A stretch of 64,000 nucleotides of DNA from Kiritimatiellia bacterium. Its GTDB lineage: Bacteria; Verrucomicrobiota; Kiritimatiellia; CAIVKH01. The position numbers and the translations under genes are program-made. Shown one piece after another: positions 1 through 64,000 of this stretch. The DNA lies in the NCBI GenBank assembly GCA_023953695.1, contig JAMLJG010000005.1:7477-71476 (forward strand). Reading direction: 5' to 3'. Each line of letters opens with the position of its first letter. Within the stretch, counting starts at the first letter, position 1. Below the pieces are notes generated by a model. That model had not been told where the DNA came from and did no database searches. It worked only from the letters and a program-made list of their open reading frames with translations.

Positions 1-855
1 CTCGCCTGCGTCATCGGGCAATTCGTGAAAATCGGATTGCTCGATTCGGCTCTTGAGCGCCTCGCGCTCAAACCAATCCACTTCGGACGGATTGAAGAGA
101 TAGAAGTCCACGGGAAGGATTGCGCCCAAGTGATGAAAGAACGTCAGGTGCACCGGCGGCAGCATAGACGGCGCGAAGACGAAAATACGGCGGTATTGCT
201 TTTCGATACCGCACGCGGCGAGATCGGTGTGCATGCGCCGAAAGGCAGCCAGATATGTCTCATCGCGGCGCGTTTCCACCAGCATCCGCCACAGCGCTGG
301 CTCCCAGGCCAACGCGGGGGCGTCCTGCACGCCCACATCCTTTCCTGTTTCCCACGCGAGCATCATCTGCGGACGATAGGAGATATATTGATTCAGGAGT
401 GACGCGAGCCGCCCCGCGAGTTTGAAGCATTTGCGCGGATCGCGCCGCAAGCCATCGCGCGATGTGACATAGCGCTCGATAGGCGCAAAGGTCCCGTCGA
501 GCGTCCCCCCACGCAGTCGCTCAAAAAGTTGCCAGCGCATACTCTTTACCGAGAACGGGTGTTTCTCTGGATCGGGTGTGCCCCCGGTGGGGTGATCCAT
601 CCGGTAGAGCCAGTCGTTGACGAAAAGGCTCAGCAGCGGAAAATCGCAGTTTGCGAGGACGTGCGGGACCGTCGTGCGGGGAGCATCAAAGAGAAACCGC
701 TGTTGGAGCCACGCCTGCTGGGTGCGGTTCGGAACCACCACGCAATCGCGCCGGGCGAATAGGTCGTCGGGAGTGGTCTTGCCCTTCAGGAGCTTGGCGA
801 AAAGGTCATCCGCCAGCCGCTCCAGATTGTTGCCCCAAGAAATCGTCAGTGCCAT
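1..855 (-). CDS. recC: Exodeoxyribonuclease V gamma subunit (RecC), N-terminal part; runs off the window edge
   Basis: Absent from the ORF track because it has no stop in the window. Manual translation from ATG 855 gives MALTISWGNNLERLADDLF...VVVPNRTQQAWLQQRF...ANCDFPLL...KLAGRLASLLNQYISYRPQMMLAWETG...AWEPALWRML...RIFVFAPSMLPPVHL...LFNPS. This parallels the RecC N-terminus (SNRLD..., AANIDFP, ADLFDQYLVYRPDWL, WQAPLW, FTNPC). Confidence 0.9.
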   Translation of the reverse strand, partial: MALTISWGNNLERLADDLFAKLLKGKTTPDDLFARRDCVVVPNRTQQAWLQQRFLFDAPRTTVPHVLANCDFPLLSLFVNDWLYRMDHPTGGTPDPEKHPFSVKSMRWQLFERLRGGTLDGTFAPIERYVTSRDGLRRDPRKCFKLAGRLASLLNQYISYRPQMMLAWETGKDVGVQDAPALAWEPALWRMLVETRRDETYLAAFRRMHTDLAACGIEKQYRRIFVFAPSMLPPVHLTFFHHLGAILPVDFYLFNPSEVDWFEREALKSRIEQSDFHELPDDAGE

Positions 856-880
856 TGCGTTGAAACTTTCATCCTCTCAT

Positions 881-1000
881 CTACTCGATATGGAGGACGA
901 TTTCGAGCCTGATGTGCACGAGGGCTGTTTTCTCTTTTACGCCGGTCAACGCGGACGCCTTCGGCAAGACCTCATCTCGGATGATCAATGTTGTTCTCAT
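881..1000 (-). pseudogene. Truncated VapB-family (RHH) antitoxin fragment, 39 aa
   Basis: Manual translation MRTTLIIRDEVLPKASALTGVKEKTALVHIRLEIVLHIE* resembles the MRTT(L/I)xIDDxLLxxAxxLTGxKEKTALV pattern of VapB antitoxins. It ends early and no PIN toxin follows. Confidence 0.65.
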
Positions 1001-1100
1001 GCATATTCCACTTCGGGTCGCAGAGAGCGCTGCAGGGAAAGCGACATTTACAGATGTGACTGTGATGTTTGTCCAAATCCCTTTTCAACCGCTTTGCATC

Positions 1101-1168
1101 GAAATGGCGAATGCCAGTATTGGCAAAGCGATCCAACGAGTGTTGCAACTATGTGCGGACCGACCCCA
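1101..1168 (+). repeat. 68-bp direct repeat, copy 1 (putative Y1-transposase element end ending ...GGACCGACCCC)
   Basis: gaaatggcgaatgccagtattggcaaagcgatccaacgagtgttgcaactatgtgcggaccgacccca; 63/68 identical to 1443-1510. Positions 1144-1167 are the exact reverse complement of 47017-47040. Confidence 0.85.
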
Positions 1169-1330
1169 CTGCTCCCCCTGCTGCTGACGGCTGGCTGGTG
1201 CGCGTGCGGAGTCGCGGGGATTCTGCTGGCAATTGTTCCGCTACTCGTCTGGCGCGAGGTGCTCAAGCTACGCGCCGATCTTGAGTCGCGCGCCGCGCCG
1301 CGACCCAAAAACGGATACCCAAAGCCGTAA
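1151..1330 (+). CDS. Small membrane-peptide ORF or captured gene fragment (59 aa) whose ATG lies inside the repeat
   Basis: MCGPTPLLPLLLTAGWCACGVAGILLAIVPLLVWREVLKLRADLESRAAPRPKNGYPKP*; hydrophobic segment, followed by a hairpin at 1336-1361. Confidence 0.35.
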   Translation: MCGPTPLLPLLLTAGWCACGVAGILLAIVPLLVWREVLKLRADLESRAAPRPKNGYPKP

Positions 1331-1442
1331 CGCAACACGGCGCGACTCGCGTCGCGTCGTGAATGCAAAACTGTGAATCCGCGATACGTGATTCGACCGA
1401 CCAGTGTCATGGTAACCCGTGGCAATTCGCCCGGAGAAAATT

Positions 1443-1510
1443 GAAATGACGAATGCCAGTATTGGCAAAGCAGTCCAACGAGTGTTGCAACTATATGTGG
1501 ACCGACCCCA
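1443..1510 (+). repeat. 68-bp direct repeat, copy 2
   Basis: gaaatgacgaatgccagtattggcaaagcagtccaacgagtgttgcaactatatgtggaccgacccca; 5 mismatches to copy 1; lies about 90 bp past the RT stop codon. Confidence 0.85.
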
Positions 1511-1599
1511 ATTCCCGCTAATTAAAGAAGAGGGGGTTCTTCATCGGAAAGGGCTGACCCTGGGTGCCACCTCGGTGCGATTCGACGCAATTCTATATT

Positions 1600-3096
1600 T
1601 TAGTACATCCAAGCATTCTCAGTGAAAAGGGCGACCTCATCCGGCTTAACAACCTCCGATTTCTTTGTCGCGTCTGCGATGACAATTTTCGAAGCATCTA
1701 CAGCAGACTTAATTTCTTTGCTAGCTATCCATCCATTCTCCCACAATTCCGCCTTAAGCCCCTTGACGATTTGGCATATTGGTTCATCGCTCTCATATTG
1801 TATTCCGACTGCTTGAGGTATTGAAACGCGCTGCAGCCAAATCTCTAGGTAGCCATTGTAAGGAATGCGACGCATCTTGCTGAGCACCTGGGACCATAGT
1901 CGTTCTTTTTCACCCTTTTCCGCGAATGAGATCAAGCAGCTCAAGATGCCGGCAATGGCCGGAAAGGCAAGAGGCGACACTATGGCAATATCCGTTGCTA
2001 TTGCGACCTGAACCTCGAGATCTTCCGGTTTCTCTTTTTGCTCGGATATCTTCTCGTGAAGCTCTCCGGCAAGGCGGCGCAATGCGCCGCTATTCGGGAA
2101 GCGACGTCCGAATGCATGGAGTCGTAGCAACTGCTTTTGTATGGTCTTTGCGTTCGCGTTCCCAAGATCTTGCAAATCGATACCAGCCTGTTTATCCGGT
2201 TTTATTGAACCTTCAACAATATTTGCGCAGACCATTGTTTTTGATACACCTAATCGCATTCCAACCACACGTAGCTTGTCGCTGACAACCTTGAGAATCT
2301 GCTCCGCTCGCTGATCGTTCTGTGCAAATATACGGTAATCATCTCGGTAGCGAAGAATTCGGAAGTCGTCCTGCCTTGCAAGCTCTTTGGTGATTAAGTC
2401 GTCCACAAATCCAAGGACGATTTCCGCAATAAAATCCATCATGACAGAGCCTTGGGGAATTCCATTGGTTTGACCATAGCGACCGGCTTGCATATGTGAG
2501 TCGATCACATCGCCTAGTAGCTTATTCTTTCCTCGGCTCTCTTTTGATGCCTCTATGCCATGTATAGCCCAAGCAATACTGTGCGTATAAAGTGACCCAT
2601 AACAATCTGTTACATCCGTGTGCAGGAGGTGGCTGTAATTCAAAGAGTACACGAGGGACTTTTGCTCGACACCTTGCCACCAACTCTTTACCTGGGCCGC
2701 TTTATCAGAATTGGCATCCACGGACATAACTGGTGCGCTGCAGCAATCAACAAGGCCGCCTTCAAGCTCTTTCATGCGATTGACGATGAGCGCCCAATTG
2801 GTGGGCTCGCATATCTGGTTGACCAGTGAGACGTATAAGACAGGGTGAATCAATTCAAAAGGGCGCCAACTAAGTCTTCCGTCTTTATTGGCAACAATGG
2901 AATAGTTCACATTTGGCAATAGGCCGGGATTCCTCTCCTTGATCCCCATGAATGAGCCTCCGGCAAGGGCTATCTCTACATCAGTAAGTAGCTTCTCGAA
3001 TGAGATGTATGACGGAAAGTCGCTGTTAAAATAACTGCTGCCCTTCAAGAAGTGCTTTTTTGCCTCTTTGGCGGTATTGTCGATTAATCGCTTCAT
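1600..3096 (-). CDS. Reverse transcriptase, UG/Abi (defence-associated, DRT/AbiK-like) clade, 498 aa
   Basis: Motifs WRPFELIHPVLY, HTDVTDCYGSLYTHSIAWA (motif A), GQTNGIPQGSVMMDFIAE (motif B) and LRYRDDYRIF (motif C), followed by a helical C-terminal extension. No retron NAxxH/VTG motifs and no group II intron domain X/En seen. GC about 45-50% by spot counts versus above 60% in flanking genes. Confidence 0.9.
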   Translation of the reverse strand: MKRLIDNTAKEAKKHFLKGSSYFNSDFPSYISFEKLLTDVEIALAGGSFMGIKERNPGLLPNVNYSIVANKDGRLSWRPFELIHPVLYVSLVNQICEPTNWALIVNRMKELEGGLVDCCSAPVMSVDANSDKAAQVKSWWQGVEQKSLVYSLNYSHLLHTDVTDCYGSLYTHSIAWAIHGIEASKESRGKNKLLGDVIDSHMQAGRYGQTNGIPQGSVMMDFIAEIVLGFVDDLITKELARQDDFRILRYRDDYRIFAQNDQRAEQILKVVSDKLRVVGMRLGVSKTMVCANIVEGSIKPDKQAGIDLQDLGNANAKTIQKQLLRLHAFGRRFPNSGALRRLAGELHEKISEQKEKPEDLEVQVAIATDIAIVSPLAFPAIAGILSCLISFAEKGEKERLWSQVLSKMRRIPYNGYLEIWLQRVSIPQAVGIQYESDEPICQIVKGLKAELWENGWIASKEIKSAVDASKIVIADATKKSEVVKPDEVALFTENAWMY

Positions 3097-3651
3097 AATT
3101 CTTTTCGTCGAACCATTGATTGTCGGGAAGACTTTCCGTGCTGTTGAGTACTACGGAGCTTGTCCGAAAAGCATTCCAAGCCACAATGGCTTCACCTTTG
3201 GTTGCGAGTTTATCGTGTCTGATCTGGGGGACAATGGGAAAAGCGGGATTTTGAAGGGGTTGCCGATCGCAGCCACCCACGGGAAACAGAATGTCGGCGC
3301 CGCGCGCGCTGCGGGAACAATGGCTGAATGGTTCGTCTTTATGCGAGGCGACGCGGGTCTGCATCGCGAGCAGATGCTCGCGGCTGGCGCAGAGGGTGGT
3401 GCGTCCGCAAGTCACTGCATCTAGCACGACTGGGCGATTCTGGATGTGGCGAGGAGTTGGGTGTCAGGAGGCGGATGGGTTCTCGTGTGTTGCGCAGTGG
3501 GATGTGTGCATGCTGAAGTGGCGCGATTGAGGGCGTTCCGTCGTTTCTTGCTCTTGTAATCTGAAGTCGCAGGATTGAAAATTTGAACGCGGCGCCCGAA
3601 TTGTGGTCTATCACCGCATTCGGCGAGTGGGGAGGGCGCCCGGAGCTACGT

Positions 3652-4380
3652 ATGATTAAAGTCAGCAAACTGGTGAAGAACTTTGGCAGTCGCGCGGCGG
3701 TGCGCGATGTGTCGTTTGAGGTGAACCCCGGCGAGGTGTTGGGTTTTCTGGGTCCGAACGGGGCGGGCAAGACCACGACGATGCGGATGATTACGGGCTA
3801 TCTGACCCCTTCATCGGGCCGCGCGTGGATTCAGGGGTTCGATGTCGCGGAAAAGCCGGTCGAGGCGCGGCGGCACTTGGGCTATCTCCCGGAGAACGCG
3901 CCGTCCTATGGCGATATGACGGTGGAGGAGTTCCTTTCTTTCGCTGCGGCGATGCGCGGCTTTGCCGGGAAGGAGGCGCGGCAGCGAATCGGGGAGACGC
4001 TGGAGCGGTGCATTCTCACTTCGGTGCGGCATCAGCCGATTGAAACCCTGTCAAAAGGCTATCGGCAGCGCACGTGTTTTGCGCAGGCGATTCTGCACGA
4101 TCCTCCGGTGCTGATCCTCGACGAGCCGACGGAGGGGCTGGATCCGAATCAAAAGTTTGTGGTTCGCAATATGATTCGCGACATGGCGAAGAACAAGGTG
4201 ATCGTGTTTTCCACTCACATTCTGGAAGAGGTTGAGGCCATCTGCACGCGAGCGATCATTATCAGCGCTGGCCAGGTCGTCGCTGACAGCACCCCTGCGG
4301 AATTGCGGAAGCAGGGTTCGCTGGATCAAGTCTTCCGCTGGCTGACAACGTCGGCCGATATTGGAGGTAGCGCGCGATGA
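3652..4380 (+). CDS. ABC-2 transporter ATP-binding protein (GldA-like)
   Basis: Walker A GPNGAGKT, LSKGYRQR signature, Walker B ILDEP; ATG 3652 chosen as the start. Confidence 0.9.
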   Translation: MIKVSKLVKNFGSRAAVRDVSFEVNPGEVLGFLGPNGAGKTTTMRMITGYLTPSSGRAWIQGFDVAEKPVEARRHLGYLPENAPSYGDMTVEEFLSFAAAMRGFAGKEARQRIGETLERCILTSVRHQPIETLSKGYRQRTCFAQAILHDPPVLILDEPTEGLDPNQKFVVRNMIRDMAKNKVIVFSTHILEEVEAICTRAIIISAGQVVADSTPAELRKQGSLDQVFRWLTTSADIGGSAR

Positions 4381-5114
4381 GCAGTCCGGTTTGCACCATT
4401 CTCAAGCGCGAGTGGAAGGCGTATTTCAATTCGCCCGTCGCGTATGTTTTCATTGTGATCTTTCTGGCGCTCGCGGGATTTTTCACGTTCAACGTGAGTC
4501 GGTTTTATGAGGCGGGGCAGGCGAGTCTGGACCGCTTCTTTTTCTGGCACCCGTGGATTTATCTGATTCTGGTGCCCGCCGTCGCCATGCGACTGTGGGC
4601 GGAGGAGCGGCGCACGGGCACGCTCGAGTTGCTATTGACATTTCCGGTGACGACGGCGCAGGCCATTGCGGGCAAGTTCCTCGCCGCGTGGCTCTTCGTC
4701 CTGCTTGCGCTGGCGCTGACGTTTCCGGTGGTTGCGACGGCGTTCTATCTCGGCTCGCCCGATCCGGGGCCAATCATCACCGGATACATCGGCAGCGCCC
4801 TGCTTGCGGGCGCGTATTTGGCTGTGGGCTCGCTCACATCCGCGCTGACGCGGAATCAGGTGATCAGTTTCATCATCGCCGCTGTGATCGGATTGTTTCT
4901 GCTGCTGGCGGGCTTCCCGCCGGTGACTGATTTCCTCTATCAAGTCGCGCCCGCATGGGTGGTCGAAACCGTTGCGGGCTTCAGTTTCAGCGCGCATTTC
5001 GAGCAGATGCAGCGCGGCGTGCTGGACCTTCGCGACATTCTCTATTTTGCCAGCGCCATGGCGTTCATGCTGCTGGCTACGCATGTGACCTTGGACAACC
5101 GCAGGACGAAGTGA
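4377..5114 (+). CDS. ABC-2 permease (GldF-like)
   Basis: REWKAYFNSPVAY, MRLWAEERRTGTLELLLT, multiple TM helices; ATGA overlap with the upstream gene. Confidence 0.88.
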   Translation: MSSPVCTILKREWKAYFNSPVAYVFIVIFLALAGFFTFNVSRFYEAGQASLDRFFFWHPWIYLILVPAVAMRLWAEERRTGTLELLLTFPVTTAQAIAGKFLAAWLFVLLALALTFPVVATAFYLGSPDPGPIITGYIGSALLAGAYLAVGSLTSALTRNQVISFIIAAVIGLFLLLAGFPPVTDFLYQVAPAWVVETVAGFSFSAHFEQMQRGVLDLRDILYFASAMAFMLLATHVTLDNRRTK

Positions 5115-5121
5115 GCGGACG

Positions 5122-7017
5122 ATGAAGAGATTTGGCATTCATGTTGTGACGGGCGCCGTGGGTTTGATCGTTACCCTGGCGGTGTTGGTGTTGCTCAATG
5201 TCGCGGCAAGCTCGGTGCGCGTGCGCGCCGATCTGACCGCGGAGAAGCTCTACACACTCGCGCCGGGCACGCGCGGGCTGCTGAAGAACCTCGAGCGCGA
5301 TGTGACGTTGAAGTTCTACTTCAGCCGCAGCGCCGATGCCGCGCCAATCAATTTCAAGCAATACGGCAGCCGCATCCTCGATTTGCTGCGGGAGTATGAA
5401 AAGCTCAGTGGCGGACACCTCTCGCTCGAAGTGATTGACCCGCAGCCGGACAGCGACGAGGAAGAATGGGCGCGCCGCTACGGTCTCACCGCGTCGCGCC
5501 TCACGCAGGAGAGCGGTGCGCCTTCCGTGTTTCTCGGTCTCGTGGCCCTGTCGGGCGCGCGCCAGTCGGCGATTCCCTTTTTCTCGCCGGCGGACGAGCC
5601 GCAGCTCGAGTTCTTGATCTCTCGCGCGGTCAATGAAGTGACCGTTGCGAAGAAGCCAAAGATCGCTGTCATTTCGCCCCTGCCGCTGATGGGCGGCTCG
5701 GCGGGCTTCGTACGGCGCGGCCCGAACTTTGATGGATGGATCATCATCAACGAGTTGCGCGCCATTGCAGAAATTGAGGATTTGAGCGGCCAGGTGGAGG
5801 AGATCCCGGCGGATGTGGATACGCTGTTGTTGGTCTATCCGCGAAATCTGCCTGAGGCCACGCTGTATGCCGTGGATCAGTTCGTCCTGCGCGGGGGCCG
5901 CCTCTTCGCGCTGGAGGACCCACAATGCCTAGCCGATCTCGATGCGCAAAGCTCGCAATTTCGCGATCCCAAATCGGCGCAGGCGGATTTGAACGCGCTC
6001 ACGGCGGGGTGGGGCATCAAGATGTCCTCCGATCGCGTTATCGCCGATCCCGCCGCCGCGACGCGGGTGGCCTCGCAACTCGGAGAGGTGCAGCTCAACA
6101 ACTCGTGGCTCACGCTGCGCTCCAGCAACTTCAATCGCGAGGACGTGTCGGTTGCCGCGATGAACATGATGCAATTCCCGATGACGGGGTGGTTCGAGGT
6201 TCAGCCCGTTGACGGACTCACCGTCACACCGTTGATCACAGCGGGGCCGGAGGCCGGGAGCGTTTCGATCATCGAAGCCACCTCGGGCACCTTCGCGGGG
6301 AAAACCACTTTTGAGAAGGCGACGAACGCCTTGCCCATCGCGATCCGCGTGAGTGGACATTTCAAGACCGCCTTTCCCAACGGCCGACCCAGCAACGTTC
6401 CCGCTGGCGCGACCCATGCGCCTCCGTCCGAACCCGATGCGACGCATCTTGCCGAGAGCGTCCGCGATGGCACGGTCGTGCTGGTGGCCGATGCCGACTT
6501 CCTTTATGACGCATTCGCCGCGCGGCGCCTCCCGATGTTCGGGCCAGGTGTCTATCAGTTGATGAACGACAACATCAATTTCGCCGCGAATGTGGCCGGA
6601 CAACTTGCCGGTGGCGATGCGCTGATTGCGCTGCGCGGGCGCGGCACCTTCGAGCGCCCGTTCACACGTGTGCTCGCGTTGCGGACCTCCGCGCAGGAGA
6701 AGTGGCGGGAGCAGGAACTCAAATTGCAAGAGCAGCTCGCCACCACACAAGCCAACCTGGATCGCCTGCAATCGGGCAAGTCGGAAGATCAGCAGCTCAT
6801 CATTTCGCCCGAACAGCGGCAGGAAATTGAGCGTTTCCGCGCGCAACAACTTGAGACGCGGCGCGCGCTCAAAGAAGTGCGCAAAAATCTGAATCATGAA
6901 ATTGAAGCCCTCGGTCTGTGGGTCAAGGCGCTGAATATCGGCGCTATGCCAGGACTCGTTATCCTGTTCGGCCTGGCGCACGGCTGGCGTCGGCGCCGCC
7001 GTGCGCGCAGTCGCTGA
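5122..7017 (+). CDS. GldG-like ABC-type auxiliary component
   Basis: N-terminal TM, RADLTAEKLYTL, DQFVLRGGRL, C-terminal coiled coil plus TM; operonic with GldA/F-like genes. Confidence 0.85.
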   Translation: MKRFGIHVVTGAVGLIVTLAVLVLLNVAASSVRVRADLTAEKLYTLAPGTRGLLKNLERDVTLKFYFSRSADAAPINFKQYGSRILDLLREYEKLSGGHLSLEVIDPQPDSDEEEWARRYGLTASRLTQESGAPSVFLGLVALSGARQSAIPFFSPADEPQLEFLISRAVNEVTVAKKPKIAVISPLPLMGGSAGFVRRGPNFDGWIIINELRAIAEIEDLSGQVEEIPADVDTLLLVYPRNLPEATLYAVDQFVLRGGRLFALEDPQCLADLDAQSSQFRDPKSAQADLNALTAGWGIKMSSDRVIADPAAATRVASQLGEVQLNNSWLTLRSSNFNREDVSVAAMNMMQFPMTGWFEVQPVDGLTVTPLITAGPEAGSVSIIEATSGTFAGKTTFEKATNALPIAIRVSGHFKTAFPNGRPSNVPAGATHAPPSEPDATHLAESVRDGTVVLVADADFLYDAFAARRLPMFGPGVYQLMNDNINFAANVAGQLAGGDALIALRGRGTFERPFTRVLALRTSAQEKWREQELKLQEQLATTQANLDRLQSGKSEDQQLIISPEQRQEIERFRAQQLETRRALKEVRKNLNHEIEALGLWVKALNIGAMPGLVILFGLAHGWRRRRRARSR

Positions 7018-7045
7018 ACCGGGCGAGCGAAGTGGAGAACACTCG

Positions 7046-8167
7046 ATGAAATCACGAACCCTCATTCTCTTGCTGATTGTCCTCGTCGCGCTGGCGATGT
7101 TCATTTCCAAGGTCGGTCGGCGCTCGCACGAGGCCTCGCCCACAGAGTTGGGCCAGCGGGTGCTGCATACGAAGGATATCAACGCGATTGAGCGGATTGA
7201 GCTGACCAGCGGGACGCAACAGGTGGTTCTTGCTCGGACGGATGGCGAATGGGCGGTCGGATCGCTGTGGGACTATCCCGCGCAGTTCGAGCCGATCGCT
7301 GCGCTTTTGCGGCAACTCGATCAGTTGCGCGTGGGAGAGGTGATTCGCGGCGGCACCGAGATTTTAGATGAATTCGGCCTCGCGGAGAGCGCAACGAGCT
7401 TTCCGGTTCGGGTGAAGCTGTTTGAATCGGCGGACACGGCGACTGACGATTTGCTCATCGGCCTGCCTCGCACATCCTCTGCCATGCCCGCGGGCTTCTC
7501 GATGCCGGACAGTCGGTACTATCGCTCGGGCGATGGAGAGGTTGTCATTGCCGAGCCGTTTGTGGAAGAGGTGCGCCGCCGACCCACCGACTGGATTGTT
7601 TCAAAGCTGCCGAGTTTCGGACCCAGTGAGATCGGTTCGATGACTGCCTATCCGACAAATGGCGCAATGTATGCCCTCGATCGAGATGCAGACGGCACCT
7701 ACAGCGGCGCAGGAGCGCTCACAGGAAAGGTCATCAATGTGGCCAGCGCTGAAATCTGGTTTCGCTCGCTCCAGAACCTTTCGACGCGCTCCATTGTGGA
7801 TCCGGCCACCGATGCAAAAGCGCTCGCGCGCGGCGCGAGCGGCAGCGCCGTTGCGCACTTGACCAACGGCATTGTCGTGCGCGTGGAACTCGGCGCGCTC
7901 ACGCCGGAGAATATGGGTCACTACGGCTGGCTCACGTTCACCTACGAGGAACCTCCCGCGCTTGCGCACGGCGAGGAAGCGGCGCTGGCCGCGGATCGCG
8001 CCGCTCGCGATGCGGCGCGCGAGGAAGCTGAGAAACTGCAGGCAAGATATGGCCACTGGATTTACGTCTTCGACTACAGCCAAGCCACCAAACTCCTCTT
8101 CCTTCCCGACCAGCTAATCGTGGCGAACGCCGCGCCTCCTCCGCTGCCGCCCGCCGCGAAAGATTAG
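7046..8167 (+). CDS. DUF4340-like membrane-anchored protein
   Basis: MKSRTLILLLIVL anchor, W...WDYPA, EFGL, LLIG, PTDW motifs; typical fourth gene of Gld-like ABC operons. Confidence 0.7.
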   Translation: MKSRTLILLLIVLVALAMFISKVGRRSHEASPTELGQRVLHTKDINAIERIELTSGTQQVVLARTDGEWAVGSLWDYPAQFEPIAALLRQLDQLRVGEVIRGGTEILDEFGLAESATSFPVRVKLFESADTATDDLLIGLPRTSSAMPAGFSMPDSRYYRSGDGEVVIAEPFVEEVRRRPTDWIVSKLPSFGPSEIGSMTAYPTNGAMYALDRDADGTYSGAGALTGKVINVASAEIWFRSLQNLSTRSIVDPATDAKALARGASGSAVAHLTNGIVVRVELGALTPENMGHYGWLTFTYEEPPALAHGEEAALAADRAARDAAREEAEKLQARYGHWIYVFDYSQATKLLFLPDQLIVANAAPPPLPPAAKD

Positions 8168-8296
8168 CAGCACCAGCCGAAATTAAGTCGCCCATTTATT
8201 GCGCAACAGATTGGTGGTCAGACTGTTGCGACAGCCTGTCGAAAAGTCTGGAAGTTTGCAGCGGCGCGTTGTCTAGTCGTTCTCACAGGTTCAACT

Positions 8297-8839
8297 GTGA
8301 AAACGACGACAAAAAGTAAGAAGCATTCGCGAGTCACGATCCGGGAAATGGCGCTCCGAGATTTGAGTGACGTGTATGAGTTAGGCGCCCAGCTCTTCAC
8401 TGCGGAGAAATGGCCGACGCTGTATCGCGCGTGGGACGAGCATGAGATTCTCAATTTGTTCAACTCCGAGAGCGAGTATTGCCTTGTGGCGGAGTGCGAT
8501 GAGGTCATTGTTGGATTTGCGTTGGGCACGATGATGCGCAAGCCGCGGAACTCGTGGTCCTACGGCTGGTTGCTTTGGCTTGGCGTATCGCCGCGCTTCA
8601 AGCGGCGTGGGCTTGGCGGGCGGCTCATCAACAAGCTCACGGACACATTCATTGACGATGGCGCGCGCATGATGTTGGTGGACACCGACGCGCAGAACAA
8701 GACGGCGTTGGGCCTGTTTCGCAAGATGGGATTTGCCGACGAGATGAACCATGTCTATCTCTCGAAGAATCTTCATGCCCATCCGCGCTACATCGAGCGC
8801 ACGCTCGACGAAGAAGAGTGGGAAGACGAGATCGGCTGA
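8297..8839 (+). CDS. GNAT family N-acetyltransferase
   Basis: LGVSPRFKRRGLGGRL acetyl-CoA motif and NKTALGLFRKMGF. Confidence 0.88.
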   Translation: MKTTTKSKKHSRVTIREMALRDLSDVYELGAQLFTAEKWPTLYRAWDEHEILNLFNSESEYCLVAECDEVIVGFALGTMMRKPRNSWSYGWLLWLGVSPRFKRRGLGGRLINKLTDTFIDDGARMMLVDTDAQNKTALGLFRKMGFADEMNHVYLSKNLHAHPRYIERTLDEEEWEDEIG

Positions 8840-9033
8840 CCCGCGCCGATTCGCCGCGCCCCAGCACAGAGTCCCAGCGAGTCACCTGCGCAACCGATAT
8901 CCAGTTGAGCGCGTTCGCGTCGCTATCTCACTCGGTGCAGGCCAAAAGGGCTGATTGTGCTCTATTTGCGACCTGCCTTGTGCTATCATTGCTCGGCAAG
9001 GGCACGAGGCGGGAGCAGCAAGCGAGGTGATGT

Positions 9034-10266
9034 GTGAAGGTATTGCACACGGCGGATTGGCATTTGGGGAAATCCCTGTATCAAAAGCGGCGCTATGAGG
9101 AATTTGAGGGATTCCTGAAGTGGTTGGTGACGACTCTTCGCGACCGGCAGGTGGATGCGTTGTTGGTCGCGGGGGATATTTTTGACACGGGGACGCCGAG
9201 TATCAAGGCGCAGGAGTTGTACTACGAATTTCTGGCGGATGTCGCGCGCGAGACGCCGTGTCGCCACGTGGTGGTGACGGGGGGCAATCACGATTCTCCG
9301 TCGTTTCTGGATGCGCCCAAGCGGGCGTTGCGAGCGCTGAATGTTCATGTGGTGGGGAGTGCGGCGGATAATCCAGAGGATGAAGTGCTGACGCTTCGCG
9401 ATTCGGCGGGTGACGTGGAGCTGATTGTCGGAGCGGTGCCGTATCTGCGCGACCGCGACGTCCGAGCATCGGAGGCGGGCGAGAGCGTTGAGGAGAAGGG
9501 GCGGAAGTTGGTGGAGGGGATTCGCGCACACTATACGGCGGTTGGCGCGGAGGCGGAGCGGCAGCGAGCGGGGCTGCGCGATCGGGTGCCGATTGTGGGT
9601 ATGGGCCATCTTTTCGCGGCGGGGGGACAGATGGGCGAGGGGGTGCGCGATCTGTACGTGGGCGGTCTTGGGCAGGTTTGTGCGGAGGTGTTTCCTTCGT
9701 GTTTCGACTATCTGGCCTTGGGGCATTTGCATGTGCCGCAAAGCGTGGGCGGACGGGAGACCTTCCGCTATAGCGGGTCTCCGATTCCAATGGGGTTCGA
9801 TGAAGCGAAGCGGAAGCAGAGTGTTTGTCTTGTGCATTTTGAGGGGCGGTCGGCGTCTGTCGAGTTGTTGGACGTGCCGCGGTTACAACGATTGGAATCG
9901 GTCAAGGGCGATTGGTCTGCGATTGCGCGGCAGCTCGGAGCGTGGGTTCAGGAAGATGCGAGTTGCTGGGTGGAAGTGGAGTACAGCGGCGCGGAGATCA
10001 TCGGCAATCTGCGCGAGCAGATCGGCCGCGAGGTCGAGGGATCTCGGGTCGAAGTCATTCAGGTGAAGAATCCTCCGGCGATGAGGCGATTCCTGGAGGA
10101 GGCCGAGGGCTACAGTTCGCTGGCAGAGTTGCGGGTTGAGGATGTTTTCGAGCGGTGTCTGGATGCCAACGATATTCCGGCGGCGCAGCGCGATTCGTTG
10201 GTGGCTGTATTTCGCGAGGCGATGCTGGGGTGGGAGCAGCGCAAGTCCGAAGGGGTGGTGAGCTAG
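9034..10266 (+). CDS. sbcD: Exonuclease SbcD
   Basis: HTADWHLG, AGDIFD, GNHDS, ALGHLH and YSGSP metallophosphoesterase motifs; directly upstream of sbcC. Confidence 0.95.
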   Translation: MKVLHTADWHLGKSLYQKRRYEEFEGFLKWLVTTLRDRQVDALLVAGDIFDTGTPSIKAQELYYEFLADVARETPCRHVVVTGGNHDSPSFLDAPKRALRALNVHVVGSAADNPEDEVLTLRDSAGDVELIVGAVPYLRDRDVRASEAGESVEEKGRKLVEGIRAHYTAVGAEAERQRAGLRDRVPIVGMGHLFAAGGQMGEGVRDLYVGGLGQVCAEVFPSCFDYLALGHLHVPQSVGGRETFRYSGSPIPMGFDEAKRKQSVCLVHFEGRSASVELLDVPRLQRLESVKGDWSAIARQLGAWVQEDASCWVEVEYSGAEIIGNLREQIGREVEGSRVEVIQVKNPPAMRRFLEEAEGYSSLAELRVEDVFERCLDANDIPAAQRDSLVAVFREAMLGWEQRKSEGVVS

Positions 10267-10269
10267 GCC

Positions 10270-13200
10270 ATGAAGATTCTGCAGATACGATTTCAGAATC
10301 TGAACTCGCTGACGGGCGAGTGGGCGATTGATTTCACAAACTCGGCGTATGCGGAAGAGGGCCTCTTTGCCATTACGGGGCCGACGGGCGCGGGGAAGAC
10401 CACCATCTTGGATGCGATTTGTTTGGCGCTGTATGGGAAGACCCCTCGGTTGGATCGCATCACCAAGTCCGAGAACGAGGTGATGTCGCGGCAGACGGGC
10501 GAATGTTTTGCCGAGGTGACGTTTGCGACGAATACGGGTCGCTATCGCTGTCGTTGGAGCCAGCGCCGCGCGCGCAAGAAGCTCGATGGCGAGTTGCAGC
10601 AGCCCGAGCGCGAACTGGCGAATGCGGACACGGGCAAAATCTTGGAATCTCAACTCCGCGGCGTCGAGGCGAGGATCGAGGAGATCACGGGGATGGACTT
10701 CGCGCGTTTTACCCGGTCCATGATGTTGGCGCAGGGCGCGTTTGCGGCTTTTCTGAAAGCCAGCGCCGACGAGCGGGCTCCCATTCTGGAACAGATCACG
10801 GGCAGCGAGGTCTATAGCGAGATATCCCAGTTTGTTCACGAGCGCCAACGAGAGGAGCGCGGAAAGCTCGATGCGTTGAAGGCCGAGTTGTCGGGAATCA
10901 CGATTCGCGACGACGAGTGGGAAGCGCAGGTCCGACAGGCGATTGCGGACGAGCAAGGGAAGGAGGACGCGCAGGCACGCGAGTTGAAGGCAACGGAAGG
11001 CGCCATCCAATGGCGACGCGCGATTGCCGAGATGGAGAAGGAGATTGCCTCCTTGACGGGTGAGGCCGCGCGGTTGCAGGAGGAAGGTCGGAACTTCGCG
11101 CCGCTTGCCGAGCAGTTGAAGCGAGCGGAATCAGCCGCCACGCTGGACTCCGTGCACGCGGAGCTCAAGACTCATCGCGAAGCGCAAGAAGATCGAGTGG
11201 GCCGCTTGAGCCAGTTCAAACAAAGTCTTCCCGAGTTGGAGGCGGCGCTCGCAGCTCAGGTGCGCGAAGCGGAGGCTGCGGAGCGGAAAGTGGAGGAGAC
11301 GAAAAGCGCGATTGATGAGGCCGAGCCAATCTGGCGGCGGGTGCGCGAACTCGATCAGAGCATTGCAGCGCATGCGGAGCAGGCGGCGGCCCTTGCTGAG
11401 CAGTGCGCGGGAACCGAAGCGAAGATCAGCGATCAGGAATCCGAGCTGGCACGCTATCGCACTGCCGGTGAGAAGGCGGCTAAAGAACTCGATCTTTGCG
11501 CTCGCTACCTGAAGGAGAACGCGCGGGATGAGGCCCTGTTCAGCGGACTCGCCGGAGTCCGAGAGCAGGTGAAGGCCGATAGCGCCAGGCGCGACGAGCT
11601 TGCAGAAAATGAGGACGAGCTCAAGGCTGCAAGGCGCGCTTTGGTCAAGGCAGACGCGGAGAAGAAGGGAGCAGAAAAGGCGCTGGAGAGTCAGCGCAAG
11701 GCGATGGAGGCGCAAGAGGAGGCGCTTGCAGAGCAGCAGAAGAAGTTGAGTGCGATCTTGAAGCGACGCACGCTGCGAGACTATCGCGCGGAGAAGGATG
11801 CGCTGCAGCGTGAACGCGTGCTGCACACTAAGATTGCCGAGTTGGAGGCAGAGCGCGCGCACTTGGAAGATGGCAAGCCCTGTCCGCTCTGCGGCGCGAC
11901 GGAGCATCCCTATGCGCAGGGAAGCACTCCCGCTGTTAGCGAGGTGGATACGAAAATTGATGTGTTGGAGAGACAGATTCGGGCCGCCGAGAAGATGGAA
12001 GAGCAGGTCAAACGGAGCGAGCGAGCGGTTGCAGAGCAGAAGGAGAAGTTCTCGCAGATCAAGGAAGCGGCCGCGCTCGCAGGTCGCGATGTCACGAGCG
12101 GGAGAAAGCAGATCGAGCGGCTTGAAAAAGCTCTCGCGAAGGCGCGCATCGCACGGGAGGGTCAGCGCGCGACGATTGTGAAGAGCTTTGAGCGCTTTGG
12201 TGTCGCGTATGACGATGCAAAAGCCGACGCGGCGCTCAAGTCGCTCGAGGCTCGGTCGAATGCGTGGCAGCAGCACACGCAGCAGCGCACCGAAGTTGAG
12301 AAGCTGTTGGGCGCGATCAGCGGCGAGCTCAAGAAGGTCGCCGCCGTGATTGCGTCGGAGCGCACACGGTTATCGAAAGAGCAAAAGGATCGGGACAACG
12401 CGAACGCGAAACTCGCTGCGATGCGGAGGGAACGCAGCGAGCTCTTCGGCGCGAAGCGTCCGGACGATGAGGAGCGAAAGGTTCGATCCACTCTTCTCGC
12501 GTGTGAGCGGGCTGCGAAAGAGCAGCGCGCGCAGCGCGAGCAACTGCAGAAGCGCGTTGACGAACAGAAAACGCGCAAAGGAGCGCTGGAGGCCGAGATT
12601 GCAAAGCGGGCTCCGGAACTCAACGCGCTTGCCGCGAATTTTTCGGCGAAGTTGAAGAGTCTGCATCTGGAGTCTGAAGAAGAATACGTGCGGCAGCGAC
12701 TTTCGCCGGAGCGCCGACAGGCGCTCAAGAAGCAGGCCGACGACTTGGCGAAGCGCGGGACCCAACTGCAAAGCCGGCAAGCGGATCGCCAACGGCGGTT
12801 GACGGACCAGCTTGCGCGCGCGGTGACGGAAGAATCCCTGGAGGCGTTGGAACCGCGCGCGGAAGAGTTGCAGCGGGCGTTGGGCGTTGTGCGCGAACTG
12901 ATGGGCGGGCTGCGCAGCCAACTGCAGCAGAACGCGGAAGCCAAGGAGCGAATCGGCGCAAAGCAAGCGGGTATAGACGCGAAGCAGCAAGAGTGTTTGC
13001 GGTGGGACAATCTTCACGCGTTGATCGGTTCGGCGGATGGGAAGAAGTTCCGAAACTTTGCGCAAGGGCTGACGTTCCAGGTGATGATTGGCTTCGCGAA
13101 CAAGCAGTTGCAGCGCATGACGGATCGGTATCTGCTCACGCGCAGTCGGGAGAATCCGCTGGATCTGTGCGTGGTGGACAACTATCAGGCGGCGGAAGTG

Positions 13201-13512
13201 CGTTCGACCCAGAATCTATCGGGTGGCGAAAGTTTCATTGTCAGTCTGGCTTTGGCATTGGGCCTTTCGCAGATGGCGAGTCAGAAGGTGAAGGTGGATT
13301 CGCTCTTTCTCGACGAAGGATTTGGGACGCTGGACGAGGAAGCGCTCGAGGCGGCCCTTGAAGCGCTTGCCACCGTGCAGCAGAGCGGAAAATTGATTGG
13401 CGTGATTTCGCACGTGGCGAGCATGAAGGAGCGAATTGGCACGCAGATCGTCGTCACGCCGAAGAGCGGCGGGCGGAGTCAGTTATCCGGACCGGGGTGC
13501 AGCGCGGGTTGA
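10270..13512 (+). CDS. sbcC: Exonuclease SbcC (SMC-like ATPase)
   Basis: Walker A GPTGAGKT, long coiled coil, zinc hook CPLCG, LSGGE, LFLDEGFGTLD. Confidence 0.95.
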   Translation: MKILQIRFQNLNSLTGEWAIDFTNSAYAEEGLFAITGPTGAGKTTILDAICLALYGKTPRLDRITKSENEVMSRQTGECFAEVTFATNTGRYRCRWSQRRARKKLDGELQQPERELANADTGKILESQLRGVEARIEEITGMDFARFTRSMMLAQGAFAAFLKASADERAPILEQITGSEVYSEISQFVHERQREERGKLDALKAELSGITIRDDEWEAQVRQAIADEQGKEDAQARELKATEGAIQWRRAIAEMEKEIASLTGEAARLQEEGRNFAPLAEQLKRAESAATLDSVHAELKTHREAQEDRVGRLSQFKQSLPELEAALAAQVREAEAAERKVEETKSAIDEAEPIWRRVRELDQSIAAHAEQAAALAEQCAGTEAKISDQESELARYRTAGEKAAKELDLCARYLKENARDEALFSGLAGVREQVKADSARRDELAENEDELKAARRALVKADAEKKGAEKALESQRKAMEAQEEALAEQQKKLSAILKRRTLRDYRAEKDALQRERVLHTKIAELEAERAHLEDGKPCPLCGATEHPYAQGSTPAVSEVDTKIDVLERQIRAAEKMEEQVKRSERAVAEQKEKFSQIKEAAALAGRDVTSGRKQIERLEKALAKARIAREGQRATIVKSFERFGVAYDDAKADAALKSLEARSNAWQQHTQQRTEVEKLLGAISGELKKVAAVIASERTRLSKEQKDRDNANAKLAAMRRERSELFGAKRPDDEERKVRSTLLACERAAKEQRAQREQLQKRVDEQKTRKGALEAEIAKRAPELNALAANFSAKLKSLHLESEEEYVRQRLSPERRQALKKQADDLAKRGTQLQSRQADRQRRLTDQLARAVTEESLEALEPRAEELQRALGVVRELMGGLRSQLQQNAEAKERIGAKQAGIDAKQQECLRWDNLHALIGSADGKKFRNFAQGLTFQVMIGFANKQLQRMTDRYLLTRSRENPLDLCVVDNYQAAEVRSTQNLSGGESFIVSLALALGLSQMASQKVKVDSLFLDEGFGTLDEEALEAALEALATVQQSGKLIGVISHVASMKERIGTQIVVTPKSGGRSQLSGPGCSAG

Positions 13513-13558
13513 GGCGCAGTTCGCTATAGCTCGAGCAATCGCTCTCGCGCAGGCGACC

Positions 13559-15187
13559 TCAGTGGCGGAAATGGCGCATGCCGGTGAAGGCCATCGCAAT
13601 GCCGTATTGGTCGCAGGCGGCGACGACTTCTTCATCCTTGCGCGAGCCGCCGGGTTGGACGACATAGCGGAGTCCGGCCTCGGCCGCTTGCTCGATAGTG
13701 TCGGGGAAGGGGAAGAAGGCGTCGGAGATCAACACACATTCGCGGATGGTTTGATCGCGAAACTCTTTGAATGAAACGCCGTAGGTGTTTTGTTTCTCGT
13801 ACAGCGCGGCGAGATTATCTTCGGCGCGCGGAACGGCGAGTTTGCGCAGCGAGTCCACGCGGTTGGGTTGACCCGCGCCCATGCCGAGCAGGGTATAGCG
13901 GTTAGGAGCGTATTCCCGCACGATCGCGATGGCGTTGGACTTGATGTGCTTGCAGACCTTGATCCCGAATTCGGCGAGGGCCTTCTTTTCTTCGGGAAAC
14001 AGCGCGGCTGTGGGCACCATCCATTGAGAGAGCGTTTCGGCGTCGCGGTCCTGCATGAGCAGGCCGCCGTTGACTTGGCGGAGCACGGAGCCGGGGGCCG
14101 GTGGGGCGAGGGGGGAGCGCAGTTTGAGGAGGCGCAGTTGCTTGCTCTTGGCGCGGAGAAACTCAAGGGCATCGGCGTCGTATTCCGGCGCGATGAGTAC
14201 TTCGATGAAGCGATTGGCGGTGAGCTGCGCGGTGGCGAGGTCCACTGTTGCGGTGGTGGCGATGACACTGCCGAATGCGGAAACCGGGTCGCCCGCCCAA
14301 GCGGCCTCGAAGGCTTCCGCGAGTGTGTTGCCGGTGGCGAAGCCGCACGGATTGCCGTGCTTGACGATGGCGACGCCGGGCCGCCCGGCGAGTTCGCGGA
14401 CCGCTTCGAGGGCGGCATCGCCGTCGAGGTAGTTGTTGTAGGACATCTCCTTGCCGTGAAGGATGTCGGCGTGCGCGATGCAGGCTTCGTCTGTCTCGGG
14501 ATAGCGATAGAACGCGGCGTCCTGGTGTGGATTTTCGCCGTAGCGCAGGCGTTCTCCGGAGGCGAACGAGAAGCTGAACGGAGGCGCATCGGATTTGGCG
14601 CTCTGGCTGCTCAAATACGACGCGATCGCGCCGTCATAGCGCGCCTGCTGTGCAAAGACTTTGACCGCGAGCTCGCGGCGCAGTTCCGGCGTCGTATCGC
14701 CGCCGTGTGCGTTCAGCTCGGCCAATACGCGCGCGTAGTCGGCCGGATCGGTGACGACAGTGACCGACGCGTAATTTTTTGCGGCGGAGCGAAGCATGGT
14801 CGGGCCACCGATATCAATGTTCTCGATTGCGTCGTGCAGGGAGATGTCGGGTTTGGCAATGGTGGATTCGAAGGGGTAGAGATTGACCGCCACGAGATCA
14901 ATGTGTTGCAGGCCGTGTTGGGCCATGGTGGCCTCGTGTTCCTTGTTGCCGCGCAGGCAGAGCAGTCCGGCGTGTACGTTGGGATGAAGAGTTTTGACGC
15001 GGCCATCGAGCATTTCGGGGAAGCCGGTGAAGTCGGCGACATCTTTGACGGAAAGACCTGCAGCTTTGAGCGCTTTCGCCGTGCCGCCGGTGGAGAGAAG
15101 TTCGATGCCGAGTTCGGCGAGACCTTTGGCAAACTCTACGAGCCCGGATTTGTCGGAAACACTCAAAAGCGCGCGTTGAATTTTCAT
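13559..15187 (-). CDS. purH: Bifunctional AICAR transformylase/IMP cyclohydrolase
   Basis: [51 protein letters not shown]. Confidence 0.97.
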
Positions 15188-15297
15188 AAGAGGAATCTCT
15201 GGGCTTGGATGTGGGGACTACGGGAACGGAGTACTGGAATAGACGTCATCGCGCCACTCTGAATTCGAGTTGGAGATGTGTCGGGGGTCATGGGCGA

Positions 15298-16326
15298 CTA
15301 GACGAGCACGGCTTTGCCCGATCCTTTTTCGACGTGGCCAATGACAACAGGTTTCTCGCCCGCCGAACGGAGGGTTGCGAGGGCGCGGTTGACGTCGGAG
15401 GGGCGGACGGCAATCACGTAGCCGATGCCCATGTTGAAGACGCGATACATTTCGTCCGGGTGAACATTGCCTGCGTCCTGGATGAATTGAAAAATGGGGA
15501 GGGGCGTCCAGGTGGACGTGTCCACCACGGCGTTGGTTTTCTTGGGGAGGATGCGAGGCAGATTATCGGGGAAGCCTCCTCCGGTGATGTGCGCCATTCC
15601 ACGGACCTTGACCTTTTTCATCAGCGCTTGGACGGGCTTGAGATAGCTCCGATGGACCGCGAGGAGGACATCCGCGACGGTTTGGGTGGTTCCGGGGAAC
15701 GTGTCATCGCACTCGAGTTGCGCTTTGCGAAATACCACCGCGCGGGCGAGTGAATAGCCGTTGGTATGCGGTCCGGATGAGGGGAGACCGATGAGCGTGT
15801 CGCCCGGCCTAATGTCTGCGCCGGTGATGAGTTTCTTCTTTTCGACTGCGCCGATGATGGTGCCGACGAGATCGTATTCTCCGTTCGGATAGAGATCGGG
15901 GAGTTCGGCGGTTTCGCCGCCGATGAGCGCACAGTCGTTCTCGCGGCAAGCCTTGCAGAGGCCTTCGATGAGTTGCGCCATGACGGACTGATCAATCTTT
16001 CCGAGGCCGATGTAGTCGAGGAAGAAGAGCGGGCGCGCGCCCTGCACAAGGATATCGTTGACGCAGTGATTGACGATGTCCTGGCCGACCGTGTCGTGGC
16101 GGCCCGCGCGCACGGCAACTTTGAGTTTTGTGCCGACTCCATCCGCGCTGCTGACGAGGAGGTGGTCTTTCCCGGGGGATTTAAAGAGGCCGCCGAATGA
16201 ACCGAAGTCGCCGACGACGCCGGAGGTGTAGGTCTGCGCAATTCGCTTTTTCGCGCGGGCGAGCGCGGTCATTTTCGCGTCAATATCAACGCCGCTGGCT
16301 CCGTATGCGCTGGACTTCTTTTTCAT
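15298..16326 (-). CDS. purM: Phosphoribosylformylglycinamidine cyclo-ligase
   Basis: YGASGVDI, DGVGTK, GGETAE, HTNGYSL, AHITGGG, VFNMGIG. Confidence 0.97.
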   Translation of the reverse strand: MKKKSSAYGASGVDIDAKMTALARAKKRIAQTYTSGVVGDFGSFGGLFKSPGKDHLLVSSADGVGTKLKVAVRAGRHDTVGQDIVNHCVNDILVQGARPLFFLDYIGLGKIDQSVMAQLIEGLCKACRENDCALIGGETAELPDLYPNGEYDLVGTIIGAVEKKKLITGADIRPGDTLIGLPSSGPHTNGYSLARAVVFRKAQLECDDTFPGTTQTVADVLLAVHRSYLKPVQALMKKVKVRGMAHITGGGFPDNLPRILPKKTNAVVDTSTWTPLPIFQFIQDAGNVHPDEMYRVFNMGIGYVIAVRPSDVNRALATLRSAGEKPVVIGHVEKGSGKAVLV

Positions 16327-16335
16327 GGGGTCTCC

Positions 16336-17628
16336 TTAGAGGCCGACGGCTTTGAATGTGCGACTCACATCGCGGAAATGCGTCTTCAGGTCGAACACGC
16401 GGTCGAGGTCGGCGGGGCCGACCTTCTGGGCGATGTCTGGATCTTTCGACAAGAGGTCTTTGAGGTGTTCACCGGTTTCCCACGTGCGCATGGCGTTGCG
16501 CTGCACGACGCGATAGGCCACTTCGCGGCTGACGCCCTTTTCCGTGAGCATGAGGAGAACTTGTTGCGAGTGAATGAGGCCGTGTGTCATTTCGAGGTTC
16601 CGCTTCATGTTCTCGGGGAAGACCGTGAGGGTGCGGACGACGAACTCGAGTTTGCTGAGCATGTAGTCGAGGGCGATGGTGGCATCCGGCAGCGCCACGC
16701 GCTCGGCGGAGGAGTGAGAGATGTCGCGCTCGTGCCAGAGGGGTACGTTTTCGAATCCGGCGAGGGCATAGCCGCGGATTAGGCGGGCGAGTCCGCAGAG
16801 GCGTTCGCCGAGGATGGGGTTGCGTTTGTGCGGCATTGCGGAAGAGCCTTTTTGGTCCTTGCCGAAGTATTCCTCGACCTCGCGCACTTCGGTGCGTTGG
16901 AGGTGGCGGAACTCCGTGGCCCATCGTTCGATGGAGCCAGCGACGAGGGCGAGCGCGGCGAGATATTCCGCGTGGAGGTCGCGTTGGAGGATTTGTGTGG
17001 AGATCGGGGCGACGCGGAGGCCGAGCTTCTTACAGACGTAGGTCTCGACCTTCGGGTCCAGATGCGCGTGGGTGCCGACCGCGCCGGAGAGCTGTCCAAC
17101 GCGAACGGTTTCGCGCGCGGTTTCGAGCCGTGCGAGCGCGCGGCCGAACTCGTCATACATCAGCGCCATTTTCAAGCCGAACGTGATGGGTTCGGCATGA
17201 ATGCCGTGCGAGCGACCGATCATGGGAGTGAGCTTGTGTTTGCGGGCTTGTGCAGCGATGGCCTTGCGGAGGGCCTTGACCCCCGCAATGAGAAGGTCGG
17301 CGGCCTGCACCATCTGGACAGCGAGCGCGGTGTCTATGACATCGGAGCTGGTGAGTCCTTTGTGAATGAACCGGGCGGAGGGGCCGACGTATTCGGCGAC
17401 GTTGGTGAGAAAGGCGATGACATCGTGGTTCACTTCTCGCTCGATTTCATCAATGCGAGCGACGTCGAACCTGGCGCGCTTTTGGATGCGCTTGAGGTCG
17501 TCGGCTGGAATGGCGCCGAGTTGGTGGAGGGCTTCGCAGGCGAGCACTTCGACGCGGAGCCAGATCGCGAATTTGTTTTCGTCAGTCCAAATGCGGCTCA
17601 TTTCGGGCCGCGAGTAGCGTGGAATCAT
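16336..17628 (-). CDS. purB: Adenylosuccinate lyase
   Basis: MIPRYSRPEM, GRSHGIHAEP, GSSAMPHKRNP, WHERDISHSS. Confidence 0.97.
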   Translation of the reverse strand: MIPRYSRPEMSRIWTDENKFAIWLRVEVLACEALHQLGAIPADDLKRIQKRARFDVARIDEIEREVNHDVIAFLTNVAEYVGPSARFIHKGLTSSDVIDTALAVQMVQAADLLIAGVKALRKAIAAQARKHKLTPMIGRSHGIHAEPITFGLKMALMYDEFGRALARLETARETVRVGQLSGAVGTHAHLDPKVETYVCKKLGLRVAPISTQILQRDLHAEYLAALALVAGSIERWATEFRHLQRTEVREVEEYFGKDQKGSSAMPHKRNPILGERLCGLARLIRGYALAGFENVPLWHERDISHSSAERVALPDATIALDYMLSKLEFVVRTLTVFPENMKRNLEMTHGLIHSQQVLLMLTEKGVSREVAYRVVQRNAMRTWETGEHLKDLLSKDPDIAQKVGPADLDRVFDLKTHFRDVSRTFKAVGL

Positions 17629-17723
17629 GGTGTCGGAACCCTCTCAAAAATTGATTGGTAGCAAAGGTTTTCCGGAACGGAAACCAGAAAGCGGGCCGAG
17701 CGCCGAAAAAATGCCTTTACGGG

Positions 17724-20681
17724 CTATTGAGAAGGGCGCGCGGCCTGGTAGCGGGCGTCCAACTCGGCGACGCGCCGGCGGATGTGGCCGATGAAGTTGG
17801 CGACGCGATTTTCGTAGGGGTTGTCGCTGTATCGCTTCCAGCGCGTGTCATCCCACTCGACGTAGCCAGCGAGGTCCTTTTCGCGCGCGCGAATTTCGCG
17901 CTCCATGGTGTCGAGGTCGAGGGCGGATTGGCGGAGCTCCCGCCAGCGGGCGGCGAGCTGATTGGTGTAGCCGGGGACTTCTTTCATGAGGCGGGTAAAG
18001 ACGATGCTGTGATAGATCGGGTAGCGGAGGTGGCCGTAGGTGTTATCGAAGTCGTAGGGGATGAAGAAGAACTTGGAGTCTGCGCCTTGCGGTCGCGCGA
18101 GCAGGTCGTGGATCGCGTATTGGTAGGGGTAACCGTTGTAGTTCTCGCTGAACTCGAGAAGGAGGAGGAAATCGGTCGCGTTGTCGAGGTCGAGTCGTTT
18201 TCCGATTTCATCAGCGAATTGCGATTTGGGCGCCTCCATGATGAGGCGGTGCAGATCGAGTTCGGGTTCAACAAATTCGCCATTTCTCCGCGAGGGTTCG
18301 AGTTGGCGCATGAGGTAATTGCCATCGGGTGTGAGGCTGGGCGAAGCGCCCTGTGCCTTGTAGAGCAGTGCGGGATCGGGGTCGGCGGGGTCGAATTGAG
18401 GGAATTGGAGCCACTCGGCGCGCATGGAGGGGCTGGCTTCGTAGAGGCCGAAATAGTTGCCGTTGGCGAAGATTTCCACCCAGGTGACCGGCATACCCAC
18501 GCGGAGGCGGTCGGGTCGGTCGGCGAATGCTGCGAAGCGCGAGTAGAAGAACCAGTTGTGCAGGAGGGTTGGATCGCGCCAGGGGTTCACTAAGCGAATC
18601 TTGGTTTCGTTTGTGGTGCCCCACCAGCCGTGCGGCTCGGAGAGGCGAACGCTGAACGATCGCTTGAGTTGATTGAGGGATGTGTGGCCGCGCAGCGAGA
18701 TTCCCGCGCGTTCGTCCTGAGCGGCGAAGTGGCGCTGAACGTGGGTGTCATCGCCGGCCGGATAGTAATCCATCGCGCAATCGGAGCGGCGGAGGCGATC
18801 GAGCGGGGTGGCAGCCCAGAGAAAGACGGCTGGCATTTGGCGATTGCGGGGCATGACGCGATATTCCAGCGAGTGTGTCGGCGCATCGCCCGGTGTGTTT
18901 GCGAGTTGTGCTGTGAGAATGACGTGCTGTGGTGAATTGGTGGCGGGGCGCGAGACGAGGCCATCTGTAGAAATGAGGTCGGGCCGACTGCTGGTCCAGA
19001 GCAGGGGCGTTCCGTCGGGGGTGTTCGAGGGGAGGGCAAGATCGTGAAGGATGAAGAATGGCGCTGGATTTGTCCCCAGGGTTTGCCAAGCGGAGAGCGC
19101 AGCGAGGGCCTCGGCTGCTGGTGAGCTGCGTGAAGATTCGTCGAGGGGGAGTTCTTTGAGATCCCTCTTGTTGGCGCGTATCTTGGCGATAATTTCGCGA
19201 CTGCTGAGCGGACTGGTGTAGTCGGCGCGGAGCAGTTTTCGGTAGGTGTGATCGGTTTCGTCGCAAAGTTCAATGAGGCGCGCGCGGTCCATGCGCGGGG
19301 CCTGGGTTGTGCCGAGTTTGTGCCAACTGCCGCGCGGAGGGCTTCCCTGAAGCCGCCCGGATGTTTCGCCCGGCGGGACGCCGAAGTGCGCGTAGTCCTC
19401 GTAGTGATAGATTCCGACGAACTCGCCGTTGATCATCAGGCGGCAGAAGCCATTGGAGACCGAGGGGAGGTTCAGTTCTTGTGCGACGCGCGTCTCGAGA
19501 AGCGGTGCGAGCCAACCTGCGACTTCGGGTGGCTGCAAGCGAATCCGGCGGAGGCCGAGGACGGTTTCGCCTTCTTGCGGCTCAAGGATGTAGGAGCGGC
19601 GCGTGGATTCAGGGTAGGCGCCATCCGAGCCGTCGAGTCGCAGAAAGCCCGAATAGCCGTGTTTGTTGGCAAGGATGTCCACGCGCCGGGGCTGGGCGGA
19701 CTTGGTTGTGCGGCGTCCGTTCTTGCGGCTTTGGCGATCGGCTTTGAGGAAAAACCGCGTGTCGTTCTTGGAAAGGATGAGGTTGATTTCGGGCAGAGGC
19801 GCTTTGCGTATCGTGCTGGCGTGCAGAGCGGGGTTGAGGCGATCCACGAGTTTGAGGAAGTGGGAGTAGCTCTTTCTCAGTATTTCGGTGCGGCGCAGCT
19901 TCGCGAGTTCGGTGTCCGCAAGGCGTTCGATGGCGGGCTCCGATGCGTGGGCCCAGTCCGCCACTTCGCTATCGGAGAGCGCGCGACGCAAGATCACCAC
20001 GTCGTCCACCGCGCCGAGGATGGGTTCTGCGATTAGGATGGTTGTGGCTGCACCGATTTGAATGGGCCCGGAGTCGAGTTCGAATGGTTTGCCGGTAAAA
20101 TCCGACTTAAGAACGCCGTTTTCGTAGAGGCGCGTCCGACCGGCGCGCGCGTCCACCACTGCGGCGATGTGGACGAAGCGCCCATAGTTAGTGAAGGCAT
20201 ATTCGGCAGCTTGCAGCGACGTCTCTGGGGAGGAAAAGAAGGCGAGGTGCCCGCGATCGAGCTTGAGTCCCATGACGTGTTCCATGCGCGTGAATAGGAT
20301 TTCCTGATCCACGGAGGCGGGGTTCAAGTTGACCCAGAGCGAGAGTGTGAACGTTGGGCCGAGGTCGCTCCACAGCAGGGGGAGTTTGACGAAAGTTCGG
20401 CGACCGCCGTCGAATTCGAGCGCGGTGCCGAAGCGACCCTCCACTGCGCGCGTTCCGGCGATTCGCGCGGGGTGTCCGTTTGCCCAGTTCAGGCCCGGAG
20501 GGTCATCGGCGGTGTAGAGCAGGGCCACGCCCTGTTGGGCGAGTCGGTCGCGCACACGTTCCTGGCGATGTTGCAGGCTGAATTTGCGGTCGCCAAAGAA
20601 GTCGCGATCCGCACTATACAGCGCGATGCCGACGGCCAAGAGCAGCGCGACAAGAATGCATCGGGAAAGAAATCGCCCCAT
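17724..20681 (-). CDS. Secreted/anchored LamG-domain plus CotH-kinase-family protein (985 aa)
   Basis: Signal/anchor; LamG-like (GTALEFDG, FTLSLWVN, HIAAV, GAVDDVVI); Ig-like segment (LLWTSSRPDLISTDGLV); CotH motifs LRGHTS...KRSFSVRL, RDPTLLHN, NGNYFGLY, IPYDFDNTYG. Confidence 0.75.
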   Translation of the reverse strand: MGRFLSRCILVALLLAVGIALYSADRDFFGDRKFSLQHRQERVRDRLAQQGVALLYTADDPPGLNWANGHPARIAGTRAVEGRFGTALEFDGGRRTFVKLPLLWSDLGPTFTLSLWVNLNPASVDQEILFTRMEHVMGLKLDRGHLAFFSSPETSLQAAEYAFTNYGRFVHIAAVVDARAGRTRLYENGVLKSDFTGKPFELDSGPIQIGAATTILIAEPILGAVDDVVILRRALSDSEVADWAHASEPAIERLADTELAKLRRTEILRKSYSHFLKLVDRLNPALHASTIRKAPLPEINLILSKNDTRFFLKADRQSRKNGRRTTKSAQPRRVDILANKHGYSGFLRLDGSDGAYPESTRRSYILEPQEGETVLGLRRIRLQPPEVAGWLAPLLETRVAQELNLPSVSNGFCRLMINGEFVGIYHYEDYAHFGVPPGETSGRLQGSPPRGSWHKLGTTQAPRMDRARLIELCDETDHTYRKLLRADYTSPLSSREIIAKIRANKRDLKELPLDESSRSSPAAEALAALSAWQTLGTNPAPFFILHDLALPSNTPDGTPLLWTSSRPDLISTDGLVSRPATNSPQHVILTAQLANTPGDAPTHSLEYRVMPRNRQMPAVFLWAATPLDRLRRSDCAMDYYPAGDDTHVQRHFAAQDERAGISLRGHTSLNQLKRSFSVRLSEPHGWWGTTNETKIRLVNPWRDPTLLHNWFFYSRFAAFADRPDRLRVGMPVTWVEIFANGNYFGLYEASPSMRAEWLQFPQFDPADPDPALLYKAQGASPSLTPDGNYLMRQLEPSRRNGEFVEPELDLHRLIMEAPKSQFADEIGKRLDLDNATDFLLLLEFSENYNGYPYQYAIHDLLARPQGADSKFFFIPYDFDNTYGHLRYPIYHSIVFTRLMKEVPGYTNQLAARWRELRQSALDLDTMEREIRAREKDLAGYVEWDDTRWKRYSDNPYENRVANFIGHIRRRVAELDARYQAARPSQ

Positions 20682-20682
20682 T

Positions 20683-21381
20683 TTATCGTAAACCGCCCGG
20701 TCGGTCCAAGAACACGTTGGCGTTCTGGATTGGCGCAGCGGCCCTCAAGGCGTTTTGCAGTTCCGGCGCGCTGGTTTTCAGGCCGGTGAAGGTGATCTGC
20801 AGGTGCGTGACTCCGTCGCGGCTCGACGAGCTTTCCATCGCCGTCTTCCGCAGATGCTGCTTGAGGCAATCCTGTATTTTCGGCCATGCGGCGGCTGCAT
20901 CTGCATCCGGGAGTTGCAGGACGAGCAGGCCATCGCGGCGGTGCTGGGTTACGCGGCGCGCGAGTTGAATGAGGAGCAGCGCCACAATGGCGATGGCGAG
21001 CAGAAGTCCCATGAATACGAAATTGAACGTGGCGGCGGAAACCGACGACGCGATGACGAGCATGATGAAGCCGACTTCTTCCGGCTCCTTGATCGGCGTG
21101 CGGAAGCGGATGATGGAGAGCGCGCCGAGCAAACCGAGGGAGAGCGGGATGGAGAGCTGCACCGCGATGAACAGCGTGGTGATGGAAATGGCGAGCAGCG
21201 GGAATGCGCGGTGGACCTGGCTGCCCGTGCCGCGCCGTTCGTAGAACCGGCGATAGAGCGCCGACGCGATGAATGCCGCGCCCAACGAGGTGAGCAGGGC
21301 GAGGACAAAGAGGGAGGGGTCGAGGTGATCTCGCACCTGTTGGAAATCTTCCAGGGCTTTGAATACGCTGGGACTTTTCAT
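20683..21381 (-). CDS. DUF4956 domain membrane protein
   Basis: LSLGLLGALSIIRFRTPIKEPEE signature; four TM helices. Confidence 0.88.
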   Translation of the reverse strand: MKSPSVFKALEDFQQVRDHLDPSLFVLALLTSLGAAFIASALYRRFYERRGTGSQVHRAFPLLAISITTLFIAVQLSIPLSLGLLGALSIIRFRTPIKEPEEVGFIMLVIASSVSAATFNFVFMGLLLAIAIVALLLIQLARRVTQHRRDGLLVLQLPDADAAAAWPKIQDCLKQHLRKTAMESSSSRDGVTHLQITFTGLKTSAPELQNALRAAAPIQNANVFLDRPGGLR

Positions 21382-22106
21382 GCGGGCGCTCCTCCGAGAG
21401 ACAAGATGCGAATGGCTTCACCAAATTTTGAATAACTGCGCATCCGGAACCCCGCGTCATACAAGTGGCGGAGCCACGGAATTTCCACTTGAGCCGCGTC
21501 CTTATATTCGCAGACCGTGTCTGCGATGGAGAAGGGGGCGCCGAATGGAAAGAGATCCGGATGGAATCGGTGAACGCGAATGTTCCGATCCACTGCCACG
21601 CGACCTTCGGTGTAGGGGCAGCGGTAGCGGCAGCGTTGATAGGAAATGTGGATCGCGGGAATGCGCGAATCCGACATCCACGCGCCCAGCTCTGCATTCG
21701 CCATGCGCAAAACATCTCCCAGCGCGGGGTCGGTCAGGGGGGCGGAGGCCAACCACTGGCGGTTCAGTGACAATTTTTGCCGAATCTTGTGCCGCGCGCT
21801 CCCGATTCGGAACTTCACTTCGAGAAAAGCGGGTATTTCGTTGGACTCCGCCGCGCCGCGGTTGTCCCGATACCATCGGAGCCGAACCTTGTGTTTGAGA
21901 TTGTCGCCATCCACTTTCTCGGCAAACGAGCGGAGCGAGCGGGTTTCGTAATAGATGCTGTGGATGGTGTTTTCCGGATAATCGCCGTCGGGAAGCAGGA
22001 GCTGATCCAACAACTGGATGGCCCGTTCCGCGCGAGAGGCTGATGCGATAAGCTTTCGCTCGTTCGTCAGTATCGGCTCATCCAAAATGGGGTTTGGGAT
22101 CGTCAT
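21378..22106 (-). CDS. VTC (polyphosphate polymerase-like, CYTH/TTM) domain protein
   Basis: NERK (ExK), IHSIYYET, KHKVRLRWY, FLEVK, ISYQR, RVAVD, EYK, YSKF; adjacent to DUF4956. Confidence 0.82.
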   Translation of the reverse strand: MTIPNPILDEPILTNERKLIASASRAERAIQLLDQLLLPDGDYPENTIHSIYYETRSLRSFAEKVDGDNLKHKVRLRWYRDNRGAAESNEIPAFLEVKFRIGSARHKIRQKLSLNRQWLASAPLTDPALGDVLRMANAELGAWMSDSRIPAIHISYQRCRYRCPYTEGRVAVDRNIRVHRFHPDLFPFGAPFSIADTVCEYKDAAQVEIPWLRHLYDAGFRMRSYSKFGEAIRILSLGGAPA

Positions 22107-22288
22107 CGCTTTGCGTCAGGCAGATCGAGCGCCAACATATGCAGGAGTGCTTCTCTTCCGCAAACTCAAACTACGAAGCCGTACGTTCGCTGTTTTAGAT
22201 TGTAGTGCGGGGCGACACTCACTAGGGTTTTTGCCGCTAGAGGGTGTGGAGGGTTTCTGCGCCCCTTGAACTTGTAGGAGGAATGTCA

Positions 22289-23017
22289 GTGAAGAAAACA
22301 GTTGTTTTGTCTGCGCTGTTGGCTTGCGCGACGAGTGTGTGGGCTGCGGATTCCGCTATTCAGCCGTCGGCTACCGAGTCATCCTTGCGCGGGTGGGAGA
22401 TCGGAACGCGCGTCATTCACACTGAGTTGCAGAAAACCAAGCAGGGTCGCGGCACGCAGATCAATGGAGACTGGGGCGGCACCTATCTTGGTTCGCTCAA
22501 CTACATTGATGAGGAACAGGACTATGTTCCCAGCCGCATCTACATTCAGTATTTCTTCAGCGATTTTCTGGGCGCCGGCCTGTCGTACGACAAAATCGAG
22601 GCCAAAACCGGTGAGAAGAAACGCGGTGGCGATCCTGCGCTGAGCGGGCCCGGCGACGGCAATGTCGGCGGGGAAGGACCCATTGCCTATTTGGTTTGCC
22701 GCATTCCCAATAACTCCATCTTTGTTCCATTTGCGGAGGCGGGAGTGGCGTACTACTTCTCCTACTTTAATGAAAACGATTGGAGTGATGGAGGACGCCG
22801 CTTTATGAAGACCGAGGACACTGCGGCGCTGGTCCTCGCGATCGGGTGCGACGTCAAATTGACCGAGAATCTTTCGATCAACGCCTATCTCCGCACGGTT
22901 GAAGGTGTGGATATTGATACGGAGTCGTGGCGTCGCGGCGCTCATTCGCCCGAGCGGACCGGCTCGTTTCCCCTCGATTACTACGGTGTGGGCGTGGGCG
23001 TGAAGTACGCATTCTGA
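22289..23017 (+). CDS. Outer-membrane beta-barrel protein (OmpW/OmpA-TM-like)
   Basis: Signal peptide, alternating beta strands, C-terminal GVGVKYAF; GTG 22289 chosen from AGGAGG spacing. Confidence 0.75.
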   Translation: MKKTVVLSALLACATSVWAADSAIQPSATESSLRGWEIGTRVIHTELQKTKQGRGTQINGDWGGTYLGSLNYIDEEQDYVPSRIYIQYFFSDFLGAGLSYDKIEAKTGEKKRGGDPALSGPGDGNVGGEGPIAYLVCRIPNNSIFVPFAEAGVAYYFSYFNENDWSDGGRRFMKTEDTAALVLAIGCDVKLTENLSINAYLRTVEGVDIDTESWRRGAHSPERTGSFPLDYYGVGVGVKYAF

Positions 23018-23040
23018 TCCCCACTCGCGATTTGTCCTTT

Positions 23041-23082
23041 AAGAGAGAGCCGTGCATGCCGCGCGGCTCTCTCTTTTCTTTC
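23041..23082 (+). terminator. Rho-independent terminator
   Basis: aagagagagccg...cggctctctctt stem followed by a T-rich tail. Confidence 0.8.
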
Positions 23083-23255
23083 TCCCGCGCCCAGCGGCTC
23101 GGAATTTTTGATAAAAGTCGCGTAATACGTTGGACAACAGCATGTTGTGGTTTTATTTAGAGTGTCTTTCGCGGCTCGCCTAGACGCGGTCGCGAAGTTT
23201 GGTTATTTTTTGCAAACATTTTGCTTCAACTTTTTGCGGCGTTACGTGTAGTGTG

Positions 23256-23269
23256 GTAAATCGTTTTAC
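23256..23269. promoter_or_regulatory. Candidate LacI-family operator upstream of the amylase gene
   Basis: GTAAATCGTTTTAC near-palindrome with central CG, just downstream of a TAGTGT -10-like hexamer in an AT-rich intergenic region. Confidence 0.4.
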
Positions 23270-23324
23270 TTTTTGTGTCGGATTTCAGTTTGAAGTAGGG
23301 ACTCGGATTTAGGGAGAGAAGATT

Positions 23325-26300
23325 ATGCAGCGTAGATATTCCTTTCTAGCGGCGCTCGTGTGCGCGCTGACGGTCATGTTCGGCACGGCGCGTGGCGAAG
23401 TGATGATGCAGTGGTTTGAAACCGACTGGGACGAGATGTATCAGAAGCTGCCGCGCGCGGCACTGGCGGGCTATGACAGCCTCTGGGTTCCGCCGCCGAC
23501 CAAGGCTCCGATTGGCGCGAGCACGAAGTGGGCGAACGTGGGCTATAACCTCTACGATCGCTTCGACATTGGCGATGTGCCGCAGCGCGGAACGCTGGAA
23601 ACGCGCTACGGGTCGCGCGGTTCTCTGCGCGCGATGGTGGACAACGCGCACAATCTCGGCATTAAGATCATTCCCGATATTGTGATGAACCACAACGCCA
23701 ACGGGCCGGACTTCCGCGAATATCCGGGCATGCGACCGACTGACTTTCACGTGCAGTGGCAGGAGGGTTATGTCAACACACTGAACTTCAAGCGCGCGCC
23801 GCGCATGGATCAGTGGTATCACAACGAAGGGTATGGCGGCACGATGTGGATGGACCTCGCGGGTCTGGCCGACATCCGCACGGAAGATCACCCGCTCAAC
23901 GGAGATCCCAAGCGCTTCACCGGAGAGAAGTACGGCTTCAACTTTGTGGATGGGACTTCGTACTTCCGCCACATTGGTCAATATGACCTCTATCCCTACG
24001 CCTACACGAACGAGCTCGCGTCTGAAATGCTCTATCGCTGGATCGTCTGGCTCGGCAATGCGATGGACTACGACGGCCTTCGATTGGATGCGGGCAAACA
24101 TGTGCCCTACGAGTTTTTCGGCTGGAAGGGGAGCGGATTCCTCCATGAGGCTCAGTGGAACTACACGCAGCGCCGCGGCTACAACTTCGGCGGGAATCCG
24201 AGCGATCTGTTCGCGAACGATCGCGACCGCACCAACGCCTTCATCTTTGCCGAAATCCTCTCGCCGTGGAGCGAAATTGAATACTGGTATGGTCAGGGGA
24301 ACCGCAATCCGATGCGGTTTCTGGACTATGGGATGAAAAAGACGGCTGACGGCGCGTTCACCGGGAATATGGGTGGACTCGGCGCATATGGCAGCGACTT
24401 TGGCCCCAACGCAGGTGTGGCTTATGTTTGGGGTCATGATGAAGGGCCTCCGGGAAACTCGAAGATCAACATGGCCTATGCCTACATCTTGTCGCATGTC
24501 GGCGTGCCGATGGTGTACTATACGGGCAACAACATAACGTGGGACAACTATGGTCGCGGCGCCTACGACCCGGGGAATCCGACAAAGAACAAGACTTGGA
24601 TGATTCCCGGTTATGACAGCCATGTGTTGGGCGAGGGCTCCGGCAACCCTGGCGCGATCATGAATCTTGTCTGGCTCAACCAGAATTTCGCGCGCGGTGG
24701 CGAGTGGAAGCGGTGGGACAATGACGGCGACTTCTTCGCGCTCGAACGCTTTGACGATTTGAACGGCAATGGCCAGCCGGACTCGGGCGAGGGCATCATG
24801 GTGCTCGCTCTGAATGACACGGGCAGCGACATGACGAAGAACCTCGATGTCTCCTTCCCGAACGGCACGGTTCTCAAGGATTACACGGGCAACAACATGA
24901 ACCAGGTGACTGTGAGCGGTGGAAAGGCGAACATCACTGTTCCGGGCAACGGCGGCCAAGGCTGGGTCGTCTATGCTCCTTTGTCTGCGGATGGCCTTGT
25001 GATTTCTGTTAAGGACGGCGCATCTGCGGCCGGTACGGTGGCGTGGGTGCATCCCTCGGGCGAGCACGCGAACGATCTAACACAGGAAGTGCTGCGCGTG
25101 ACGAACAACACCGTCACGATCGAAGGCCTTGTGACGCAGGTTCCTTCGGGCATCAATGTGGACAACTTGATGATGCAGTGGGGTGGCGGCCGCCAGCTGC
25201 CCGTGACGAACTGGTTTGATCAGAACCGCGGTCGCGTCTCGGGTCGGTTCCACAACATGAACCGCAACAACGCAACGAACTACTCGCTGACGTTCTCCAC
25301 GACGAACCTCCCCGAAGGGTTGAACATTGTCAAAGTGCGCGCGTTCACTGAGCGCCCGAGCGGTTATTCCGCGATCTACAATACGCAGTCGAAGGTCATC
25401 TATGTGGACCGCCACGGTCCGGACCTTGTGTTGGATGTCCCCTCGACATTCAAGGGCGATGCGGTTCTGCACATTTCCAACCCCGACTTCACGGCCTACG
25501 AAGTTTTTGTGAAAGTTGACGGCGGCTCCGAGGTCAAAGCCGATATGGTGATGAAGGGCACATTCCGCTATGCGCTTACGGGCCTCTCTGCGGGCAGCCA
25601 TACCATCACGGTGCGCGCAACAGAGTATAACTATGCGAGCACGCGTACGCAAATCAATCAGAGCACATCGGTCACCTCGGTGACGGCTCAAGCCAAGGAC
25701 GCTGGGTCGCTGGCATTGGCGATTGACGATGCCGACAAGACGCCGGGCGATAACATTGCCGAGCTACCCTTCTTTAAGGTCATTGCCTCGGGCCACTCCG
25801 GGAGCGCGAAGTTGTATTGGGATGGCTATGAACTCCCTTGGAACGGCGGCAACGGAACCAATATCTTCAACGGCGAAATCGTTCGCCGCGACAATCAGGG
25901 GCGCGTGGAAACCAATCGTCTTTGGGGCAATTTTGTTAACGGGCCTCATATCTTTGAGTTGAGGCAGGGCAGCGACGTCGTCGCGAAGCGCGTTGTCTTC
26001 AATCTCTATGGCGCAAACCATGTGGATTCCGATGGCGATGGATTGCCGGACAATGTTGAGATACCCTACTTTGATCAGGGTGCGCCCGGTCCCGACCAAT
26101 TCTATCCTGGCGATAGCAATGGCAATTTTGTTCCCGATCCTGGCGAGAGCTGGGGCCGCCTGAATCCGTACAACCACTCGACGTTTTTCTCGACTCAATG
26201 GGATGATCGCAACGACTTTGATGGCGATGGATTCTCCAACGGGGAAGAAGTGCGCGCAGGTTACTTCGAAGACGGAAACGCATATAAGTACAACATTTAC

Positions 26301-29300
26301 AGCGCGAGCTCGAAGCCTTCGGGACCTCCGGGCACCCAACCCTCTTCCGCGTCAGCCGTTCCGGGAATCGCGGTTCCTGGAGAGAATATTACGATTACCT
26401 ATAGTCCGAATGATGGCGCTTTGAAGTCAGTCGGACAGGTGGTAATGCATGTGGGTCACTCCAAGCGCACGATGGGTTCGTGGCAGGACGTCCTCGATAT
26501 TTCGATGAGCAAGTCCGGCACGAATTGGACTGCGGTCTATGCGGTGTCAAACAACGCGACATCGGTTGATGTGACGTTCTTTGATGGCGGCTCGACATGG
26601 GACGGCCGAGATTGGCAATTCCAAGTGGCGGGCGCGTCGTCGAATCGGTTTGTGATGGATGCGGCCCTCGACTCGTCGGCTTATGAGATTGCCGAGTATA
26701 ACGGCATGAAACTCTGGGCGGCCGTGCGCGGCACGAAGCTCTACGTTGCGACGTGGGGAACGGGCCCATACAGCGGCATCACGAACGATCACTTCATCAT
26801 GATCGGCAAAGACATCGGCGATGCGACGCCGAACCCGTGGGTAAAGCAGGGATATACCTTCCTGGGCACGAATTTCCTCTACCTCGGCGCTGAGGGTGGG
26901 AATCAGTGGTCGGGATGGTTCAATTCTGCCGATCCCAATGCGGTGAGCAGCAATTCGAATTTGAATGGTACCTACAACTACCTCGAGGGCGAGATTGACC
27001 TCGTGGACCAATTCGGATCAACCCCGGCCGCCCTCTATATTGCCGTGGGCGTGTTTGCGGGTAATGATGGCGATCCGATGGTCGCTCAAGTTCCCGCTCG
27101 ATGGGGCGATAACAACTCGAACATTGAAGTGACCGAACTTCTGCGCGTTCCGCTCGCTTCCATTCGCGACGAAGACGGCGATGGCAACTTCGATGGCGGC
27201 AGTCCCATGCTGTGGACGGTGGTCAATGGCAACACGAATGATGCCAACTACGGCCTGCGCCGCTTCTTCCTCGACGAATTGCGCAACGATCAGGAGCAGC
27301 TCACAGTCATTCTCCAGCCGAATGCGGGCGGGACAAATGTCGTGACGGCGGTCGAATTGTTCTCGAACCTCAATCGTCGCGATCGCGCGAAATTGCCGGG
27401 CGATGAAGACCCGAACGATGTCACAACCACCTCGCTGGATACCTACTATCTTGCGTACACGATGAACGACATCGGCGGCGGCCGCTACTCGGTGACGGTG
27501 CCGGTGAACCGCACGGGAGTCTATCGCATCAACGCCCGCTACAAGATCAATAACGGACCGTGGCGCTATTACACAGACAACGGCTTGCGCCGCGACACGG
27601 CGGTCGTTGTTTCCCCGAAGAAGGCGCTCGACACGACGGTCTATGAACTCAATCCGCTGACCGCGGAGGCCAAGACGGATCAATTCGCGGGCCGTTCGAC
27701 GTTCCGCAATATGTACTTGGACGACAATGACCGCCCGAACGGCATCAGCACGAACAAGCTCAAGCAGCTCGGTGTGAATATGGTCTGGCTCCAGCCGATC
27801 CATCCGATCGGAACGGTCGGCCGAGACATTGACCCGTCCACGAGCCTCCCGTACGACCCGGGATCGCCGTATGCGGTGAAGGACTACTGGCAGGTCAATC
27901 CAGTGCTCGGCACGGACAACACGGCCGCCTCGGCGCTCCAGGAGTTTACCAACTTCGTGCACCAATACGATGCCAATGGCATTGGCGTCATGCTGGATGG
28001 CACCTTCAATCACTCGGCATGGGATGCCCAAGTCGGCCAGATGGCTGTGGAAATGGACCTGAAAAACAACCAGGGCGTCACGCTCAATCCATCCGACCTG
28101 ATCTCTTCGGTTCGCGTCGGTTGGTATTCCAAGCGCGATAGCTACGGTGAGCCCGCGACCTATTTCAATTCAACGGGCGACACAGACATTGCAGTCGCTC
28201 CGGATCGCTTCGATTTCGGCAAGTGGAATGACGCGGCGGACTTCCTCTTCGGCAAGTATGATGCGTTGGTTCAGAAGGCGCCGGCGAATACGAACTGGAC
28301 GTGGAGCAGCGGCTGGTCTCAGCGCTATTTGCGCGAAGATGATCGCTTCGAAGGATACTCCACCGATGCCACGCGCGAGCTGTGGGAATACTTTGCGAAT
28401 TATCCCATCTACTGGCTGGAAAAGACGGGCCATCCCGTTGGCACACCAAAGAGCGAATCCTACAAGGGTATTGATGGGCTGCGCTGCGACTTTGCGCAGG
28501 GCCTTCCGAATCAGTTCTGGGAATATGCGATCAACAAGACGCGCACCGTCAAGTGGGACTTCTTGTTCATGGCGGAGTCGCTCGATGGCTACAGCACGGT
28601 GAACGGCTCGAACCGCCACGGTGTCGGCTATCGTTCGGCGCGCCAGTTTGACATTCTGAACGAGAACATTCTCTACCTCTGGCGCAATGACTTCTTCAAC
28701 TATCGCACCTATCCGGATCAGACGAACTCGAACCCGAACCGCAAGACGGGGGTCATCTTCAATGCCTTCGACGTTCGCAAGAATGCGTTTGAGATGTCGC
28801 CGGTGCTGTTGAACCTCGTGTCGCATGACGAGATCTTCCCCACGGACGATCAGTGGAGCCTCGCCTACGCCTACGCCATCAACGGCGCCATGGATGGCGT
28901 TCCGATGCTGTTCTATGGCCAGGAAAGCGGAGCGCAGAACGACTACACCAATTACAATGCGCGGTCGGACTTCGGGATTGACGCGAAGAACAACTTCGCG
29001 CGCTACGAATTGAACTTCGGCAAGTCCATTCCGCACTTCAAGCGATACAACCACATGACGAATATCTGGAATGCGTCGTGGTCGTCTCAGTTGCGCGCGA
29101 CCTACAATCGCATCAACTGGGCCCGCATGAACTCGCCCGCGCTGCGCTCGCAACAGAATTACTTCCTGGCGGACAAGGCGACGACGAATTGGAACCCGGA
29201 TATCTTTGCCGTCGCGAAATTCCAGAAGCCGGGTGTTTCGGCGGCCACGCAGGATGTCGTGTTCGCATTTGTGAACAACGACTTCCGCGCGAATCAATCG

Positions 29301-30242
29301 CGCGCGGCGAGCTTCAAGGTGGACGCCACAGTGGATGGCAACAACTGGTTCGGTATTAATCCGACCCACCTCTATAACGTTGTTGACATCGCCTCGACGA
29401 ATCCTGTCCAGACCTTGTGGCCATCGAACTATCCGGGCAGCAAGATCATCTCGGAAGGCATCTACGTCGGTTTCCATACGAACGCGTCGTTCTACGGTGG
29501 TCAAGTGCAGTATATCCGCCTTCTCGACATCACGGCGGGCATGACCCCGACGAATGTCAACGACATGTTCCGCGATGAACCCCGGCTTGCCCCACCCGTT
29601 CTCACGGGATTGTCGAACCGCTCCGTGAATGTGAGCAACACGCTCTCCTTCGCTGTGACGTTCACGAAGGAGCCTGCCGATGTCGTGACGCTGAGTGTGC
29701 AGAGCACGCTTGCCCCGGATCATTGGAGCTTCAGCGGCACGAACTTCACGTTCTCGCCGGTGGCTTCGGAGATCGGGCCGCATTCCTTCCTGTTCAAAGC
29801 ACAGGGCATTGACGGCTTTGATGAGAAGCTCATCACCATCACGGTGTTGCCGCAGAATCAAGACCCCACGGCTTATGAGCAGTGGGCGCAGGACAATGGA
29901 GTGGACCCGGATGGCCCCAATGGCGCTCCGACGGAAGATTACGACAATGATGGCATCACAAACGAAGAAGAGTTCTGGGCGGATACGTCACCTACCAATT
30001 CGGCTTCGTTCCCGCAGATCAAAGCGATCACTCTGTCGGGCCAGACTGTGAATGTTCAGGTGGACAAGGCGGGCGTGTCCCCGCGCATCTACGTCATTCA
30101 CTCGGCGACGGGTTTGGTGGGGAACGCCTTCGGGTGGTCGGTGCTGGGCACGAACAATAGCACGACGGGCATCCTTCCGATCAACAATCCGGACGATCCG
30201 GTGAAGCTCTTCAAGGTCACCGTCTATCCGCAGGGCCAATAG
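23325..30242 (+). CDS. Giant secreted multidomain alpha-amylase-family enzyme with two GH13 catalytic domains (2305 aa)
   Basis: Signal peptide. GH13 #1: DIVMNH / DGLRLDAGKH / FAEIL / WGHDE. GH13 #2: DGTFNH / DGLRCDFAQG / MAESL / VSHDE. Also a starch-binding CBM-like module (ITITYSP...VMHVGHS...W...VDVTFFDGGSTWD), DxDxDG Ca-binding motifs and a C-terminal Ig-like domain. Confidence 0.9.
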   Translation: MQRRYSFLAALVCALTVMFGTARGEVMMQWFETDWDEMYQKLPRAALAGYDSLWVPPPTKAPIGASTKWANVGYNLYDRFDIGDVPQRGTLETRYGSRGSLRAMVDNAHNLGIKIIPDIVMNHNANGPDFREYPGMRPTDFHVQWQEGYVNTLNFKRAPRMDQWYHNEGYGGTMWMDLAGLADIRTEDHPLNGDPKRFTGEKYGFNFVDGTSYFRHIGQYDLYPYAYTNELASEMLYRWIVWLGNAMDYDGLRLDAGKHVPYEFFGWKGSGFLHEAQWNYTQRRGYNFGGNPSDLFANDRDRTNAFIFAEILSPWSEIEYWYGQGNRNPMRFLDYGMKKTADGAFTGNMGGLGAYGSDFGPNAGVAYVWGHDEGPPGNSKINMAYAYILSHVGVPMVYYTGNNITWDNYGRGAYDPGNPTKNKTWMIPGYDSHVLGEGSGNPGAIMNLVWLNQNFARGGEWKRWDNDGDFFALERFDDLNGNGQPDSGEGIMVLALNDTGSDMTKNLDVSFPNGTVLKDYTGNNMNQVTVSGGKANITVPGNGGQGWVVYAPLSADGLVISVKDGASAAGTVAWVHPSGEHANDLTQEVLRVTNNTVTIEGLVTQVPSGINVDNLMMQWGGGRQLPVTNWFDQNRGRVSGRFHNMNRNNATNYSLTFSTTNLPEGLNIVKVRAFTERPSGYSAIYNTQSKVIYVDRHGPDLVLDVPSTFKGDAVLHISNPDFTAYEVFVKVDGGSEVKADMVMKGTFRYALTGLSAGSHTITVRATEYNYASTRTQINQSTSVTSVTAQAKDAGSLALAIDDADKTPGDNIAELPFFKVIASGHSGSAKLYWDGYELPWNGGNGTNIFNGEIVRRDNQGRVETNRLWGNFVNGPHIFELRQGSDVVAKRVVFNLYGANHVDSDGDGLPDNVEIPYFDQGAPGPDQFYPGDSNGNFVPDPGESWGRLNPYNHSTFFSTQWDDRNDFDGDGFSNGEEVRAGYFEDGNAYKYNIYSASSKPSGPPGTQPSSASAVPGIAVPGENITITYSPNDGALKSVGQVVMHVGHSKRTMGSWQDVLDISMSKSGTNWTAVYAVSNNATSVDVTFFDGGSTWDGRDWQFQVAGASSNRFVMDAALDSSAYEIAEYNGMKLWAAVRGTKLYVATWGTGPYSGITNDHFIMIGKDIGDATPNPWVKQGYTFLGTNFLYLGAEGGNQWSGWFNSADPNAVSSNSNLNGTYNYLEGEIDLVDQFGSTPAALYIAVGVFAGNDGDPMVAQVPARWGDNNSNIEVTELLRVPLASIRDEDGDGNFDGGSPMLWTVVNGNTNDANYGLRRFFLDELRNDQEQLTVILQPNAGGTNVVTAVELFSNLNRRDRAKLPGDEDPNDVTTTSLDTYYLAYTMNDIGGGRYSVTVPVNRTGVYRINARYKINNGPWRYYTDNGLRRDTAVVVSPKKALDTTVYELNPLTAEAKTDQFAGRSTFRNMYLDDNDRPNGISTNKLKQLGVNMVWLQPIHPIGTVGRDIDPSTSLPYDPGSPYAVKDYWQVNPVLGTDNTAASALQEFTNFVHQYDANGIGVMLDGTFNHSAWDAQVGQMAVEMDLKNNQGVTLNPSDLISSVRVGWYSKRDSYGEPATYFNSTGDTDIAVAPDRFDFGKWNDAADFLFGKYDALVQKAPANTNWTWSSGWSQRYLREDDRFEGYSTDATRELWEYFANYPIYWLEKTGHPVGTPKSESYKGIDGLRCDFAQGLPNQFWEYAINKTRTVKWDFLFMAESLDGYSTVNGSNRHGVGYRSARQFDILNENILYLWRNDFFNYRTYPDQTNSNPNRKTGVIFNAFDVRKNAFEMSPVLLNLVSHDEIFPTDDQWSLAYAYAINGAMDGVPMLFYGQESGAQNDYTNYNARSDFGIDAKNNFARYELNFGKSIPHFKRYNHMTNIWNASWSSQLRATYNRINWARMNSPALRSQQNYFLADKATTNWNPDIFAVAKFQKPGVSAATQDVVFAFVNNDFRANQSRAASFKVDATVDGNNWFGINPTHLYNVVDIASTNPVQTLWPSNYPGSKIISEGIYVGFHTNASFYGGQVQYIRLLDITAGMTPTNVNDMFRDEPRLAPPVLTGLSNRSVNVSNTLSFAVTFTKEPADVVTLSVQSTLAPDHWSFSGTNFTFSPVASEIGPHSFLFKAQGIDGFDEKLITITVLPQNQDPTAYEQWAQDNGVDPDGPNGAPTEDYDNDGITNEEEFWADTSPTNSASFPQIKAITLSGQTVNVQVDKAGVSPRIYVIHSATGLVGNAFGWSVLGTNNSTTGILPINNPDDPVKLFKVTVYPQGQ

Positions 30243-30267
30243 AGGCCCTGCGCGAGAGGGGAGAGTC

Positions 30268-30984
30268 GTGGAGATGCACGCAGGCACAAGCCGCATTTGT
30301 GTGGCGCAGCCCCTGAAAAGGGGGCTGTGCCTCGCGGTGCTCTGGCTTGCGTGGGCGAGTGTCGCAGGTGCACAGACTCTTTCCTACACCGTGGATTTCC
30401 GAGGGAGCCGCGTTGCCACTCAGCAGGTGACACTTGCGTTTGCAGACGGCGCGCTGACGGCCCGTTCAGAATTTGCTGCCGAACTGCCCGTGTTTGTCGC
30501 CCATCATCGCTTGGCAGAGGATCTATCCGTCACGTATTCGACGAACGGAAGTGTGCTGAAAATCCGCTCGAAAATTGTGGATGGCGCCAGACAAGTGGAA
30601 GTTAATGCAGATGTGGAATCGGATGGCGTGTTGCGCGTAATTCGCACCGAGATGGCGGGAGTCACCACCAATTTCATTGCCCGCGAGGATTATGACTTCA
30701 ACTCGCTTGCGATCTATGGGAATGCGCCAAGCAATTTTATTCCGAGCAACGCTTCGCCCGCCCGGGTGCTGGATGTGGCGGAGGGTCGTGTCGTTCCCGT
30801 GACTCTTTCGACCAGTTTGGAGAGCACCACGTTCGAGCGGCAAAATCTGACCACCGTCCACACGGTGTGGACCGAGGGGATTAATGTATCCCATACGTGG
30901 CATCCGGAGCGTTTTTCCAATCTGCCCCAGCGCTATATTCGCCAGACGAGCGAGGGCGAATTCACGTTTACACTGATTCGGTGA
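30268..30984 (+). CDS. Hypothetical secreted beta-rich protein (DUF6134-like)
   Basis: Signal-like N-terminus ending AGAQ and a beta-strand pattern; operonic position. Confidence 0.6.
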   Translation: MEMHAGTSRICVAQPLKRGLCLAVLWLAWASVAGAQTLSYTVDFRGSRVATQQVTLAFADGALTARSEFAAELPVFVAHHRLAEDLSVTYSTNGSVLKIRSKIVDGARQVEVNADVESDGVLRVIRTEMAGVTTNFIAREDYDFNSLAIYGNAPSNFIPSNASPARVLDVAEGRVVPVTLSTSLESTTFERQNLTTVHTVWTEGINVSHTWHPERFSNLPQRYIRQTSEGEFTFTLIR

Positions 30985-31030
30985 CGTGTTCGGGGTTGCG
31001 TCAGGGCAGACGCTTTCGCATTATCCCGCC

Positions 31031-32011
31031 ATGCAGCCAGATCCATCAGCGCCCGCCGTTTCCGTCGTCATCCCCGTATACAATGAGGACGAGAGCGTAA
31101 ATCTCCTTTGCGATAAGCTTCACGCCTCCCTTTCCGGGCTGAACCGCAGTTACGAAATGATCCTCGTGGACGATGGGAGTTCGGATCGCACGTGGGAGTA
31201 TCTGGTGGCGGCGACGAAACGAATCCCTCATTTGCGCATAATTCGGTTCCGCCGCAACTTCGGACAGACCGCGGCCATGAGCGCTGGATTTGCGGCCGCG
31301 CGCGGCGATGTGGTGGTCACACTCGATGCCGACTTGCAGAATGACCCTGCGGACATTCCGAAACTGCTGGAGCGGGTGGATCAGGGATTCGATGTGGTCA
31401 GCGGCTGGCGGAAGAATCGAAAGGATACCTTCATCAATCGGCGGCTTCCCTCCATCATTGCCAATGGCATGATCAGCCGGATGACGGGCGTGGCGCTGCA
31501 CGACTACGGGTGCACGCTAAAGGCGTATCGGCGCGATGTGATCAAGAACGTGCACTTGTATGGCGAGATGCATCGCTTCATTCCTGCGTTGGCCAGTTGG
31601 GTGGGAGGGCGCATAGATGAAGTGGTCGTCAATCACCATGCACGCCAATTTGGTAAATCGAAGTACGGTATTTCGCGGACATTCCGAGTCGTCTTGGATT
31701 TGATGACTGTGAAGTTTCTGCTGCAATATAGCACGCGTCCGATTCAAGTATTTGGCCGAATTGGATTGCTTTGCGGCGGCCTTGCGTCGCTGATGCTCGG
31801 CGCATTGGTTGTGGACCGCGTTTTCCATCTGGCCGATCCTTTTCTGTTGAAGCGGCCGTTCTGGGTCATCACCCCACTGATGCTGATGGCGTTCTGCATG
31901 CAGTTCATCAGCATGGGGCTGCTGGCCGAAATGCAGATTCGCACCTATCACGAATCGCAAAACAAGCCGATCTATGTGATTCGCGAGACAGCCGAGTCGC
32001 CCTCCGCATGA
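31031..32011 (+). CDS. GT2 polyprenyl-phosphate glycosyltransferase (ArnC/DPM1-like)
   Basis: SVVIPVYNE, VDDGSSD, RNFGQTAA, DADLQNDP, two C-terminal TM helices. Confidence 0.92.
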   Translation: MQPDPSAPAVSVVIPVYNEDESVNLLCDKLHASLSGLNRSYEMILVDDGSSDRTWEYLVAATKRIPHLRIIRFRRNFGQTAAMSAGFAAARGDVVVTLDADLQNDPADIPKLLERVDQGFDVVSGWRKNRKDTFINRRLPSIIANGMISRMTGVALHDYGCTLKAYRRDVIKNVHLYGEMHRFIPALASWVGGRIDEVVVNHHARQFGKSKYGISRTFRVVLDLMTVKFLLQYSTRPIQVFGRIGLLCGGLASLMLGALVVDRVFHLADPFLLKRPFWVITPLMLMAFCMQFISMGLLAEMQIRTYHESQNKPIYVIRETAESPSA

Positions 32012-32018
32012 TTGGCAC

Positions 32019-32909
32019 ATGCTGATTCTTGCTCAGGCCGAGGCGATCCAGGCGACCCCGCTGGAGTCCGAGTTGATGCAGCGCGCGGGGGCGATTGGAC
32101 TTTTCTATCTTGTACTGACCCTTGCCGGTTTCGCCGTGCTGGGTGGATTGGCCGCGCGCTGGCGACGCCAGCCCCCTCCGCTGCGCGTCGCGTTGGCACG
32201 GCTGCTGGATCGGCCCTGGCACGCCGCGGATGTGTGGCGGTTATTGGCCATTCTTGCGATAGGATTCGCGTGCGTGTTTCTGCTGCAGCAACCCTGGACG
32301 GCTCTGATGGCAAGGGTGGGGATATCGCAGGAATCGGGTCTGCTTTTTCTCCAGAGCCTGCTCTTTCATGTGGTGGGTTTGAGCGCGGTTGCCTTCCACC
32401 TCGCGAAGCAGCGCCGAACTTGGCGCGACGCATTCGGATTTTCGGGCGCCCGGCTGCCGGTGGATTTTACGAAGGGTCTGTTCGCGCTGCTGGCGTCCAT
32501 TCCCGCCCTGCTGGGGATCACGCTTCTCTTTCATCTGGTCCTCAATTTGTTGGGCCATCAACCGTCGCTACAGGATGTGGCGTTGGCCATCGCCGATGAG
32601 CCAAACCGCTGGGCGAAGATCTATTTCGTCTTTCTTGCCGTTTGCCTCGCGCCACTTTTTGAGGAGGTCCTCTTTCGCGGCATCATCCTTCCGGTCGTGG
32701 CCCGCCGTTTTGGCGCGTGGGCGGGGCTCCTGTTGACATCGTTCCTTTTCGCCGCGATTCACGGGCATCTCCCATCCTTTGGAACACTTTTCGCCTTTGC
32801 GTTTGCGCTCGGATCGGCCTATATCCTGACCGGTTCGCTTGCGGTGGCGATTGCCATGCACGCGTGCTTTAACGGAATCACTGTGGCTATTTTGCTGGCG
32901 ATGCCATGA
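32019..32909 (+). CDS. CPBP (CAAX/Abi) family intramembrane metalloprotease
   Basis: APLFEEVLFRG, FAAIH and HACFN motifs. Confidence 0.9.
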   Translation: MLILAQAEAIQATPLESELMQRAGAIGLFYLVLTLAGFAVLGGLAARWRRQPPPLRVALARLLDRPWHAADVWRLLAILAIGFACVFLLQQPWTALMARVGISQESGLLFLQSLLFHVVGLSAVAFHLAKQRRTWRDAFGFSGARLPVDFTKGLFALLASIPALLGITLLFHLVLNLLGHQPSLQDVALAIADEPNRWAKIYFVFLAVCLAPLFEEVLFRGIILPVVARRFGAWAGLLLTSFLFAAIHGHLPSFGTLFAFAFALGSAYILTGSLAVAIAMHACFNGITVAILLAMP

Positions 32910-33871
32910 GAAGAGAAAAGACGCTGGATGCAGTTGGAGAACGTGAGCTGATCCGCTTGCTGATGGGGGCACCTTATTCGGATCCCGCGGTTCTCATCGG
33001 CCCCGGCGACGATGCGGCTGTGGTGCGTCCGCGCCCGGGGCGCGAGGTCGTCTTGAAAGCCGATGCGATCGTCGAAAATGTGCACTTCCTGCCCGATTCG
33101 GCTCCCTTTTGGATTGGGCACAAAGCGGCGGCTCGCGTTTTGAGCGATTTCGCGGCCATGGGAGCCACTCCGCGCCACTTGCTTGTCAGTCTTGCGGCGC
33201 CAGGTCGGACGCCCGTCTCGCGGGTGAAGGGCATCTACAAAGGGTTGCGGGATTTGTGCGAAGCGTTCGGTGTGAGTGTCGTGGGTGGCGAGACGGTGAC
33301 CGCATCGGAGTTGGCTCTTCATATTTTTGGCGCCGGTGAACTTCCGCGCGGCCGCGCATTGACGCGGAGCGGGGCGAAACCGGGTGATGTCGTGATGGTG
33401 ACCGGCGCGCTCGGAGGCAGCATTCGCGGAAAGCATTTGCGATTCGAACCGCGCGTGAGGGAGGGCCAGTGGCTATCCGCCGGCAACTGGGCAACGGCGG
33501 CGATAGATGTCAGCGATGGCTTGGCGACGGATCTTTTTCACCTCGCAGAGGCCAGCGGTGTCCATGTGGATCTGGACGCGGCGAGCATTCCGATTGCGAG
33601 CGCGGCTCGCGCCATGAAGACCCCGCGTGATCCCCTGCGTCGCGCTCTATTTGACGGCGAGGACTTCGAGTTGATTTTCACTGTTCGGCCCCGTCGGGTT
33701 GAGTCCTTCTTCCACGCCTGGCGCGAGCGTTTCGATTTGCGCGTCACCGCCATCGGGCTCATTGGGCGGGGTGCGGGGCCTATTTGCTTGCACCGTGGGG
33801 GGCAGGAACTTGTCGAACTCACGAACGGCGGATATGAGCACTTTTCTCGCAATTCCGCGTCCACCACTTGA
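32906..33871 (+). CDS. thiL: Thiamine-monophosphate kinase
   Basis: GERELI, GPGDDAAV, SDFAAMGATP, GGET, IDVSDGL, GEDFELIFT. Confidence 0.93.
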   Translation: MRREKTLDAVGERELIRLLMGAPYSDPAVLIGPGDDAAVVRPRPGREVVLKADAIVENVHFLPDSAPFWIGHKAAARVLSDFAAMGATPRHLLVSLAAPGRTPVSRVKGIYKGLRDLCEAFGVSVVGGETVTASELALHIFGAGELPRGRALTRSGAKPGDVVMVTGALGGSIRGKHLRFEPRVREGQWLSAGNWATAAIDVSDGLATDLFHLAEASGVHVDLDAASIPIASAARAMKTPRDPLRRALFDGEDFELIFTVRPRRVESFFHAWRERFDLRVTAIGLIGRGAGPICLHRGGQELVELTNGGYEHFSRNSASTT

Positions 33872-33911
33872 CCGCACAGGCCAAACAAGCGACATTCGCC
33901 ATTCTCTATCT

Positions 33912-34700
33912 ATGCAACTCGAACAGGCCACCGTCATCGCGCATGCTCCGATCCAAGGGAGCTACAATCTTTTGCAGATGCGCGCGCCTGGCGTAGCCGC
34001 GCGGGTGCAGCCGGGCCAGTTCATTCACGTGAAGGTGCCGTATTTGGAGGAGTGTATTCTCCGCCGTCCGTTCAGCATCTTTCGCGCGGATGGAGAGTCG
34101 CTTTCGATCCTGTACAAAGACGTCGGCAAGGGCACGCGCACCTTGCAGTATCTTGAGCCGGGCGAGTCGTTGAGCATTCTAGGGCCGTTGGGACACGGCT
34201 TTCCCGAAGTGAGCGCAGGGCATTTCCCCGTGCTCATCGCGGGAGGCTATGGTATGGCGGCTCTCTATCTGGTCGCGCAGCGATCGCCCGTGAAAGGCGT
34301 CGCATTTTTCGGCGGCCGCTCCGCACAGGACATTTTGTGCGTGCCGGAGTTTGAGGCGCTCGGATGGAAGGTTCTCGTGACCACGGAGGATGGCAGTTTG
34401 GGGCAGCGCGGATTGGTGACCGATGCCTTGGATGCGTGGTGGGCGCGAGAAGGAAGCGCGCACTCGCCGGAGCTATTTGTTTGTGGACCGGGCGGCATGC
34501 TCAAGGCGGCGGCGCGGCGTGCGGAAGAGCGCAACTGCCCGGCCTGGACCTCGGTGGATAACAACATGGGCTGCGGCGTCGGCGCGTGTTTGACGTGTGT
34601 GCTGAAGGTGAAAGATGGCGAGTCGTGGACCTGGGCTCGCGCGTGTCGCGAAGGGCCTGTTTTCAACTCGCGCGATATTCTCTGGGAGGAGCTGGCGTGA
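33912..34700 (+). CDS. pyrK: Dihydroorotate dehydrogenase electron transfer subunit
   Basis: PGQF, LRRPFS, GPLGHGF, CGPGGM, MGCGVGACLTC...C 2Fe-2S motif. Confidence 0.93.
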   Translation: MQLEQATVIAHAPIQGSYNLLQMRAPGVAARVQPGQFIHVKVPYLEECILRRPFSIFRADGESLSILYKDVGKGTRTLQYLEPGESLSILGPLGHGFPEVSAGHFPVLIAGGYGMAALYLVAQRSPVKGVAFFGGRSAQDILCVPEFEALGWKVLVTTEDGSLGQRGLVTDALDAWWAREGSAHSPELFVCGPGGMLKAAARRAEERNCPAWTSVDNNMGCGVGACLTCVLKVKDGESWTWARACREGPVFNSRDILWEELA

Positions 34701-35611
34701 AGCCCGATCTCTCGACGAACATCGGTGGCATCCGCATGAAAAATCCGGTGATGACCGCATCGGGCACCTTCGGATACGGCCCTGAGTACGCGGACTTGGT
34801 GGACATCAATCAACTCGGCGCGATTGTCGTCAAGGGCATCTGCCTGCATCCGACGAAGGGCAACGAATTGCCGCGCACAACCGAAGTCGCCAGCGGCTTG
34901 CTCAATGCGATCGGATTGCCGGGGCCGGGCGTGGATGGCTTTGTCCGCGAGTATATGCCGTTTCTACGCACCTACGATACGCCGGTGGTGGTGAATATCT
35001 GGGGCAAAACGATCGAGGAGTATGCTGAAGTCGCCGCGCGGTTTGATTCGGTTCCTGGGATAGCGGGCCTCGAGGTGAATGTCTCCTGTCCGAACATCAA
35101 GGAAGGAAGCGCGGTGTTCGGAACGGATATCAAGATGTTTGAGCGTGTGGTGAAAGCGATTCGCAGTGCGACGCGGCTTCCGCTGATTCCCAAATTGGCG
35201 CCGAATGTGAGCGACATCGCGGAGTACGCGCGCTGCGCCGAGGCTTGTGGCGCCGATGCGATTTCGCTGATCAACTCCTTCCCGTCACTGGCGGTGAATC
35301 TGGACACGCGCCGCCCCATTTTAGCGAACAAGACGGGTGGGCTGAGCGGGCCCGCCATCAAGCCGATTGCACTGCGATTGGTGTGGCTGGCCGCCCAGGC
35401 GGTTGAGATTCCCGTCGTGGCTATGGGTGGTATTTCCTGCGCGAGGGATGCATTGGAGTTCCTGTTGGTGGGCGCAAGTGCCGTTGCGGTCGGAACGGCG
35501 AGTTTTGTCTATCCCGACACTGCGCTTCGCGTCGCCGCGGGAATTGGCGATTTTCTGGAGAAGGAAGGCATCGCGTCGCTTTCCGATTGGGTCGGCTCCA
35601 TCAAGGCATGA
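34697..35611 (+). CDS. pyrD: Dihydroorotate dehydrogenase (NAD+) catalytic subunit, class 1B
   Basis: KNPVMTASGTFGYG, NAIGL, NVSCPN, KLAPNV, GGLSGPAIKP; GTG overlaps the pyrK stop. Confidence 0.95.
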   Translation: MKPDLSTNIGGIRMKNPVMTASGTFGYGPEYADLVDINQLGAIVVKGICLHPTKGNELPRTTEVASGLLNAIGLPGPGVDGFVREYMPFLRTYDTPVVVNIWGKTIEEYAEVAARFDSVPGIAGLEVNVSCPNIKEGSAVFGTDIKMFERVVKAIRSATRLPLIPKLAPNVSDIAEYARCAEACGADAISLINSFPSLAVNLDTRRPILANKTGGLSGPAIKPIALRLVWLAAQAVEIPVVAMGGISCARDALEFLLVGASAVAVGTASFVYPDTALRVAAGIGDFLEKEGIASLSDWVGSIKA

Positions 35612-37182
35612 AACGGCGTCCACTCTCTTTCTGGGTCTTGCTGCTGGCGGGGTGTCTCGCCACGATCTGGTGGGCGTTCTATGTGCCTCACAATCCGCAG
35701 GCGCTATTTCGCGCCATCCCCGCTCAGGCTTCGTGGTTGACCTCGCACGAAAATCTGGCGTCGCGGTGGGACACGATTTCTTCGAATCCGCTACTGGCCA
35801 GTTTGGCGAGCGCCCTCGAGGTGGAGTCGGAAGAGTGGGAGGAACTGGCCCAAAGTGAAGACACGCGAAAGTTCCTCGAATTGCTCGCGCACGATGAGGT
35901 GGTGCTCGCCTACGTGCCGGAGCTGCGGGCCACGGGGCGACCGGCATGGGTATTTGGCTCGTGGGTGGGCGGTCGAAGTCAGCGTTTTCGCTGGATGCTC
36001 AATTCCATCAAGGACCCCAATCTTCGCCGTGCGGCGAGTCGAAATGGTTGGAATGTTTGGGTGTGGACGCCCCAAGGCCTTGCGGATGGCACACGGATCA
36101 CCTTTGCGCTTGTGGAGGGCATGTTGGTGGGGTGCATCGCACCCGACACGCTGGGCATTGAAGATGTGTTGATGTGTTACGACGGCCATTTGCCCTCGCT
36201 TGCCGAGGACGCGGAGGCGCGCAGCGCACTCACTCGCGATGCGCTGGATTGGGGCTGGGTGCGAATGCCGCAGGGCAATGGATGGGGGCCGCGCATTCAC
36301 TACGCGGTGAATCTGCAATCGGGCGGGGCTCTTGCGGGGCAGTTGTACCTTCCGAGTGCGCCGACGCTCTCGACGCCTGCGCCGTCGGCAAATCAGTTGG
36401 ATGACTTTGCGCGTCTTCTCGGCGAACACCCCGCCGCAGCGCTGATCGTGGACCGTGCGCTCGCTCGATGGTGGCTTGACGGGGCGCTGAAGAGTCCGGT
36501 GGGTCGAGAGGTGGAGACCCTTCTGCGCGGTGACGAATCGGGTTCTGTTGCGTTAGCGCTTGTTGGAGGAGCGTATAGCGGCCGCTTCATGGCCGTGCGC
36601 TTGCCAGCTCTGCTCGCGGCGGTCACATCGGCTGACCCCGTTCGGGCGGCGCAGGGGATGCGAAGCGCGTTTGATCGCCTCAATGCGGCGACCCCGTGGG
36701 GCTTGGTTCCGCAGCCCGTTTCGGTCGGCACGCAGCGCGTCTTTGCGATTGAGTCGACCGGCCGCTCACCGTATGCGAGTGGAGATGCCAAGGAGCGAAT
36801 CGCGTATGTTCCCATGCAGCAGTCGCTCGCCTTTTCGAGCAATCTCGAGACGTTGACAAAGCTCCTGCGCGAAGCGCAGCAAAATGCCGGAGGCGCGGAA
36901 TCGGTGTTGTCGCAAGGCGCGCAGCGCATGCGCGATCATCACGCGCTTGGGTATCTGTGGGTCAATCTGGAAGAGGGCGCGAAACTTTTGCGACTGGCTG
37001 TGACAGCATGGTCGCTGAAATTGTTGGTCGAAAATCCCCAAGGATCGCAGGAGATGCGGCAGAAGCTCAATGAAGCGAAAGCGTGGATTGATGCCATGGC
37101 GCCGCAGAAAATCTTGCAGATTTGGGTGCGGCCTCGACAGAATTTGTTGGAGTACGAGTTCAAACTGGGTGGTGATGAATGA
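35608..37182 (+). CDS. Hypothetical membrane-anchored protein
   Basis: N-terminal TM; overlaps the pyrD stop and the pgpA start (translational coupling); no family recognised. Confidence 0.7.
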   Translation: MKRRPLSFWVLLLAGCLATIWWAFYVPHNPQALFRAIPAQASWLTSHENLASRWDTISSNPLLASLASALEVESEEWEELAQSEDTRKFLELLAHDEVVLAYVPELRATGRPAWVFGSWVGGRSQRFRWMLNSIKDPNLRRAASRNGWNVWVWTPQGLADGTRITFALVEGMLVGCIAPDTLGIEDVLMCYDGHLPSLAEDAEARSALTRDALDWGWVRMPQGNGWGPRIHYAVNLQSGGALAGQLYLPSAPTLSTPAPSANQLDDFARLLGEHPAAALIVDRALARWWLDGALKSPVGREVETLLRGDESGSVALALVGGAYSGRFMAVRLPALLAAVTSADPVRAAQGMRSAFDRLNAATPWGLVPQPVSVGTQRVFAIESTGRSPYASGDAKERIAYVPMQQSLAFSSNLETLTKLLREAQQNAGGAESVLSQGAQRMRDHHALGYLWVNLEEGAKLLRLAVTAWSLKLLVENPQGSQEMRQKLNEAKAWIDAMAPQKILQIWVRPRQNLLEYEFKLGGDE

Positions 37183-37661
37183 AAAAAATTCTCGCATTTA
37201 TCGGCAGTGGGTTTGGCCTCGGCTATAGCCCCTTTGCACCGGGCACAGTTGGCTGCCTCTTGGGGTTGCCGCTCGCGTGGTGGATCAACACTCGCTTTGA
37301 CGTTCCGGGCCAGATCGTCGCCGCGATTGTGTGCACGCTGATTGCGATCCCTTTGAGTCAGGCCGTGGAAGATGTTACTCAGCGCAAAGACCCCAAGCCG
37401 TGTGTTGCCGATGAGTATTTGACTTTTCCCATTTGCATGATTGGCCTGCCGGTCTGGGATCACCCGCACGGACTCCTCGTGATGGGCTTCGCCTTTTTGA
37501 CCAATCGCTTCTTCGACATCATGAAGTTTTGGCCCGCCAATGGCCTGCAGCGGCTCAAGGGCGGCGTCGGCATTGTGATTGACGATGTTTTCGCCGCGCT
37601 CTACGCGCTTGCTGTGAATCACGGCGCTTATTGGGCTGCTCAGCACTACGGACTGCTATAG
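37179..37661 (+). CDS. pgpA: Phosphatidylglycerophosphatase A
   Basis: GFGLGYSPFAPGTVG, DP..V.DE, RFFDIMK.WP, GIVIDDV. Confidence 0.92.
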   Translation: MKKILAFIGSGFGLGYSPFAPGTVGCLLGLPLAWWINTRFDVPGQIVAAIVCTLIAIPLSQAVEDVTQRKDPKPCVADEYLTFPICMIGLPVWDHPHGLLVMGFAFLTNRFFDIMKFWPANGLQRLKGGVGIVIDDVFAALYALAVNHGAYWAAQHYGLL

Positions 37662-37718
37662 GCGTTGTTGGGCCGGCGCGGTTTGCCGAGCTATGTCTCG
37701 CAGCGGCCCGATCTGCTG

Positions 37719-38549
37719 TCACCGCGTCGGCGCGCCAGGCCCGTGATCATCCGGCCCGGATGATGTGACAGCTGCGGGATGAATCCACCAACGGTTGTCC
37801 GCGATGGTGACGGCGAGGGGATGAGCATACACCTGCGTCAAGAGGTCGGAGCGCAGCACGTGTTCGCGTGAACCTTCAGCGGCGAGCCGCCCCTTTTCGA
37901 GGAGGGCAAGGCGCGTGCAGGTTTCGGCTGCGAGCGTCAGATCGTGTGTGGTCAGGATGACGACGAGCTGCTGTTCCCGCGCGAGATTGCCGACGAGGCG
38001 CATCAAGTTCCATGCGTGATGGAGGTCGAGGTGGGCGGTCGGCTCGTCCAGGAGAAGAACACGCGGCTGTTGCGCGAGGGCGAGGGCGAGGAGGGCGCGT
38101 TGTTGTTCGCCGGCGCTCAGGTCGTGAATGGAGGTGTTCGCTTTTGCACCCAATCCGACATCATCGAGCGCCTTGGCAATGGCCGTTTCGTCATCGTCGG
38201 AGAGGCGCGCCCATCCACTGGTGTAGGGGAGGCGGCCCATCGCCACGACATCGGCAACGGTGAACGGGACGGGAATGGTGACGCCCTGCGGGACAAATGC
38301 GATTTGCTTGGCACGCTCTCGCGGAGCGAAGCTCGAAAGCGGGCGCTCGCCGAGCAGCACGCGACCCGACCACGGCGCGTGGACGCCACTCAGGATTCGA
38401 AGCAGGGTGGTCTTGCCCGCGCCATTCGGTCCGAGCAGGCCCAGGACTTCGCCCGGTGTCGCCGTCAGCGAGATGTCGTGGAGGACTTCTGTCTTCCGAT
38501 AGCCGCCGGTCAGGCCCAGCGCGGAAAGGGGTGGCGTTGGCTCGTTCAT
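37719..38549 (-). CDS. Iron-siderophore/cobalamin ABC ATP-binding protein (FecE/BtuD-like)
   Basis: GPNGAGKT, VAMGR, LSAGEQQR, LLDEPTAHLD; real start taken as MNEPT (38549). Confidence 0.88.
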   Translation of the reverse strand: MNEPTPPLSALGLTGGYRKTEVLHDISLTATPGEVLGLLGPNGAGKTTLLRILSGVHAPWSGRVLLGERPLSSFAPRERAKQIAFVPQGVTIPVPFTVADVVAMGRLPYTSGWARLSDDDETAIAKALDDVGLGAKANTSIHDLSAGEQQRALLALALAQQPRVLLLDEPTAHLDLHHAWNLMRLVGNLAREQQLVVILTTHDLTLAAETCTRLALLEKGRLAAEGSREHVLRSDLLTQVYAHPLAVTIADNRWWIHPAAVTSSGPDDHGPGAPTR

Positions 38550-39544
38550 GGCGCGTGGCTCCACATTGCGCGTCGCTTCCGGCGCAGCAGGGCGAGGAAG
38601 AAGGGTGTTCCGATCAAGGCGGTGAAGATGCCTACGGGCACTTCGACGGGATAAAACAGGATGCGCCCGAGGCCATCCGTGATGGCGAGAAACGCTGCGC
38701 CCAGGGCCAGCGATGCGGGGATGAGACGGCGATGTTCCGGGCCGACCAAGCTCCGCGCGACGTGCGGAACAATGAGGCCCACAAAGGCGATCAAGCCACA
38801 TGCGCTGACGCTGCTGGATGCGACAAGGGTAGACAAGCCTAGCAGGATCAGCTTCTTGCGCTCCGCATGGAGACCGAGATGGGAAGCGAGGTCGTCGCCG
38901 AGGGTCAGGGCATCGAGCGCGCGCGCTTGCGCGGCGATGGCGAGGATTCCGACGGCATTGATCGCAGCCACCACAACGACGAGTTGTGGGTCGTTGACTT
39001 GTAGGTCGCCGAGGAACCACCATGAAACCGCATGCAATCCTTCCGCGCTTGAGCGCGAGACAAAGAACATCAGAATACTGCTGCAGAGCGCACCCCACGC
39101 CACACCGGCCAGAATCAGTGTGTGCGGAGCGGTGCGCGAATCAACGCGGGCGAGCAGATAGACGGCCAGCAGACTCAGAACCCCGCCCGCGAACCCGCCG
39201 AACGGAAGCAGAAAGGCTCCAAGCGCAAAGCCTCCCAGCGCGATTGCCGTTGCCGCGCCAACGCCAGCACCGGCGGAGATGCCGAGGATATAGGGTTCCG
39301 CGAGAGGGTTGCGAAGAATGGCCTGCAATACAACGCCCGCGGCGGCCAGCGAAGCGCCACAAACGGCGCCCAAGAGGACGCGCCAGAGACGGAGGGTCAA
39401 GATGCTGCGGGATTCGGGGGAAAATAGCAGCCACGGCTCGCGCCAGCCCGAACCGAGGAAGAGAGCGACGGCGAGGAGTAGCAGGCTCGCCCACAGAATA
39501 GCCGGCAATCTGGAGGTCGCTCGATTCATGAATGCCGCGATCAT
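38546..39544 (-). CDS. FecCD/BtuC-family ABC permease
   Basis: LQAILRNPLAEPYILGISAGA, IAFVGLIVPH, VPVGIFTALIG. Confidence 0.92.
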   Translation of the reverse strand: MIAAFMNRATSRLPAILWASLLLLAVALFLGSGWREPWLLFSPESRSILTLRLWRVLLGAVCGASLAAAGVVLQAILRNPLAEPYILGISAGAGVGAATAIALGGFALGAFLLPFGGFAGGVLSLLAVYLLARVDSRTAPHTLILAGVAWGALCSSILMFFVSRSSAEGLHAVSWWFLGDLQVNDPQLVVVVAAINAVGILAIAAQARALDALTLGDDLASHLGLHAERKKLILLGLSTLVASSSVSACGLIAFVGLIVPHVARSLVGPEHRRLIPASLALGAAFLAITDGLGRILFYPVEVPVGIFTALIGTPFFLALLRRKRRAMWSHAP

Positions 39545-39640
39545 ACAGACTTTGGCGATGGATGTGAGGGGAAATCGCGCGGAGCGCGGGAGGGGGCGCC
39601 CCGTTTGCGCCGCGTTTGTGGGGCAGTGGGAGGCGGCAAC

Positions 39641-39676
39641 TTCACGCGGCTGGGAGAAAAACCCCAGCCGCGTGAA
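39641..39676 (-). terminator. Strong hairpin downstream of the DUF2723 gene
   Basis: 14-bp perfect stem ttcacgcggctggg / cccagccgcgtgaa; weak U-tail. Confidence 0.6.
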
Positions 39677-39684
39677 GGCGGCGG

Positions 39685-42600
39685 CTAAAGGCCCGGAATA
39701 CTGAAGTTGATTGGGAGTTCGGCGCGCGATTGCGGCGCCGGAACGAGCGATTGAAATGCTGGCGCGCCTCGAACGGGATCAAAGCGCTGATCTTTTCGCG
39801 CCATATCGCGCACGGACTCGCCGCCCAATTCAATGGCCTTTCTGAGTGTCTGCACCGATTCATTGGTGCGCCGAAGTTGGGCCTGTACGGCGGCGAGATC
39901 GAACCAGATGCGCGGATTGGATGGCTCCTTTTGGAGATAGCGCTCCAAGGCGACGGCGAGAAGATCGCCGCGCTGTGTGGTGGAGTAGAGCTCGGCGACT
40001 TGGAGGATGACCGCGGGCGGGACATTCTCCTGCCGGAGGATGTTCATCGTGAGATTTTCGAAGAGCTGCATGATGTTCATCTGGCGATAGATGTTGGCCA
40101 ATTCCAGCGCTGTGTTGATGTCGGCGCCCGTTTGCATCTTGGGCTCGAGCTCGCGGCGTCGGTTGTCGAGGGATTCGAGTTGGCGGATTTGGTTCAGGAA
40201 TTCGGCCACGCGATCGTTGGCCGGGTCTTCTTTGAGGAACGCCTCAATCACTTCGCGCGCGCTGCTAAAGCGGAACTGTTGCATCTCAATATCCGCGAGG
40301 CGGAAATTGGCCTCGGGGCTGATCGGATAGAGTGCGATGGCTTGCTGAAAGGCGTGTTCAGACTCGTTGAACATGCGGCGATAGGCATAGAGTCCGGCGA
40401 TTGCGCTGCGCAGCTTGGAGAAGGTCTTGCGCGCGACCACATCGCGCAGGAATTTCGGATTGGCGAGGAGGCGCTTTGTGTACCAATCCCAGAACTCGGT
40501 GTCGTTCTTCACCATTTCGGGCGTGAGCCCGGGCACCGGTTCTTTGTTGATCTTCATGATCAAGCCGTGCGGGGTGAGGTAGGGATACATCCATGGGATG
40601 ACGTAGCTCTCTTCGACATAGAAGTCGTGTTTGCTCTTGTTGGCCTCGAAAATCATCTGGGCGAGAATCCCGTTGATGGCCATGACCCCCTGTACGCCCT
40701 GCACGCTGACACGACCGCCTTCGAAGGAGACATCTGCGCCCGCTTGAATGCGGCCCGCGCGGACATCTTCGACGTATTTTTGGAAGGCGAAATTGCTGTC
40801 CTGCTGCGAGGGGATCCAGATGGAGTCGCCGTAGAGGTCGCGCATGACGTTCATGTAGGTGTTGTCGGCCAGCGCGTTCTGCGTGATGAGGTAGACGTCG
40901 GAGCGGAAGTGCGCCGAGTAGATCATGTAGGTGGGGACGAATCGCCCGGGGTCGGTTCCACCGAAGAAGACTGCGTTGGTCGTCATGCGGGGAGGATATT
41001 CGGGATTGGGAAACGCGGCTCGCTCTTCCTCTGAAATTTCGGAGAGAATGGCGTTCGCCCCCTCCAGTTGCCAGGCGCCGAATTGCCATCCGAAATCGTG
41101 CCCATTCTGTTCGGCGCCGCCGACGAGCTGGATGAATTGTTTGTCGTATGCGTTCTTGAGGAGAGGCACCGATGGCAGCACGAGCGCCAGTGTGCAGAAG
41201 GCCGTCAAGAAGGCCCGGTTGCCATCCGCCCAGGAGTTGAGTCGGGCGATAAGGAAGAGGATGCCATAGCTGATCCAAATGGCCCAGATGGCGTGGGATT
41301 GAATGTATTGCACGCGGCCGATGAAGAGGGTTTGCACGTCCAGTTTGGGCCACTGGAAAATGAGGAAGATCACGGTGAGCGCGTGGAATGTGACGAAGCT
41401 GGTAATGATCCACCGCATGCCGCCGCCCAATTGGCTCTCTTCGAACCAGTGGTGGATTCGAATGAGGAAAAGGCAGATGGGAATCCCGCAGATCACGACG
41501 ATGAGCGGCGCGGGGATGGGGAATGCCAGCGTGAAAATTGCAACGCACAGAAGCGGCACGATGAAGAGCGCAAGGAATGCGCCAACCCAGAGCAGGGGCG
41601 CTTTTCCGCCCGCCTCGCCGGTGGGATTTCGCGCCCGCGCGTGGTTATTGAGGAACACCATGGGAATGGCGATCAGCGCGAGCAGGGCGAAGAGGGAAAT
41701 GCCCCAACTAAATTGTGCCACGACGGAGACGTAGCCGATGGGGTCCACAATCACGTCTTCCAGCATCTTGGCGAAATAGGCGGGGCGCGCAATGGCATCT
41801 CGGAAGTTGGCAGAAGGATCAATCTTCTCGTATTGCCCACGCGAGACGGCATGAACGAAACCCTCGGGGGTTCGCGGATAGCCCCAATTCATGGGCGGGT
41901 TTTGCTCGGACGCAAAGGGGAGATAGGCGTAGAACGAGAGGCCGAGTCCTGCCGCGATTGCCAGAATCGCAACGCGCTTCCACTCGGTCATCAGGCGACG
42001 CTCGATAAAAAACACCGCGATGGGCGCGGCGAGGAAAATGGCGCCGACAATCATCAGCATTTGCTTTTGTTGAATAGACTGAGGCTGTGTGACCACCCCC
42101 ATTCGATAGGCGAGGGCGAAGACGACTGCGGCGATCAGCCAGAGCGAGCCCGCGAGGCAATCGCGAAATAGCTCTCGGTCTCGCAAGGCAATGGCGGTAA
42201 GCAAGCCGGGCGCCATGAAGAGAAGCGCTTGGTGGTTCGTGAGGCCGAGGCCGAAAACAAAGGCGGTGATGTAGAGCGTCTTGTCCTCGTGCGGTCGGCA
42301 CATCCAGCGGTACATCAGCAGCATCGTAAGAGACATGAAAAATGCATTGAGGCCGTACACCTCAACAATGGTCGCCTGCGACCAGAGAACGGGGCTGAAG
42401 GCAAACAACAAGCCGCCGACGATTCCCGCCACGCCGCCGATGCCCCGCACCGCGCTCTTGCTGAGTTTCTCAACCGATTTGCCGAGCCCGCGCAGAATAT
42501 CCGCCCCTGATCGGCTGATGAGCTGCGCGAGCAGTGCAGCGGCCAGCGCGCTAAAAAAGCCTGAGCAGAGCCCGACCGACCAGGCGGGATTGGGATGGCC

Positions 42601-42978
42601 TTGGAATCCCTCGCCGACGAATACATCGTGGAGCGATCGCAGAACCAAGGTCACGTTCCCGTCCGGTTGACCGTAGTAGCGAACCCAATGGAATATCCAC
42701 TGGAAGAACCACGTGACGAGAGTCCAAATGGGATAGCCGGGCGGGTGGGGTACTCCGAGATAGTCAGAGCCGACGGCTAGTTCGCCGGAGTCTTCCAGTG
42801 TGACCGTGGGCGCATTGGTATAGAAATAGACGCCGAATGAGATGAGGAAGGTGATCCAAAACGCCCACCAATCCGCACGGCGAAAGAAGGGTGTGTTTGG
42901 AGTTTCGGCGCTGTCGCCGTCTACGGATTGAACCGTCTTGACTGCCGCCGCGATTTTTTCGTCAACACTTTTGGCCAT
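39685..42978 (-). CDS. DUF2723 (TMEM260-like, GT-C fold) membrane protein with C-terminal TPRs
   Basis: APTVTLEDSGEL, LGVPHPPGYP, WSQATIVEVY, GLGLTNH, PPMNWG; many TM helices; TPR-like C-terminus. Confidence 0.88.
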   Translation of the reverse strand: MAKSVDEKIAAAVKTVQSVDGDSAETPNTPFFRRADWWAFWITFLISFGVYFYTNAPTVTLEDSGELAVGSDYLGVPHPPGYPIWTLVTWFFQWIFHWVRYYGQPDGNVTLVLRSLHDVFVGEGFQGHPNPAWSVGLCSGFFSALAAALLAQLISRSGADILRGLGKSVEKLSKSAVRGIGGVAGIVGGLLFAFSPVLWSQATIVEVYGLNAFFMSLTMLLMYRWMCRPHEDKTLYITAFVFGLGLTNHQALLFMAPGLLTAIALRDRELFRDCLAGSLWLIAAVVFALAYRMGVVTQPQSIQQKQMLMIVGAIFLAAPIAVFFIERRLMTEWKRVAILAIAAGLGLSFYAYLPFASEQNPPMNWGYPRTPEGFVHAVSRGQYEKIDPSANFRDAIARPAYFAKMLEDVIVDPIGYVSVVAQFSWGISLFALLALIAIPMVFLNNHARARNPTGEAGGKAPLLWVGAFLALFIVPLLCVAIFTLAFPIPAPLIVVICGIPICLFLIRIHHWFEESQLGGGMRWIITSFVTFHALTVIFLIFQWPKLDVQTLFIGRVQYIQSHAIWAIWISYGILFLIARLNSWADGNRAFLTAFCTLALVLPSVPLLKNAYDKQFIQLVGGAEQNGHDFGWQFGAWQLEGANAILSEISEEERAAFPNPEYPPRMTTNAVFFGGTDPGRFVPTYMIYSAHFRSDVYLITQNALADNTYMNVMRDLYGDSIWIPSQQDSNFAFQKYVEDVRAGRIQAGADVSFEGGRVSVQGVQGVMAINGILAQMIFEANKSKHDFYVEESYVIPWMYPYLTPHGLIMKINKEPVPGLTPEMVKNDTEFWDWYTKRLLANPKFLRDVVARKTFSKLRSAIAGLYAYRRMFNESEHAFQQAIALYPISPEANFRLADIEMQQFRFSSAREVIEAFLKEDPANDRVAEFLNQIRQLESLDNRRRELEPKMQTGADINTALELANIYRQMNIMQLFENLTMNILRQENVPPAVILQVAELYSTTQRGDLLAVALERYLQKEPSNPRIWFDLAAVQAQLRRTNESVQTLRKAIELGGESVRDMARKDQRFDPVRGAPAFQSLVPAPQSRAELPINFSIPGL

Positions 42979-43141
42979 AATAGATTGCGTTACAAGGTTT
43001 TTGAGATGAAGTATACCGACACGAATCGAGAACCCTAGATTTTCGCGAATAGTGCGTCAAGTTTCATGCGCTCGCTGATCGCTGGGCTGTTTCGACAGCG
43101 CAGCCGCCGCCGCGTTGAAGGCTTTGTTGGCCGGGCGCGGA

Positions 43142-44164
43142 CTATTTTGCCGGAGTGGGAGCGGACTGGAGCAGTTGTAGGGCGGCGGCGCGCGATTCGG
43201 CGATGCGGCGGCTCGATTCGTTGAGCGCGGCGCGAACCTGTTCGAGGTCGGCTTTGATCTTCGGCAGTGCATCATCGTCCTTGGCGTTTCCGGAAAAGGC
43301 CGCAGCTTGCTCGTGGGCGGTGGCGAGTTGGGCCGTGAGGGCCTCCCCCGCGGTTCGGCAGTCGTTCAGCTCAGCCTGCAGGCTGGTTTTGAGGGACTCC
43401 CACTCAGTCTCGGCCGCTGCTTCGGCCTCGCCCCGCTTCTTCTTTGCGGAGTCGCGGGCCGATTTCAGGTCTTTCTCGAGCTTCTCATTTGCTTTGCGCA
43501 GCTTTTCCAGTTCCTTCGAGTCCGCCTTGGCCTGTTTGAGCTGTTCCTGCAACCCGTCTGCTGATGCGCGCGCCTCCATCAACTGATTGGTGGCTTCTCG
43601 ATATTGCAGATCAATGGCGACGAGTTGATTGGAGATCAGGGTGATTTGTTCGAGGAGTGCTCGGGCCTCGTTTTGAGCCGCTGCGAGTTCCGGCGCTTCA
43701 AGGCGCGCCTTCTGAACGGCCTCCATATCGGCTTCGAGCGAGACTTGCGTCTCCTTGATCTTCTGATTCTCTTCGCGGAGCGCTTCGTTCTCCACGCTGA
43801 GCTGCGCGATACGCTGTTGCGCCTCGGCCAAGGCCACATCGGCTGTGGCAGCGAGGGCATCGGCTGAGGGGCCGGATCCCGTGCGGCCTTTTACCGCCTC
43901 CAGTTGCGAGCGGCAGTAGGCGATGCGGTGCTGGATAACCGAAGCCTGCCAATTCGGGTCTTTCTGTGCAATGGCGCTGTAAAGATCGGCCGCTTCACCA
44001 TAGAGGCGCTGCGCGTCTGCAAACGCTTCGCGGTCGCGCGCGAGATCAGCCTGAATGGAGACCTTGTAGGCTTCTGCGATGTTTTCCTCCAGACCTTGCT
44101 GCGCCGAGGCGGAAGAGATTGCGATTCCGAGGAACAAGGCCAGAATAAAAAAGAGATTCTTCAC
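43142..44164 (-). CDS. Hypothetical secreted coiled-coil protein
   Basis: Signal peptide (NLFFILALFLGIAISSASA), TPR-like helix pair, long heptad repeats. The longer ORF-track start overlaps tRNA-Gly, so the start was trimmed. Confidence 0.7.
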   Translation of the reverse strand: MKNLFFILALFLGIAISSASAQQGLEENIAEAYKVSIQADLARDREAFADAQRLYGEAADLYSAIAQKDPNWQASVIQHRIAYCRSQLEAVKGRTGSGPSADALAATADVALAEAQQRIAQLSVENEALREENQKIKETQVSLEADMEAVQKARLEAPELAAAQNEARALLEQITLISNQLVAIDLQYREATNQLMEARASADGLQEQLKQAKADSKELEKLRKANEKLEKDLKSARDSAKKKRGEAEAAAETEWESLKTSLQAELNDCRTAGEALTAQLATAHEQAAAFSGNAKDDDALPKIKADLEQVRAALNESSRRIAESRAAALQLLQSAPTPAK

Positions 44165-44196
44165 GTCGGGAATCGAAGCCGCGTACGGCATAAAAG

Positions 44197-44271
44197 TGGA
44201 GCGGGAGATGGGATTTGAACCCACGACATTCACCTTGGCAAGGTGACGCTCTACCACTGAGCTACTCCCGC
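44197..44271 (-). tRNA. tRNA-Gly(GCC)
   Basis: GCGGGAGTAGCTCAGTGGTAGAGCGTCACCTTGCCAAGGTGAATGTCGTGGGTTCAAATCCCATCTCCCGCTCCA; cloverleaf with encoded CCA. Confidence 0.97.
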
Positions 44272-44420
44272 AATAAAGAAGCGCAAATCTAGCCCGCGCA
44301 CGGACTCACTTCAAGCGATTTTTCACCCGTTTTGATGTCATATATTGCCTCAAATGGAATGACGCTAAAAAGTCCGCCATTCGGGCAGACTTGGAAAGCG
44401 GACCGGATAGGAGCGAAAGT

Positions 44421-44858
44421 TCAGGCGCCTCCTCGCGCAGCCGCAAAGGCAATAACGATTGAGCCGATGGAAACCAATACAATGCCAAGCCACGCCAGCG
44501 GACTGGGTCGCTCTCCAAGAAATGCGAATGCAAATAAAGCAACCAACACGACGCTGAGCTTATCCAAGGGTGCGACCAGCGAGGCGGGGCCGGCTTGTAA
44601 TGCTCGGAAGTAGCAAACCCATGATGCGCCCGTTGCGATAGCAGAAAGAGCGAGAAAGACCAACGTGCGGGGTGGCAGAGAGAGTGGGTTGGACCACTTG
44701 CCCGTTAAGAGGACGAATGGACCGAGGAGCGCGAGCACAACAGTAGTGCGCAAAAGCGTAGCAAGATCACTGTCCACGTTTGCGACGCCAACTTTTGCAA
44801 AAATTGCGGTCAACGCGGCGAATCCAGCCGCGAGAAATGCCCAGAATGTCCAACTCAT
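44421..44858 (-). CDS. EamA/DMT family small transporter
   Basis: FAALTAIFAKVG, ATGASWVCYFRAL, VAPLDKLSVVLV. Confidence 0.9.
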   Translation of the reverse strand: MSWTFWAFLAAGFAALTAIFAKVGVANVDSDLATLLRTTVVLALLGPFVLLTGKWSNPLSLPPRTLVFLALSAIATGASWVCYFRALQAGPASLVAPLDKLSVVLVALFAFAFLGERPSPLAWLGIVLVSIGSIVIAFAAARGGA

Positions 44859-45204
44859 CGCAAGGAACCTCCAGATTGCCTGTCCCGCTGAAAGCCCATA
44901 CAGTCGGCCATCGCTTTCATGTGTGAATGTATCTCATGATAATATATGACCGGTCAATCGAGGGCCATCTGCGCGTGCGCTGGCGGCAGTGTGCCGAGGC
45001 TGGGGCGAGCGACAAGGCTGTGCCGCTTGGAGGCCACGAAATTGGGGAAGGGCTATCAACTTGTGATGAGAGAGAACGAGGGACCGGTGAGCGCGATTGA
45101 CGAGACTGTGATTCGCCGCCAGCCTACTTGATCACTCTCTATCGCCTGATTCTATCCAGTTTGGTTCGTATTCTGAAGAGATCGGGCCTGAGGGAAAGGG
45201 TTTC

Positions 45205-45380
45205 GCCGGAACGAGTGGCGGTGGTTTGAGCCCCCCCAACCTTTTGAGAAAGATTTCGCGGGACGGTGTGGGTAGGGCGCGTTGGCCCAACGCGCCGGAG
45301 CGGGTTCGGGTGTGAGCGAGGGGGTATTGCCGGGACGAGTGGCGGCGGTTTGAGCCAAACCGCCCTACCTTTTGGGAGAA
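45205..45380. repeat. GTAG-type REP-like palindromes in inverted doublet plus a degenerate direct copy
   Basis: ggtagggcgcgttggcccaacgcgcc (45271-45296) and ggcggtttgagccaaaccgccctacc (45344-45369; reverse complement ggtagggcggtttggctcaaaccgcc). 45205-45250 is a decayed copy of 45329-45380. Confidence 0.7.
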
Positions 45381-45471
45381 GGCATGAGCAGGTGGGGATG
45401 ATAGGCGGATGCTTGGAAGTGTGCGAGTCGGGCGCGAGAGGTGTTGGTCGTTAGATATTCAATATTGACGC

Positions 45472-46494
45472 GTGAGACGATGCGAGCGGGGCGAGCGAGG
45501 CCTGGCCGACCCGCAGGATGGCGAGGTTGCAGTGAACGGACTGACCGCCACGTTGCGTACGGTCGGCGGACAGACCATTTTCGCCGCCACGAGGAAGGTG
45601 TCCGTGGTTGCCCGAAACGCGGGGTATGATTATGATGCGAATGGAAACATGACCACGGACGGACAATTTGAATACGTCTGGGACAACGCCGACCGGCTCA
45701 AAGAAGTGCGCAAAGATGGGCAAGTCGTGATGACCTGCCGCTATGACGACACGCTCGGCGGTGCCGGTGGAATTGGTGGCATCCTGTCGTGCTCAACCTC
45801 CGCGACCTCTACGGTCTACTATCACTACGACGCCAATGGAAACGTCATCGCTTGCACGGATGCGGACGGCGCCCTCGTCTCACACCTCGAATACAGCCCC
45901 TTCGGCAAAGTGATGCTGAACTCCGGCTCCTATGTCCCGCGTTATCAGTTCTCTTCAAAGGAATTCGATGCCGCAGTCGGGCTGAATTATTACGGCTTCA
46001 GATACTACTCACCGCAGTTGGGAAGGTGGCTCAATAGGGATCCTGTCAGCGACGAATCATTCTTACGACTTCAGTTGGCCAACCCTGATTGGCAAGATAA
46101 GCGAAAAATCGAGAGACAGTTCCGGAATGCAGCTCTGAAACCGTTATACGTCTATGTAGAAAATCGCCCAATCTCTGAATTCGATCCATTCGGTCTGGAC
46201 AATTCAGGTGGTGGAGGTCAAAACGAACCAATTGATCCGACGTTTGGATGCTGGATCGATCCTCCCGAGAGAATTTGCGGGGCGGGAAATTCATTCCGAG
46301 AACGCTGCTGCCGATTCGGTGTAGAAATAATCATGCTTCTGGACCCAGGTGCCCACTGTCAGGGTTCCGCTACAGCATGTGAAGTATGCTGTGGTACAAA
46401 GCTCCTTGATGATCCTACTTTTAGTGAGAGCCACTTCGATCTATGCATTAATTCATGCGAACTGAAGCGAGTGGCATGCACGGGTGGGTTGTGA
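45472..46494 (+). pseudogene. Orphan Rhs fragment: RHS repeat-associated core plus Cys-rich C-terminal tip
   Basis: YDYDANGN, WDNADRL, GGAGGIGG, YSPFG, YQFSSKEFD..GLNYYGFRYYSPQLGRWLNRDP, PISEFDPFGL cleavage motif. No credible start or N-terminal Rhs body. Confidence 0.85.
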
Positions 46495-46784
46495 TGAGCA
46501 GGAAGGATTTGCTTGTCATGTTCGCCGGGTTCGCGATGGGTGCCGTGTTGGCCAGCGCAGTTATTGTGCAACAGTATGCAAAGTTTTCGCGGCTAGAACT
46601 AATTAATCTCTACTTGTCTGCCCTAAAACAGCAAGAAAATCAGTTGCGGCTGATTAGTATTGGCGATATCGGTGAAGCGACGCGACTTTCCGAGCGATGG
46701 CTCGCCCATTGTCGGTCTGCGGTTTCCAATCTCGGCGGGCGGGTCGACAGCGGGGGAATTGCGCCGAGCGGGGTCAGGCCGTAA
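46494..46784 (+). CDS. Candidate immunity protein for the Rhs tip (96 aa, N-terminal TM)
   Basis: TGATG overlap with the Rhs stop; MSRKDLLVMFAGFAMGAVLASAVIV anchor; the 3' end runs into a GGGGTCAGG motif. Confidence 0.6.
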   Translation: MSRKDLLVMFAGFAMGAVLASAVIVQQYAKFSRLELINLYLSALKQQENQLRLISIGDIGEATRLSERWLAHCRSAVSNLGGRVDSGGIAPSGVRP

Positions 46785-46818
46785 AGGCCGTTGAAAAACT
46801 CAGATAAACGATGAACAC

Positions 46819-46889
46819 GCTCGCAATGGGGTCAGGTCGCTCGCAATGGGGTCAGGTCTTGACATGCTACATTCCGTCGTGTTGAGATG
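46819..46889 (+). repeat. Tandem GCAATGGGGTCAGGTC motifs plus 47-bp unit, copy 1 (putative left end of a Y1-transposase element)
   Basis: gctcgcaatggggtcaggtc x2 (46819-46858). The 47-bp gcaatggggtcaggtcttgacatgctacattccgtcgtgttgagatg at 46843-46889 is identical to 47072-47118. Confidence 0.85.
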
Positions 46890-46894
46890 CGTTT

Positions 46895-47017
46895 ATGTCA
46901 CGACCGATACGGATCAATTTGGATGGTGTATGGTATCACGTCACCGCGAGGGGAATAGAGCGGCGCGCGATCTTTACCGGGGCAGCGGAATATTGTCACT
47001 TTCAAGATGTGGAATAG
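46895..47017 (+). pseudogene. N-terminal stub of a Y1 HUH (RAYT/IS200-like) transposase, 40 aa
   Basis: Manual translation MSRPIRINLDGVWYHVTARGIERRAIFTGAAEYCHFQDVE* matches the RAYT N-terminal pattern (R..R....G..YHVTARG..RRAIF). It stops where the inverted motif begins. Confidence 0.8.
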
Positions 47018-47118
47018 GGGTCGGTCCGCACATAGTTGCAGAATGAGAGCAAGCAATGGGGTCAGGTCCAAGCAATGGGGTCAGGTCTTGACATGCTACA
47101 TTCCGTCGTGTTGAGATG
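47017..47118. repeat. Inverted copy of the 24-bp GACCGACCCC end, tandem caagcaatggggtcaggtc x2 and 47-bp unit copy 2
   Basis: 47017-47040 ggggtcggtccgcacatagttgca is the reverse complement of 1144-1167; tandem 19-mers at 47050-47087. Confidence 0.85.
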
Positions 47119-47249
47119 AGCGGTGGCCCCGGAAACGGAGCCAGGGGCGGCCGGGAATTAGTTATGGTCCGGCAAGACTCTCCCCGCCTTGTTTTGTCTC
47201 TCTTCTCCAGGTTCCCGACAAGGGATTTCTCCTGTTCCATCCATGATCA

Positions 47250-48092
47250 TCAAGCCACCTTACTGATCGCCGCGTAGCACGCCGCCGGGGTTTGCCCGTC
47301 CAGCGAACTGTGGGGCCGGTAGTGGTTGTACCGATCCATCCAAGCACTCGCCCCTCGCTCCAGCTCCCGTGGTGTCTCGTACGCCTTGAGGTAAACATCC
47401 TCGTATTTGAAACTCCACCACAGCCGCTCGATGAACACATTGTCCACCCAGCGGCCCTTTCCATCCATGCTGATCCGCAGCGCTTCATATTGCTGCAGTT
47501 CTGCGACCCATTCTCGCGAGGTGAACTGGCTGCCTTGATCCGTGTTCATGATCTCCGGATAACACCCGGCCATCCGCACCGCCATCCGGAAGGCTTCCAA
47601 GCACAGATTCACATCCATGGTGGTGGATACGGCCCAGCCCAATACCTTCCGGCTATACCAGTCCATCACCGCCATCAGGTAGCAATAGCCGTTCGCCATG
47701 GGGATATACGTGATATCCGCGCACCAGACCTGGTTCGGCCGGTCGATCACCAGATCCCGCAGCAGATAGGGAAACACCGGATGTCCACGCCCCGGCACGC
47801 TGGTTCTGGGCTTGGGCCAGCACGCCTCGAGACCCATCAACCTCATCAGGCGCGCCACCCGCTTCCGGTCGGCCGGCAGGGCGTGATCACGCCCCAGGAC
47901 CAGACTCATCCGGCGTGCCCCGTAGCAGGGCTCCTTCAAATGCAGTTCGTCCAGCAACCGCATGATCCGCAGGTCTTCCGGCGTCGTCTTGGCCGGCGGC
48001 GCTTCCAGCCGGTTCCTGTTCACCTCCAACAGGATGCATTGCTGGCGCACCGACAACTGGGGATGCCCTTGCTCGACCATTTGCTTCCTCAT
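47250..48092 (-). CDS. IS3 transposase OrfB (DDE integrase core)
   Basis: YGARRM, RKRVARLMR, NQVWCADITYI, NTDQGSQF, DNVFIERLWWSFKYE, YNHYRPHSSL. Confidence 0.93.
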   Translation of the reverse strand: MRKQMVEQGHPQLSVRQQCILLEVNRNRLEAPPAKTTPEDLRIMRLLDELHLKEPCYGARRMSLVLGRDHALPADRKRVARLMRLMGLEACWPKPRTSVPGRGHPVFPYLLRDLVIDRPNQVWCADITYIPMANGYCYLMAVMDWYSRKVLGWAVSTTMDVNLCLEAFRMAVRMAGCYPEIMNTDQGSQFTSREWVAELQQYEALRISMDGKGRWVDNVFIERLWWSFKYEDVYLKAYETPRELERGASAWMDRYNHYRPHSSLDGQTPAACYAAISKVA

Positions 48093-48394
48093 GGCTCGAT
48101 CCCCAGTTCCACGCACTTTTTTTGGAGGAATTCCTTCTCGATGACCAGTTGCCCCACCTTCCGCTCCATCCGGGCGCACCGATCTTCCAACTCTTTCAAC
48201 CGCTCATCCGCCGCACCCTTGCGCTCGAAGAGCAGGCTGATGTTCTCCTCCAGCTCCTTCTTCCAGCCCGACACCTGCACTGGGTGCAGGTTGTTGTCCC
48301 GGGCAATCTCCGTCACCGTCTTGACGCCCCGCAGGGCCTCCCGGGCTATCCGGGCCTTGAACTCCGCACTATGGTTCCGTCGCGTCCGCTTCAT
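48089..48394 (-). CDS. IS3 transposase OrfA (HTH)
   Basis: MKRTRRNHSAEFKARIA...HPVQVSGWKK...LERKVGQL-like; ends FLQKK at the slippery site. Confidence 0.92.
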   Translation of the reverse strand: MKRTRRNHSAEFKARIAREALRGVKTVTEIARDNNLHPVQVSGWKKELEENISLLFERKGAADERLKELEDRCARMERKVGQLVIEKEFLQKKCVELGIEP

Positions 48395-48497
48395 TGTTCT
48401 CCTCGTTTCTGCCCTGTCGTTCCAACAGGGCTACCGCAGGGAGAATCTCACCTCAAACCATAACTAGCCCCCTGGCTCCGTTTCCGGGGCCACCGCT

Positions 48498-48908
48498 TGG
48501 CTTTGGAGGAGGCCCTGATCCAGCGCTTCGGCTGGGTGCGGGGCGCACCGCCGGGAATGCGGCTGTGTCATGACAACGGGTTGGTCTTCGGATCCCGCGC
48601 TTATCGGGCGTTGGTGCGGGACTACGGGCTCACCCAGGAATACATCGCCCCCTACACACCCGAACAAAATGGCCTGTGTGAACGCTTCATCCGCACGTTC
48701 TAAGAGGAATGCGCGTGGCTGCACAACTTCAAGGACATCGCAGACGCCCGCCGGGCCATTGCCACTTTCATCCAGTTCTACAACACGGAGCGCCGACACC
48801 AGTCGCTCGGATATCTCACCCCACAGCAATACAACCACACCCGAAAGGTCGCAGCATGATCGCAGAAATTAATCATCAGACTTGTCCAACTGTCGAGGGG
48901 ACACTACA
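48498..48908 (+). pseudogene. 3' remnant of a second IS3-like element (integrase core with in-frame stop)
   Basis: HDNGLVF...PYTPEQNGLCERFIRTF*EECAWLHNF...FYNTERRHQSLGYLTP with TAA at 48701-48703; ends in an IR-like tgtccaactgtcgaggggacactaCA at 48908. Confidence 0.85.
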
Positions 48909-48926
48909 AGACGGCCTAAATTTGTA

Positions 48927-49280
48927 TGGTGGAGGCGGGGGGAATCGAACCCCCGTCCGCATAAGCGTTGCGATGGCATCTACGCGCGTGTTCCGTAATT
49001 AAGTCTCGCCCGGTGAACTGCCTACGGACAGGCCATTCACCGCGCCAGCACCCACGATGGATACATCCTCAGTCCCCGGGTACTCGGTTCTTCGGACGCC
49101 CTGCTGTCGGCGTTTCAGCCCCCGAGCAGGAGTGAGGGGTGAAACGTCGCGGCAACTTTAGGCCGCGAGAGCCAGCTCTTCGTTGGCTTGTGTGTTTTCC
49201 CGCATTTTTAACGAGGCCAAGCGGGGTCCCCGGCGCGCCACCAAAGCTTCAAACCTACACGTCGAAACCTGGTCGCCCCC
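48927..49280 (-). ncRNA. ssrA: tmRNA (one-piece); tag peptide (A)ANEELALAA
   Basis: 5' GGGGGCGACCAGGTTTCGAC, 3' GGACGGGGGTTCGATTCCCCCCGCCTCCACCA with G3:U70; resume frame GCC AAC GAA GAG CTG GCT CTC GCG GCC TAA. Confidence 0.95.
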
Positions 49281-49359
49281 ATTCTTTCCGACGCCATTTG
49301 TCAGAGAACGCTCTTATTCTACACATTTCGTATAGACCTGTTGAGCGCTGAGTGGGAAA

Positions 49360-49436
49360 TGGCGTCCCCGGAGAGAGTTGAACTCCCAACCTTCTGATCC
49401 GTAGTCAGATGCTCTATCCAATTGAGCTACGGGGAC
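49360..49436 (-). tRNA. tRNA-Arg(ACG)
   Basis: GTCCCCGTAGCTCAATTGGATAGAGCATCTGACTACGGATCAGAAGGTTGGGAGTTCAACTCTCTCCGGGGACGCCA. Confidence 0.97.
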
Positions 49437-49539
49437 GTCAAAGTGGTGACATTATCGAAGCTCTTTTCTAAACGCAACCAGGAATTGCTTCGCGGCGCTC
49501 GCATTTTTGTGCAGTTGTGGGACTGGGGCAGCGCGTGGG

Positions 49540-51321
49540 CTAGATGTCGCGAAGGCTGAGGCTGTTGAACATGCTGCCGGGTGTGGCGAGGAGTTGCGCA
49601 GGCGCGCCTTGTTCAAGGATCTGGCCGCGGTCCATGACGAGGATTTGGTCGGCCATGGAGACGGTCTTGATGCGGTGCGCGATGCTGATGATCGTCTTGT
49701 GTTCGCTGATTTTGGCGACGGTCTGGAGAATGCCGGCTTCTGTTGCGCTATCGAGTTGCGAGGTGATTTCGTCGAGTACGATGATGGGGGTTTCACGGAG
49801 CAGGGCGCGGGCGAGGGCAATGCGCTGGCGCTGACCGCCGGATACTTCTTCACCGCCTTCGCCCATGAAGCGCTGCAGGCCGGAGCGATCGCCGAGCCAG
49901 TCGTCGAGCAGCACCTGTTGGCATACGTGCCAGAGTTGATCGTCGGTGGCGTGTGGATTCGCGAGGCGAAGGTTGGCGGCCAGGGTGTCGTTGAATAGAT
50001 AGGTGCGCTGGCTGACGATGGTGACTAAATTGCGCAATTGCCGACCGCTGAAGTCGCGGATGTCCACTCCGGCGACTTCAATGGTTCCTGAATCCGGCAA
50101 CCAGAATTGGAGCGCGAGCGCAGCGATGGTGGATTTGCCTGAGCCGGAGGCGCCGACAATGCCCGTGAAACTGCCGGGGGCGACTTCGAAGGTGACGTCA
50201 TCCACAGCGGCGTTGAGTCGGCCGGGGTAGGTGAACTTGACGTTCTGAAAGCGAATGCCGGCGCGCGATTTGAGTTCGGTCAAGTTGAGGGCGGGATTGT
50301 CCGCTCGGTTGGGGACGACGGGTTCGGCGTCAATGATGCTGAAGAGGCGCTCGGCGGAGACAAACGCCTGATCGAGGTCGGCTGCTGCTTCTTCGATTTC
50401 AAGCAGCGCCGGCCACGTTGCAAACATGGAAAGCAGGCCCACGAGCAGTGCGCCGAGGGCTCCGCTATTCCATGCGGCTTCCGCATTGTGAGATTCGTTC
50501 AGAAACCAGTGTATGCCGTACGCGATGAAGAGCGCCATGGCCACGACGCGGCTCAGCGCGCTCACTGTTCGACGGTTGGCCAAACGGTAGCCCAGGCGTT
50601 GCAGGCCTGCGCTGACGCCGGCGGTGGCGGACTCCAGCTCGTCCTGGCGCGCTTGTGTTGCGCGAAAACCGAGGACTTCGCCGATTCCCTGCATGCTGTC
50701 CACCAAGTGCTGCGCAACCAATCCGCGCTGCTCGCGGATGACTTTGGCGTCTCGAGAGCCTTGCTTGGCCCCGATATTGGGAACTACCAGGCCGAGAATC
50801 AGAAACGAGGATGCCATGATGATCAGGAGGGGCGGGGGGAGTTGATTCCAAAAGATGGCGACCACGGTGATGGGGATCAAAACCGCTGTGGTCACGGGGG
50901 CGATGGTGTGGGCGAAGAAAACTTCCACCCGATCCACATCGCGCGTGACGCGGGCGATAAGGTCGCCGCTCTTTTTGCCGTCGGTTGCTGCGGGCGCTTG
51001 CGGTTCGAGACGGTCGAAGACGAGCGTGCGCAGATAGGCGAGCGACTTGAATGCGACATAGTGTCCGGCATATTGCTCGAGGTAGCGCAGCACCGCGCGG
51101 ATGACGGAGACGATGACTAGGCCGATTAATGCGGCCTTCAGATCGAGCGCTTCGCGATTTTGCCGATGGAGGAAGAGCGTGCCGAGAATCCAACCGCTCA
51201 ATGCGAGCTGCATTATGCCTGCGAGCAGGGCGATATAGCGGCAGATCGTAGAAAGGATGAGCGGAACTTTGACGGGTTGAACGATCGCCAACAGGCGGTT
51301 CCTGATTTGAGCTGAAGTCAT
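49540..51321 (-). CDS. ABC exporter, fused TMD-NBD (CydC-like)
   Basis: RYLEQYAGHYVAFKSLA, SGDLIARVTRDVD, GASGSGKS, VSGGQRQR. Confidence 0.82.
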   Translation of the reverse strand: MTSAQIRNRLLAIVQPVKVPLILSTICRYIALLAGIMQLALSGWILGTLFLHRQNREALDLKAALIGLVIVSVIRAVLRYLEQYAGHYVAFKSLAYLRTLVFDRLEPQAPAATDGKKSGDLIARVTRDVDRVEVFFAHTIAPVTTAVLIPITVVAIFWNQLPPPLLIIMASSFLILGLVVPNIGAKQGSRDAKVIREQRGLVAQHLVDSMQGIGEVLGFRATQARQDELESATAGVSAGLQRLGYRLANRRTVSALSRVVAMALFIAYGIHWFLNESHNAEAAWNSGALGALLVGLLSMFATWPALLEIEEAAADLDQAFVSAERLFSIIDAEPVVPNRADNPALNLTELKSRAGIRFQNVKFTYPGRLNAAVDDVTFEVAPGSFTGIVGASGSGKSTIAALALQFWLPDSGTIEVAGVDIRDFSGRQLRNLVTIVSQRTYLFNDTLAANLRLANPHATDDQLWHVCQQVLLDDWLGDRSGLQRFMGEGGEEVSGGQRQRIALARALLRETPIIVLDEITSQLDSATEAGILQTVAKISEHKTIISIAHRIKTVSMADQILVMDRGQILEQGAPAQLLATPGSMFNSLSLRDI

Positions 51322-53006
51322 ACTTGCGCCAACTTTCCATCCGCGAGCCGATAGGTCTTATCGGCGCCCGCAATCACCGCCTTGCGGTGAGCGATCGTGA
51401 TCAAGGTCTTGTCCGATTTGATTTTGGAGAGGGACTCGCGAATCAATGCTTCAGAGTGCAGGTCCACTTGCGACGTGGGTTCGTCCAGAATCAAAATCCT
51501 GCTTCCCGAAAGAATCGCGCGTGCAAGCGCCAAGCGCTGGGCTTGTCCGCCGGAAAGGCCGAGCCCGCGCTCGCCAACCTCCGTTTGCAACTGGTGCGGC
51601 ATCTGTCGGACTTCAGCAGCCAGATTTGCCGCTTCCAGCGCCTCCCAAAGTTCGCTGTCCGTTGCATCCTGTTTTGCGAGACGCAAATTTGCCGCCACGG
51701 AGCCGGTGAAAAGATAGGTGTTTTGGGAAACGACCGATAGCGCTTTGCCCACGCGGTGTTGCGAGACGGTTTCGCCCGCGACTTTGATGTCGCCCGAGGT
51801 CGGTTGGTAGAAGCCGCGGATCAAACTCACCAACGTTGATTTGCCGCCGCCGCTTTCGCCAACGATCGCCACTTCTTCGCCCGTCATCACTTTCAGATTC
51901 ACCTGACTCAACACCTCGCCCGTGCTGCCGGGGTAGGTGAAGCTCAAGTTGCTGATGTCAACGGCCACCGCGCCGTTCTTCTTCACGGGCGAGGCGTCTT
52001 CTGTTGGGGCAGTGGATTGGACATCGGCCGCTTCCGCCGCATCCTTCGCCACCTTTGCATCCGCCGCGGCAGCGACCAGGCGGCGCAGCTCCTTTTGCGA
52101 TGCGATTCCGCCCATACCGATATAGAAGAACGCGCCCACGCGGTTCAAAGGCTCCGTGAGCAGGGTCGAGAGCAGGACCAACGCCAGTGCTGAACCCAAG
52201 CTCAGGGTGTTGTCTTGGTAGCCGACGGCAGCCAGATATGTGCCCAGTACCGGCATGGCCAAACTGAAGGAGAGGTCCGCCACAATAATGATCAATTGAT
52301 TGCCCGCCAGCAGTCGCATCACATGCTTGCGGGTCTCCTCCGCTTCCTCGGCAATGACCTTGCGTTGATAGTCGCCCGCATTCAACCCGCGCAACATGCC
52401 CAGTCCCTGCACGGAATCCAGATAGGTGGTGGCGAGTTTGCGCGCCTGTTTGCGATAGGAGTTGGAAACTTTTCTGAAAGCCTTTTGGAAGGAGAGAATG
52501 ATAATGGGCACCAGCGGCAATGTCGCCAGCATGATCAAACCGCTCTTGAGATCAACGAGTGCGGCGATGACGATGGTGACCAGGAACGGTGAAAAGAGCG
52601 CGGCCCGGATTGAACCCAGGAAGCGAGTTCTGTATGCGCTGGCGCGATCTACGGCATCCGTCATGCTCGAGATGAGCCGCCCCGTCTTCTGCGTCATTCG
52701 AAAGCTGGGGCCCAGCGTGAATACCGCATCGAGGGCCTGGCGACGCAGAGACAACTCGTCGTCTGCCTGTCCTTTGAGAGAATAGACCTCCGTATAATAC
52801 GTCGCGAACAGGAGTGCCCCACAGGCCGGAAGGAGGACAAGCTTCCAGTTTTCCGTACTGGCACCCATCAAGACATCCAGCAGGCTTCCCAGCGAAAGAA
52901 AGAAGAAGGCCCACGCGAGTTGGACCACGAAGCCAAGCCACATCGTGGTCTTTACGACGTTTTTTGGGGCGGGGAGCGGGACGGGTGGCTTGCTGGATTT
53001 TGGCAT
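51318..53006 (-). CDS. ABC exporter, fused TMD-NBD (CydD-like)
   Basis: YLDSVQGL, PLNRVGAFFY, GESGGGKS, GERGLGLSGGQAQRLALARA; ATG 53006 chosen as the start. Confidence 0.82.
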   Translation of the reverse strand: MPKSSKPPVPLPAPKNVVKTTMWLGFVVQLAWAFFFLSLGSLLDVLMGASTENWKLVLLPACGALLFATYYTEVYSLKGQADDELSLRRQALDAVFTLGPSFRMTQKTGRLISSMTDAVDRASAYRTRFLGSIRAALFSPFLVTIVIAALVDLKSGLIMLATLPLVPIIILSFQKAFRKVSNSYRKQARKLATTYLDSVQGLGMLRGLNAGDYQRKVIAEEAEETRKHVMRLLAGNQLIIIVADLSFSLAMPVLGTYLAAVGYQDNTLSLGSALALVLLSTLLTEPLNRVGAFFYIGMGGIASQKELRRLVAAAADAKVAKDAAEAADVQSTAPTEDASPVKKNGAVAVDISNLSFTYPGSTGEVLSQVNLKVMTGEEVAIVGESGGGKSTLVSLIRGFYQPTSGDIKVAGETVSQHRVGKALSVVSQNTYLFTGSVAANLRLAKQDATDSELWEALEAANLAAEVRQMPHQLQTEVGERGLGLSGGQAQRLALARAILSGSRILILDEPTSQVDLHSEALIRESLSKIKSDKTLITIAHRKAVIAGADKTYRLADGKLAQV

Positions 53007-53197
53007 ATCGCGAAAAGTACCGTGCTTTTCGCTCGTTTCAAGCGGCAGTATGCACAAATCGCCTGTGAAAACGCTAACGGGTCGGTCAGAGCTAGCTGGT
53101 GGGGTGCATCAATCCGGCTATTTTTCGACGCATTGTCTTTTTTTATGGTAAAAATGCGCATCGCTCCTATACATTGAGCATCGGCAAGGAGATCACT

Positions 53198-53944
53198 ATG
53201 TATAAGAAATTGTTGCTGCCTATCCTTTGTTGCACAGCTTCGCTTGCGTTTGCAGAACCCCAACGCACGGTGCTGACCACCGAAAACAAGTTTCCAGAGC
53301 TGGGTCACCTGGAGCTCGGATACGACTTTTCCAACCGCGAATTCTCCGATCTCGAGTACCGCAGCCATGAGGTCTTTGCGCGATTCGGACTCGTTGAGAA
53401 TCTGACAGCGCGTGTTCACGTTCCGTTCGACACCTACCGCCCGGATTTCGGCAGCAGCGAGAGCGGGCTGGGTGATGTTCGCGTCGGCCTCGACCTCGTG
53501 GCCTATCAGGACGTCTTCTCCTTCCCCTTCATCATCCCTCACGTGGATGTGGGCTTTTCGACCGGCGATGAGGACAAGAACCTCGGCACCGGCGAGACGA
53601 TGTACAAGTTCGGCGTTGCGTTCGGCACCAAGACGCACGAGCAGTTTGTCTGGGTGTTGGACGTGAGCTACGCGGCTGACGCAAAGGCGAAGGCGGCTGA
53701 CGAGGACGACATTTTCGAAGTTGGGCTCTCGTGGGGCTGGGAACTCTCCGACCGGTTCATGCTCTCCCTGGAAGCCTTGATCCAGGACTACCAGGATACG
53801 GACAACGAGCCGTATTTGCTCGGTGGCGGCTTTTCTTACAAGTGGACCCCGGCTCTCCAGACCCGCTTCTTCATGGGCGGCTGGCAGGAGCAGGAATCGG
53901 GAGAAGACCTCGTAATCAATGTGAACGCGAGTTACTCCTTCTAA
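53198..53944 (+). CDS. Outer-membrane beta-barrel channel (MetA-pathway-of-phenol-degradation/transporter family-like)
   Basis: AGGAG SD, signal peptide, SGLGDV and TGDEDKNLGTG motifs, terminal SYSF. Confidence 0.75.
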   Translation: MYKKLLLPILCCTASLAFAEPQRTVLTTENKFPELGHLELGYDFSNREFSDLEYRSHEVFARFGLVENLTARVHVPFDTYRPDFGSSESGLGDVRVGLDLVAYQDVFSFPFIIPHVDVGFSTGDEDKNLGTGETMYKFGVAFGTKTHEQFVWVLDVSYAADAKAKAADEDDIFEVGLSWGWELSDRFMLSLEALIQDYQDTDNEPYLLGGGFSYKWTPALQTRFFMGGWQEQESGEDLVINVNASYSF

Positions 53945-53966
53945 TTGTCACTCAAGAACACTTGCC

Positions 53967-53999
53967 CGACGGCCCCGATTTTCGGGGCCGTCGTTTTTT
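53967..53999 (+). terminator. Rho-independent terminator
   Basis: cgacggccccga-ttt-tcggggccgtcg followed by tttttt. Confidence 0.88.
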
Positions 54000-54101
54000 A
54001 ACTCCAGCTCTTTCCCCGGACTCCCGTCGCGAGCTGCAAGAACCCGATTTTTCATTGCTGACGGCTCGCAATGTTGGGGGTGTGTGAGTACAGTGCGTGC
54101 G

Positions 54102-54842
54102 ATGTCTTCCATAGATCCCAATTCCATGAGTGAAGCTGAACCTTCGCGGCGCGAAGTTTGGCGAATGTTTGATCGCATTGCGCCGCGCTATGACTTGTTG
54201 AATCGCGTTCTCTCGGGCCGTCGCGATGTGGCGTGGCGCAAGCGCATGGGAACGCTGGCGCCGGATGGCGAGCGCTTGCGCCTGTTGGATGTGGCCACGG
54301 GAACCGCCGATCAGATTTTTTCCCTGATGGATGCTGTCCCGCGTATTGTCGAGGCGACAGGCGTGGACATGTCGGAAGGCATGTTGGCCAAAGGGCGCGA
54401 AAAAGTTGCGGCGCGCGGGATGACATCCAAGATCCAACTCAAGACTGGCGATGCGACTGCGATTCCCGAGCCGACTTCGGCCTACGATCTCTGCACCATT
54501 TCATTCGGCATTCGCAATGTCGTGGATGTGGTTGCGGGATTGCGCGAAATGCGCCGCGTTCTTCGGCCCGGCGGCCGCGCGCTCATATTGGAATTTTCGC
54601 AGCCCACCTCGCGGTGGTTCCGCGGACTCTATTTCTTTTATCTCCGCCATATATTGCCCGCCATCGGAGGGTGGTTTTCCGGCGATCGCGAGGCCTATCG
54701 CTATCTCAATGTCACCATCGAAACATTTCCGAGCGGTGAAACGTTTTGTGCGCTGATGCGCGAAGCGGGATTGGTTAACGTGCGCGCGATTCCGCTGACG
54801 TTGGGAATCGCCTCCATCTACGTTGGCGATGCGCCGTCATGA
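54102..54842 (+). CDS. menG: Demethylmenaquinone methyltransferase (MenG/UbiE)
   Basis: MFDRIAPRYDLLNR, LDVATGTAD, FGIRNV, ILEFS, AYRYL; start uncertain. Confidence 0.92.
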   Translation: MSSIDPNSMSEAEPSRREVWRMFDRIAPRYDLLNRVLSGRRDVAWRKRMGTLAPDGERLRLLDVATGTADQIFSLMDAVPRIVEATGVDMSEGMLAKGREKVAARGMTSKIQLKTGDATAIPEPTSAYDLCTISFGIRNVVDVVAGLREMRRVLRPGGRALILEFSQPTSRWFRGLYFFYLRHILPAIGGWFSGDREAYRYLNVTIETFPSGETFCALMREAGLVNVRAIPLTLGIASIYVGDAPS

Positions 54843-56209
54843 GCGAAGCCGCCTCCATGCCGCTCGCGGCGTGTCGGCGCCTCGAGACCCGCCTCAAGGA
54901 ACTGGCGGCCGCACCGAAGGCGAGGACTTCGCACCTTGTCCGCCTCTCTGAACGACTCGGAGCCGTGGACCTACTCGGCTGGCTTGCCGCGCAGCCCGGG
55001 AAAATTAAGGGCTACTGGGCGGATCGCGATGGCGGCCTCGAAGTGGCCGCGCTAGGCGAGGCGGATGAGGTGAAGGGCGAGACGGCAGGCGACTATCAAA
55101 CCTGTTGGCGCGAGCTGAAAGAGCGCTGGAATGGAGCCGATACGGACACTCGCTATTACGGCGGCTTTCGATTCGGGCCGTGGCATCCAGACGATCCGTC
55201 GTGGGCGCCCTTTCAGGCCTATCGTTTTGTTCTTCCCGAATTCGAATTGATTCGGCGCGAAGAGGGGGCGTGTGAGCTCATCTGCAATCTTTCGTTTCGC
55301 GCGGAGCGCGATCCGATCCCATCGGCGTTGGCGACGCTGCGCGCAATGCAGTTTCCCTCCTCGTTTCAGCCGAAGGCGGTGGGGCGCGTGCTGGGTCGGC
55401 ACGACACGCCGGGCCGCGAGCGATGGCTGCGGATTGTGAAGGAGGGACTTTCCGCAGTCCGCGCTCGCGAAGTGGAGAAGGTTGTCCTCGCGCGTCGAGC
55501 CTGCTTCGAGTTGGAGCACTCGGTGGATGCCTTCACGCTCATTCACCGCATGCGAGAAGAAGCAGGGCGCTGTTATCTCTTCTGCGGCGTTCACCAACTC
55601 GGCGTCGCCTTTGTTGGCGCGTCGCCCGAGCGGCTTTACAAACGACAGGGGCGCACCCTCCACAGCGAAGCGGTGGCGGGTACGCGGGTACGTGGCGCAA
55701 CGCCGAGCGAAGATGAAGCGTTGGCAACCGCGCTCGCGCAAAGTGCAAAAGAGAGACAAGAACATCAATTGGTGGTGGACGGCATTCGCGAAGGATTGTC
55801 TTCCCTCTCTTCCTCCATACGCATCGCCGAGGCCCCCTCGATCCTCAAGCTCGCTCGCCTCCAACACCTCGTGACGAAGATTGAGGCGAACCTTCGCCCC
55901 GAAGTGGACGATGCCACACTGCTGGGAGCGCTCCATCCAACGCCTGCCGTCGGTGGGCGTCCCGCTGCGGAGGCGATTCAGTTGTTGAACCGATTGGAGC
56001 CTTTTGATCGCGGTTGGTACACCGGCCCAGTGGGGTGGGTGGGGCCCGATGCCGCCGAGTTCGCCGTCGCGATTCGCTGCGGCGTTTCGGCGGGATCAAC
56101 GCTTTGTCTGTTCTCGGGAGCCGGCATTGTGGCCGACTCCGATCCCGCTGCCGAGTGGGATGAAATTGAATCGAAACTTTCAACCTTTCTGTCCATTCTC
56201 GTCCGATGA
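54839..56209 (+). CDS. menF: Isochorismate synthase
   Basis: KVVLARR, GASPERL, EAVAGT, KERQEH, LHPTPAVGG, FAVAIR. Confidence 0.92.
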   Translation: MSEAASMPLAACRRLETRLKELAAAPKARTSHLVRLSERLGAVDLLGWLAAQPGKIKGYWADRDGGLEVAALGEADEVKGETAGDYQTCWRELKERWNGADTDTRYYGGFRFGPWHPDDPSWAPFQAYRFVLPEFELIRREEGACELICNLSFRAERDPIPSALATLRAMQFPSSFQPKAVGRVLGRHDTPGRERWLRIVKEGLSAVRAREVEKVVLARRACFELEHSVDAFTLIHRMREEAGRCYLFCGVHQLGVAFVGASPERLYKRQGRTLHSEAVAGTRVRGATPSEDEALATALAQSAKERQEHQLVVDGIREGLSSLSSSIRIAEAPSILKLARLQHLVTKIEANLRPEVDDATLLGALHPTPAVGGRPAAEAIQLLNRLEPFDRGWYTGPVGWVGPDAAEFAVAIRCGVSAGSTLCLFSGAGIVADSDPAAEWDEIESKLSTFLSILVR

Positions 56210-57963
56210 AGCCAGCGCCACCCAACATCAACTACTACTGGGCCACACTCCTGATGGAAGAGCTCTACCGATGCGGCGTGCGCGCGATCGGCATTGCGCC
56301 CGGTTCGCGATCCAGTCCGCTCGCGGAAGCGGCCGCATCGCACGGCAAGTTGGAGTTGGTCGTGCACCCCGATGAGCGAGGACTCGCATTTCATATGCTT
56401 GGCTATGCGCGCGGATCGGGCCGTCCGGCCGTCGTCGTGACCACGTCGGGCACCGCAGTTGCCAATCTCTTTCCTGCCATAGCGGAGGCCCATCACACCC
56501 GTGTGCCCCTCATTGCCCTCACAGCCGATCGCCCGCCGGAACTGCGCGATTGCGGCGCGAATCAGGCTACAGACCAGGTCAAATTGTTCGGCACATTCGT
56601 GCGCGCGTGTTTCGATTTTCCTGCGCCAGATGCGACGCTGGATCCCGCCTATTTGCTCGGTGCACTCGATGCAGCGGTTCATGCAGCCGTGCATCGGCGT
56701 GGGCCGGTCCACCTCAATATGATGTTTCGCGAGCCGCTGGCGCCCGTCGCCGCGCCTTATCCTTTTCGCCGCCTTCATGGCGCGCTGCGCGACTGGGAAA
56801 AAAATGGCACGCCCTGGGTTTCCTATGAGCTGCCGAACGAAGTGTTTGAACCCTCCGCGAGGCTTCTCGACGAGTGCGGGCGCGCGGAGCGGGGCTGCAT
56901 CCTCGTCGGCGCGGTTTCGGCGCGGGAAGCGAGCGCGATCGCGAAGTTGGGCGAGCATCTCGCGTGGCCGGTTCTCGTGGACGTCCAATCAGGATTGCGA
57001 TGCGGCGCGACCGCCCGCGCGGTGATTGCCCATGCCGATGTGCTTCTCGCGAGCAAACGATTTGCCGATGGCGGTGGATGCGATTTTCTTCTCCAGTTCG
57101 GCTCGGGTTTTGTCACGCGCCGCTTCCTCGATTTTCTCGGCTCGTCCAGAATCTCGCCTCGCGTGGCTGTGGATGTTGCGCCGGGCCGCGTGGACCCGAA
57201 GCATCGCGCGGCGCAGCGCATTCAGGCGAATCCTGTGTGTGTTGCGGATGCGCTGCGCGCAGCGTTGCCCGCGCGGGAACCGTCCGACTGGCTGACGAAG
57301 TGGCAGAGCGCCTCTGCTCGGGTCGAAGCCGAGTTGGCGCGCCGCATGGCGAATGCAGCCAAACTGACTGAGCCCGTGGTTGCGGGGCTGCTTTCGCAGT
57401 CGCTTGCAGAAAATGACGTCCTCTTCCTCGGGAACAGCCTTCCCATCCGAATGGCCGCGATGTTTTCGAGCGCCCGCGGAGCGCCCTTTTCCGTAGCCGC
57501 CAATCGCGGGCTGAGCGGGATAGATGGACAAGTCGCTACGGCCGTTGGTTACGCTCAAGGGAGCGATAAGCCCGTGACACTGCTATTGGGCGATTTGTCG
57601 TTGCTGCACGACCTCAATTCGCTGGCCCTTTTGCGCTGTGCGCGAGCGCCGGTGCGCGTCATCGTCATCAACAACGATGGCGGCGGCATCTTTTCACTCC
57701 TGCCCATCGCGCGGTCGGCGCGGCATTTTGAGCGCGTCTTCGGCGTGCCGCACGGCGTTCGTTTTCGCGCCGCTGCGGAGCTGTTCGGACTCGCGTATGC
57801 TGCTCCGACAACGACGCAAGCTTTGGCTCGTTCGCTGAAAGCATCGGCGCGCGCGAAGCGAGGAGTTCTCATCGAAATCGAGACGAAGCGCGCGGATACC
57901 GCGCGCGCGGTGCCGCAGTGGGTTGCCGCGCTTGCGCGCGCGGTGGATCGGGCGCCGTCATGA
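56206..57963 (+). CDS. menD: SEPHCHC synthase
   Basis: PGSRSSPL, DERGLAF, TTSGTAVANL, ANRGLSGIDG, GDLSLLHDLN, NNDGGGIF. Confidence 0.96.
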   Translation: MKPAPPNINYYWATLLMEELYRCGVRAIGIAPGSRSSPLAEAAASHGKLELVVHPDERGLAFHMLGYARGSGRPAVVVTTSGTAVANLFPAIAEAHHTRVPLIALTADRPPELRDCGANQATDQVKLFGTFVRACFDFPAPDATLDPAYLLGALDAAVHAAVHRRGPVHLNMMFREPLAPVAAPYPFRRLHGALRDWEKNGTPWVSYELPNEVFEPSARLLDECGRAERGCILVGAVSAREASAIAKLGEHLAWPVLVDVQSGLRCGATARAVIAHADVLLASKRFADGGGCDFLLQFGSGFVTRRFLDFLGSSRISPRVAVDVAPGRVDPKHRAAQRIQANPVCVADALRAALPAREPSDWLTKWQSASARVEAELARRMANAAKLTEPVVAGLLSQSLAENDVLFLGNSLPIRMAAMFSSARGAPFSVAANRGLSGIDGQVATAVGYAQGSDKPVTLLLGDLSLLHDLNSLALLRCARAPVRVIVINNDGGGIFSLLPIARSARHFERVFGVPHGVRFRAAAELFGLAYAAPTTTQALARSLKASARAKRGVLIEIETKRADTARAVPQWVAALARAVDRAPS

Positions 57964-58718
57964 AGTCGGTGCAGTTAACACGCGGCGCTGCGCCCGTGCT
58001 TTGCGTGCACGGCTTCCTGGGAGAGCCGGACGACTGGCGGCTCTTCGCGCACGCGTTGGGGCCCGCATTTGGCGTTTCGGCGTGGGCTCTTCCGGGACAC
58101 GGCGGAACGCCGGTGGATGATTTTGTGGATGGAGTTCGCGCACTGCAACGCGCGCTCCGCGCGATGCCTGCGCCGCCGCACCTCGTGGGCTATTCGATGG
58201 GCGGCCGCCTGGCCTTGGCGGCGGCGGTGGACGCGAATGTATCGCTCGCTTCGCTCACGATCATTTCGGCATCGCCCGGCTTGAAGACGGGACTGGAGCG
58301 CGACACCCGCGCGCGCGCCGACGATCGCTTGGCGGACGATTTGGAGCGGCAGGGATTGGAAGCCTTTGTACGGACGTGGTATTCGCAGCCCCTTTTCGCA
58401 TCGCTCGAACGCCGTCCGGCGCTGTTGCACGATTTACTCTCGCGCCGCGCGCGCGGCACGGCATCGGATCGCGCGAATGCGTTGCGCGCGCTGACGGTGG
58501 GTCGGCAACCCTCGCTGTGGGAGCATCTGCCGATGTTGAACACGCGTTCACTTTTTATCGCCGGCGCGAACGACTCCAAGTACTGTGCTACATTGGCTCG
58601 CGTGGCTGGCTTGTGCCCGCGCGCGCGTCTGCTTAGAGTGCCGGACGCGGGGCACCTCCCGCATTTGGAGCGACCGGACTTCGTGTGCGCGTCGGTTCGC
58701 GAATTTTTGCAACCCTGA
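57960..58718 (+). CDS. menH: SHCHC synthase (alpha/beta hydrolase)
   Basis: [25 protein letters not shown]. Confidence 0.9.
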
Positions 58719-58732
58719 AGATGGAGAACGAC

Positions 58733-59557
58733 ATGGCGAGTGACATCAAATGGACGTCGGCGGGCACCTTCCGCGACATCAAATATGAAAAGGCAGAAGG
58801 AATTGCGAAGATCACCATCAATCGCCCTGAAGTTCGCAATGCATTTCGCCCGTTGACCGTGAAGGAAATGATCGCAGCGCTGCAGGACGCGCGACTGGAC
58901 GAAGCGATCGGCGTCATCATTCTCACCGGCGAGGGAGAGAAAGCGTTTTGCTCGGGTGGCGATCAGAAGATTCGAGGCGACGCGGGTTATCAGGACGAAG
59001 CGGGGCAGCACCATCTCAATGTGTTGGATTTTCAGCGCGACATTCGCGCGTGTCCCAAGCCTGTCATCGCCATGGTCGCGGGCTACGCGATCGGCGGCGG
59101 CCACGTGCTGCACGTGATGTGCGATTTGACGATTGCGGCCGACAACGCGATTTTTGGTCAGACGGGCCCGAAGGTCGGATCCTTCGACGGCGGCTTTGGG
59201 TCGTCGTATCTCGCGCGCATCGTGGGGCAGAAGAAGGCGCGCGAGATTTGGTATCTCTGCCGCCAATACAACGCGCAACAGGCGCTGGAAATGGGCTTGG
59301 TGAACACCGTGGTGCCCTTGGCCCGACTCGAAGAGGAGACCGTCGCCTGGTGTCGCGAGATTCTGGAGAAGTCGCCGCTTTCCATTCGCTGCCTCAAAGC
59401 CGCGCTCAACGCCGATTGCGATGGGCAGGCCGGCTTGCAGGAGTTGGCCGGCAACGCGACGTTGCTCTACTACATGTCGGAAGAGGCGCAGGAGGGGCGA
59501 AAGGCCTTTGTCGAAAAACGAAAACCGAACTTCGCCCAGTTCCCGAAACGCCCGTGA
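58733..59557 (+). CDS. menB: 1,4-dihydroxy-2-naphthoyl-CoA synthase
   Basis: [40 protein letters not shown]. Confidence 0.97.
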
Positions 59558-59568
59558 GCGCCCGCGAT

Positions 59569-59647
59569 TTCCAAGCGTTGGAAGCCGATTGAATGGAAAG
59601 TTCCAACGCTTGGAAGTGAGCGCGTTTTGAACTTCCAACGCTTGGAA
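59569..59647. repeat. Three 15-bp TTCCAA-N3-TTGGAA palindromes at exact 32-bp period
   Basis: ttccaagcgttggaa (59569), ttccaacgcttggaa (59601), ttccaacgcttggaa (59633); copy 1 is the reverse complement of copies 2 and 3; 17-bp non-identical spacers. Confidence 0.9.
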
Positions 59648-59660
59648 AAACGCACTGCGA

Positions 59661-60539
59661 ATGATGAAGCTGAAACCGTGGATATTGGCTGCGCGCCCGA
59701 AGACGTTGTGGGCTTCGGTTGCGCCTGTTTCAATCGGCACTGCGATTGCGTATGGCGATGGCGGCGCGCATGCACCATCGGCGGCGTGCGCGCTGTTGAG
59801 CGCGTTGTTGATTCAGATTGGGACGAACTATTGCAACGACTATGCGGATTTTGCGAGGGGCACGGACAATGCGGAGCGCACGGGGCCGGTGCGCGCGACG
59901 GCGGCGGGGTGGGTGACGCCGCGCGCGATGTTTCGCGCAACGGTGGCAATGTTTGCGCTGGCGGCGCTGGCCGCGCTCTATCTGATCTATCGCGGAGGGT
60001 GGCCGCTGTTGGTGGTGGGAGCGCTTTCGATTGCTTCGGGGGTGCTTTATACGGAGGGCCCGCGACCGCTGGCATACGTTGGGCTGGGCGATCTGTTCAC
60101 GCTGGTGTTTTTTGGGCCGGTTGCGGTGGCGGGGACGTATTTCGTGCAGGCGTTATCGTGGTCGTGGACGCCGGTGGTTGCGGGGTTGGGGCCGGGGTTG
60201 CTGTCGGTGGCAATTTTGACGGCGAACAATTTGCGAGATCGCGAGGGTGATGCGCGGAGTGGCAAGCGGACGCTGGCGGTTCGATTTGGAGATGGATTTG
60301 CTCGCTGGGAGTATGTGGGGTGTGTGTTGGGGGCGGCGCTGGTTCCGTTTGCGTTGGTGCGGTTCTTTGATGCGCCGCGCGGGGCGTGTGCGGCGGCGAT
60401 TGTTTTGGTGGGGGCGCTCCCCGCGTTTCGAACGCTGGCGCGCGGAACGAAGGGGGCGGCGCTCAATCATTTGTTGGCGTACACGGGAGTGTTGCTGTTG
60501 GTGTATGCGATCGTGTTTGCGGTGGGCTGGGTGTTGTGA
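59661..60539 (+). CDS. menA: 1,4-dihydroxy-2-naphthoate polyprenyltransferase
   Basis: WILAARPKTL, NYCNDYADF, YTEGP, ANNLRD.EGD...GKRTLAVRFG. Confidence 0.95.
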   Translation: MMKLKPWILAARPKTLWASVAPVSIGTAIAYGDGGAHAPSAACALLSALLIQIGTNYCNDYADFARGTDNAERTGPVRATAAGWVTPRAMFRATVAMFALAALAALYLIYRGGWPLLVVGALSIASGVLYTEGPRPLAYVGLGDLFTLVFFGPVAVAGTYFVQALSWSWTPVVAGLGPGLLSVAILTANNLRDREGDARSGKRTLAVRFGDGFARWEYVGCVLGAALVPFALVRFFDAPRGACAAAIVLVGALPAFRTLARGTKGAALNHLLAYTGVLLLVYAIVFAVGWVL

Positions 60540-61573
60540 AAGTTTCAAAGATTGAGCTGATTCCGTATGAAGTGGCGCTGCGCAAGCCGGTGCGGATGGG
60601 GACTGTTGAGCTGCGCGAGCGGGAAGGGATTTTGGTTCGCGTGGAGTCTGCGAGGGGGGCTGTGGGGTGGGGCGATGCCGCGCCGTTGCCGGGGTTCAGT
60701 CGGGAATCGCTCGATCAGGTTCACAAGGAGCTGGAGGAGCGAAGCGCGCGGCCGGTTCAGCACGAAATCGGTTCGGCTGCGGATCTATTTATGTGGGCGT
60801 CCACGCTGACGCGGCTGTCGCCCTCGGCGATGTTTGCGGTGGAGTCGGCGGTGGCCGGCGCGGCTGCTATGGAGGCGAGCCAATCGCTCGGGGTGTGGCT
60901 TTTCGGATTTTCATCGGATCGTTGCGCGTTGAGCGCATTGGCAATTGAGCCGCCGGAGCAGTGGGCCCAACGCGCGCGCGAGTGTTTGGAGGCGGGCTAT
61001 TCGACTGTGAAGTTCAAGGTGGGGCGCGCGGCGATTGCGGAGGAAGTGGCGGCTTCGCGGGCGGCGGTGGCTGCTGCGCCGGGTCTCCAGTTTCGATTTG
61101 ATGCCAATCGCGCATGGTCCGCGGCGGAGGCGCTCACCTTTGCGCGCGGGGTGGCGGGGTTGCCGGTGGAATACATTGAAGAACCGTTTGCCAATTCGCG
61201 CGAACTGCCTGCGGGCTGGCCGGCGGATGTCCGCATTGCGTGGGATGAGACGCTTCACAACGGGGAGGCGTTGCCGGTTTTTGAGCGACACGTGAGCGCA
61301 TGGGTGCTGAAGCCGAGTTTGGTGGGCGGTCTTTCCCGGAGTGTGCAGCTTGCGCGGCACGCGCGGCGATGCGGGTGTCGCGCTGTATTCAGCGCGGCGT
61401 ATGAATCGGGTGTTGGGATCCGCGTGTTGGCGGAACTCGCGGCGACGACGGGGTCGGCGGCGGGCTTGGACACCTATTCGCTTTTGGCGGAGGATGTGTT
61501 GATTCCCCGGTTGGCGATGGATCGAGGTGAAATTGATCTGGCGCTTGCGCGCCGCAGTGTGGTGAAGGCATGA
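60536..61573 (+). CDS. menC: o-succinylbenzoate synthase
   Basis: REG, GDAAPLPGFS, KFKVG, RFDANRAW, YIEEP, WDET, VLKPS. Confidence 0.92.
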   Translation: MKVSKIELIPYEVALRKPVRMGTVELREREGILVRVESARGAVGWGDAAPLPGFSRESLDQVHKELEERSARPVQHEIGSAADLFMWASTLTRLSPSAMFAVESAVAGAAAMEASQSLGVWLFGFSSDRCALSALAIEPPEQWAQRARECLEAGYSTVKFKVGRAAIAEEVAASRAAVAAAPGLQFRFDANRAWSAAEALTFARGVAGLPVEYIEEPFANSRELPAGWPADVRIAWDETLHNGEALPVFERHVSAWVLKPSLVGGLSRSVQLARHARRCGCRAVFSAAYESGVGIRVLAELAATTGSAAGLDTYSLLAEDVLIPRLAMDRGEIDLALARRSVVKA

Positions 61574-63000
61574 ATGTGATTCGGTGTCCTCTATTCGATT
61601 CGGCGATCATCTCGAAGCACGAGACGGCGTTAGTCTCGGGTCATCAGGCGATGATCTTTTCCGATGTGGACGAGATGGCCGCGCGCGCGGCGCGAAATCT
61701 GCGGCGAATGGGCGTTGAGCCGGGGATGCGACTTGCGATTTATCTGGAGAACTCGTGGCAGTATGTCGCGATCTTGTGGGGCTGTTGGCGCGCGGGTGTG
61801 GTCGCGTGTCCACTGAATACGCGGCTGCCGCGCGAGGCTGTTTTTGAGCAAATACGCCACATCGGCGCGCCGGCGTTGGTGGCGAGGGTGTCCAATCCGA
61901 AGGGGGAGAGCACGGCTGCGCTGCGCGTGATTTCGCCGGATGAGTTGCTGGTTTATCGCGAGCGCGATGACGATGAGGTGGAGGGGTGGCCCATGTCGTT
62001 GGATGCGCCTGCGACCATCCTGTTCACATCGGGTTCGAGTGGAGCGCCGAAGGCGGCGGAGCACAGCATTGCGAATCACTACTACAACGCGCGCGCTTCG
62101 AACAAGAACGTGCGCTTGTCCTCGCACGATGCATGGTTGCTTTCGCTTCCGCTGTTTCACGTTGGCGGCATTGGGGTTCTCTTTCGCTGCGCGTTGGCGG
62201 GGGCCGCAGTGATTGTCCCAGAGGCGGGCGAGTCCATTGAGGCCGCGCAGGAGCGCTACGGCGTTACGCATCTCTCTCTGGTCGCGACGCAGTTGTATCG
62301 CTTGCTGAACAGCGAGAAATTGCCCGCGAGTTTTGCGAAGCTGAAGACGATTCTACTGGGCGGAAGCGGGATGCCGCCCGCGTTACTCGTGGAGGCGATG
62401 CGGCGGCGATGGCCGGTGTATACCAGCTACGGTATGACAGAGATGGCGTCGCAGGTGTGCACGATGGGGCCCGCTTCGCCGCCGGCGAAGCGGATGACGA
62501 GTGGGCGCGCGTTGGGGCACTGCGAGGTGCGGATTGCGACGGATGGCGAGATTTGGGTGCGAGGGCGAACCTTATTTCGCGGCTATGTGACGGCGTCAGG
62601 TCGGCAGCTTCCGGTGGATGAGGAGGGCTGGTTTGCGACGGGCGATTTGGGGGCGCTGGATGAGGAGGGCTATCTCACGGTGCGCGGGAGGAAGGACAAT
62701 CTATTCATTTCGGGTGGAGAGAACATTCAGCCCGAAGAAGTCGAAAATTGGCTGGCCAGTTTCCCAGAAGTTGCGGCGGCGGTGGTGGTGCCGCGATCGG
62801 ATGAAGAGTTCGGCGCGCGGCCGGTGGCCTTTCTTCAGTGGCGCGGCGATGCGGTCTCTGATGAGGAGTTGCGGGCGCGGCTGGAGAAGATTCTGCCGCG
62901 CTATAAGATTCCGGCTTCGTTTCGCGCCTGGCCCGATGCATCGGGCGAGTTCAAGATTGATCGTCGCCGCTTCGAGCAGCTCGCGGCGAGTGAAGTGTAG
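61570..63000 (+). CDS. menE: o-succinylbenzoate-CoA ligase
   Basis: FTSGSSGAPK, LPLFHVGG, SYGMTEMASQ, GRKDNLFISGGENIQPEEVE. Confidence 0.93.
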   Translation: MNVIRCPLFDSAIISKHETALVSGHQAMIFSDVDEMAARAARNLRRMGVEPGMRLAIYLENSWQYVAILWGCWRAGVVACPLNTRLPREAVFEQIRHIGAPALVARVSNPKGESTAALRVISPDELLVYRERDDDEVEGWPMSLDAPATILFTSGSSGAPKAAEHSIANHYYNARASNKNVRLSSHDAWLLSLPLFHVGGIGVLFRCALAGAAVIVPEAGESIEAAQERYGVTHLSLVATQLYRLLNSEKLPASFAKLKTILLGGSGMPPALLVEAMRRRWPVYTSYGMTEMASQVCTMGPASPPAKRMTSGRALGHCEVRIATDGEIWVRGRTLFRGYVTASGRQLPVDEEGWFATGDLGALDEEGYLTVRGRKDNLFISGGENIQPEEVENWLASFPEVAAAVVVPRSDEEFGARPVAFLQWRGDAVSDEELRARLEKILPRYKIPASFRAWPDASGEFKIDRRRFEQLAASEV

Positions 63001-63008
63001 CGCAGCGC

Positions 63009-63419
63009 TTACGCTGCGGAGGCGCGCAGGCGCTGGATAATTTTTTTCAGCGAGGCGGGCAGAAGCAGTTTGTGTCCAGTGCTTCGGCTGACGGCGACGT
63101 GGGTGGTGGTGACGTAGCCCGTCGGTTTTCCGTTGGCCGAGAAGCGGCTGACAAGGGTGAAGGATGTCTTGCCGAGGCGTTGAAGGCGGAGCTTGATGGT
63201 CACCTCATCGCCAAGTCGCAGCGGGCTGGAATAGTTTGCTTCGGCATGGACGATCGGCAGGGCGAACGACCCTTTTTTCAGGAGCGCCGATAGCGAGGTT
63301 CCGGATTCCGCCATAAAGGCTTCGTAGGCTTCGTGGGCGAGGCGAAACTGTGTTGCAAAGTATATCACGCCAGCGGCGTCGGTGTCGTGGAGGCGGATGG
63401 TTGTGGTGTAGGTGAACAA
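63009..63419 (-). CDS. Hotdog-fold thioesterase, probable DHNA-CoA hydrolase (MenI function)
   Basis: IRLHDTDAAGVIYF...HEAYE...LPIVHAEANY; convergent with menE; TTG start after AAGGAG. Confidence 0.8.
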   Translation of the reverse strand: MFTYTTTIRLHDTDAAGVIYFATQFRLAHEAYEAFMAESGTSLSALLKKGSFALPIVHAEANYSSPLRLGDEVTIKLRLQRLGKTSFTLVSRFSANGKPTGYVTTTHVAVSRSTGHKLLLPASLKKIIQRLRASAA

Positions 63420-63434
63420 AGCGGCTCCTTGGGC

Positions 63435-63995
63435 TTAGAAGGGGTTGGACATTTCTGCGAATGCGGCGACCAGCGCGTCGCTGAGGTTGAGAAAGAGGAC
63501 GGCGAAGCTGAAGAGCTTCAGGATGAGGACTACGCCGGTGAGGATGAAAAATGTGCGAAGTTTGGCGTGGCCCACGGCGAGTTGCTCGGGTGTCGGGTGC
63601 GGGTCGGATAGGGCATTTTTTGCACTGAGCGCTGCGCTGCCTGCGAAAATCATGAGTACTCCGATGGGGATGCCAACGCAGGTGAGAACGAGCAGTGCGC
63701 CACCGATAATACTGGCAATGCCGATGAAGGCGAGCCAGCCATCGAACGTGGGGAGAGCGATCTCTTGCTGACGAGAATCGGGCGCCGGCGCAGCAGAAGT
63801 GAGGGTTGCTTCATTGGGAATCAGGGAGCGCAGCATGGGGTGATTCTGAAGAGGGATCCACGCGGGCATGCCCTGTGTCCAAACGAGTTCGGTGGGCGCG
63901 ATCTGGCCGGATCGAATGAGCGAGAAGAACTCGCTTTCTTCCACGGGGCCGCGCTGTTCGGTTCTGCCGACTGTGTAGTACCAGAGTGAATCCAT
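63435..63995 (-). CDS. GYF_2 (DUF4339) domain membrane protein
   Basis: WYY...QRGPV...LVWTQGMPAWIP GYF-2 motif plus C-terminal TM helices (DUF5362-like). Confidence 0.8.
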   Translation of the reverse strand: MDSLWYYTVGRTEQRGPVEESEFFSLIRSGQIAPTELVWTQGMPAWIPLQNHPMLRSLIPNEATLTSAAPAPDSRQQEIALPTFDGWLAFIGIASIIGGALLVLTCVGIPIGVLMIFAGSAALSAKNALSDPHPTPEQLAVGHAKLRTFFILTGVVLILKLFSFAVLFLNLSDALVAAFAEMSNPF

Positions 63996-64000
63996 GCTGT

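Follow-up and report, generated by a model that had tools for sequence, protein, structure and literature searches.

TIRtron terminal repeats next to Rhs and AbiP2 genes in a Kiritimatiellia genome

Repeats and neighbouring genes in the window

The window, that is, the whole 64,000-nucleotide stretch of Kiritimatiellia DNA that was analysed, carries related short repeats in the recC-ABC interval and in an island that adjoins the tmRNA gene at its 3' end, both of them variable regions. In the recC-ABC interval, we identified two solo right-end stubs of a transposable unit (subfamily 2, see below) on the forward strand. The first (1098..1168) consists of 46 nt from the 3' end of a Y1 transposase coding sequence, a 24-nt terminal inverted repeat (TIR) at 1144-1167, and one further base; in relatives, this TIR closes an intact Y1 gene. 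The second (1440..1510) is 92% identical to the first and has the same inner boundary. A putative small membrane protein of 59 codons (1151..1330, + strand), with no Pfam match, has its ATG within the first TIR. The outer edge of the second stub coincides exactly with the start of a low-GC segment that encodes, on the reverse strand, an AbiP2-type defence reverse transcriptase (1600..3096, 498 aa, 47.6% GC; AbiP2 by PADLOC, with an RVT_1 domain). Its match to the AbiP2 profile PDLC03744 is full-length (E 1.9e-184, residues 1-495 against positions 4-487 of 489). The order is stub, 271 nt, stub, AbiP2, and the reverse transcriptase, which has a TIR stub at only one of its sides, lies beside the stubs without belonging to a TIRtron. 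A motif near 3226 had been proposed as the partner end; GGGGGACA is indeed present at 3226-3233 but matches no TIR. Neither of two other AbiP2 homologues has a TIR nearby.

Comparison with G002, the only syntenic relative, places the limits of the variable interval at 857 and 3570. In G002 the interval is occupied by a hydrolase, another Y1 gene and four ~120-nt repeats. An empty site for the recC-ABC interval was sought in relatives; none was found, and the 857-3570 limits, drawn from this single syntenic relative, differ from the stub positions.

The second region opens with an orphan Rhs C-terminal module (45472..46494, + strand) made of a YD repeat, an Rhs-associated core end (TIGR03696, E 6.3e-16) and a low-GC tip, with paralogues of 80-93% identity on C6, C10, C38 and C1. 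The tip is followed by a putative immunity ORF of 109 aa (46455..46784, +) that had no family match in profile searches and bears a lone GGGGTCAGG at 46770 in its tail. Then come a tandem partial copy, or stutter (46818..46837, +), which repeats the tip of a subfamily-1 left end together with 10 flanking nt, and that left end itself (46838..47006, +), with its TIR at 46846-46866 and the first ~37 codons of a Y1 gene. A Y1 gene copy on C10 has a 5' end that matches positions 46844-47004 with 97.5% identity (161 nt). The stub ORF (46895-47017) has 40 codons and stops before the HUH motif (HUH and Tyr positions were taken from alignment A1), so there is no functional Y1 gene in the window. Next is a solo left-end stub of subfamily 2 (47011..47045, +), consisting of GGAATA, a TIR at 47017-47040 and GAATG; all 35 nt recur unchanged in a stub on C21. 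A second stutter and subfamily-1 left end (47048..47118, +; TIR 47075-47095) are cut at 47118 by an IS3-family insertion sequence (47119..48497, -) with perfect 29-nt inverted repeats and orfA/orfB. A fragment of a second IS3-like (rve) transposase gene (48498..48860, +) and the tmRNA gene (48927..49280, -), whose 3' end bounds the island, complete the region. We also looked for an empty site at the tmRNA gene and discarded this possibility: homology extends no further than the 3' end of the tmRNA in four of four relatives, whose flanks are unrelated.

The 24-mer TGCAACTATGTGCGGACCGACCCC occurs three times in the window, exactly at 1144-1167 (+) and 47017-47040 (-) and with two mismatches at 1486-1509 (+), against 0.00 occurrences expected and with three reached in 0/100 shuffles; both forward copies fall within the 71-nt direct repeat formed by the two right-end stubs. 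GGGGTCAG is found five times on the forward strand (46770, 46828, 46848, 47058, 47077), in a cluster spanning 46770-47084 that coincides with two tandem arrangements of 19-20-nt units (46818-46857 and 47048-47086) and an exact 47-nt repeat (46843-46889 and 47072-47118). Bare GGGGWSAS motifs are not enriched in the window (18 against 14.65 +/- 3.24 expected; at least 18 in 17/100 shuffles); the excess over chance is limited to the local cluster and the longer repeats. These counts against shuffles uphold the original prediction of a 24-mer at two loci and of a motif cluster beside a transposase stub. The proposal of a single end family did not survive, as the 24-mer belongs to subfamily 2 and the GGGGTCAGG cluster to subfamily 1, with only a 6-8-nt tip in common.

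Identity of the elements and comparison with known systems

The motifs are the TIRs of TIRtrons, a published class of units carrying one Y1 tyrosine transposase gene (TIRYT). TIRtrons were named in 2013 and are still little-studied; they were defined, with the TIR consensus GGGGWSAS, in the portions of Di Nocera, De Gregorio and Rocco 2013 (PMC3733652) covered here. In the portions of Quentin et al. 2018 (PMC6006769) covered here, TIRYT is equated with TnpA_Y1 subclass 2.1 bearing a C-terminal HTH-like domain (Bac_DnaA_C, HTH_23 or HTH_28). Those portions of the two papers describe no mechanism for TIRtrons.

The Kiritimatiellia genome harbours three co-resident TIRtron subfamilies that have in common only the tip GGGGTC(A/G)G. 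A unit measures ~1.1 kb and holds a single HUH/Y1 gene of ~300-350 aa, with one TIR ahead of the gene and the inverted TIR overlapping its final codons. As had been anticipated, the motifs form the ends of HUH/Y1 units (GGGG(A/T)CA type), and the window's transposase stub, nearly identical to the C10 copy, is such a gene; moreover, a search for intact transposases recovered cognate genes on other contigs of the genome for subfamily 1 (C21, 349 aa; C10, 348 aa) and subfamily 3 (C4, 299 aa). No intact subfamily-2 enzyme was found in this assembly, which is 93.6% complete; intact copies were found only in relatives, such as G001:C2, where the ORF counts ~338 aa from the first ATG. The proteins match PF01797 (E 7.7e-14), and H60 and H62 of the HUH motif, together with Y119 in YVHLNP, are invariant in 14/14 aligned sequences. 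Pfam gave no HTH match for the C-terminal 149 residues, with E values of up to 10 allowed; PF08299 is recorded for two of the 120 listed homologues, and protein lengths are 299-349 aa. The subfamily-1 protein had no match among PDB sequences at E up to 0.01. GGGGWSAS is present in the TIRs: subfamilies 1 and 3 begin with GGGGTCAG, as does subfamily 2 in relatives, while in this genome the subfamily-2 TIR has GGGGTCGG, which agrees with the consensus at 7/8 positions. Elsewhere, terminal repeats of this type occur at 51/60 complete TIRYT loci from many phyla.

The genome census returned 34 TIR ends against none for reversed patterns. The 16-nt core was found in 10/61 genomes searched (G000 counted among the 10), and several of its copies in relatives lie 25-140 nt from a contig end. 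Rfam recognised no RNA family at the repeats, matching only the tmRNA and two tRNAs. Readings of the 24-mer as a sigma-54 or sigma-70 promoter or as a dif/Xer site were set aside, the spacings being unsuitable by eye and the TIR nature clear.

The elements share with the TIRtrons/TIRYT described in the covered portions of the 2013 paper a long Y1/HUH gene, flanking TIRs starting with GGGGWSAS, ends devoid of REP hairpins, and solo and clustered TIR copies elsewhere in the genome. What sets them apart from that description is the presence of three multi-copy subfamilies, nesting, pile-ups of stubs, fixed-start stutters, and co-localisation with Rhs. REPtrons (RAYT with REP/REPIN) are alike in their related Y1 core, in short repeats that outnumber the gene, and in inverted flanking repeats. 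However, the REP_Tyr_transpos model NF047646 scores 69 bits here, below its 80-bit cut-off, the ends are plain inverted repeats of 17-24 nt rather than GTAG-tagged hairpins, and the gene is multi-copy; with a score below cut-off and TIR ends, the elements fall outside the RAYT/REPtron class. A true REPtron, of another type, lies on C25.

IS200/IS605 elements (IS608, ISDra2), which move as single strands by 'peel and paste', resemble TIRtrons in their HUH/Y1 chemistry and small single-gene units, but have subterminal hairpins, no TIRs, and a transposase of ~130-150 aa. The present elements, which have TIRs and reach 27.9 bits with transpos_IS200 NF033573 against a cut-off of 55, do not belong to them. 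The likeness to integrons and ISCR/IS91 is confined to short recombination-site-like repeats beside foreign cassettes; a recombinase by an attI-like site, an attC-like site per cassette, a two-tyrosine rolling-circle enzyme, and cargo between matching ends are all missing here.

Nested ends and tandem partial copies

Nesting extends beyond the window: subfamily-3 units are inserted within subfamily 1 (C4, C10) and within an IS3 orfA (C1). The ends abut foreign or broken pieces, as the original prediction held, and these include AbiP2, the Rhs tip/immunity module, the end of a CRISPR array, and an IS3.

An exact tandem partial copy is found at 11/45 distinct ends and comprises 7-10 nt of flank plus 7-34 nt of TIR. 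The start of these stutters is fixed at 7-10 nt outside GGGG, and their inner endpoints are variable. In other phyla, the flank 7-mer is repeated at 14/104 ends against 15/2080 control positions. Tandem partial copies with a fixed start are a new detail; the word 'duplication' is absent from the text of PMC3733652. They look like the footprint of nicking and rejoining, and such a footprint predicts the nick position of the enzyme. A fixed staggered cut was considered as their source and rejected: unit lengths range over 14-42 nt at a constant outer boundary. We prefer a sequence of nicking, priming and rejoining because unit lengths vary while the outer boundary stays constant.

The constant flanks (CAAT, GGAATA, GCGAGA/GGAAGA) could also be read as a fixed target 5' of the insertion. 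This was rejected for subfamily 3, where GGAAGA is part of the element, since the intact IS3 orfA has TCAAGA where the junction has GGAAGA. In other phyla, GCAAT belongs to both TIRs.

Co-localisation with toxin and defence genes

TIR clusters show a very strong association with Rhs modules. Five of 15 have an Rhs core end no more than 1.5 kb away, against 0.19 expected (0/20,000 permutations), and, conversely, TIRs occur within 1.5 kb of 7/10 Rhs core ends and within 5 kb of 9/10. The subfamily-2 core lies 0.75-2.7 kb downstream of the Rhs core end, in the same direction, in G001 (2/2) and G004 (3/3); it was not found there in G003 (0/1) or G005 (0/1). Four left-end stubs from three genomes are followed by an Rhs YD-repeat, directly or within ~100 nt, and two of them come directly after an immunity gene. 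In this genome, 7/8 subfamily-2 stubs stand within ~2 kb of AbiP2, Rhs, a CRISPR array end, or an R-M pair. On C21 we observed an array in the order stub, Rhs fragment-tip-immunity, stub, Rhs fragment, intact element, with no right-end copy closing its units. No cargo was found between left and right TIR ends. The link to Rhs is shared about as strongly by other IS families, which have an Rhs core end inside 5 kb at 4/7 loci (a control of seven loci only). In other lineages, an Rhs core end is present at just 1/80 TIRYT loci. The placement of TIRtrons right after Rhs immunity genes will be useful when annotating polymorphic-toxin loci in Kiritimatiellia (Verrucomicrobiota).

In E. coli Rhs elements, H-rpt (ISAs1-type) insertion sequences habitually lie just downstream of the Rhs core extensions. 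H-rpt has a transposase of another class and offers a precedent only for IS elements collecting at Rhs loci.

We consider it probable (about 0.7) that decayed TIRtron stubs have piled up in insertion-tolerant regions, and that their toxin and defence neighbours reflect shared tolerance, with no capture. TIRtrons would be, or would have been, mobile, and their enzyme may nick 7-10 nt outside GGGG, with short priming and then rejoining producing the tandem partial copies. The window preserves no working copy: subfamily 2 is represented by two right-end stubs of 71 nt and a single left-end stub, and subfamily 1 by two left ends that are truncated. Nested in one another and cut by an IS3, the stubs have accumulated in the recC-ABC interval and the tmRNA 3' island, both of which also gather foreign toxin and defence genes, probably through the same tolerance of insertions rather than through capture.

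TIRtrons might instead act as passive anchors: those placed after the immunity gene would provide a downstream homology arm and the Rhs core an upstream one, and homologous recombination would swap tip/immunity cassettes between loci or strains, so that the element would count for cassette turnover and its enzyme would not. The Rhs modules of the window and of C10 have in common their upstream REP region and Rhs core (~90% protein identity), diverge in tip and immunity gene, and are alike again from the subfamily-1 left end, a layout that recurs after 5/5 full-length Rhs genes in G001 and G004. However, the sequence just outside the left ends differs and each has its own stutter, which independent insertions would fit too; TIRs (21-24 nt) and stubs (40-170 nt) offer RecA-type recombination only short substrates, and no strain-level exchange event was seen, so that we regard this reading as rather unlikely. 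We judge very unlikely the integron- or ISCR-like alternative, in which TIRYT acting in trans would join or move cassettes (Rhs fragment-tip-immunity, AbiP2) at TIR ends into arrays of TIR stub plus cargo. The same-direction stub arrays with foreign cargo after each stub (C21 and the window), the junctions between stubs and Rhs repeats seen in three genomes, and the subfamily-2 stubs near toxin and defence genes would all agree with it. The integron-like cassettes of the original prediction are nevertheless unsupported because other IS families co-localise equally, Rhs is almost absent at TIRYT loci elsewhere, paired ends enclose no cargo, and GGGGGACA is not an end. The one-sided stub of AbiP2, an interval not ending at stubs, the unclosed C21 units, the TIR-free AbiP2 copies, the differing junction positions within Rhs repeats, and the lack of an intact subfamily-2 enzyme in the assembly also argue against it.

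The accumulation of decayed stubs in an insertion sink shared with other IS thus remains our preferred reading, and the controls favour it over a new cassette-capture system. As a speculative extension, which we would give only a slim chance, the TIRYT enzymes of this Kiritimatiellia genus would have a role beyond moving their own gene: the nicking 7-10 nt outside GGGG, priming and rejoining that might generate stutters and stub pile-ups could occasionally join foreign single strands (Rhs units, AbiP2, CRISPR-adjacent DNA). If so, TIR stubs would be scars of an HUH-driven entry route for toxin and defence cassettes. This genus is unusually informative, with three subfamilies in one genome, evident repeated insertion, and the stutter footprint. 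The stretch studied here is contained in 20 sequencing runs from 13 studies, mostly metagenomes of sludge, wastewater and digesters.

Repeats in the window and their element family

The 24-mer repeat of the original prediction is present in three copies against 0.00 expected, at 1144-1167 (+), 1486-1509 (+, two mismatches) and 47017-47040 (-), and each plus-strand copy stands at the end of one unit of a direct repeat of 71 nt (1098-1168 and 1440-1510; 92% identity). The predicted motif cluster is also real: five plus-strand copies of GGGGTCAG lie within 46770-47084, including two tandem units of 19-20 nt and one exact repeat of 47 nt, and a 40-codon ORF (46895-47017) sits among them. These longer repeats are confirmed, and the short motif GGGGWSAS by itself carries no weight, since the window has 18 occurrences of the 8-mer where 14.65 +/- 3.24 are expected, which is no enrichment. 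GGGGGACA, at 3226-3233, had been proposed as a partner end and resembles no longer repeat. A lone GGGGTCAGG at 46770-46778, in the last codons of a putative immunity ORF and 50 nt ahead of a tandem partial copy of an element end (a stutter), is either a chance match or a further short end remnant.

As described in PMC3733652 (Di Nocera and co-workers, 2013), TIRtrons are RAYT-like genes with terminal inverted repeats (TIRs) in place of REPs and encode proteins called TIRYTs; many of their TIRs share GGGGWSAS, and TIR copies are also found singly, as dimers or grouped. Quentin et al. (2018; PMC6006769) equate TIRtrons and TIRYTs with TnpA_Y1 subclass 2.1, whose long proteins carry an HTH-like domain at the C terminus and which lacks REPs. 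The consensus is matched by GGGGTCAG and, at seven of eight positions, by GGGGTCGG, the subfamily 2 variant of the source genome. Of 80 TIRYT loci in other lineages, the 60 that were sufficiently complete were tested for terminal repeats; 51 of the 60 carry terminal inverted repeats, nearly all beginning (G)GGGTCA. Together with the published TIRtrons, these loci therefore bear out the GGGG(A/T)CA-type ends given for Y1 transposases in the original prediction, and place them in a family that was already known.

A PF01797 scan of the source genome (2.62 Mb, 39 contigs, here C1-C39; 93.6% complete) gave nine Y1-transposase matches, and reading these with their flanks distinguished three TIRtron subfamilies. 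The subfamily 1 protein begins MSRPIRINLDGVWYHVTARG; its TIR, ATGGGGTCAGGTCTTGACATG, lies ~50 nt ahead of the start codon, and an inverted copy covers the last codons. Intact copies on C21 and C10 encode 349 and 348 aa, respectively. Subfamily 3 (protein start MARKLRVQYPGAIYHV, TIR GGGGTCAGTTCTTGGTA) is intact on C4 (299 aa). The 24-mer is the TIR of subfamily 2: in relatives it stands ahead of a gene beginning MPRSIRIEYAGGVYHVMCRG, and the inverted TIR encodes the final residues LQLCAD and a stop, the clearest such element (~1.09 kb) being on contig C2 of the relative G001. In the 93.6%-complete source assembly we could not find the subfamily 2 gene, only C-terminal remnants of at most 33 aa. 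The expected intact cognate transposase thus exists in this genome for subfamilies 1 and 3 and was not found for subfamily 2, and the window itself holds no working transposase. Nor does a single end family mark both loci, as the 24-mer belongs to subfamily 2 and the GGGGTCAG cluster at 46770-47084 to subfamily 1. In all, the motifs represent decayed ends from two subfamilies of an already known class of element.

The TIRtron proteins match PF01797 and fall under the cut-offs of the NCBIfam models REP_Tyr_transpos (69 bits, cut-off 80) and transpos_IS200 (27.9 bits, cut-off 55). In an alignment of 14 members, H60 and H62 (HUH) and Y119 in YVHLNP are invariant. No Pfam match to a C-terminal HTH was obtained on the source-genome proteins, and PF08299 is recorded for two among 120 homologues listed. 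Homologues of ~347-350 aa number more than 3,245; most come from metagenome bins of Verrucomicrobiota, and many sit on contigs 1.1-1.5 kb long.

The tmRNA island and the recC-ABC interval

Sequence homology to four relatives within the genus is lost exactly at the tmRNA 3' end (48926; gene 48927-49280), which makes window 44859-48926 a classic variable island beside ssrA. It holds an orphan Rhs module (45472-46494, +; TIGR03696, E = 6.3e-16), the putative immunity ORF (46455-46784, +), a stutter (46818-46837, +), a subfamily 1 left end with ~37 codons of the gene, cut ahead of the HUH motif (46838-~47006, +), a 35-nt left-end stub (broken-off end) of subfamily 2 identical to one on C21 (47011-47045), and a second stutter with left end (47048-47118, +), followed by an intact IS3 element with perfect 29-nt inverted repeats (47119-48497) and a fragment of another rve gene (48498-48860). 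The IS3 lies between the TIRtron left end and the rve fragment, and its two flanks form no target duplication, suggesting later rearrangement. Another IS3 copy, on C1, is cut by a subfamily 3 TIRtron end, and in the relative G003 a TIRYT gene lies within ~1.2 kb of the tmRNA.

GTAG-type REP hairpins are found directly upstream of orphan Rhs modules (window 45140-45440; 12340-12700 of locus L037); the same hairpins border a classical RAYT gene on C25 (9794-9997). The REP-plus-Rhs-core segment is duplicated, at least on C10 and C35, the latter being the contig of the window (C35:7477-71476). Both long Rhs genes of the assembly (C1:1-4438 and C26:20000-21814) end at contig ends, so that some "orphan" modules could be their true 3' ends, split off where the assembly breaks at repeats.

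The other locus is bordered by recC (1-855, -) and an ABC ATPase gene (from 3583). Its two plus-strand right-end stubs of subfamily 2 (1098-1168 and 1440-1510) end inward at the same boundary, and are therefore copies of one fragment, not two independent truncations. The 271 nt between them include a possible membrane ORF of 59 codons (1151-1330, +), with one predicted helix and its ATG within the TIR of the first stub; it has no family match and may be either an orphan gene of immunity type or no gene at all. A full-length, convergent AbiP2 defence reverse transcriptase follows (1600-3096, -; PADLOC E = 1.9e-184), with a GC content of 47.6% against 59.5% for the window. AbiP2 homologues are rare: across 201 genomes in the class only two carry any, the source genome and one of 200 others; a second copy in the source genome (C9:37499-38962) is 43% identical to that of the window. 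By comparison with G002, the only syntenic relative, the variable interval is 857-3570, and its borders do not coincide with the stubs, contrary to the cassette boundaries predicted at the motifs. The G002 interval (L033 2025-4395, on its contig C43) contains a different Y1_Tnp gene followed by four tandem ~120-nt repeats that each include a strong hairpin, and a gene for an alpha/beta hydrolase.

Neighbours of the ends

A census of the three TIRs in the source genome gave 34 ends against 0 with reversed patterns; with one degenerate C36 copy added by hand, 35 ends form 15 clusters. Five of the 15 lie within 1.5 kb of one of the ten Rhs core ends (0.19 expected; reached in 0 of 20,000 random placements); seen from the core ends, a TIR is found within 1.5 kb of seven of the ten and within 5 kb of nine. 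A subfamily 2 core stands 0.75-2.7 kb downstream, in the same direction, of both Rhs core ends in G001 and all three in G004; none follows the single core end of G003 or of G005, and G007 has 19 subfamily 2 core copies and no Rhs match. At four junctions in three genomes, left-end stubs lead into Rhs YD-repeat sequence directly or within ~100 nt. Among the eight subfamily 2 stubs of the source genome, two flank AbiP2, three are inside Rhs modules, one, a right end, begins ~7 nt beyond the final repeat of a type II CRISPR array on C21, one is ~1.1 kb from a methyltransferase/restriction pair and one adjoins an IS110 fragment. The ends do abut toxin/defence or foreign pieces, as originally described. 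The CRISPR-Cas locus (L035 482-5941) comprises a Cas9-like ORF, Cas1 and eight repeats at 66-nt spacing. Among the papers listed in a literature search, none was found to treat an association of Rhs with Y1, RAYT or IS200 elements.

The toxin/defence link is real as a pattern, but it is common to other IS families: four of seven rve, IS110 or IS256 transposase loci have an Rhs core end no more than 5 kb away. It is not a family-wide trait either, with an Rhs core end in only one of the 80 other-lineage TIRYT loci (904 kb in total). Both figures argue against the proposal that an HUH transposase acting in trans captures and shuffles cassettes in an integron-like manner. No TIR was found near the two other AbiP2 homologues, including the C9 copy, and no left and right end enclose any cargo; the C21 units have same-direction left-end stubs as borders and no closing right end, and the interval variable against G002 does not end at stubs. 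We consequently regard active capture as very unlikely, despite the closeness of TIRs to Rhs core ends. TIRtrons are inserted in each other and in IS3, and in the window an IS3 cuts one; this mutual insertion has the look of an insertion sink. A passive role, in which TIRtron ends serve as a homology anchor for the exchange of Rhs tips, seems improbable, and we favour, with a probability of about 0.7, the ordinary reading that decayed TIRtron ends have gathered in an insertion sink.

Tandem partial copies at TIRtron ends

An exact tandem partial copy precedes 11 of 45 distinct ends in this genus. The copied unit starts at a fixed point 7-10 nt outside the GGGG, and its reach into the TIR varies from 7 to 34 nt. 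Longer same-direction pile-ups of stubs begin at the same point: copies of 27, ~110 and ~280 nt stand ahead of the intact gene on C10, and those of the window pile-up measure 20, 169, 19 and 52 nt. In other phyla, 14 of 104 ends have their 7-nt flank repeated no more than 45 nt away, compared with 15 of 2,080 control positions. The constant bases just outside the GGGG (GCGAGA/GGAAGA, GGAATA, CAAT) are the element's own and not the target's: the intact IS3 has TCAAGA where the subfamily 3 junction has GGAAGA. The copies would arise if the TIRYT enzyme nicked a few bases beyond the end of the element, a short copy were primed from the free 3' end, and the enzyme-bound 5' end were then rejoined, leaving a duplication that starts at the nick. 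This footprint is worth noting. The word "duplication" is absent from the text of PMC3733652, and the term TIRYT is used in only three of the publications searched, which represent two separate works; earlier figures or supplements may already show such copies.

Two further sites, C36:12875 and C39:90560-90700, have their outer flank and a degenerate TIR in common, with left-end interior sequence in one and right-end interior in the other, as expected if recombination between the two TIRs of an element had inverted it.

Follow-up and report, generated by a model that had tools for sequence, protein, structure and literature searches.

An intact Abi-P2 family reverse transcriptase gene with integron-type flanks in a Kiritimatiellia genome

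The window analyzed here, a whole stretch of 64,000 nucleotides from a Kiritimatiellia bacterium, encodes a reverse transcriptase (RT) that is in itself an ordinary member of the well-known Abi-P2 family. The best explanation of our results is that this gene is an intact Abi-P2 member (a class 1 RT of the UG/Abi group) and very probably constitutes a single-gene abortive-infection system. The gene was acquired horizontally, and its flanks tentatively suggest that it arrived as an integron gene cassette at an attI-like site and that its own attC site has since decayed. Membership in Abi-P2 rests on a profile match, on a sequence match to a solved structure and on the predicted fold.

Family assignment of the RT

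A previous description of the window made from its letters only (the sequence-only reading) had proposed an intact RT of 498 aa with motif A, a GIPQG motif, a YRDD catalytic motif and a helical C-terminal tail. We recovered all of these features. The open reading frame is intact and initiated by ATG (Table 1), and its translation contains motif A as D161-V-T-D164-C-Y-G-S-L-Y-T-H-S-I-A-W-A, the motif G212-I-P-Q-G216 and the YRDD residues. The palm and fingers of the RT are predicted to cover approximately residues 1-290 and a C-terminal helical domain approximately residues 293-498; this C-terminal part is modeled as entirely helical, with helices from around residue 293 to residue 495 in the AF2 model. 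The confidence of this model is moderate (pLDDT 70.7, pTM 0.73, 70 residues below 50).

We used the PADLOC models to classify the RT, as the sequence-only reading had proposed. The AbiP2 model matched virtually end to end, with 612.1 bits and an E-value of 1.9e-184 (residues 1-495 on positions 4-487 of the 489-position profile). This score is 3.7 times that of the next model: the runners-up were UG14 (167.5 bits) and Drt6 (145.7 bits), and the AbiK models reached 88 bits. On the same AbiP2 model, the RT of the window also outscored that of pro147 (531.5 bits), a P2-like phage whose RT is closely related to the founding P2 RTs. Using phmmer, the solved Abi-P2 structure (7r08_A) was matched over residues 1-487 with an E-value of 2.4e-68, and tblastn aligned the founding RTs of P2-EC30 and P2-EC58 at 31% identity and 99% query coverage (E-values of 6e-68 and 2e-71, respectively). 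Identity to the sole biochemically characterized Abi-P2 is approximately 29-31%. Abi-P2 is a very large family (4642 matches at E<=1e-10), and the RT of the window sits in a very uniform subclade of 498-aa proteins spread over many phyla. According to a review, Abi-P2 is the most abundant family of RT-type Abi systems and represents 75% of RT-based Abi systems.

The residues expected to be central to activity are conserved. Y30, D161 and Y250-D253 were invariant in all 22 aligned sequences. The sequence FPSYISF of the window RT aligns in phmmer with LPAYINF of 7R08, whose tyrosine is residue 61; the position is thus conserved, and Tyr30 is the predicted priming tyrosine. The YRDD motif had been considered unusual; this view did not hold, since the same YRDDYRIF sequence is common to the window RT and to the solved Abi-P2, and a review presents Y(R/V)DD as a hallmark of Abi RTs. 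The Abi-P2 structure paper names Tyr282 in the YRDD motif of that protein, and this paper and the review both describe Abi-P2 as lacking RT motif 7 and a thumb. When the predicted fold was searched with Foldseek, the top six matches were chains A-F of 7R08 (TMq 0.79-0.80, E-value of 4e-24). Other RTs followed at a distance, with 0.56-0.60 for DRT4, DRT6 and UG15 and a TMq of 0.51-0.53 for AbiK.

These results bear on two other assignments. The sequence-only reading had considered that the RT possibly belongs to an uncharacterized subtype, i.e., a new UG/DRT lineage that merely resembles Abi RTs. Identity to the founding Abi-P2 of just ~31% would fit such a subtype, as would the fact that no NCBIfam model reaches its cut-off (Drt4, NF041749, obtained 117 bits for a cut-off of 450) and that Pfam recognizes only the generic RVT_1 core (43.9 bits). 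However, we consider it very improbable given the end-to-end AbiP2 match with a score above that of the pro147 RT, a TM-score to 7R08 of 0.80 where no other RT exceeds 0.60, and the conservation of both the priming tyrosine position and YRDDYRIF. The alternative that the RT belongs to a retron, a group II intron, a DGR or a CRISPR-associated module with overlooked partners is effectively refuted. Weak sub-threshold NCBIfam matches are all that points to it (44.6 bits for the group II intron RT with a cut-off of 300 and 23.6 bits for the retron St85 RT with a cut-off of 235), against TM-scores of 0.19-0.39 to RTs of these types; the placement with retrons or group II introns that the sequence-only reading had named as contrary evidence was thus not found. 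Moreover, the Rfam search detected neither an intron, an msr/msd nor any other family at E<=1 in positions 856-3582, the only matches in positions 1-6000 being three weak sub-threshold ones, all within 4577-5335. We saw no Cas, DGR or intron features around the gene, whose neighbors are recC on the minus strand (positions 1-855) and, on the plus strand from position 3583 onward, an ABC/GldG-type operon, in agreement with its earlier description as a stand-alone UG/Abi-type RT. Finally, relatives do not share a conserved non-coding flank: in a blastn comparison of 400-nt flanks (66 upstream and 63 downstream sets), those of the window matched no other and none was family-wide, although an ncRNA conserved in structure alone could escape such a comparison.

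Proposed mechanism and related systems

Based on what is known of the Abi-P2 of E. coli P2 prophages, AbiK and DRT4, the RT would most likely act by protein-primed, untemplated synthesis of ssDNA leading to abortive infection. By analogy with 7R08, the protein may assemble into trimers or hexamers; for Abi-P2, trimers are described in solution and hexamers in the crystal. The hydroxyl of Tyr30 would then prime untemplated ssDNA synthesis at the YRDD site, a role compatible with the reported loss of DNA synthesis in the Y61F mutant of Abi-P2. The DNA product would remain covalently bound in a channel running from the RT lobe to the helical lobe. Upon phage infection, either the synthesis activity itself or the capture of its product by a phage protein that binds ssDNA or takes part in replication could lead to cell arrest or death. 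Transcription of the gene may start from the attI-like element upstream. The earlier proposal that the family of this RT acts in phage defense stands: the founding Abi-P2 is reported to reduce the plating of T5 by more than 7 logs, an effect abolished by loss of the YRDD region.

The closest known system is the Abi-P2 of P2-like E. coli prophages (P2-EC30 and P2-EC58; PDB 7R08), which resembles the window RT in profile, sequence and predicted fold. The two share their length class, the YRDDYRIF sequence, the position of the priming tyrosine, the RT and C-terminal helical lobes, the single-gene layout and a GC content below that of the host. However, they are just ~29-31% identical, and the window RT is chromosomal with integron-type flanks whereas the E. 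coli member occupies a P2 prophage hotspot. The other class 1 UG/Abi systems DRT4, DRT6 and UG14 also combine an RT with an alpha-helical repeat and provide the next-best matches in profile and fold, but the window RT obtains 120-168 bits on their models as opposed to 612 bits on AbiP2, with TM-scores of 0.56-0.60. For DRT4, protein-primed untemplated synthesis of ssDNA and hexamers have been published, but its priming tyrosine is located in the palm (Tyr125) rather than in a loop of the fingers. AbiK of Lactococcus lactis (PDB 7R06, 7R07 and 7Z0Z) belongs to the same class and is described as a protein-primed, template-independent DNA polymerase whose priming tyrosine lies in the alpha2-alpha3 loop of the fingers. 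It differs from the window RT by its low scores (88 bits, TMq 0.51-0.53) and by a helical domain unrelated in sequence.

Acquisition and integron-type flanks

The RT gene is much richer in AT than its surroundings, as had been noted from the sequence. Its GC content is 0.476, compared to 0.609 for positions 3600-20000 of the window and 0.598 for the whole genome; in 400-nt windows, GC content ranges from 0.453 to 0.515 between positions 1401 and 3200 and is approximately 0.56-0.65 past position 3200. The gene is also absent from the six other genomes of the genus (0/6). Because of this absence and of its low GC content, we conclude that the gene was acquired horizontally, in line with the sequence-only reading.

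Table 1. Features of the RT gene and of its flanks (positions in the window)
Feature	Position	Strand	Remark
71-nt direct repeat, copy 1	1098..1168		~240 nt upstream of recC start
71-nt direct repeat, copy 2, downstream of RT	1440..1510		GTTGGAC in RT sense
R''-like box GTCGAAT	1580..1586	minus	13 nt past stop codon
Abi-P2 family RT gene	1600..3096	minus	ATG start, 498 aa and stop
Codons of catalytic motif C (Y250-R251-D252-D253)	2338..2349	minus	translates to YRDD
Codon of Tyr30, predicted priming tyrosine	3007..3009	minus	PSYIS context; aligns with Tyr61 of 7R08
attI-like element, ~150 nt	3107..3259	minus	abuts RT 5' end; five genomic copies align

The 5' end of the gene is preceded by an attI-like element that ends, in the sense of the RT, with AATCAATG-GTTCGAC, the box (3113-3107) being located 10 nt before the ATG. 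The five copies of this element in the genome diverge right after GTT[C/G]GAC. One of them lies where an integron integrase begins (TIGR02249, 453.5 bits for a cut-off of 265), and a copy in a congener (G002:C51:3883-3959) is found 42 nt from the intI ortholog of that genome. The genome possesses only one intact integrase for these five attI-side copies: intI is carried by another contig (C1:53998-54999), away from the RT, and no integrase adjoins the RT gene. intI was found in all seven genomes of the genus.

The 3' side is less well preserved. Its R''-like box matches the reverse complement of the 5' box (GTCGAAC) at 6/7 positions, for which the chance is ~0.035 (probability of at least 6/7 within 20 positions), compared to 7/7 between R' and R'' for each of three other cargo genes located behind copies of the ~150-nt element. 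The best fold of the RT 3' flank reaches -0.13 kcal per nt versus -0.27 to -0.36 for the three real cassettes of the genome, and ViennaRNA did not reveal an attC-like hairpin 3' of the RT (z-score of 0.2 relative to shuffled sequences). Since its own attC no longer folds, the window RT is at best a fossil cassette. Among close relatives, 16 of 63 are flanked by complementary R'/R'' boxes of attC type and 14 of these 16 fold as attC. These relationships were inferred from the complementarity of each gene's own R' and R'' boxes, which was used in place of a strict scan for canonical attC sites (RYYYAAC...GTTRRRY, at least 6/7 complementary). Indeed, the strict scan returned no sites in positions 1-6000 of the window and none in the array that adjoins the genuine intI; it is too strict because the R' boxes in arrays are hybrids.

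We also evaluated a 71-nt direct repeat (92% identity between copies, spacing of 342) as a candidate attC of the RT and rejected it, its folds being unremarkable (z-scores of -0.9 and -2.7). A 24-nt core of this repeat recurs at seven sites of the genome in varied contexts and is also present in congeners. Separately, an element of ~310 nt, which begins at a GTTAGCG box, adjoins cassette regions in copies that are 95-99.7% identical and might be a cassette, a long attC or a MITE.

The flanks of the window RT and those of its relatives suggest that integron cassettes frequently serve as the vehicle of the 498-aa subfamily. More broadly, it is possible, and we consider the balance to be nearly even, that this uniform Abi-P2 subfamily has spread across phyla largely in this form, the copy in the window having been caught at a secondary attI-like site and fixed by attC decay. 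If the cassette reading is true, it accounts for the compactness of the RT gene, its solo organization and a GC content independent of the host. The gene resembles the anti-phage integron cassettes described by Darracq 2025 and Kieffer 2025 in being a compact single ORF with G|TT-type junctions. However, it differs from them by having neither a foldable attC nor an adjacent intI, and its 1.5 kb is large for a cassette. The main text of a 2024 integron-defense preprint makes no mention of RT or Abi-P2 cassettes, and we found no link between integrons and Abi-P2 in the literature, where the supplementary tables of integron-defense papers may list it.

Genomic neighborhood and role in the host

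The window RT lies outside any obvious defense island, between the ABC operon and the recC gene, which follows on the same strand after 745 nt; no tRNA was found within 40 kb. Neighboring genes are not conserved across relatives either: the 160 neighbor ORFs of 54 loci formed 152 clusters, the largest of which covered three loci, so that this clustering identified no conserved partner gene. An association with defense is nonetheless seen among relatives: proteins of restriction, TIR, PIN, Schlafen, Fic or HerA type represent 16 of their 86 immediate neighbors, and the homolog of phage pro147 adjoins a retron. None of these 86 neighbors is of RecC type and the adjacency to recC is thus non-recurrent; we considered it as a functional link and take it to be coincidental.

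This context raises the question of whether the RT is an Abi-P2 homolog without a defense role in its host, either as the silent remnant of a stranded cassette or after recruitment to another function, e.g., with the adjacent recBCD-type genes. Such a scenario would be consistent with the apparent decay of the 3' recombination site and the lack of an adjacent integrase, with the location outside a defense island and near recC, and with the lack of a detected promoter (the scan for sigma-70-type promoters gave two sites for 2.4 expected). The scan for intrinsic terminators yielded none at the RT locus. We nevertheless consider the loss of a defense role unlikely: the ORF is intact and has kept all residues invariant in the family, RecC-type proteins do not recur next to relatives, and the sigma-70 model may not suit this lineage. 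An intact Abi-P2 abortive-infection gene appears to be a better explanation of the locus.

The RT taken by itself is of little import, since both the structure and the biochemistry of the founding Abi-P2 have already been worked out. The locus gains some value from its possible association with integrons. If true, this association would explain by what means a single-gene RT defense has spread so widely, and abortive-infection genes based on an RT would be among the items that the integron 'defense biobank' carries repeatedly. It would also supply functional studies with a ready collection of small RT cassettes that are complete in themselves. Our results further extend Abi-P2 to a barely studied lineage of the PVC group, with two independently acquired copies in a genome of 2.6 Mb. 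Neither the integron-type flanks nor the second copy had been part of the sequence-only reading. This second Abi-P2 paralog is located between hsdS and hsdR in a type I restriction-modification locus.

An Abi-P2 reverse transcriptase and its catalytic residues

The 498-aa reverse transcriptase (RT) carries every motif that the sequence-only reading had named, which confirms that observation: a motif A region (D161-x2-D164-CYGSLYTHSIAWA), G212-IPQG and YRDD. Pfam recognized nothing beyond the generic RVT_1 core at residues 152-290 (43.9 bits), and none of the NCBIfam models reached its cut-off (Drt4 117 vs 450, Drt3b 107.6 vs 350, group II intron RT 44.6 vs 300, retron St85 23.6 vs 235). The PADLOC AbiP2 profile matched over the full length (612.1 bits, E 1.9e-184): RT residues 1-495 align with positions 4-487 of its 489. 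The runners-up were UG14 (167.5 bits), Drt6 (145.7) and Drt4 (at most 131). Since the RT of the P2-like phage pro147 scored 531.5 bits on the same model, our RT lies nearer the family centre. Using tblastn on phage records, we found the founding Abi-P2 proteins of P2-EC30 and P2-EC58 to share ~31% identity with the RT across 99% of its length (E 6e-68 and 2e-71), and phmmer against PDB sequences matched RT residues 1-487 to 7r08_A (E 2.4e-68). We modelled the RT with AlphaFold2 from an alignment of 22 sequences (pLDDT 70.7, pTM 0.73). In Foldseek, the model was closest to the six chains of 7R08, named 'Abortive infection DNA polymerase Abi-P2' (TMq 0.79-0.80, E ~4e-24), followed by DRT4/DRT6/UG15 (0.56-0.60) and AbiK (0.51-0.53). 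These results indicate that the gene is an intact, typical Abi-P2 reverse transcriptase, a family that is already known. Retron, DGR and group II intron RTs gave TMq values of 0.19-0.39; together with NCBIfam scores far below cut-off, this rules out the retron or intron RT that the earlier reading had set against its own assignment.

Across the 22 aligned sequences (the window RT, its paralog in the same genome and 20 homologs), Y30, D161, Q215-G216 and Y250-R-D-D253 were invariant. The description of YRDD as unusual does not hold: passages of a review (PMC8632793) give Y(R/V)DD as the active site common to Abi RTs, place Abi-P2 in the AT-rich variable region of P2 prophages and attribute to it 75% of RT-type Abi systems. 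YRDD and AT-richness are therefore both family traits. The gene is indeed much more AT-rich than its neighbours, as had been stated (GC 0.476 vs 0.609 for window 3600-20000 and 0.598 for the whole 2.62-Mb assembly).

According to passages of Figiel et al. 2022 (PMC9508834), Abi-P2 is bilobal, with an RT and a helical domain, is trimeric in solution, crystallizes as a dimer of trimers, and synthesizes DNA without a template or nucleic-acid primer, an activity lost in Y61F and kept in Y46F. Because Tyr282 is the Y of YRDD in that paper, its numbering is that of the PDB chain; in the phmmer alignment, Tyr30 of our RT (FPSYISF) is aligned to Tyr61 of 7R08 (LPAYINF). Family membership, conserved catalytic and priming positions, a predicted bilobal fold and solo organization form the observed basis of a proposed mechanism. 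By analogy with E. coli Abi-P2 and its nearest structural relatives, the RT would oligomerize, Tyr30 would prime untemplated ssDNA synthesis, and the DNA product would stay in the inter-lobe channel. In recent published work on DRT4, protein-primed ssDNA is made constitutively and the system is activated by a phage SSB-like protein and raised dNTP pools, with an abortive outcome; the review passages link AbiK to phage single-strand annealing proteins (PMC8632793).

Genomic setting and acquisition

The RT had no match in the six same-genus genomes (87-96% complete), and a search of 40 relatives returned, outside its own genome, two weak partial matches only. The closest congener (G002) shares the synteny of recC with the ABC operon, but has ~2.4 kb of other DNA between the two; the site is therefore variable, a hotspot for changing cargo. 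This insert encodes an IS200-like Y1 transposase, whose N-terminal segment is duplicated, and an alpha/beta hydrolase. No tRNA was found within 40 kb of the RT, and Rfam yielded only three sub-threshold matches at E<=1 on window 1-6000, all at 4577-5335. The proteins closest to the GldG-family neighbour were named from Kiritimatiellia MAGs (best named match ~62% identity), in keeping with the earlier mention of a little-studied lineage.

A second Abi-P2 gene, 43% identical to the first (PADLOC AbiP2 645.9 bits), lies in a type I restriction-modification locus ordered hsdM, DUF1016/YhcG nuclease, hsdS, RT, DUF6978, DUF1828/1829 and hsdR on one strand. In a quick maximum-likelihood tree of 68 rows, this paralog joined one Elusimicrobiota and one viral-contig sequence in a clade of their own with full support, and the window RT lay inside a 61-row clade of 498-aa relatives (SH-aLRT 87). 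Placed in different subclades, the two genes were therefore acquired independently.

Several repeats were observed around the gene. A 71-nt direct repeat separates it from recC; the 24-nt core, GGGGTCGGTCCGCACATAGTTGCA, often preceded by GGAATA, occurs at seven sites in the genome and in four of six congeners (93-100% identity), and may serve as a promoter or regulatory motif specific to the lineage. One copy lies ~1.9 kb from a tmRNA gene (tag ANEELALAA), which is flanked by tRNA-Gly(GCC) and tRNA-Arg(ACG). Two short segments of the variable region each match another site in the genome at 79-83% identity.

Coordinates of the reverse transcriptase, its surroundings and related features (C, contig; L, extracted locus)
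Feature	Location	Strand	Remark
recC N-terminus	window 1-855	-	Pfam Exonuc_V_gamma
Variable-region stretches	window 902-1006, 3330-3444		copies at C39:89636-89740, C4:620-735
71-nt direct repeat	window 1098-1168, 1440-1510		92% identity, spacing 342
RT	window 1600..3096	-	498 aa, ATG start
YRDD	window 2338-2349	-	residues 250-253
Element	window 3107-3259; C34:133201; C1:212007; C1:53891; C8:58376		69-82% identity
ABC ATPase, ABC-2 permease, GldG-type auxiliary protein, DUF4340 protein, GNAT	window from 3583	+	RT neighbours
24-nt core, sites including	window ~47017-47040; C21:5941; C21:26372; C21:27762; C34:126997
tRNA-Gly(GCC)	window 44197-44271
tmRNA	window 48927-49280
tRNA-Arg(ACG)	window 49360-49436
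Abi-P2 paralog	C9:37499-38962 (L009 1510-3021, -; L023 4491-6428)
G002 insert ORFs	L020 (G002:C43:67500-72500) 1709-2776, 3013-3792		transposase, hydrolase
Intact integron integrase	C1:53998-54999 (L122 13999-15000)		one in genome
Element/cargo arrays	C1:~50.7-54 kb; C34:~130-133.4 kb; C1:~207-212 kb; C8:~58.3-66 kb
~310-nt repeat, copies 1-4	C34:132240-132547; C34:130280-130587; C1:211214-211523; C1:207313-207626
~310-nt repeat, copies 5-8	C1:51564-51852; C1:50782-51060; C8:61025-61331; C8:65843-66150
Plasmid homolog	NZ_CP119973.1 (L026 6001-7495)		Agrobacterium leguminum

Spread of the family and its neighbours

Of the 8000 candidates scored from 5.8 billion clustered proteins, at least 4642 reached E<=1e-10. 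The best 120 matches were all 498-509 aa long and 66-75% identical to the RT, and those with a named source belong to Aromatoleum, Spongiibacter, Thioalkalivibrio, Donghicola and Thermodesulfobacteriota. In a metagenome scan, 552 of the 589 candidate stretches proved to be relatives, of which we used the best 80 (52-69% identity), not a random sample. More distant relatives (36-42% identity) were present at 14 viral-contig loci. One Paracoccus plasmid carries a homolog (52.6%) as a solo gene between IS elements. The Agrobacterium leguminum plasmid homolog (66.8%), a two-piece match with no annotated CDS and an IS110 transposase nearby, is probably a frameshifted pseudogene. RT GC averaged 0.455 across the best 80 loci (range 0.333-0.555); for the 58 with at least 800 nt of flank, it was more than 0.03 below the flank in 31 and above it in 7, an offset that fits frequent transfer.

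The 160 neighbour ORFs from 54 loci with usable flanks formed 152 clusters, the largest comprising three loci on near-identical contigs. Comparing the relatives' 400-nt flanks by blastn revealed no family-wide conserved non-coding flank and no match to the window's flanks. Of 89 immediate neighbours listed, we scanned 86 with Pfam, leaving out three near-duplicates: 50 had no family at E<=1e-5, two were integrases, three exonucleases and 16 restriction or defence types (Mrr x3, TIR/ThsB/SEFIR x3, Type ISP x2, C5-methylase, NgoFVII, PIN_12, Schlafen/AlbA_2, FRG, T5orf172, Fic and HerA). Through guilt by association, these 16 support a defence role. None of the 86 was RecC-like, so the adjacency to recC in the window looks coincidental.

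Integron cassettes among relatives and a possible one at the window locus

At the relative locus L103, a strict attC scan detected a textbook site on each flank of the RT (GCCTAAC...GTTAGGC, about -48 kcal): one, of 132 nt, stops 19 nt short of the start codon, and the other, of 129 nt, begins 19 nt past the stop. One-sided sites were present in L081, L102 (a duplicate of L103), L096, L076 and L045. The scan returned 18 sites over 400 kb, 8 of them abutting the RT. A more sensitive own-box test recovered a 7/7 pair of attC-type boxes (R'/R'') in 16 of the 63 loci whose sequence extends 80 nt to either side of the RT: GTTCGGC/GCCGAAC in eight, GTTAGGC/GCCTAAC in six, and two other types, with L048 almost identical to L055. 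Pairing boxes across loci (200 permutations) gave a mean of 3.07 and a maximum of 7 such pairs, a control inflated by box types common to several loci. Under the procedure that yields no attC fold for the window copy, 14 of these 16 do fold as attC. In L070 an integron integrase lies ~3 kb upstream, and cassette-flagged rows are scattered over many subclades of the tree. The integron link is strong for the 498-aa Abi-P2 subfamily. The general principle is already known, as a 2026 review counts 783 anti-phage systems carried by integron cassettes across 30,000 genomes. The literature searched yielded no link between integrons and AbiP2/Abi-P2, and supplementary lists of integron-defence studies may include the family; the preprint of Darracq et al. 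2024 contains, in its main text, none of 'reverse transcriptase', 'DRT', 'Abi-P2' or 'retron'. The integron connection is the modestly new part of the locus.

Directly 5' of the window RT lies a ~150-nt element that recurs at four other sites in the genome. All five copies align, end at AATCAATG-GTT[C/G]GAC and diverge after that point, with an unrelated ORF starting 10-60 nt beyond each end box. The copy at C1:53891 overlaps with the beginning of a divergent integron integrase gene (TIGR02249, 453.5 bits vs cut-off 265); the four others lack an integrase, the C8 copy keeping a 16-residue IntI N-terminal remnant. All seven genomes of the genus encode an integron integrase, and in G002 the sole element copy lies 42 nt from the intI ortholog. 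The position beside intI in both genomes indicates that the element is the attI-side region of the clade's integron.

At three other copies, a perfect 7/7 reverse complement of the GTTCGAC/GTTGGAC box occurs 0-9 nt past the stop of the ORF behind the element, its cargo (chance 0.001-0.002 each). Joined to their own 5' TTSGAC, the R'' sides form imperfect attC hairpins with 7/7 R''/R' pairs each (-36.4 kcal for 100 nt, -27.5 kcal for 102 nt and -17.1 kcal for 60 nt). The window RT is arranged likewise: GTTCGAC precedes the ATG by 10 nt, and GTCGAAT lies 13 nt past the stop; this pair is only 6/7 complementary (chance ~0.035), and no attC-like fold was found 3' of the RT at any downstream closing site (best -0.13 kcal per nt; z 0.2 vs shuffles). 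At the window RT, the 5' junction is of the cassette type and an R'' remnant is present, but there is no functional-looking attC. For this copy the integron link is partial, and the gene is at best a fossil cassette.

Small cargo ORFs behind element copies encode a zinc-ribbon/TM protein, a 164-aa membrane-anchored protein and a secreted 127-aa protein, and their attC sites fold. A ~310-nt repeat with 15-bp terminal inverted repeats, beginning at a GTTAGCG box, always adjoins cassette regions; relative to the C34 reference, six of its eight copies show 95-99.7% identity and a divergent one 83%. Candidate identities are an ORF-less cassette, an unusually long attC or an integron-targeting MITE.
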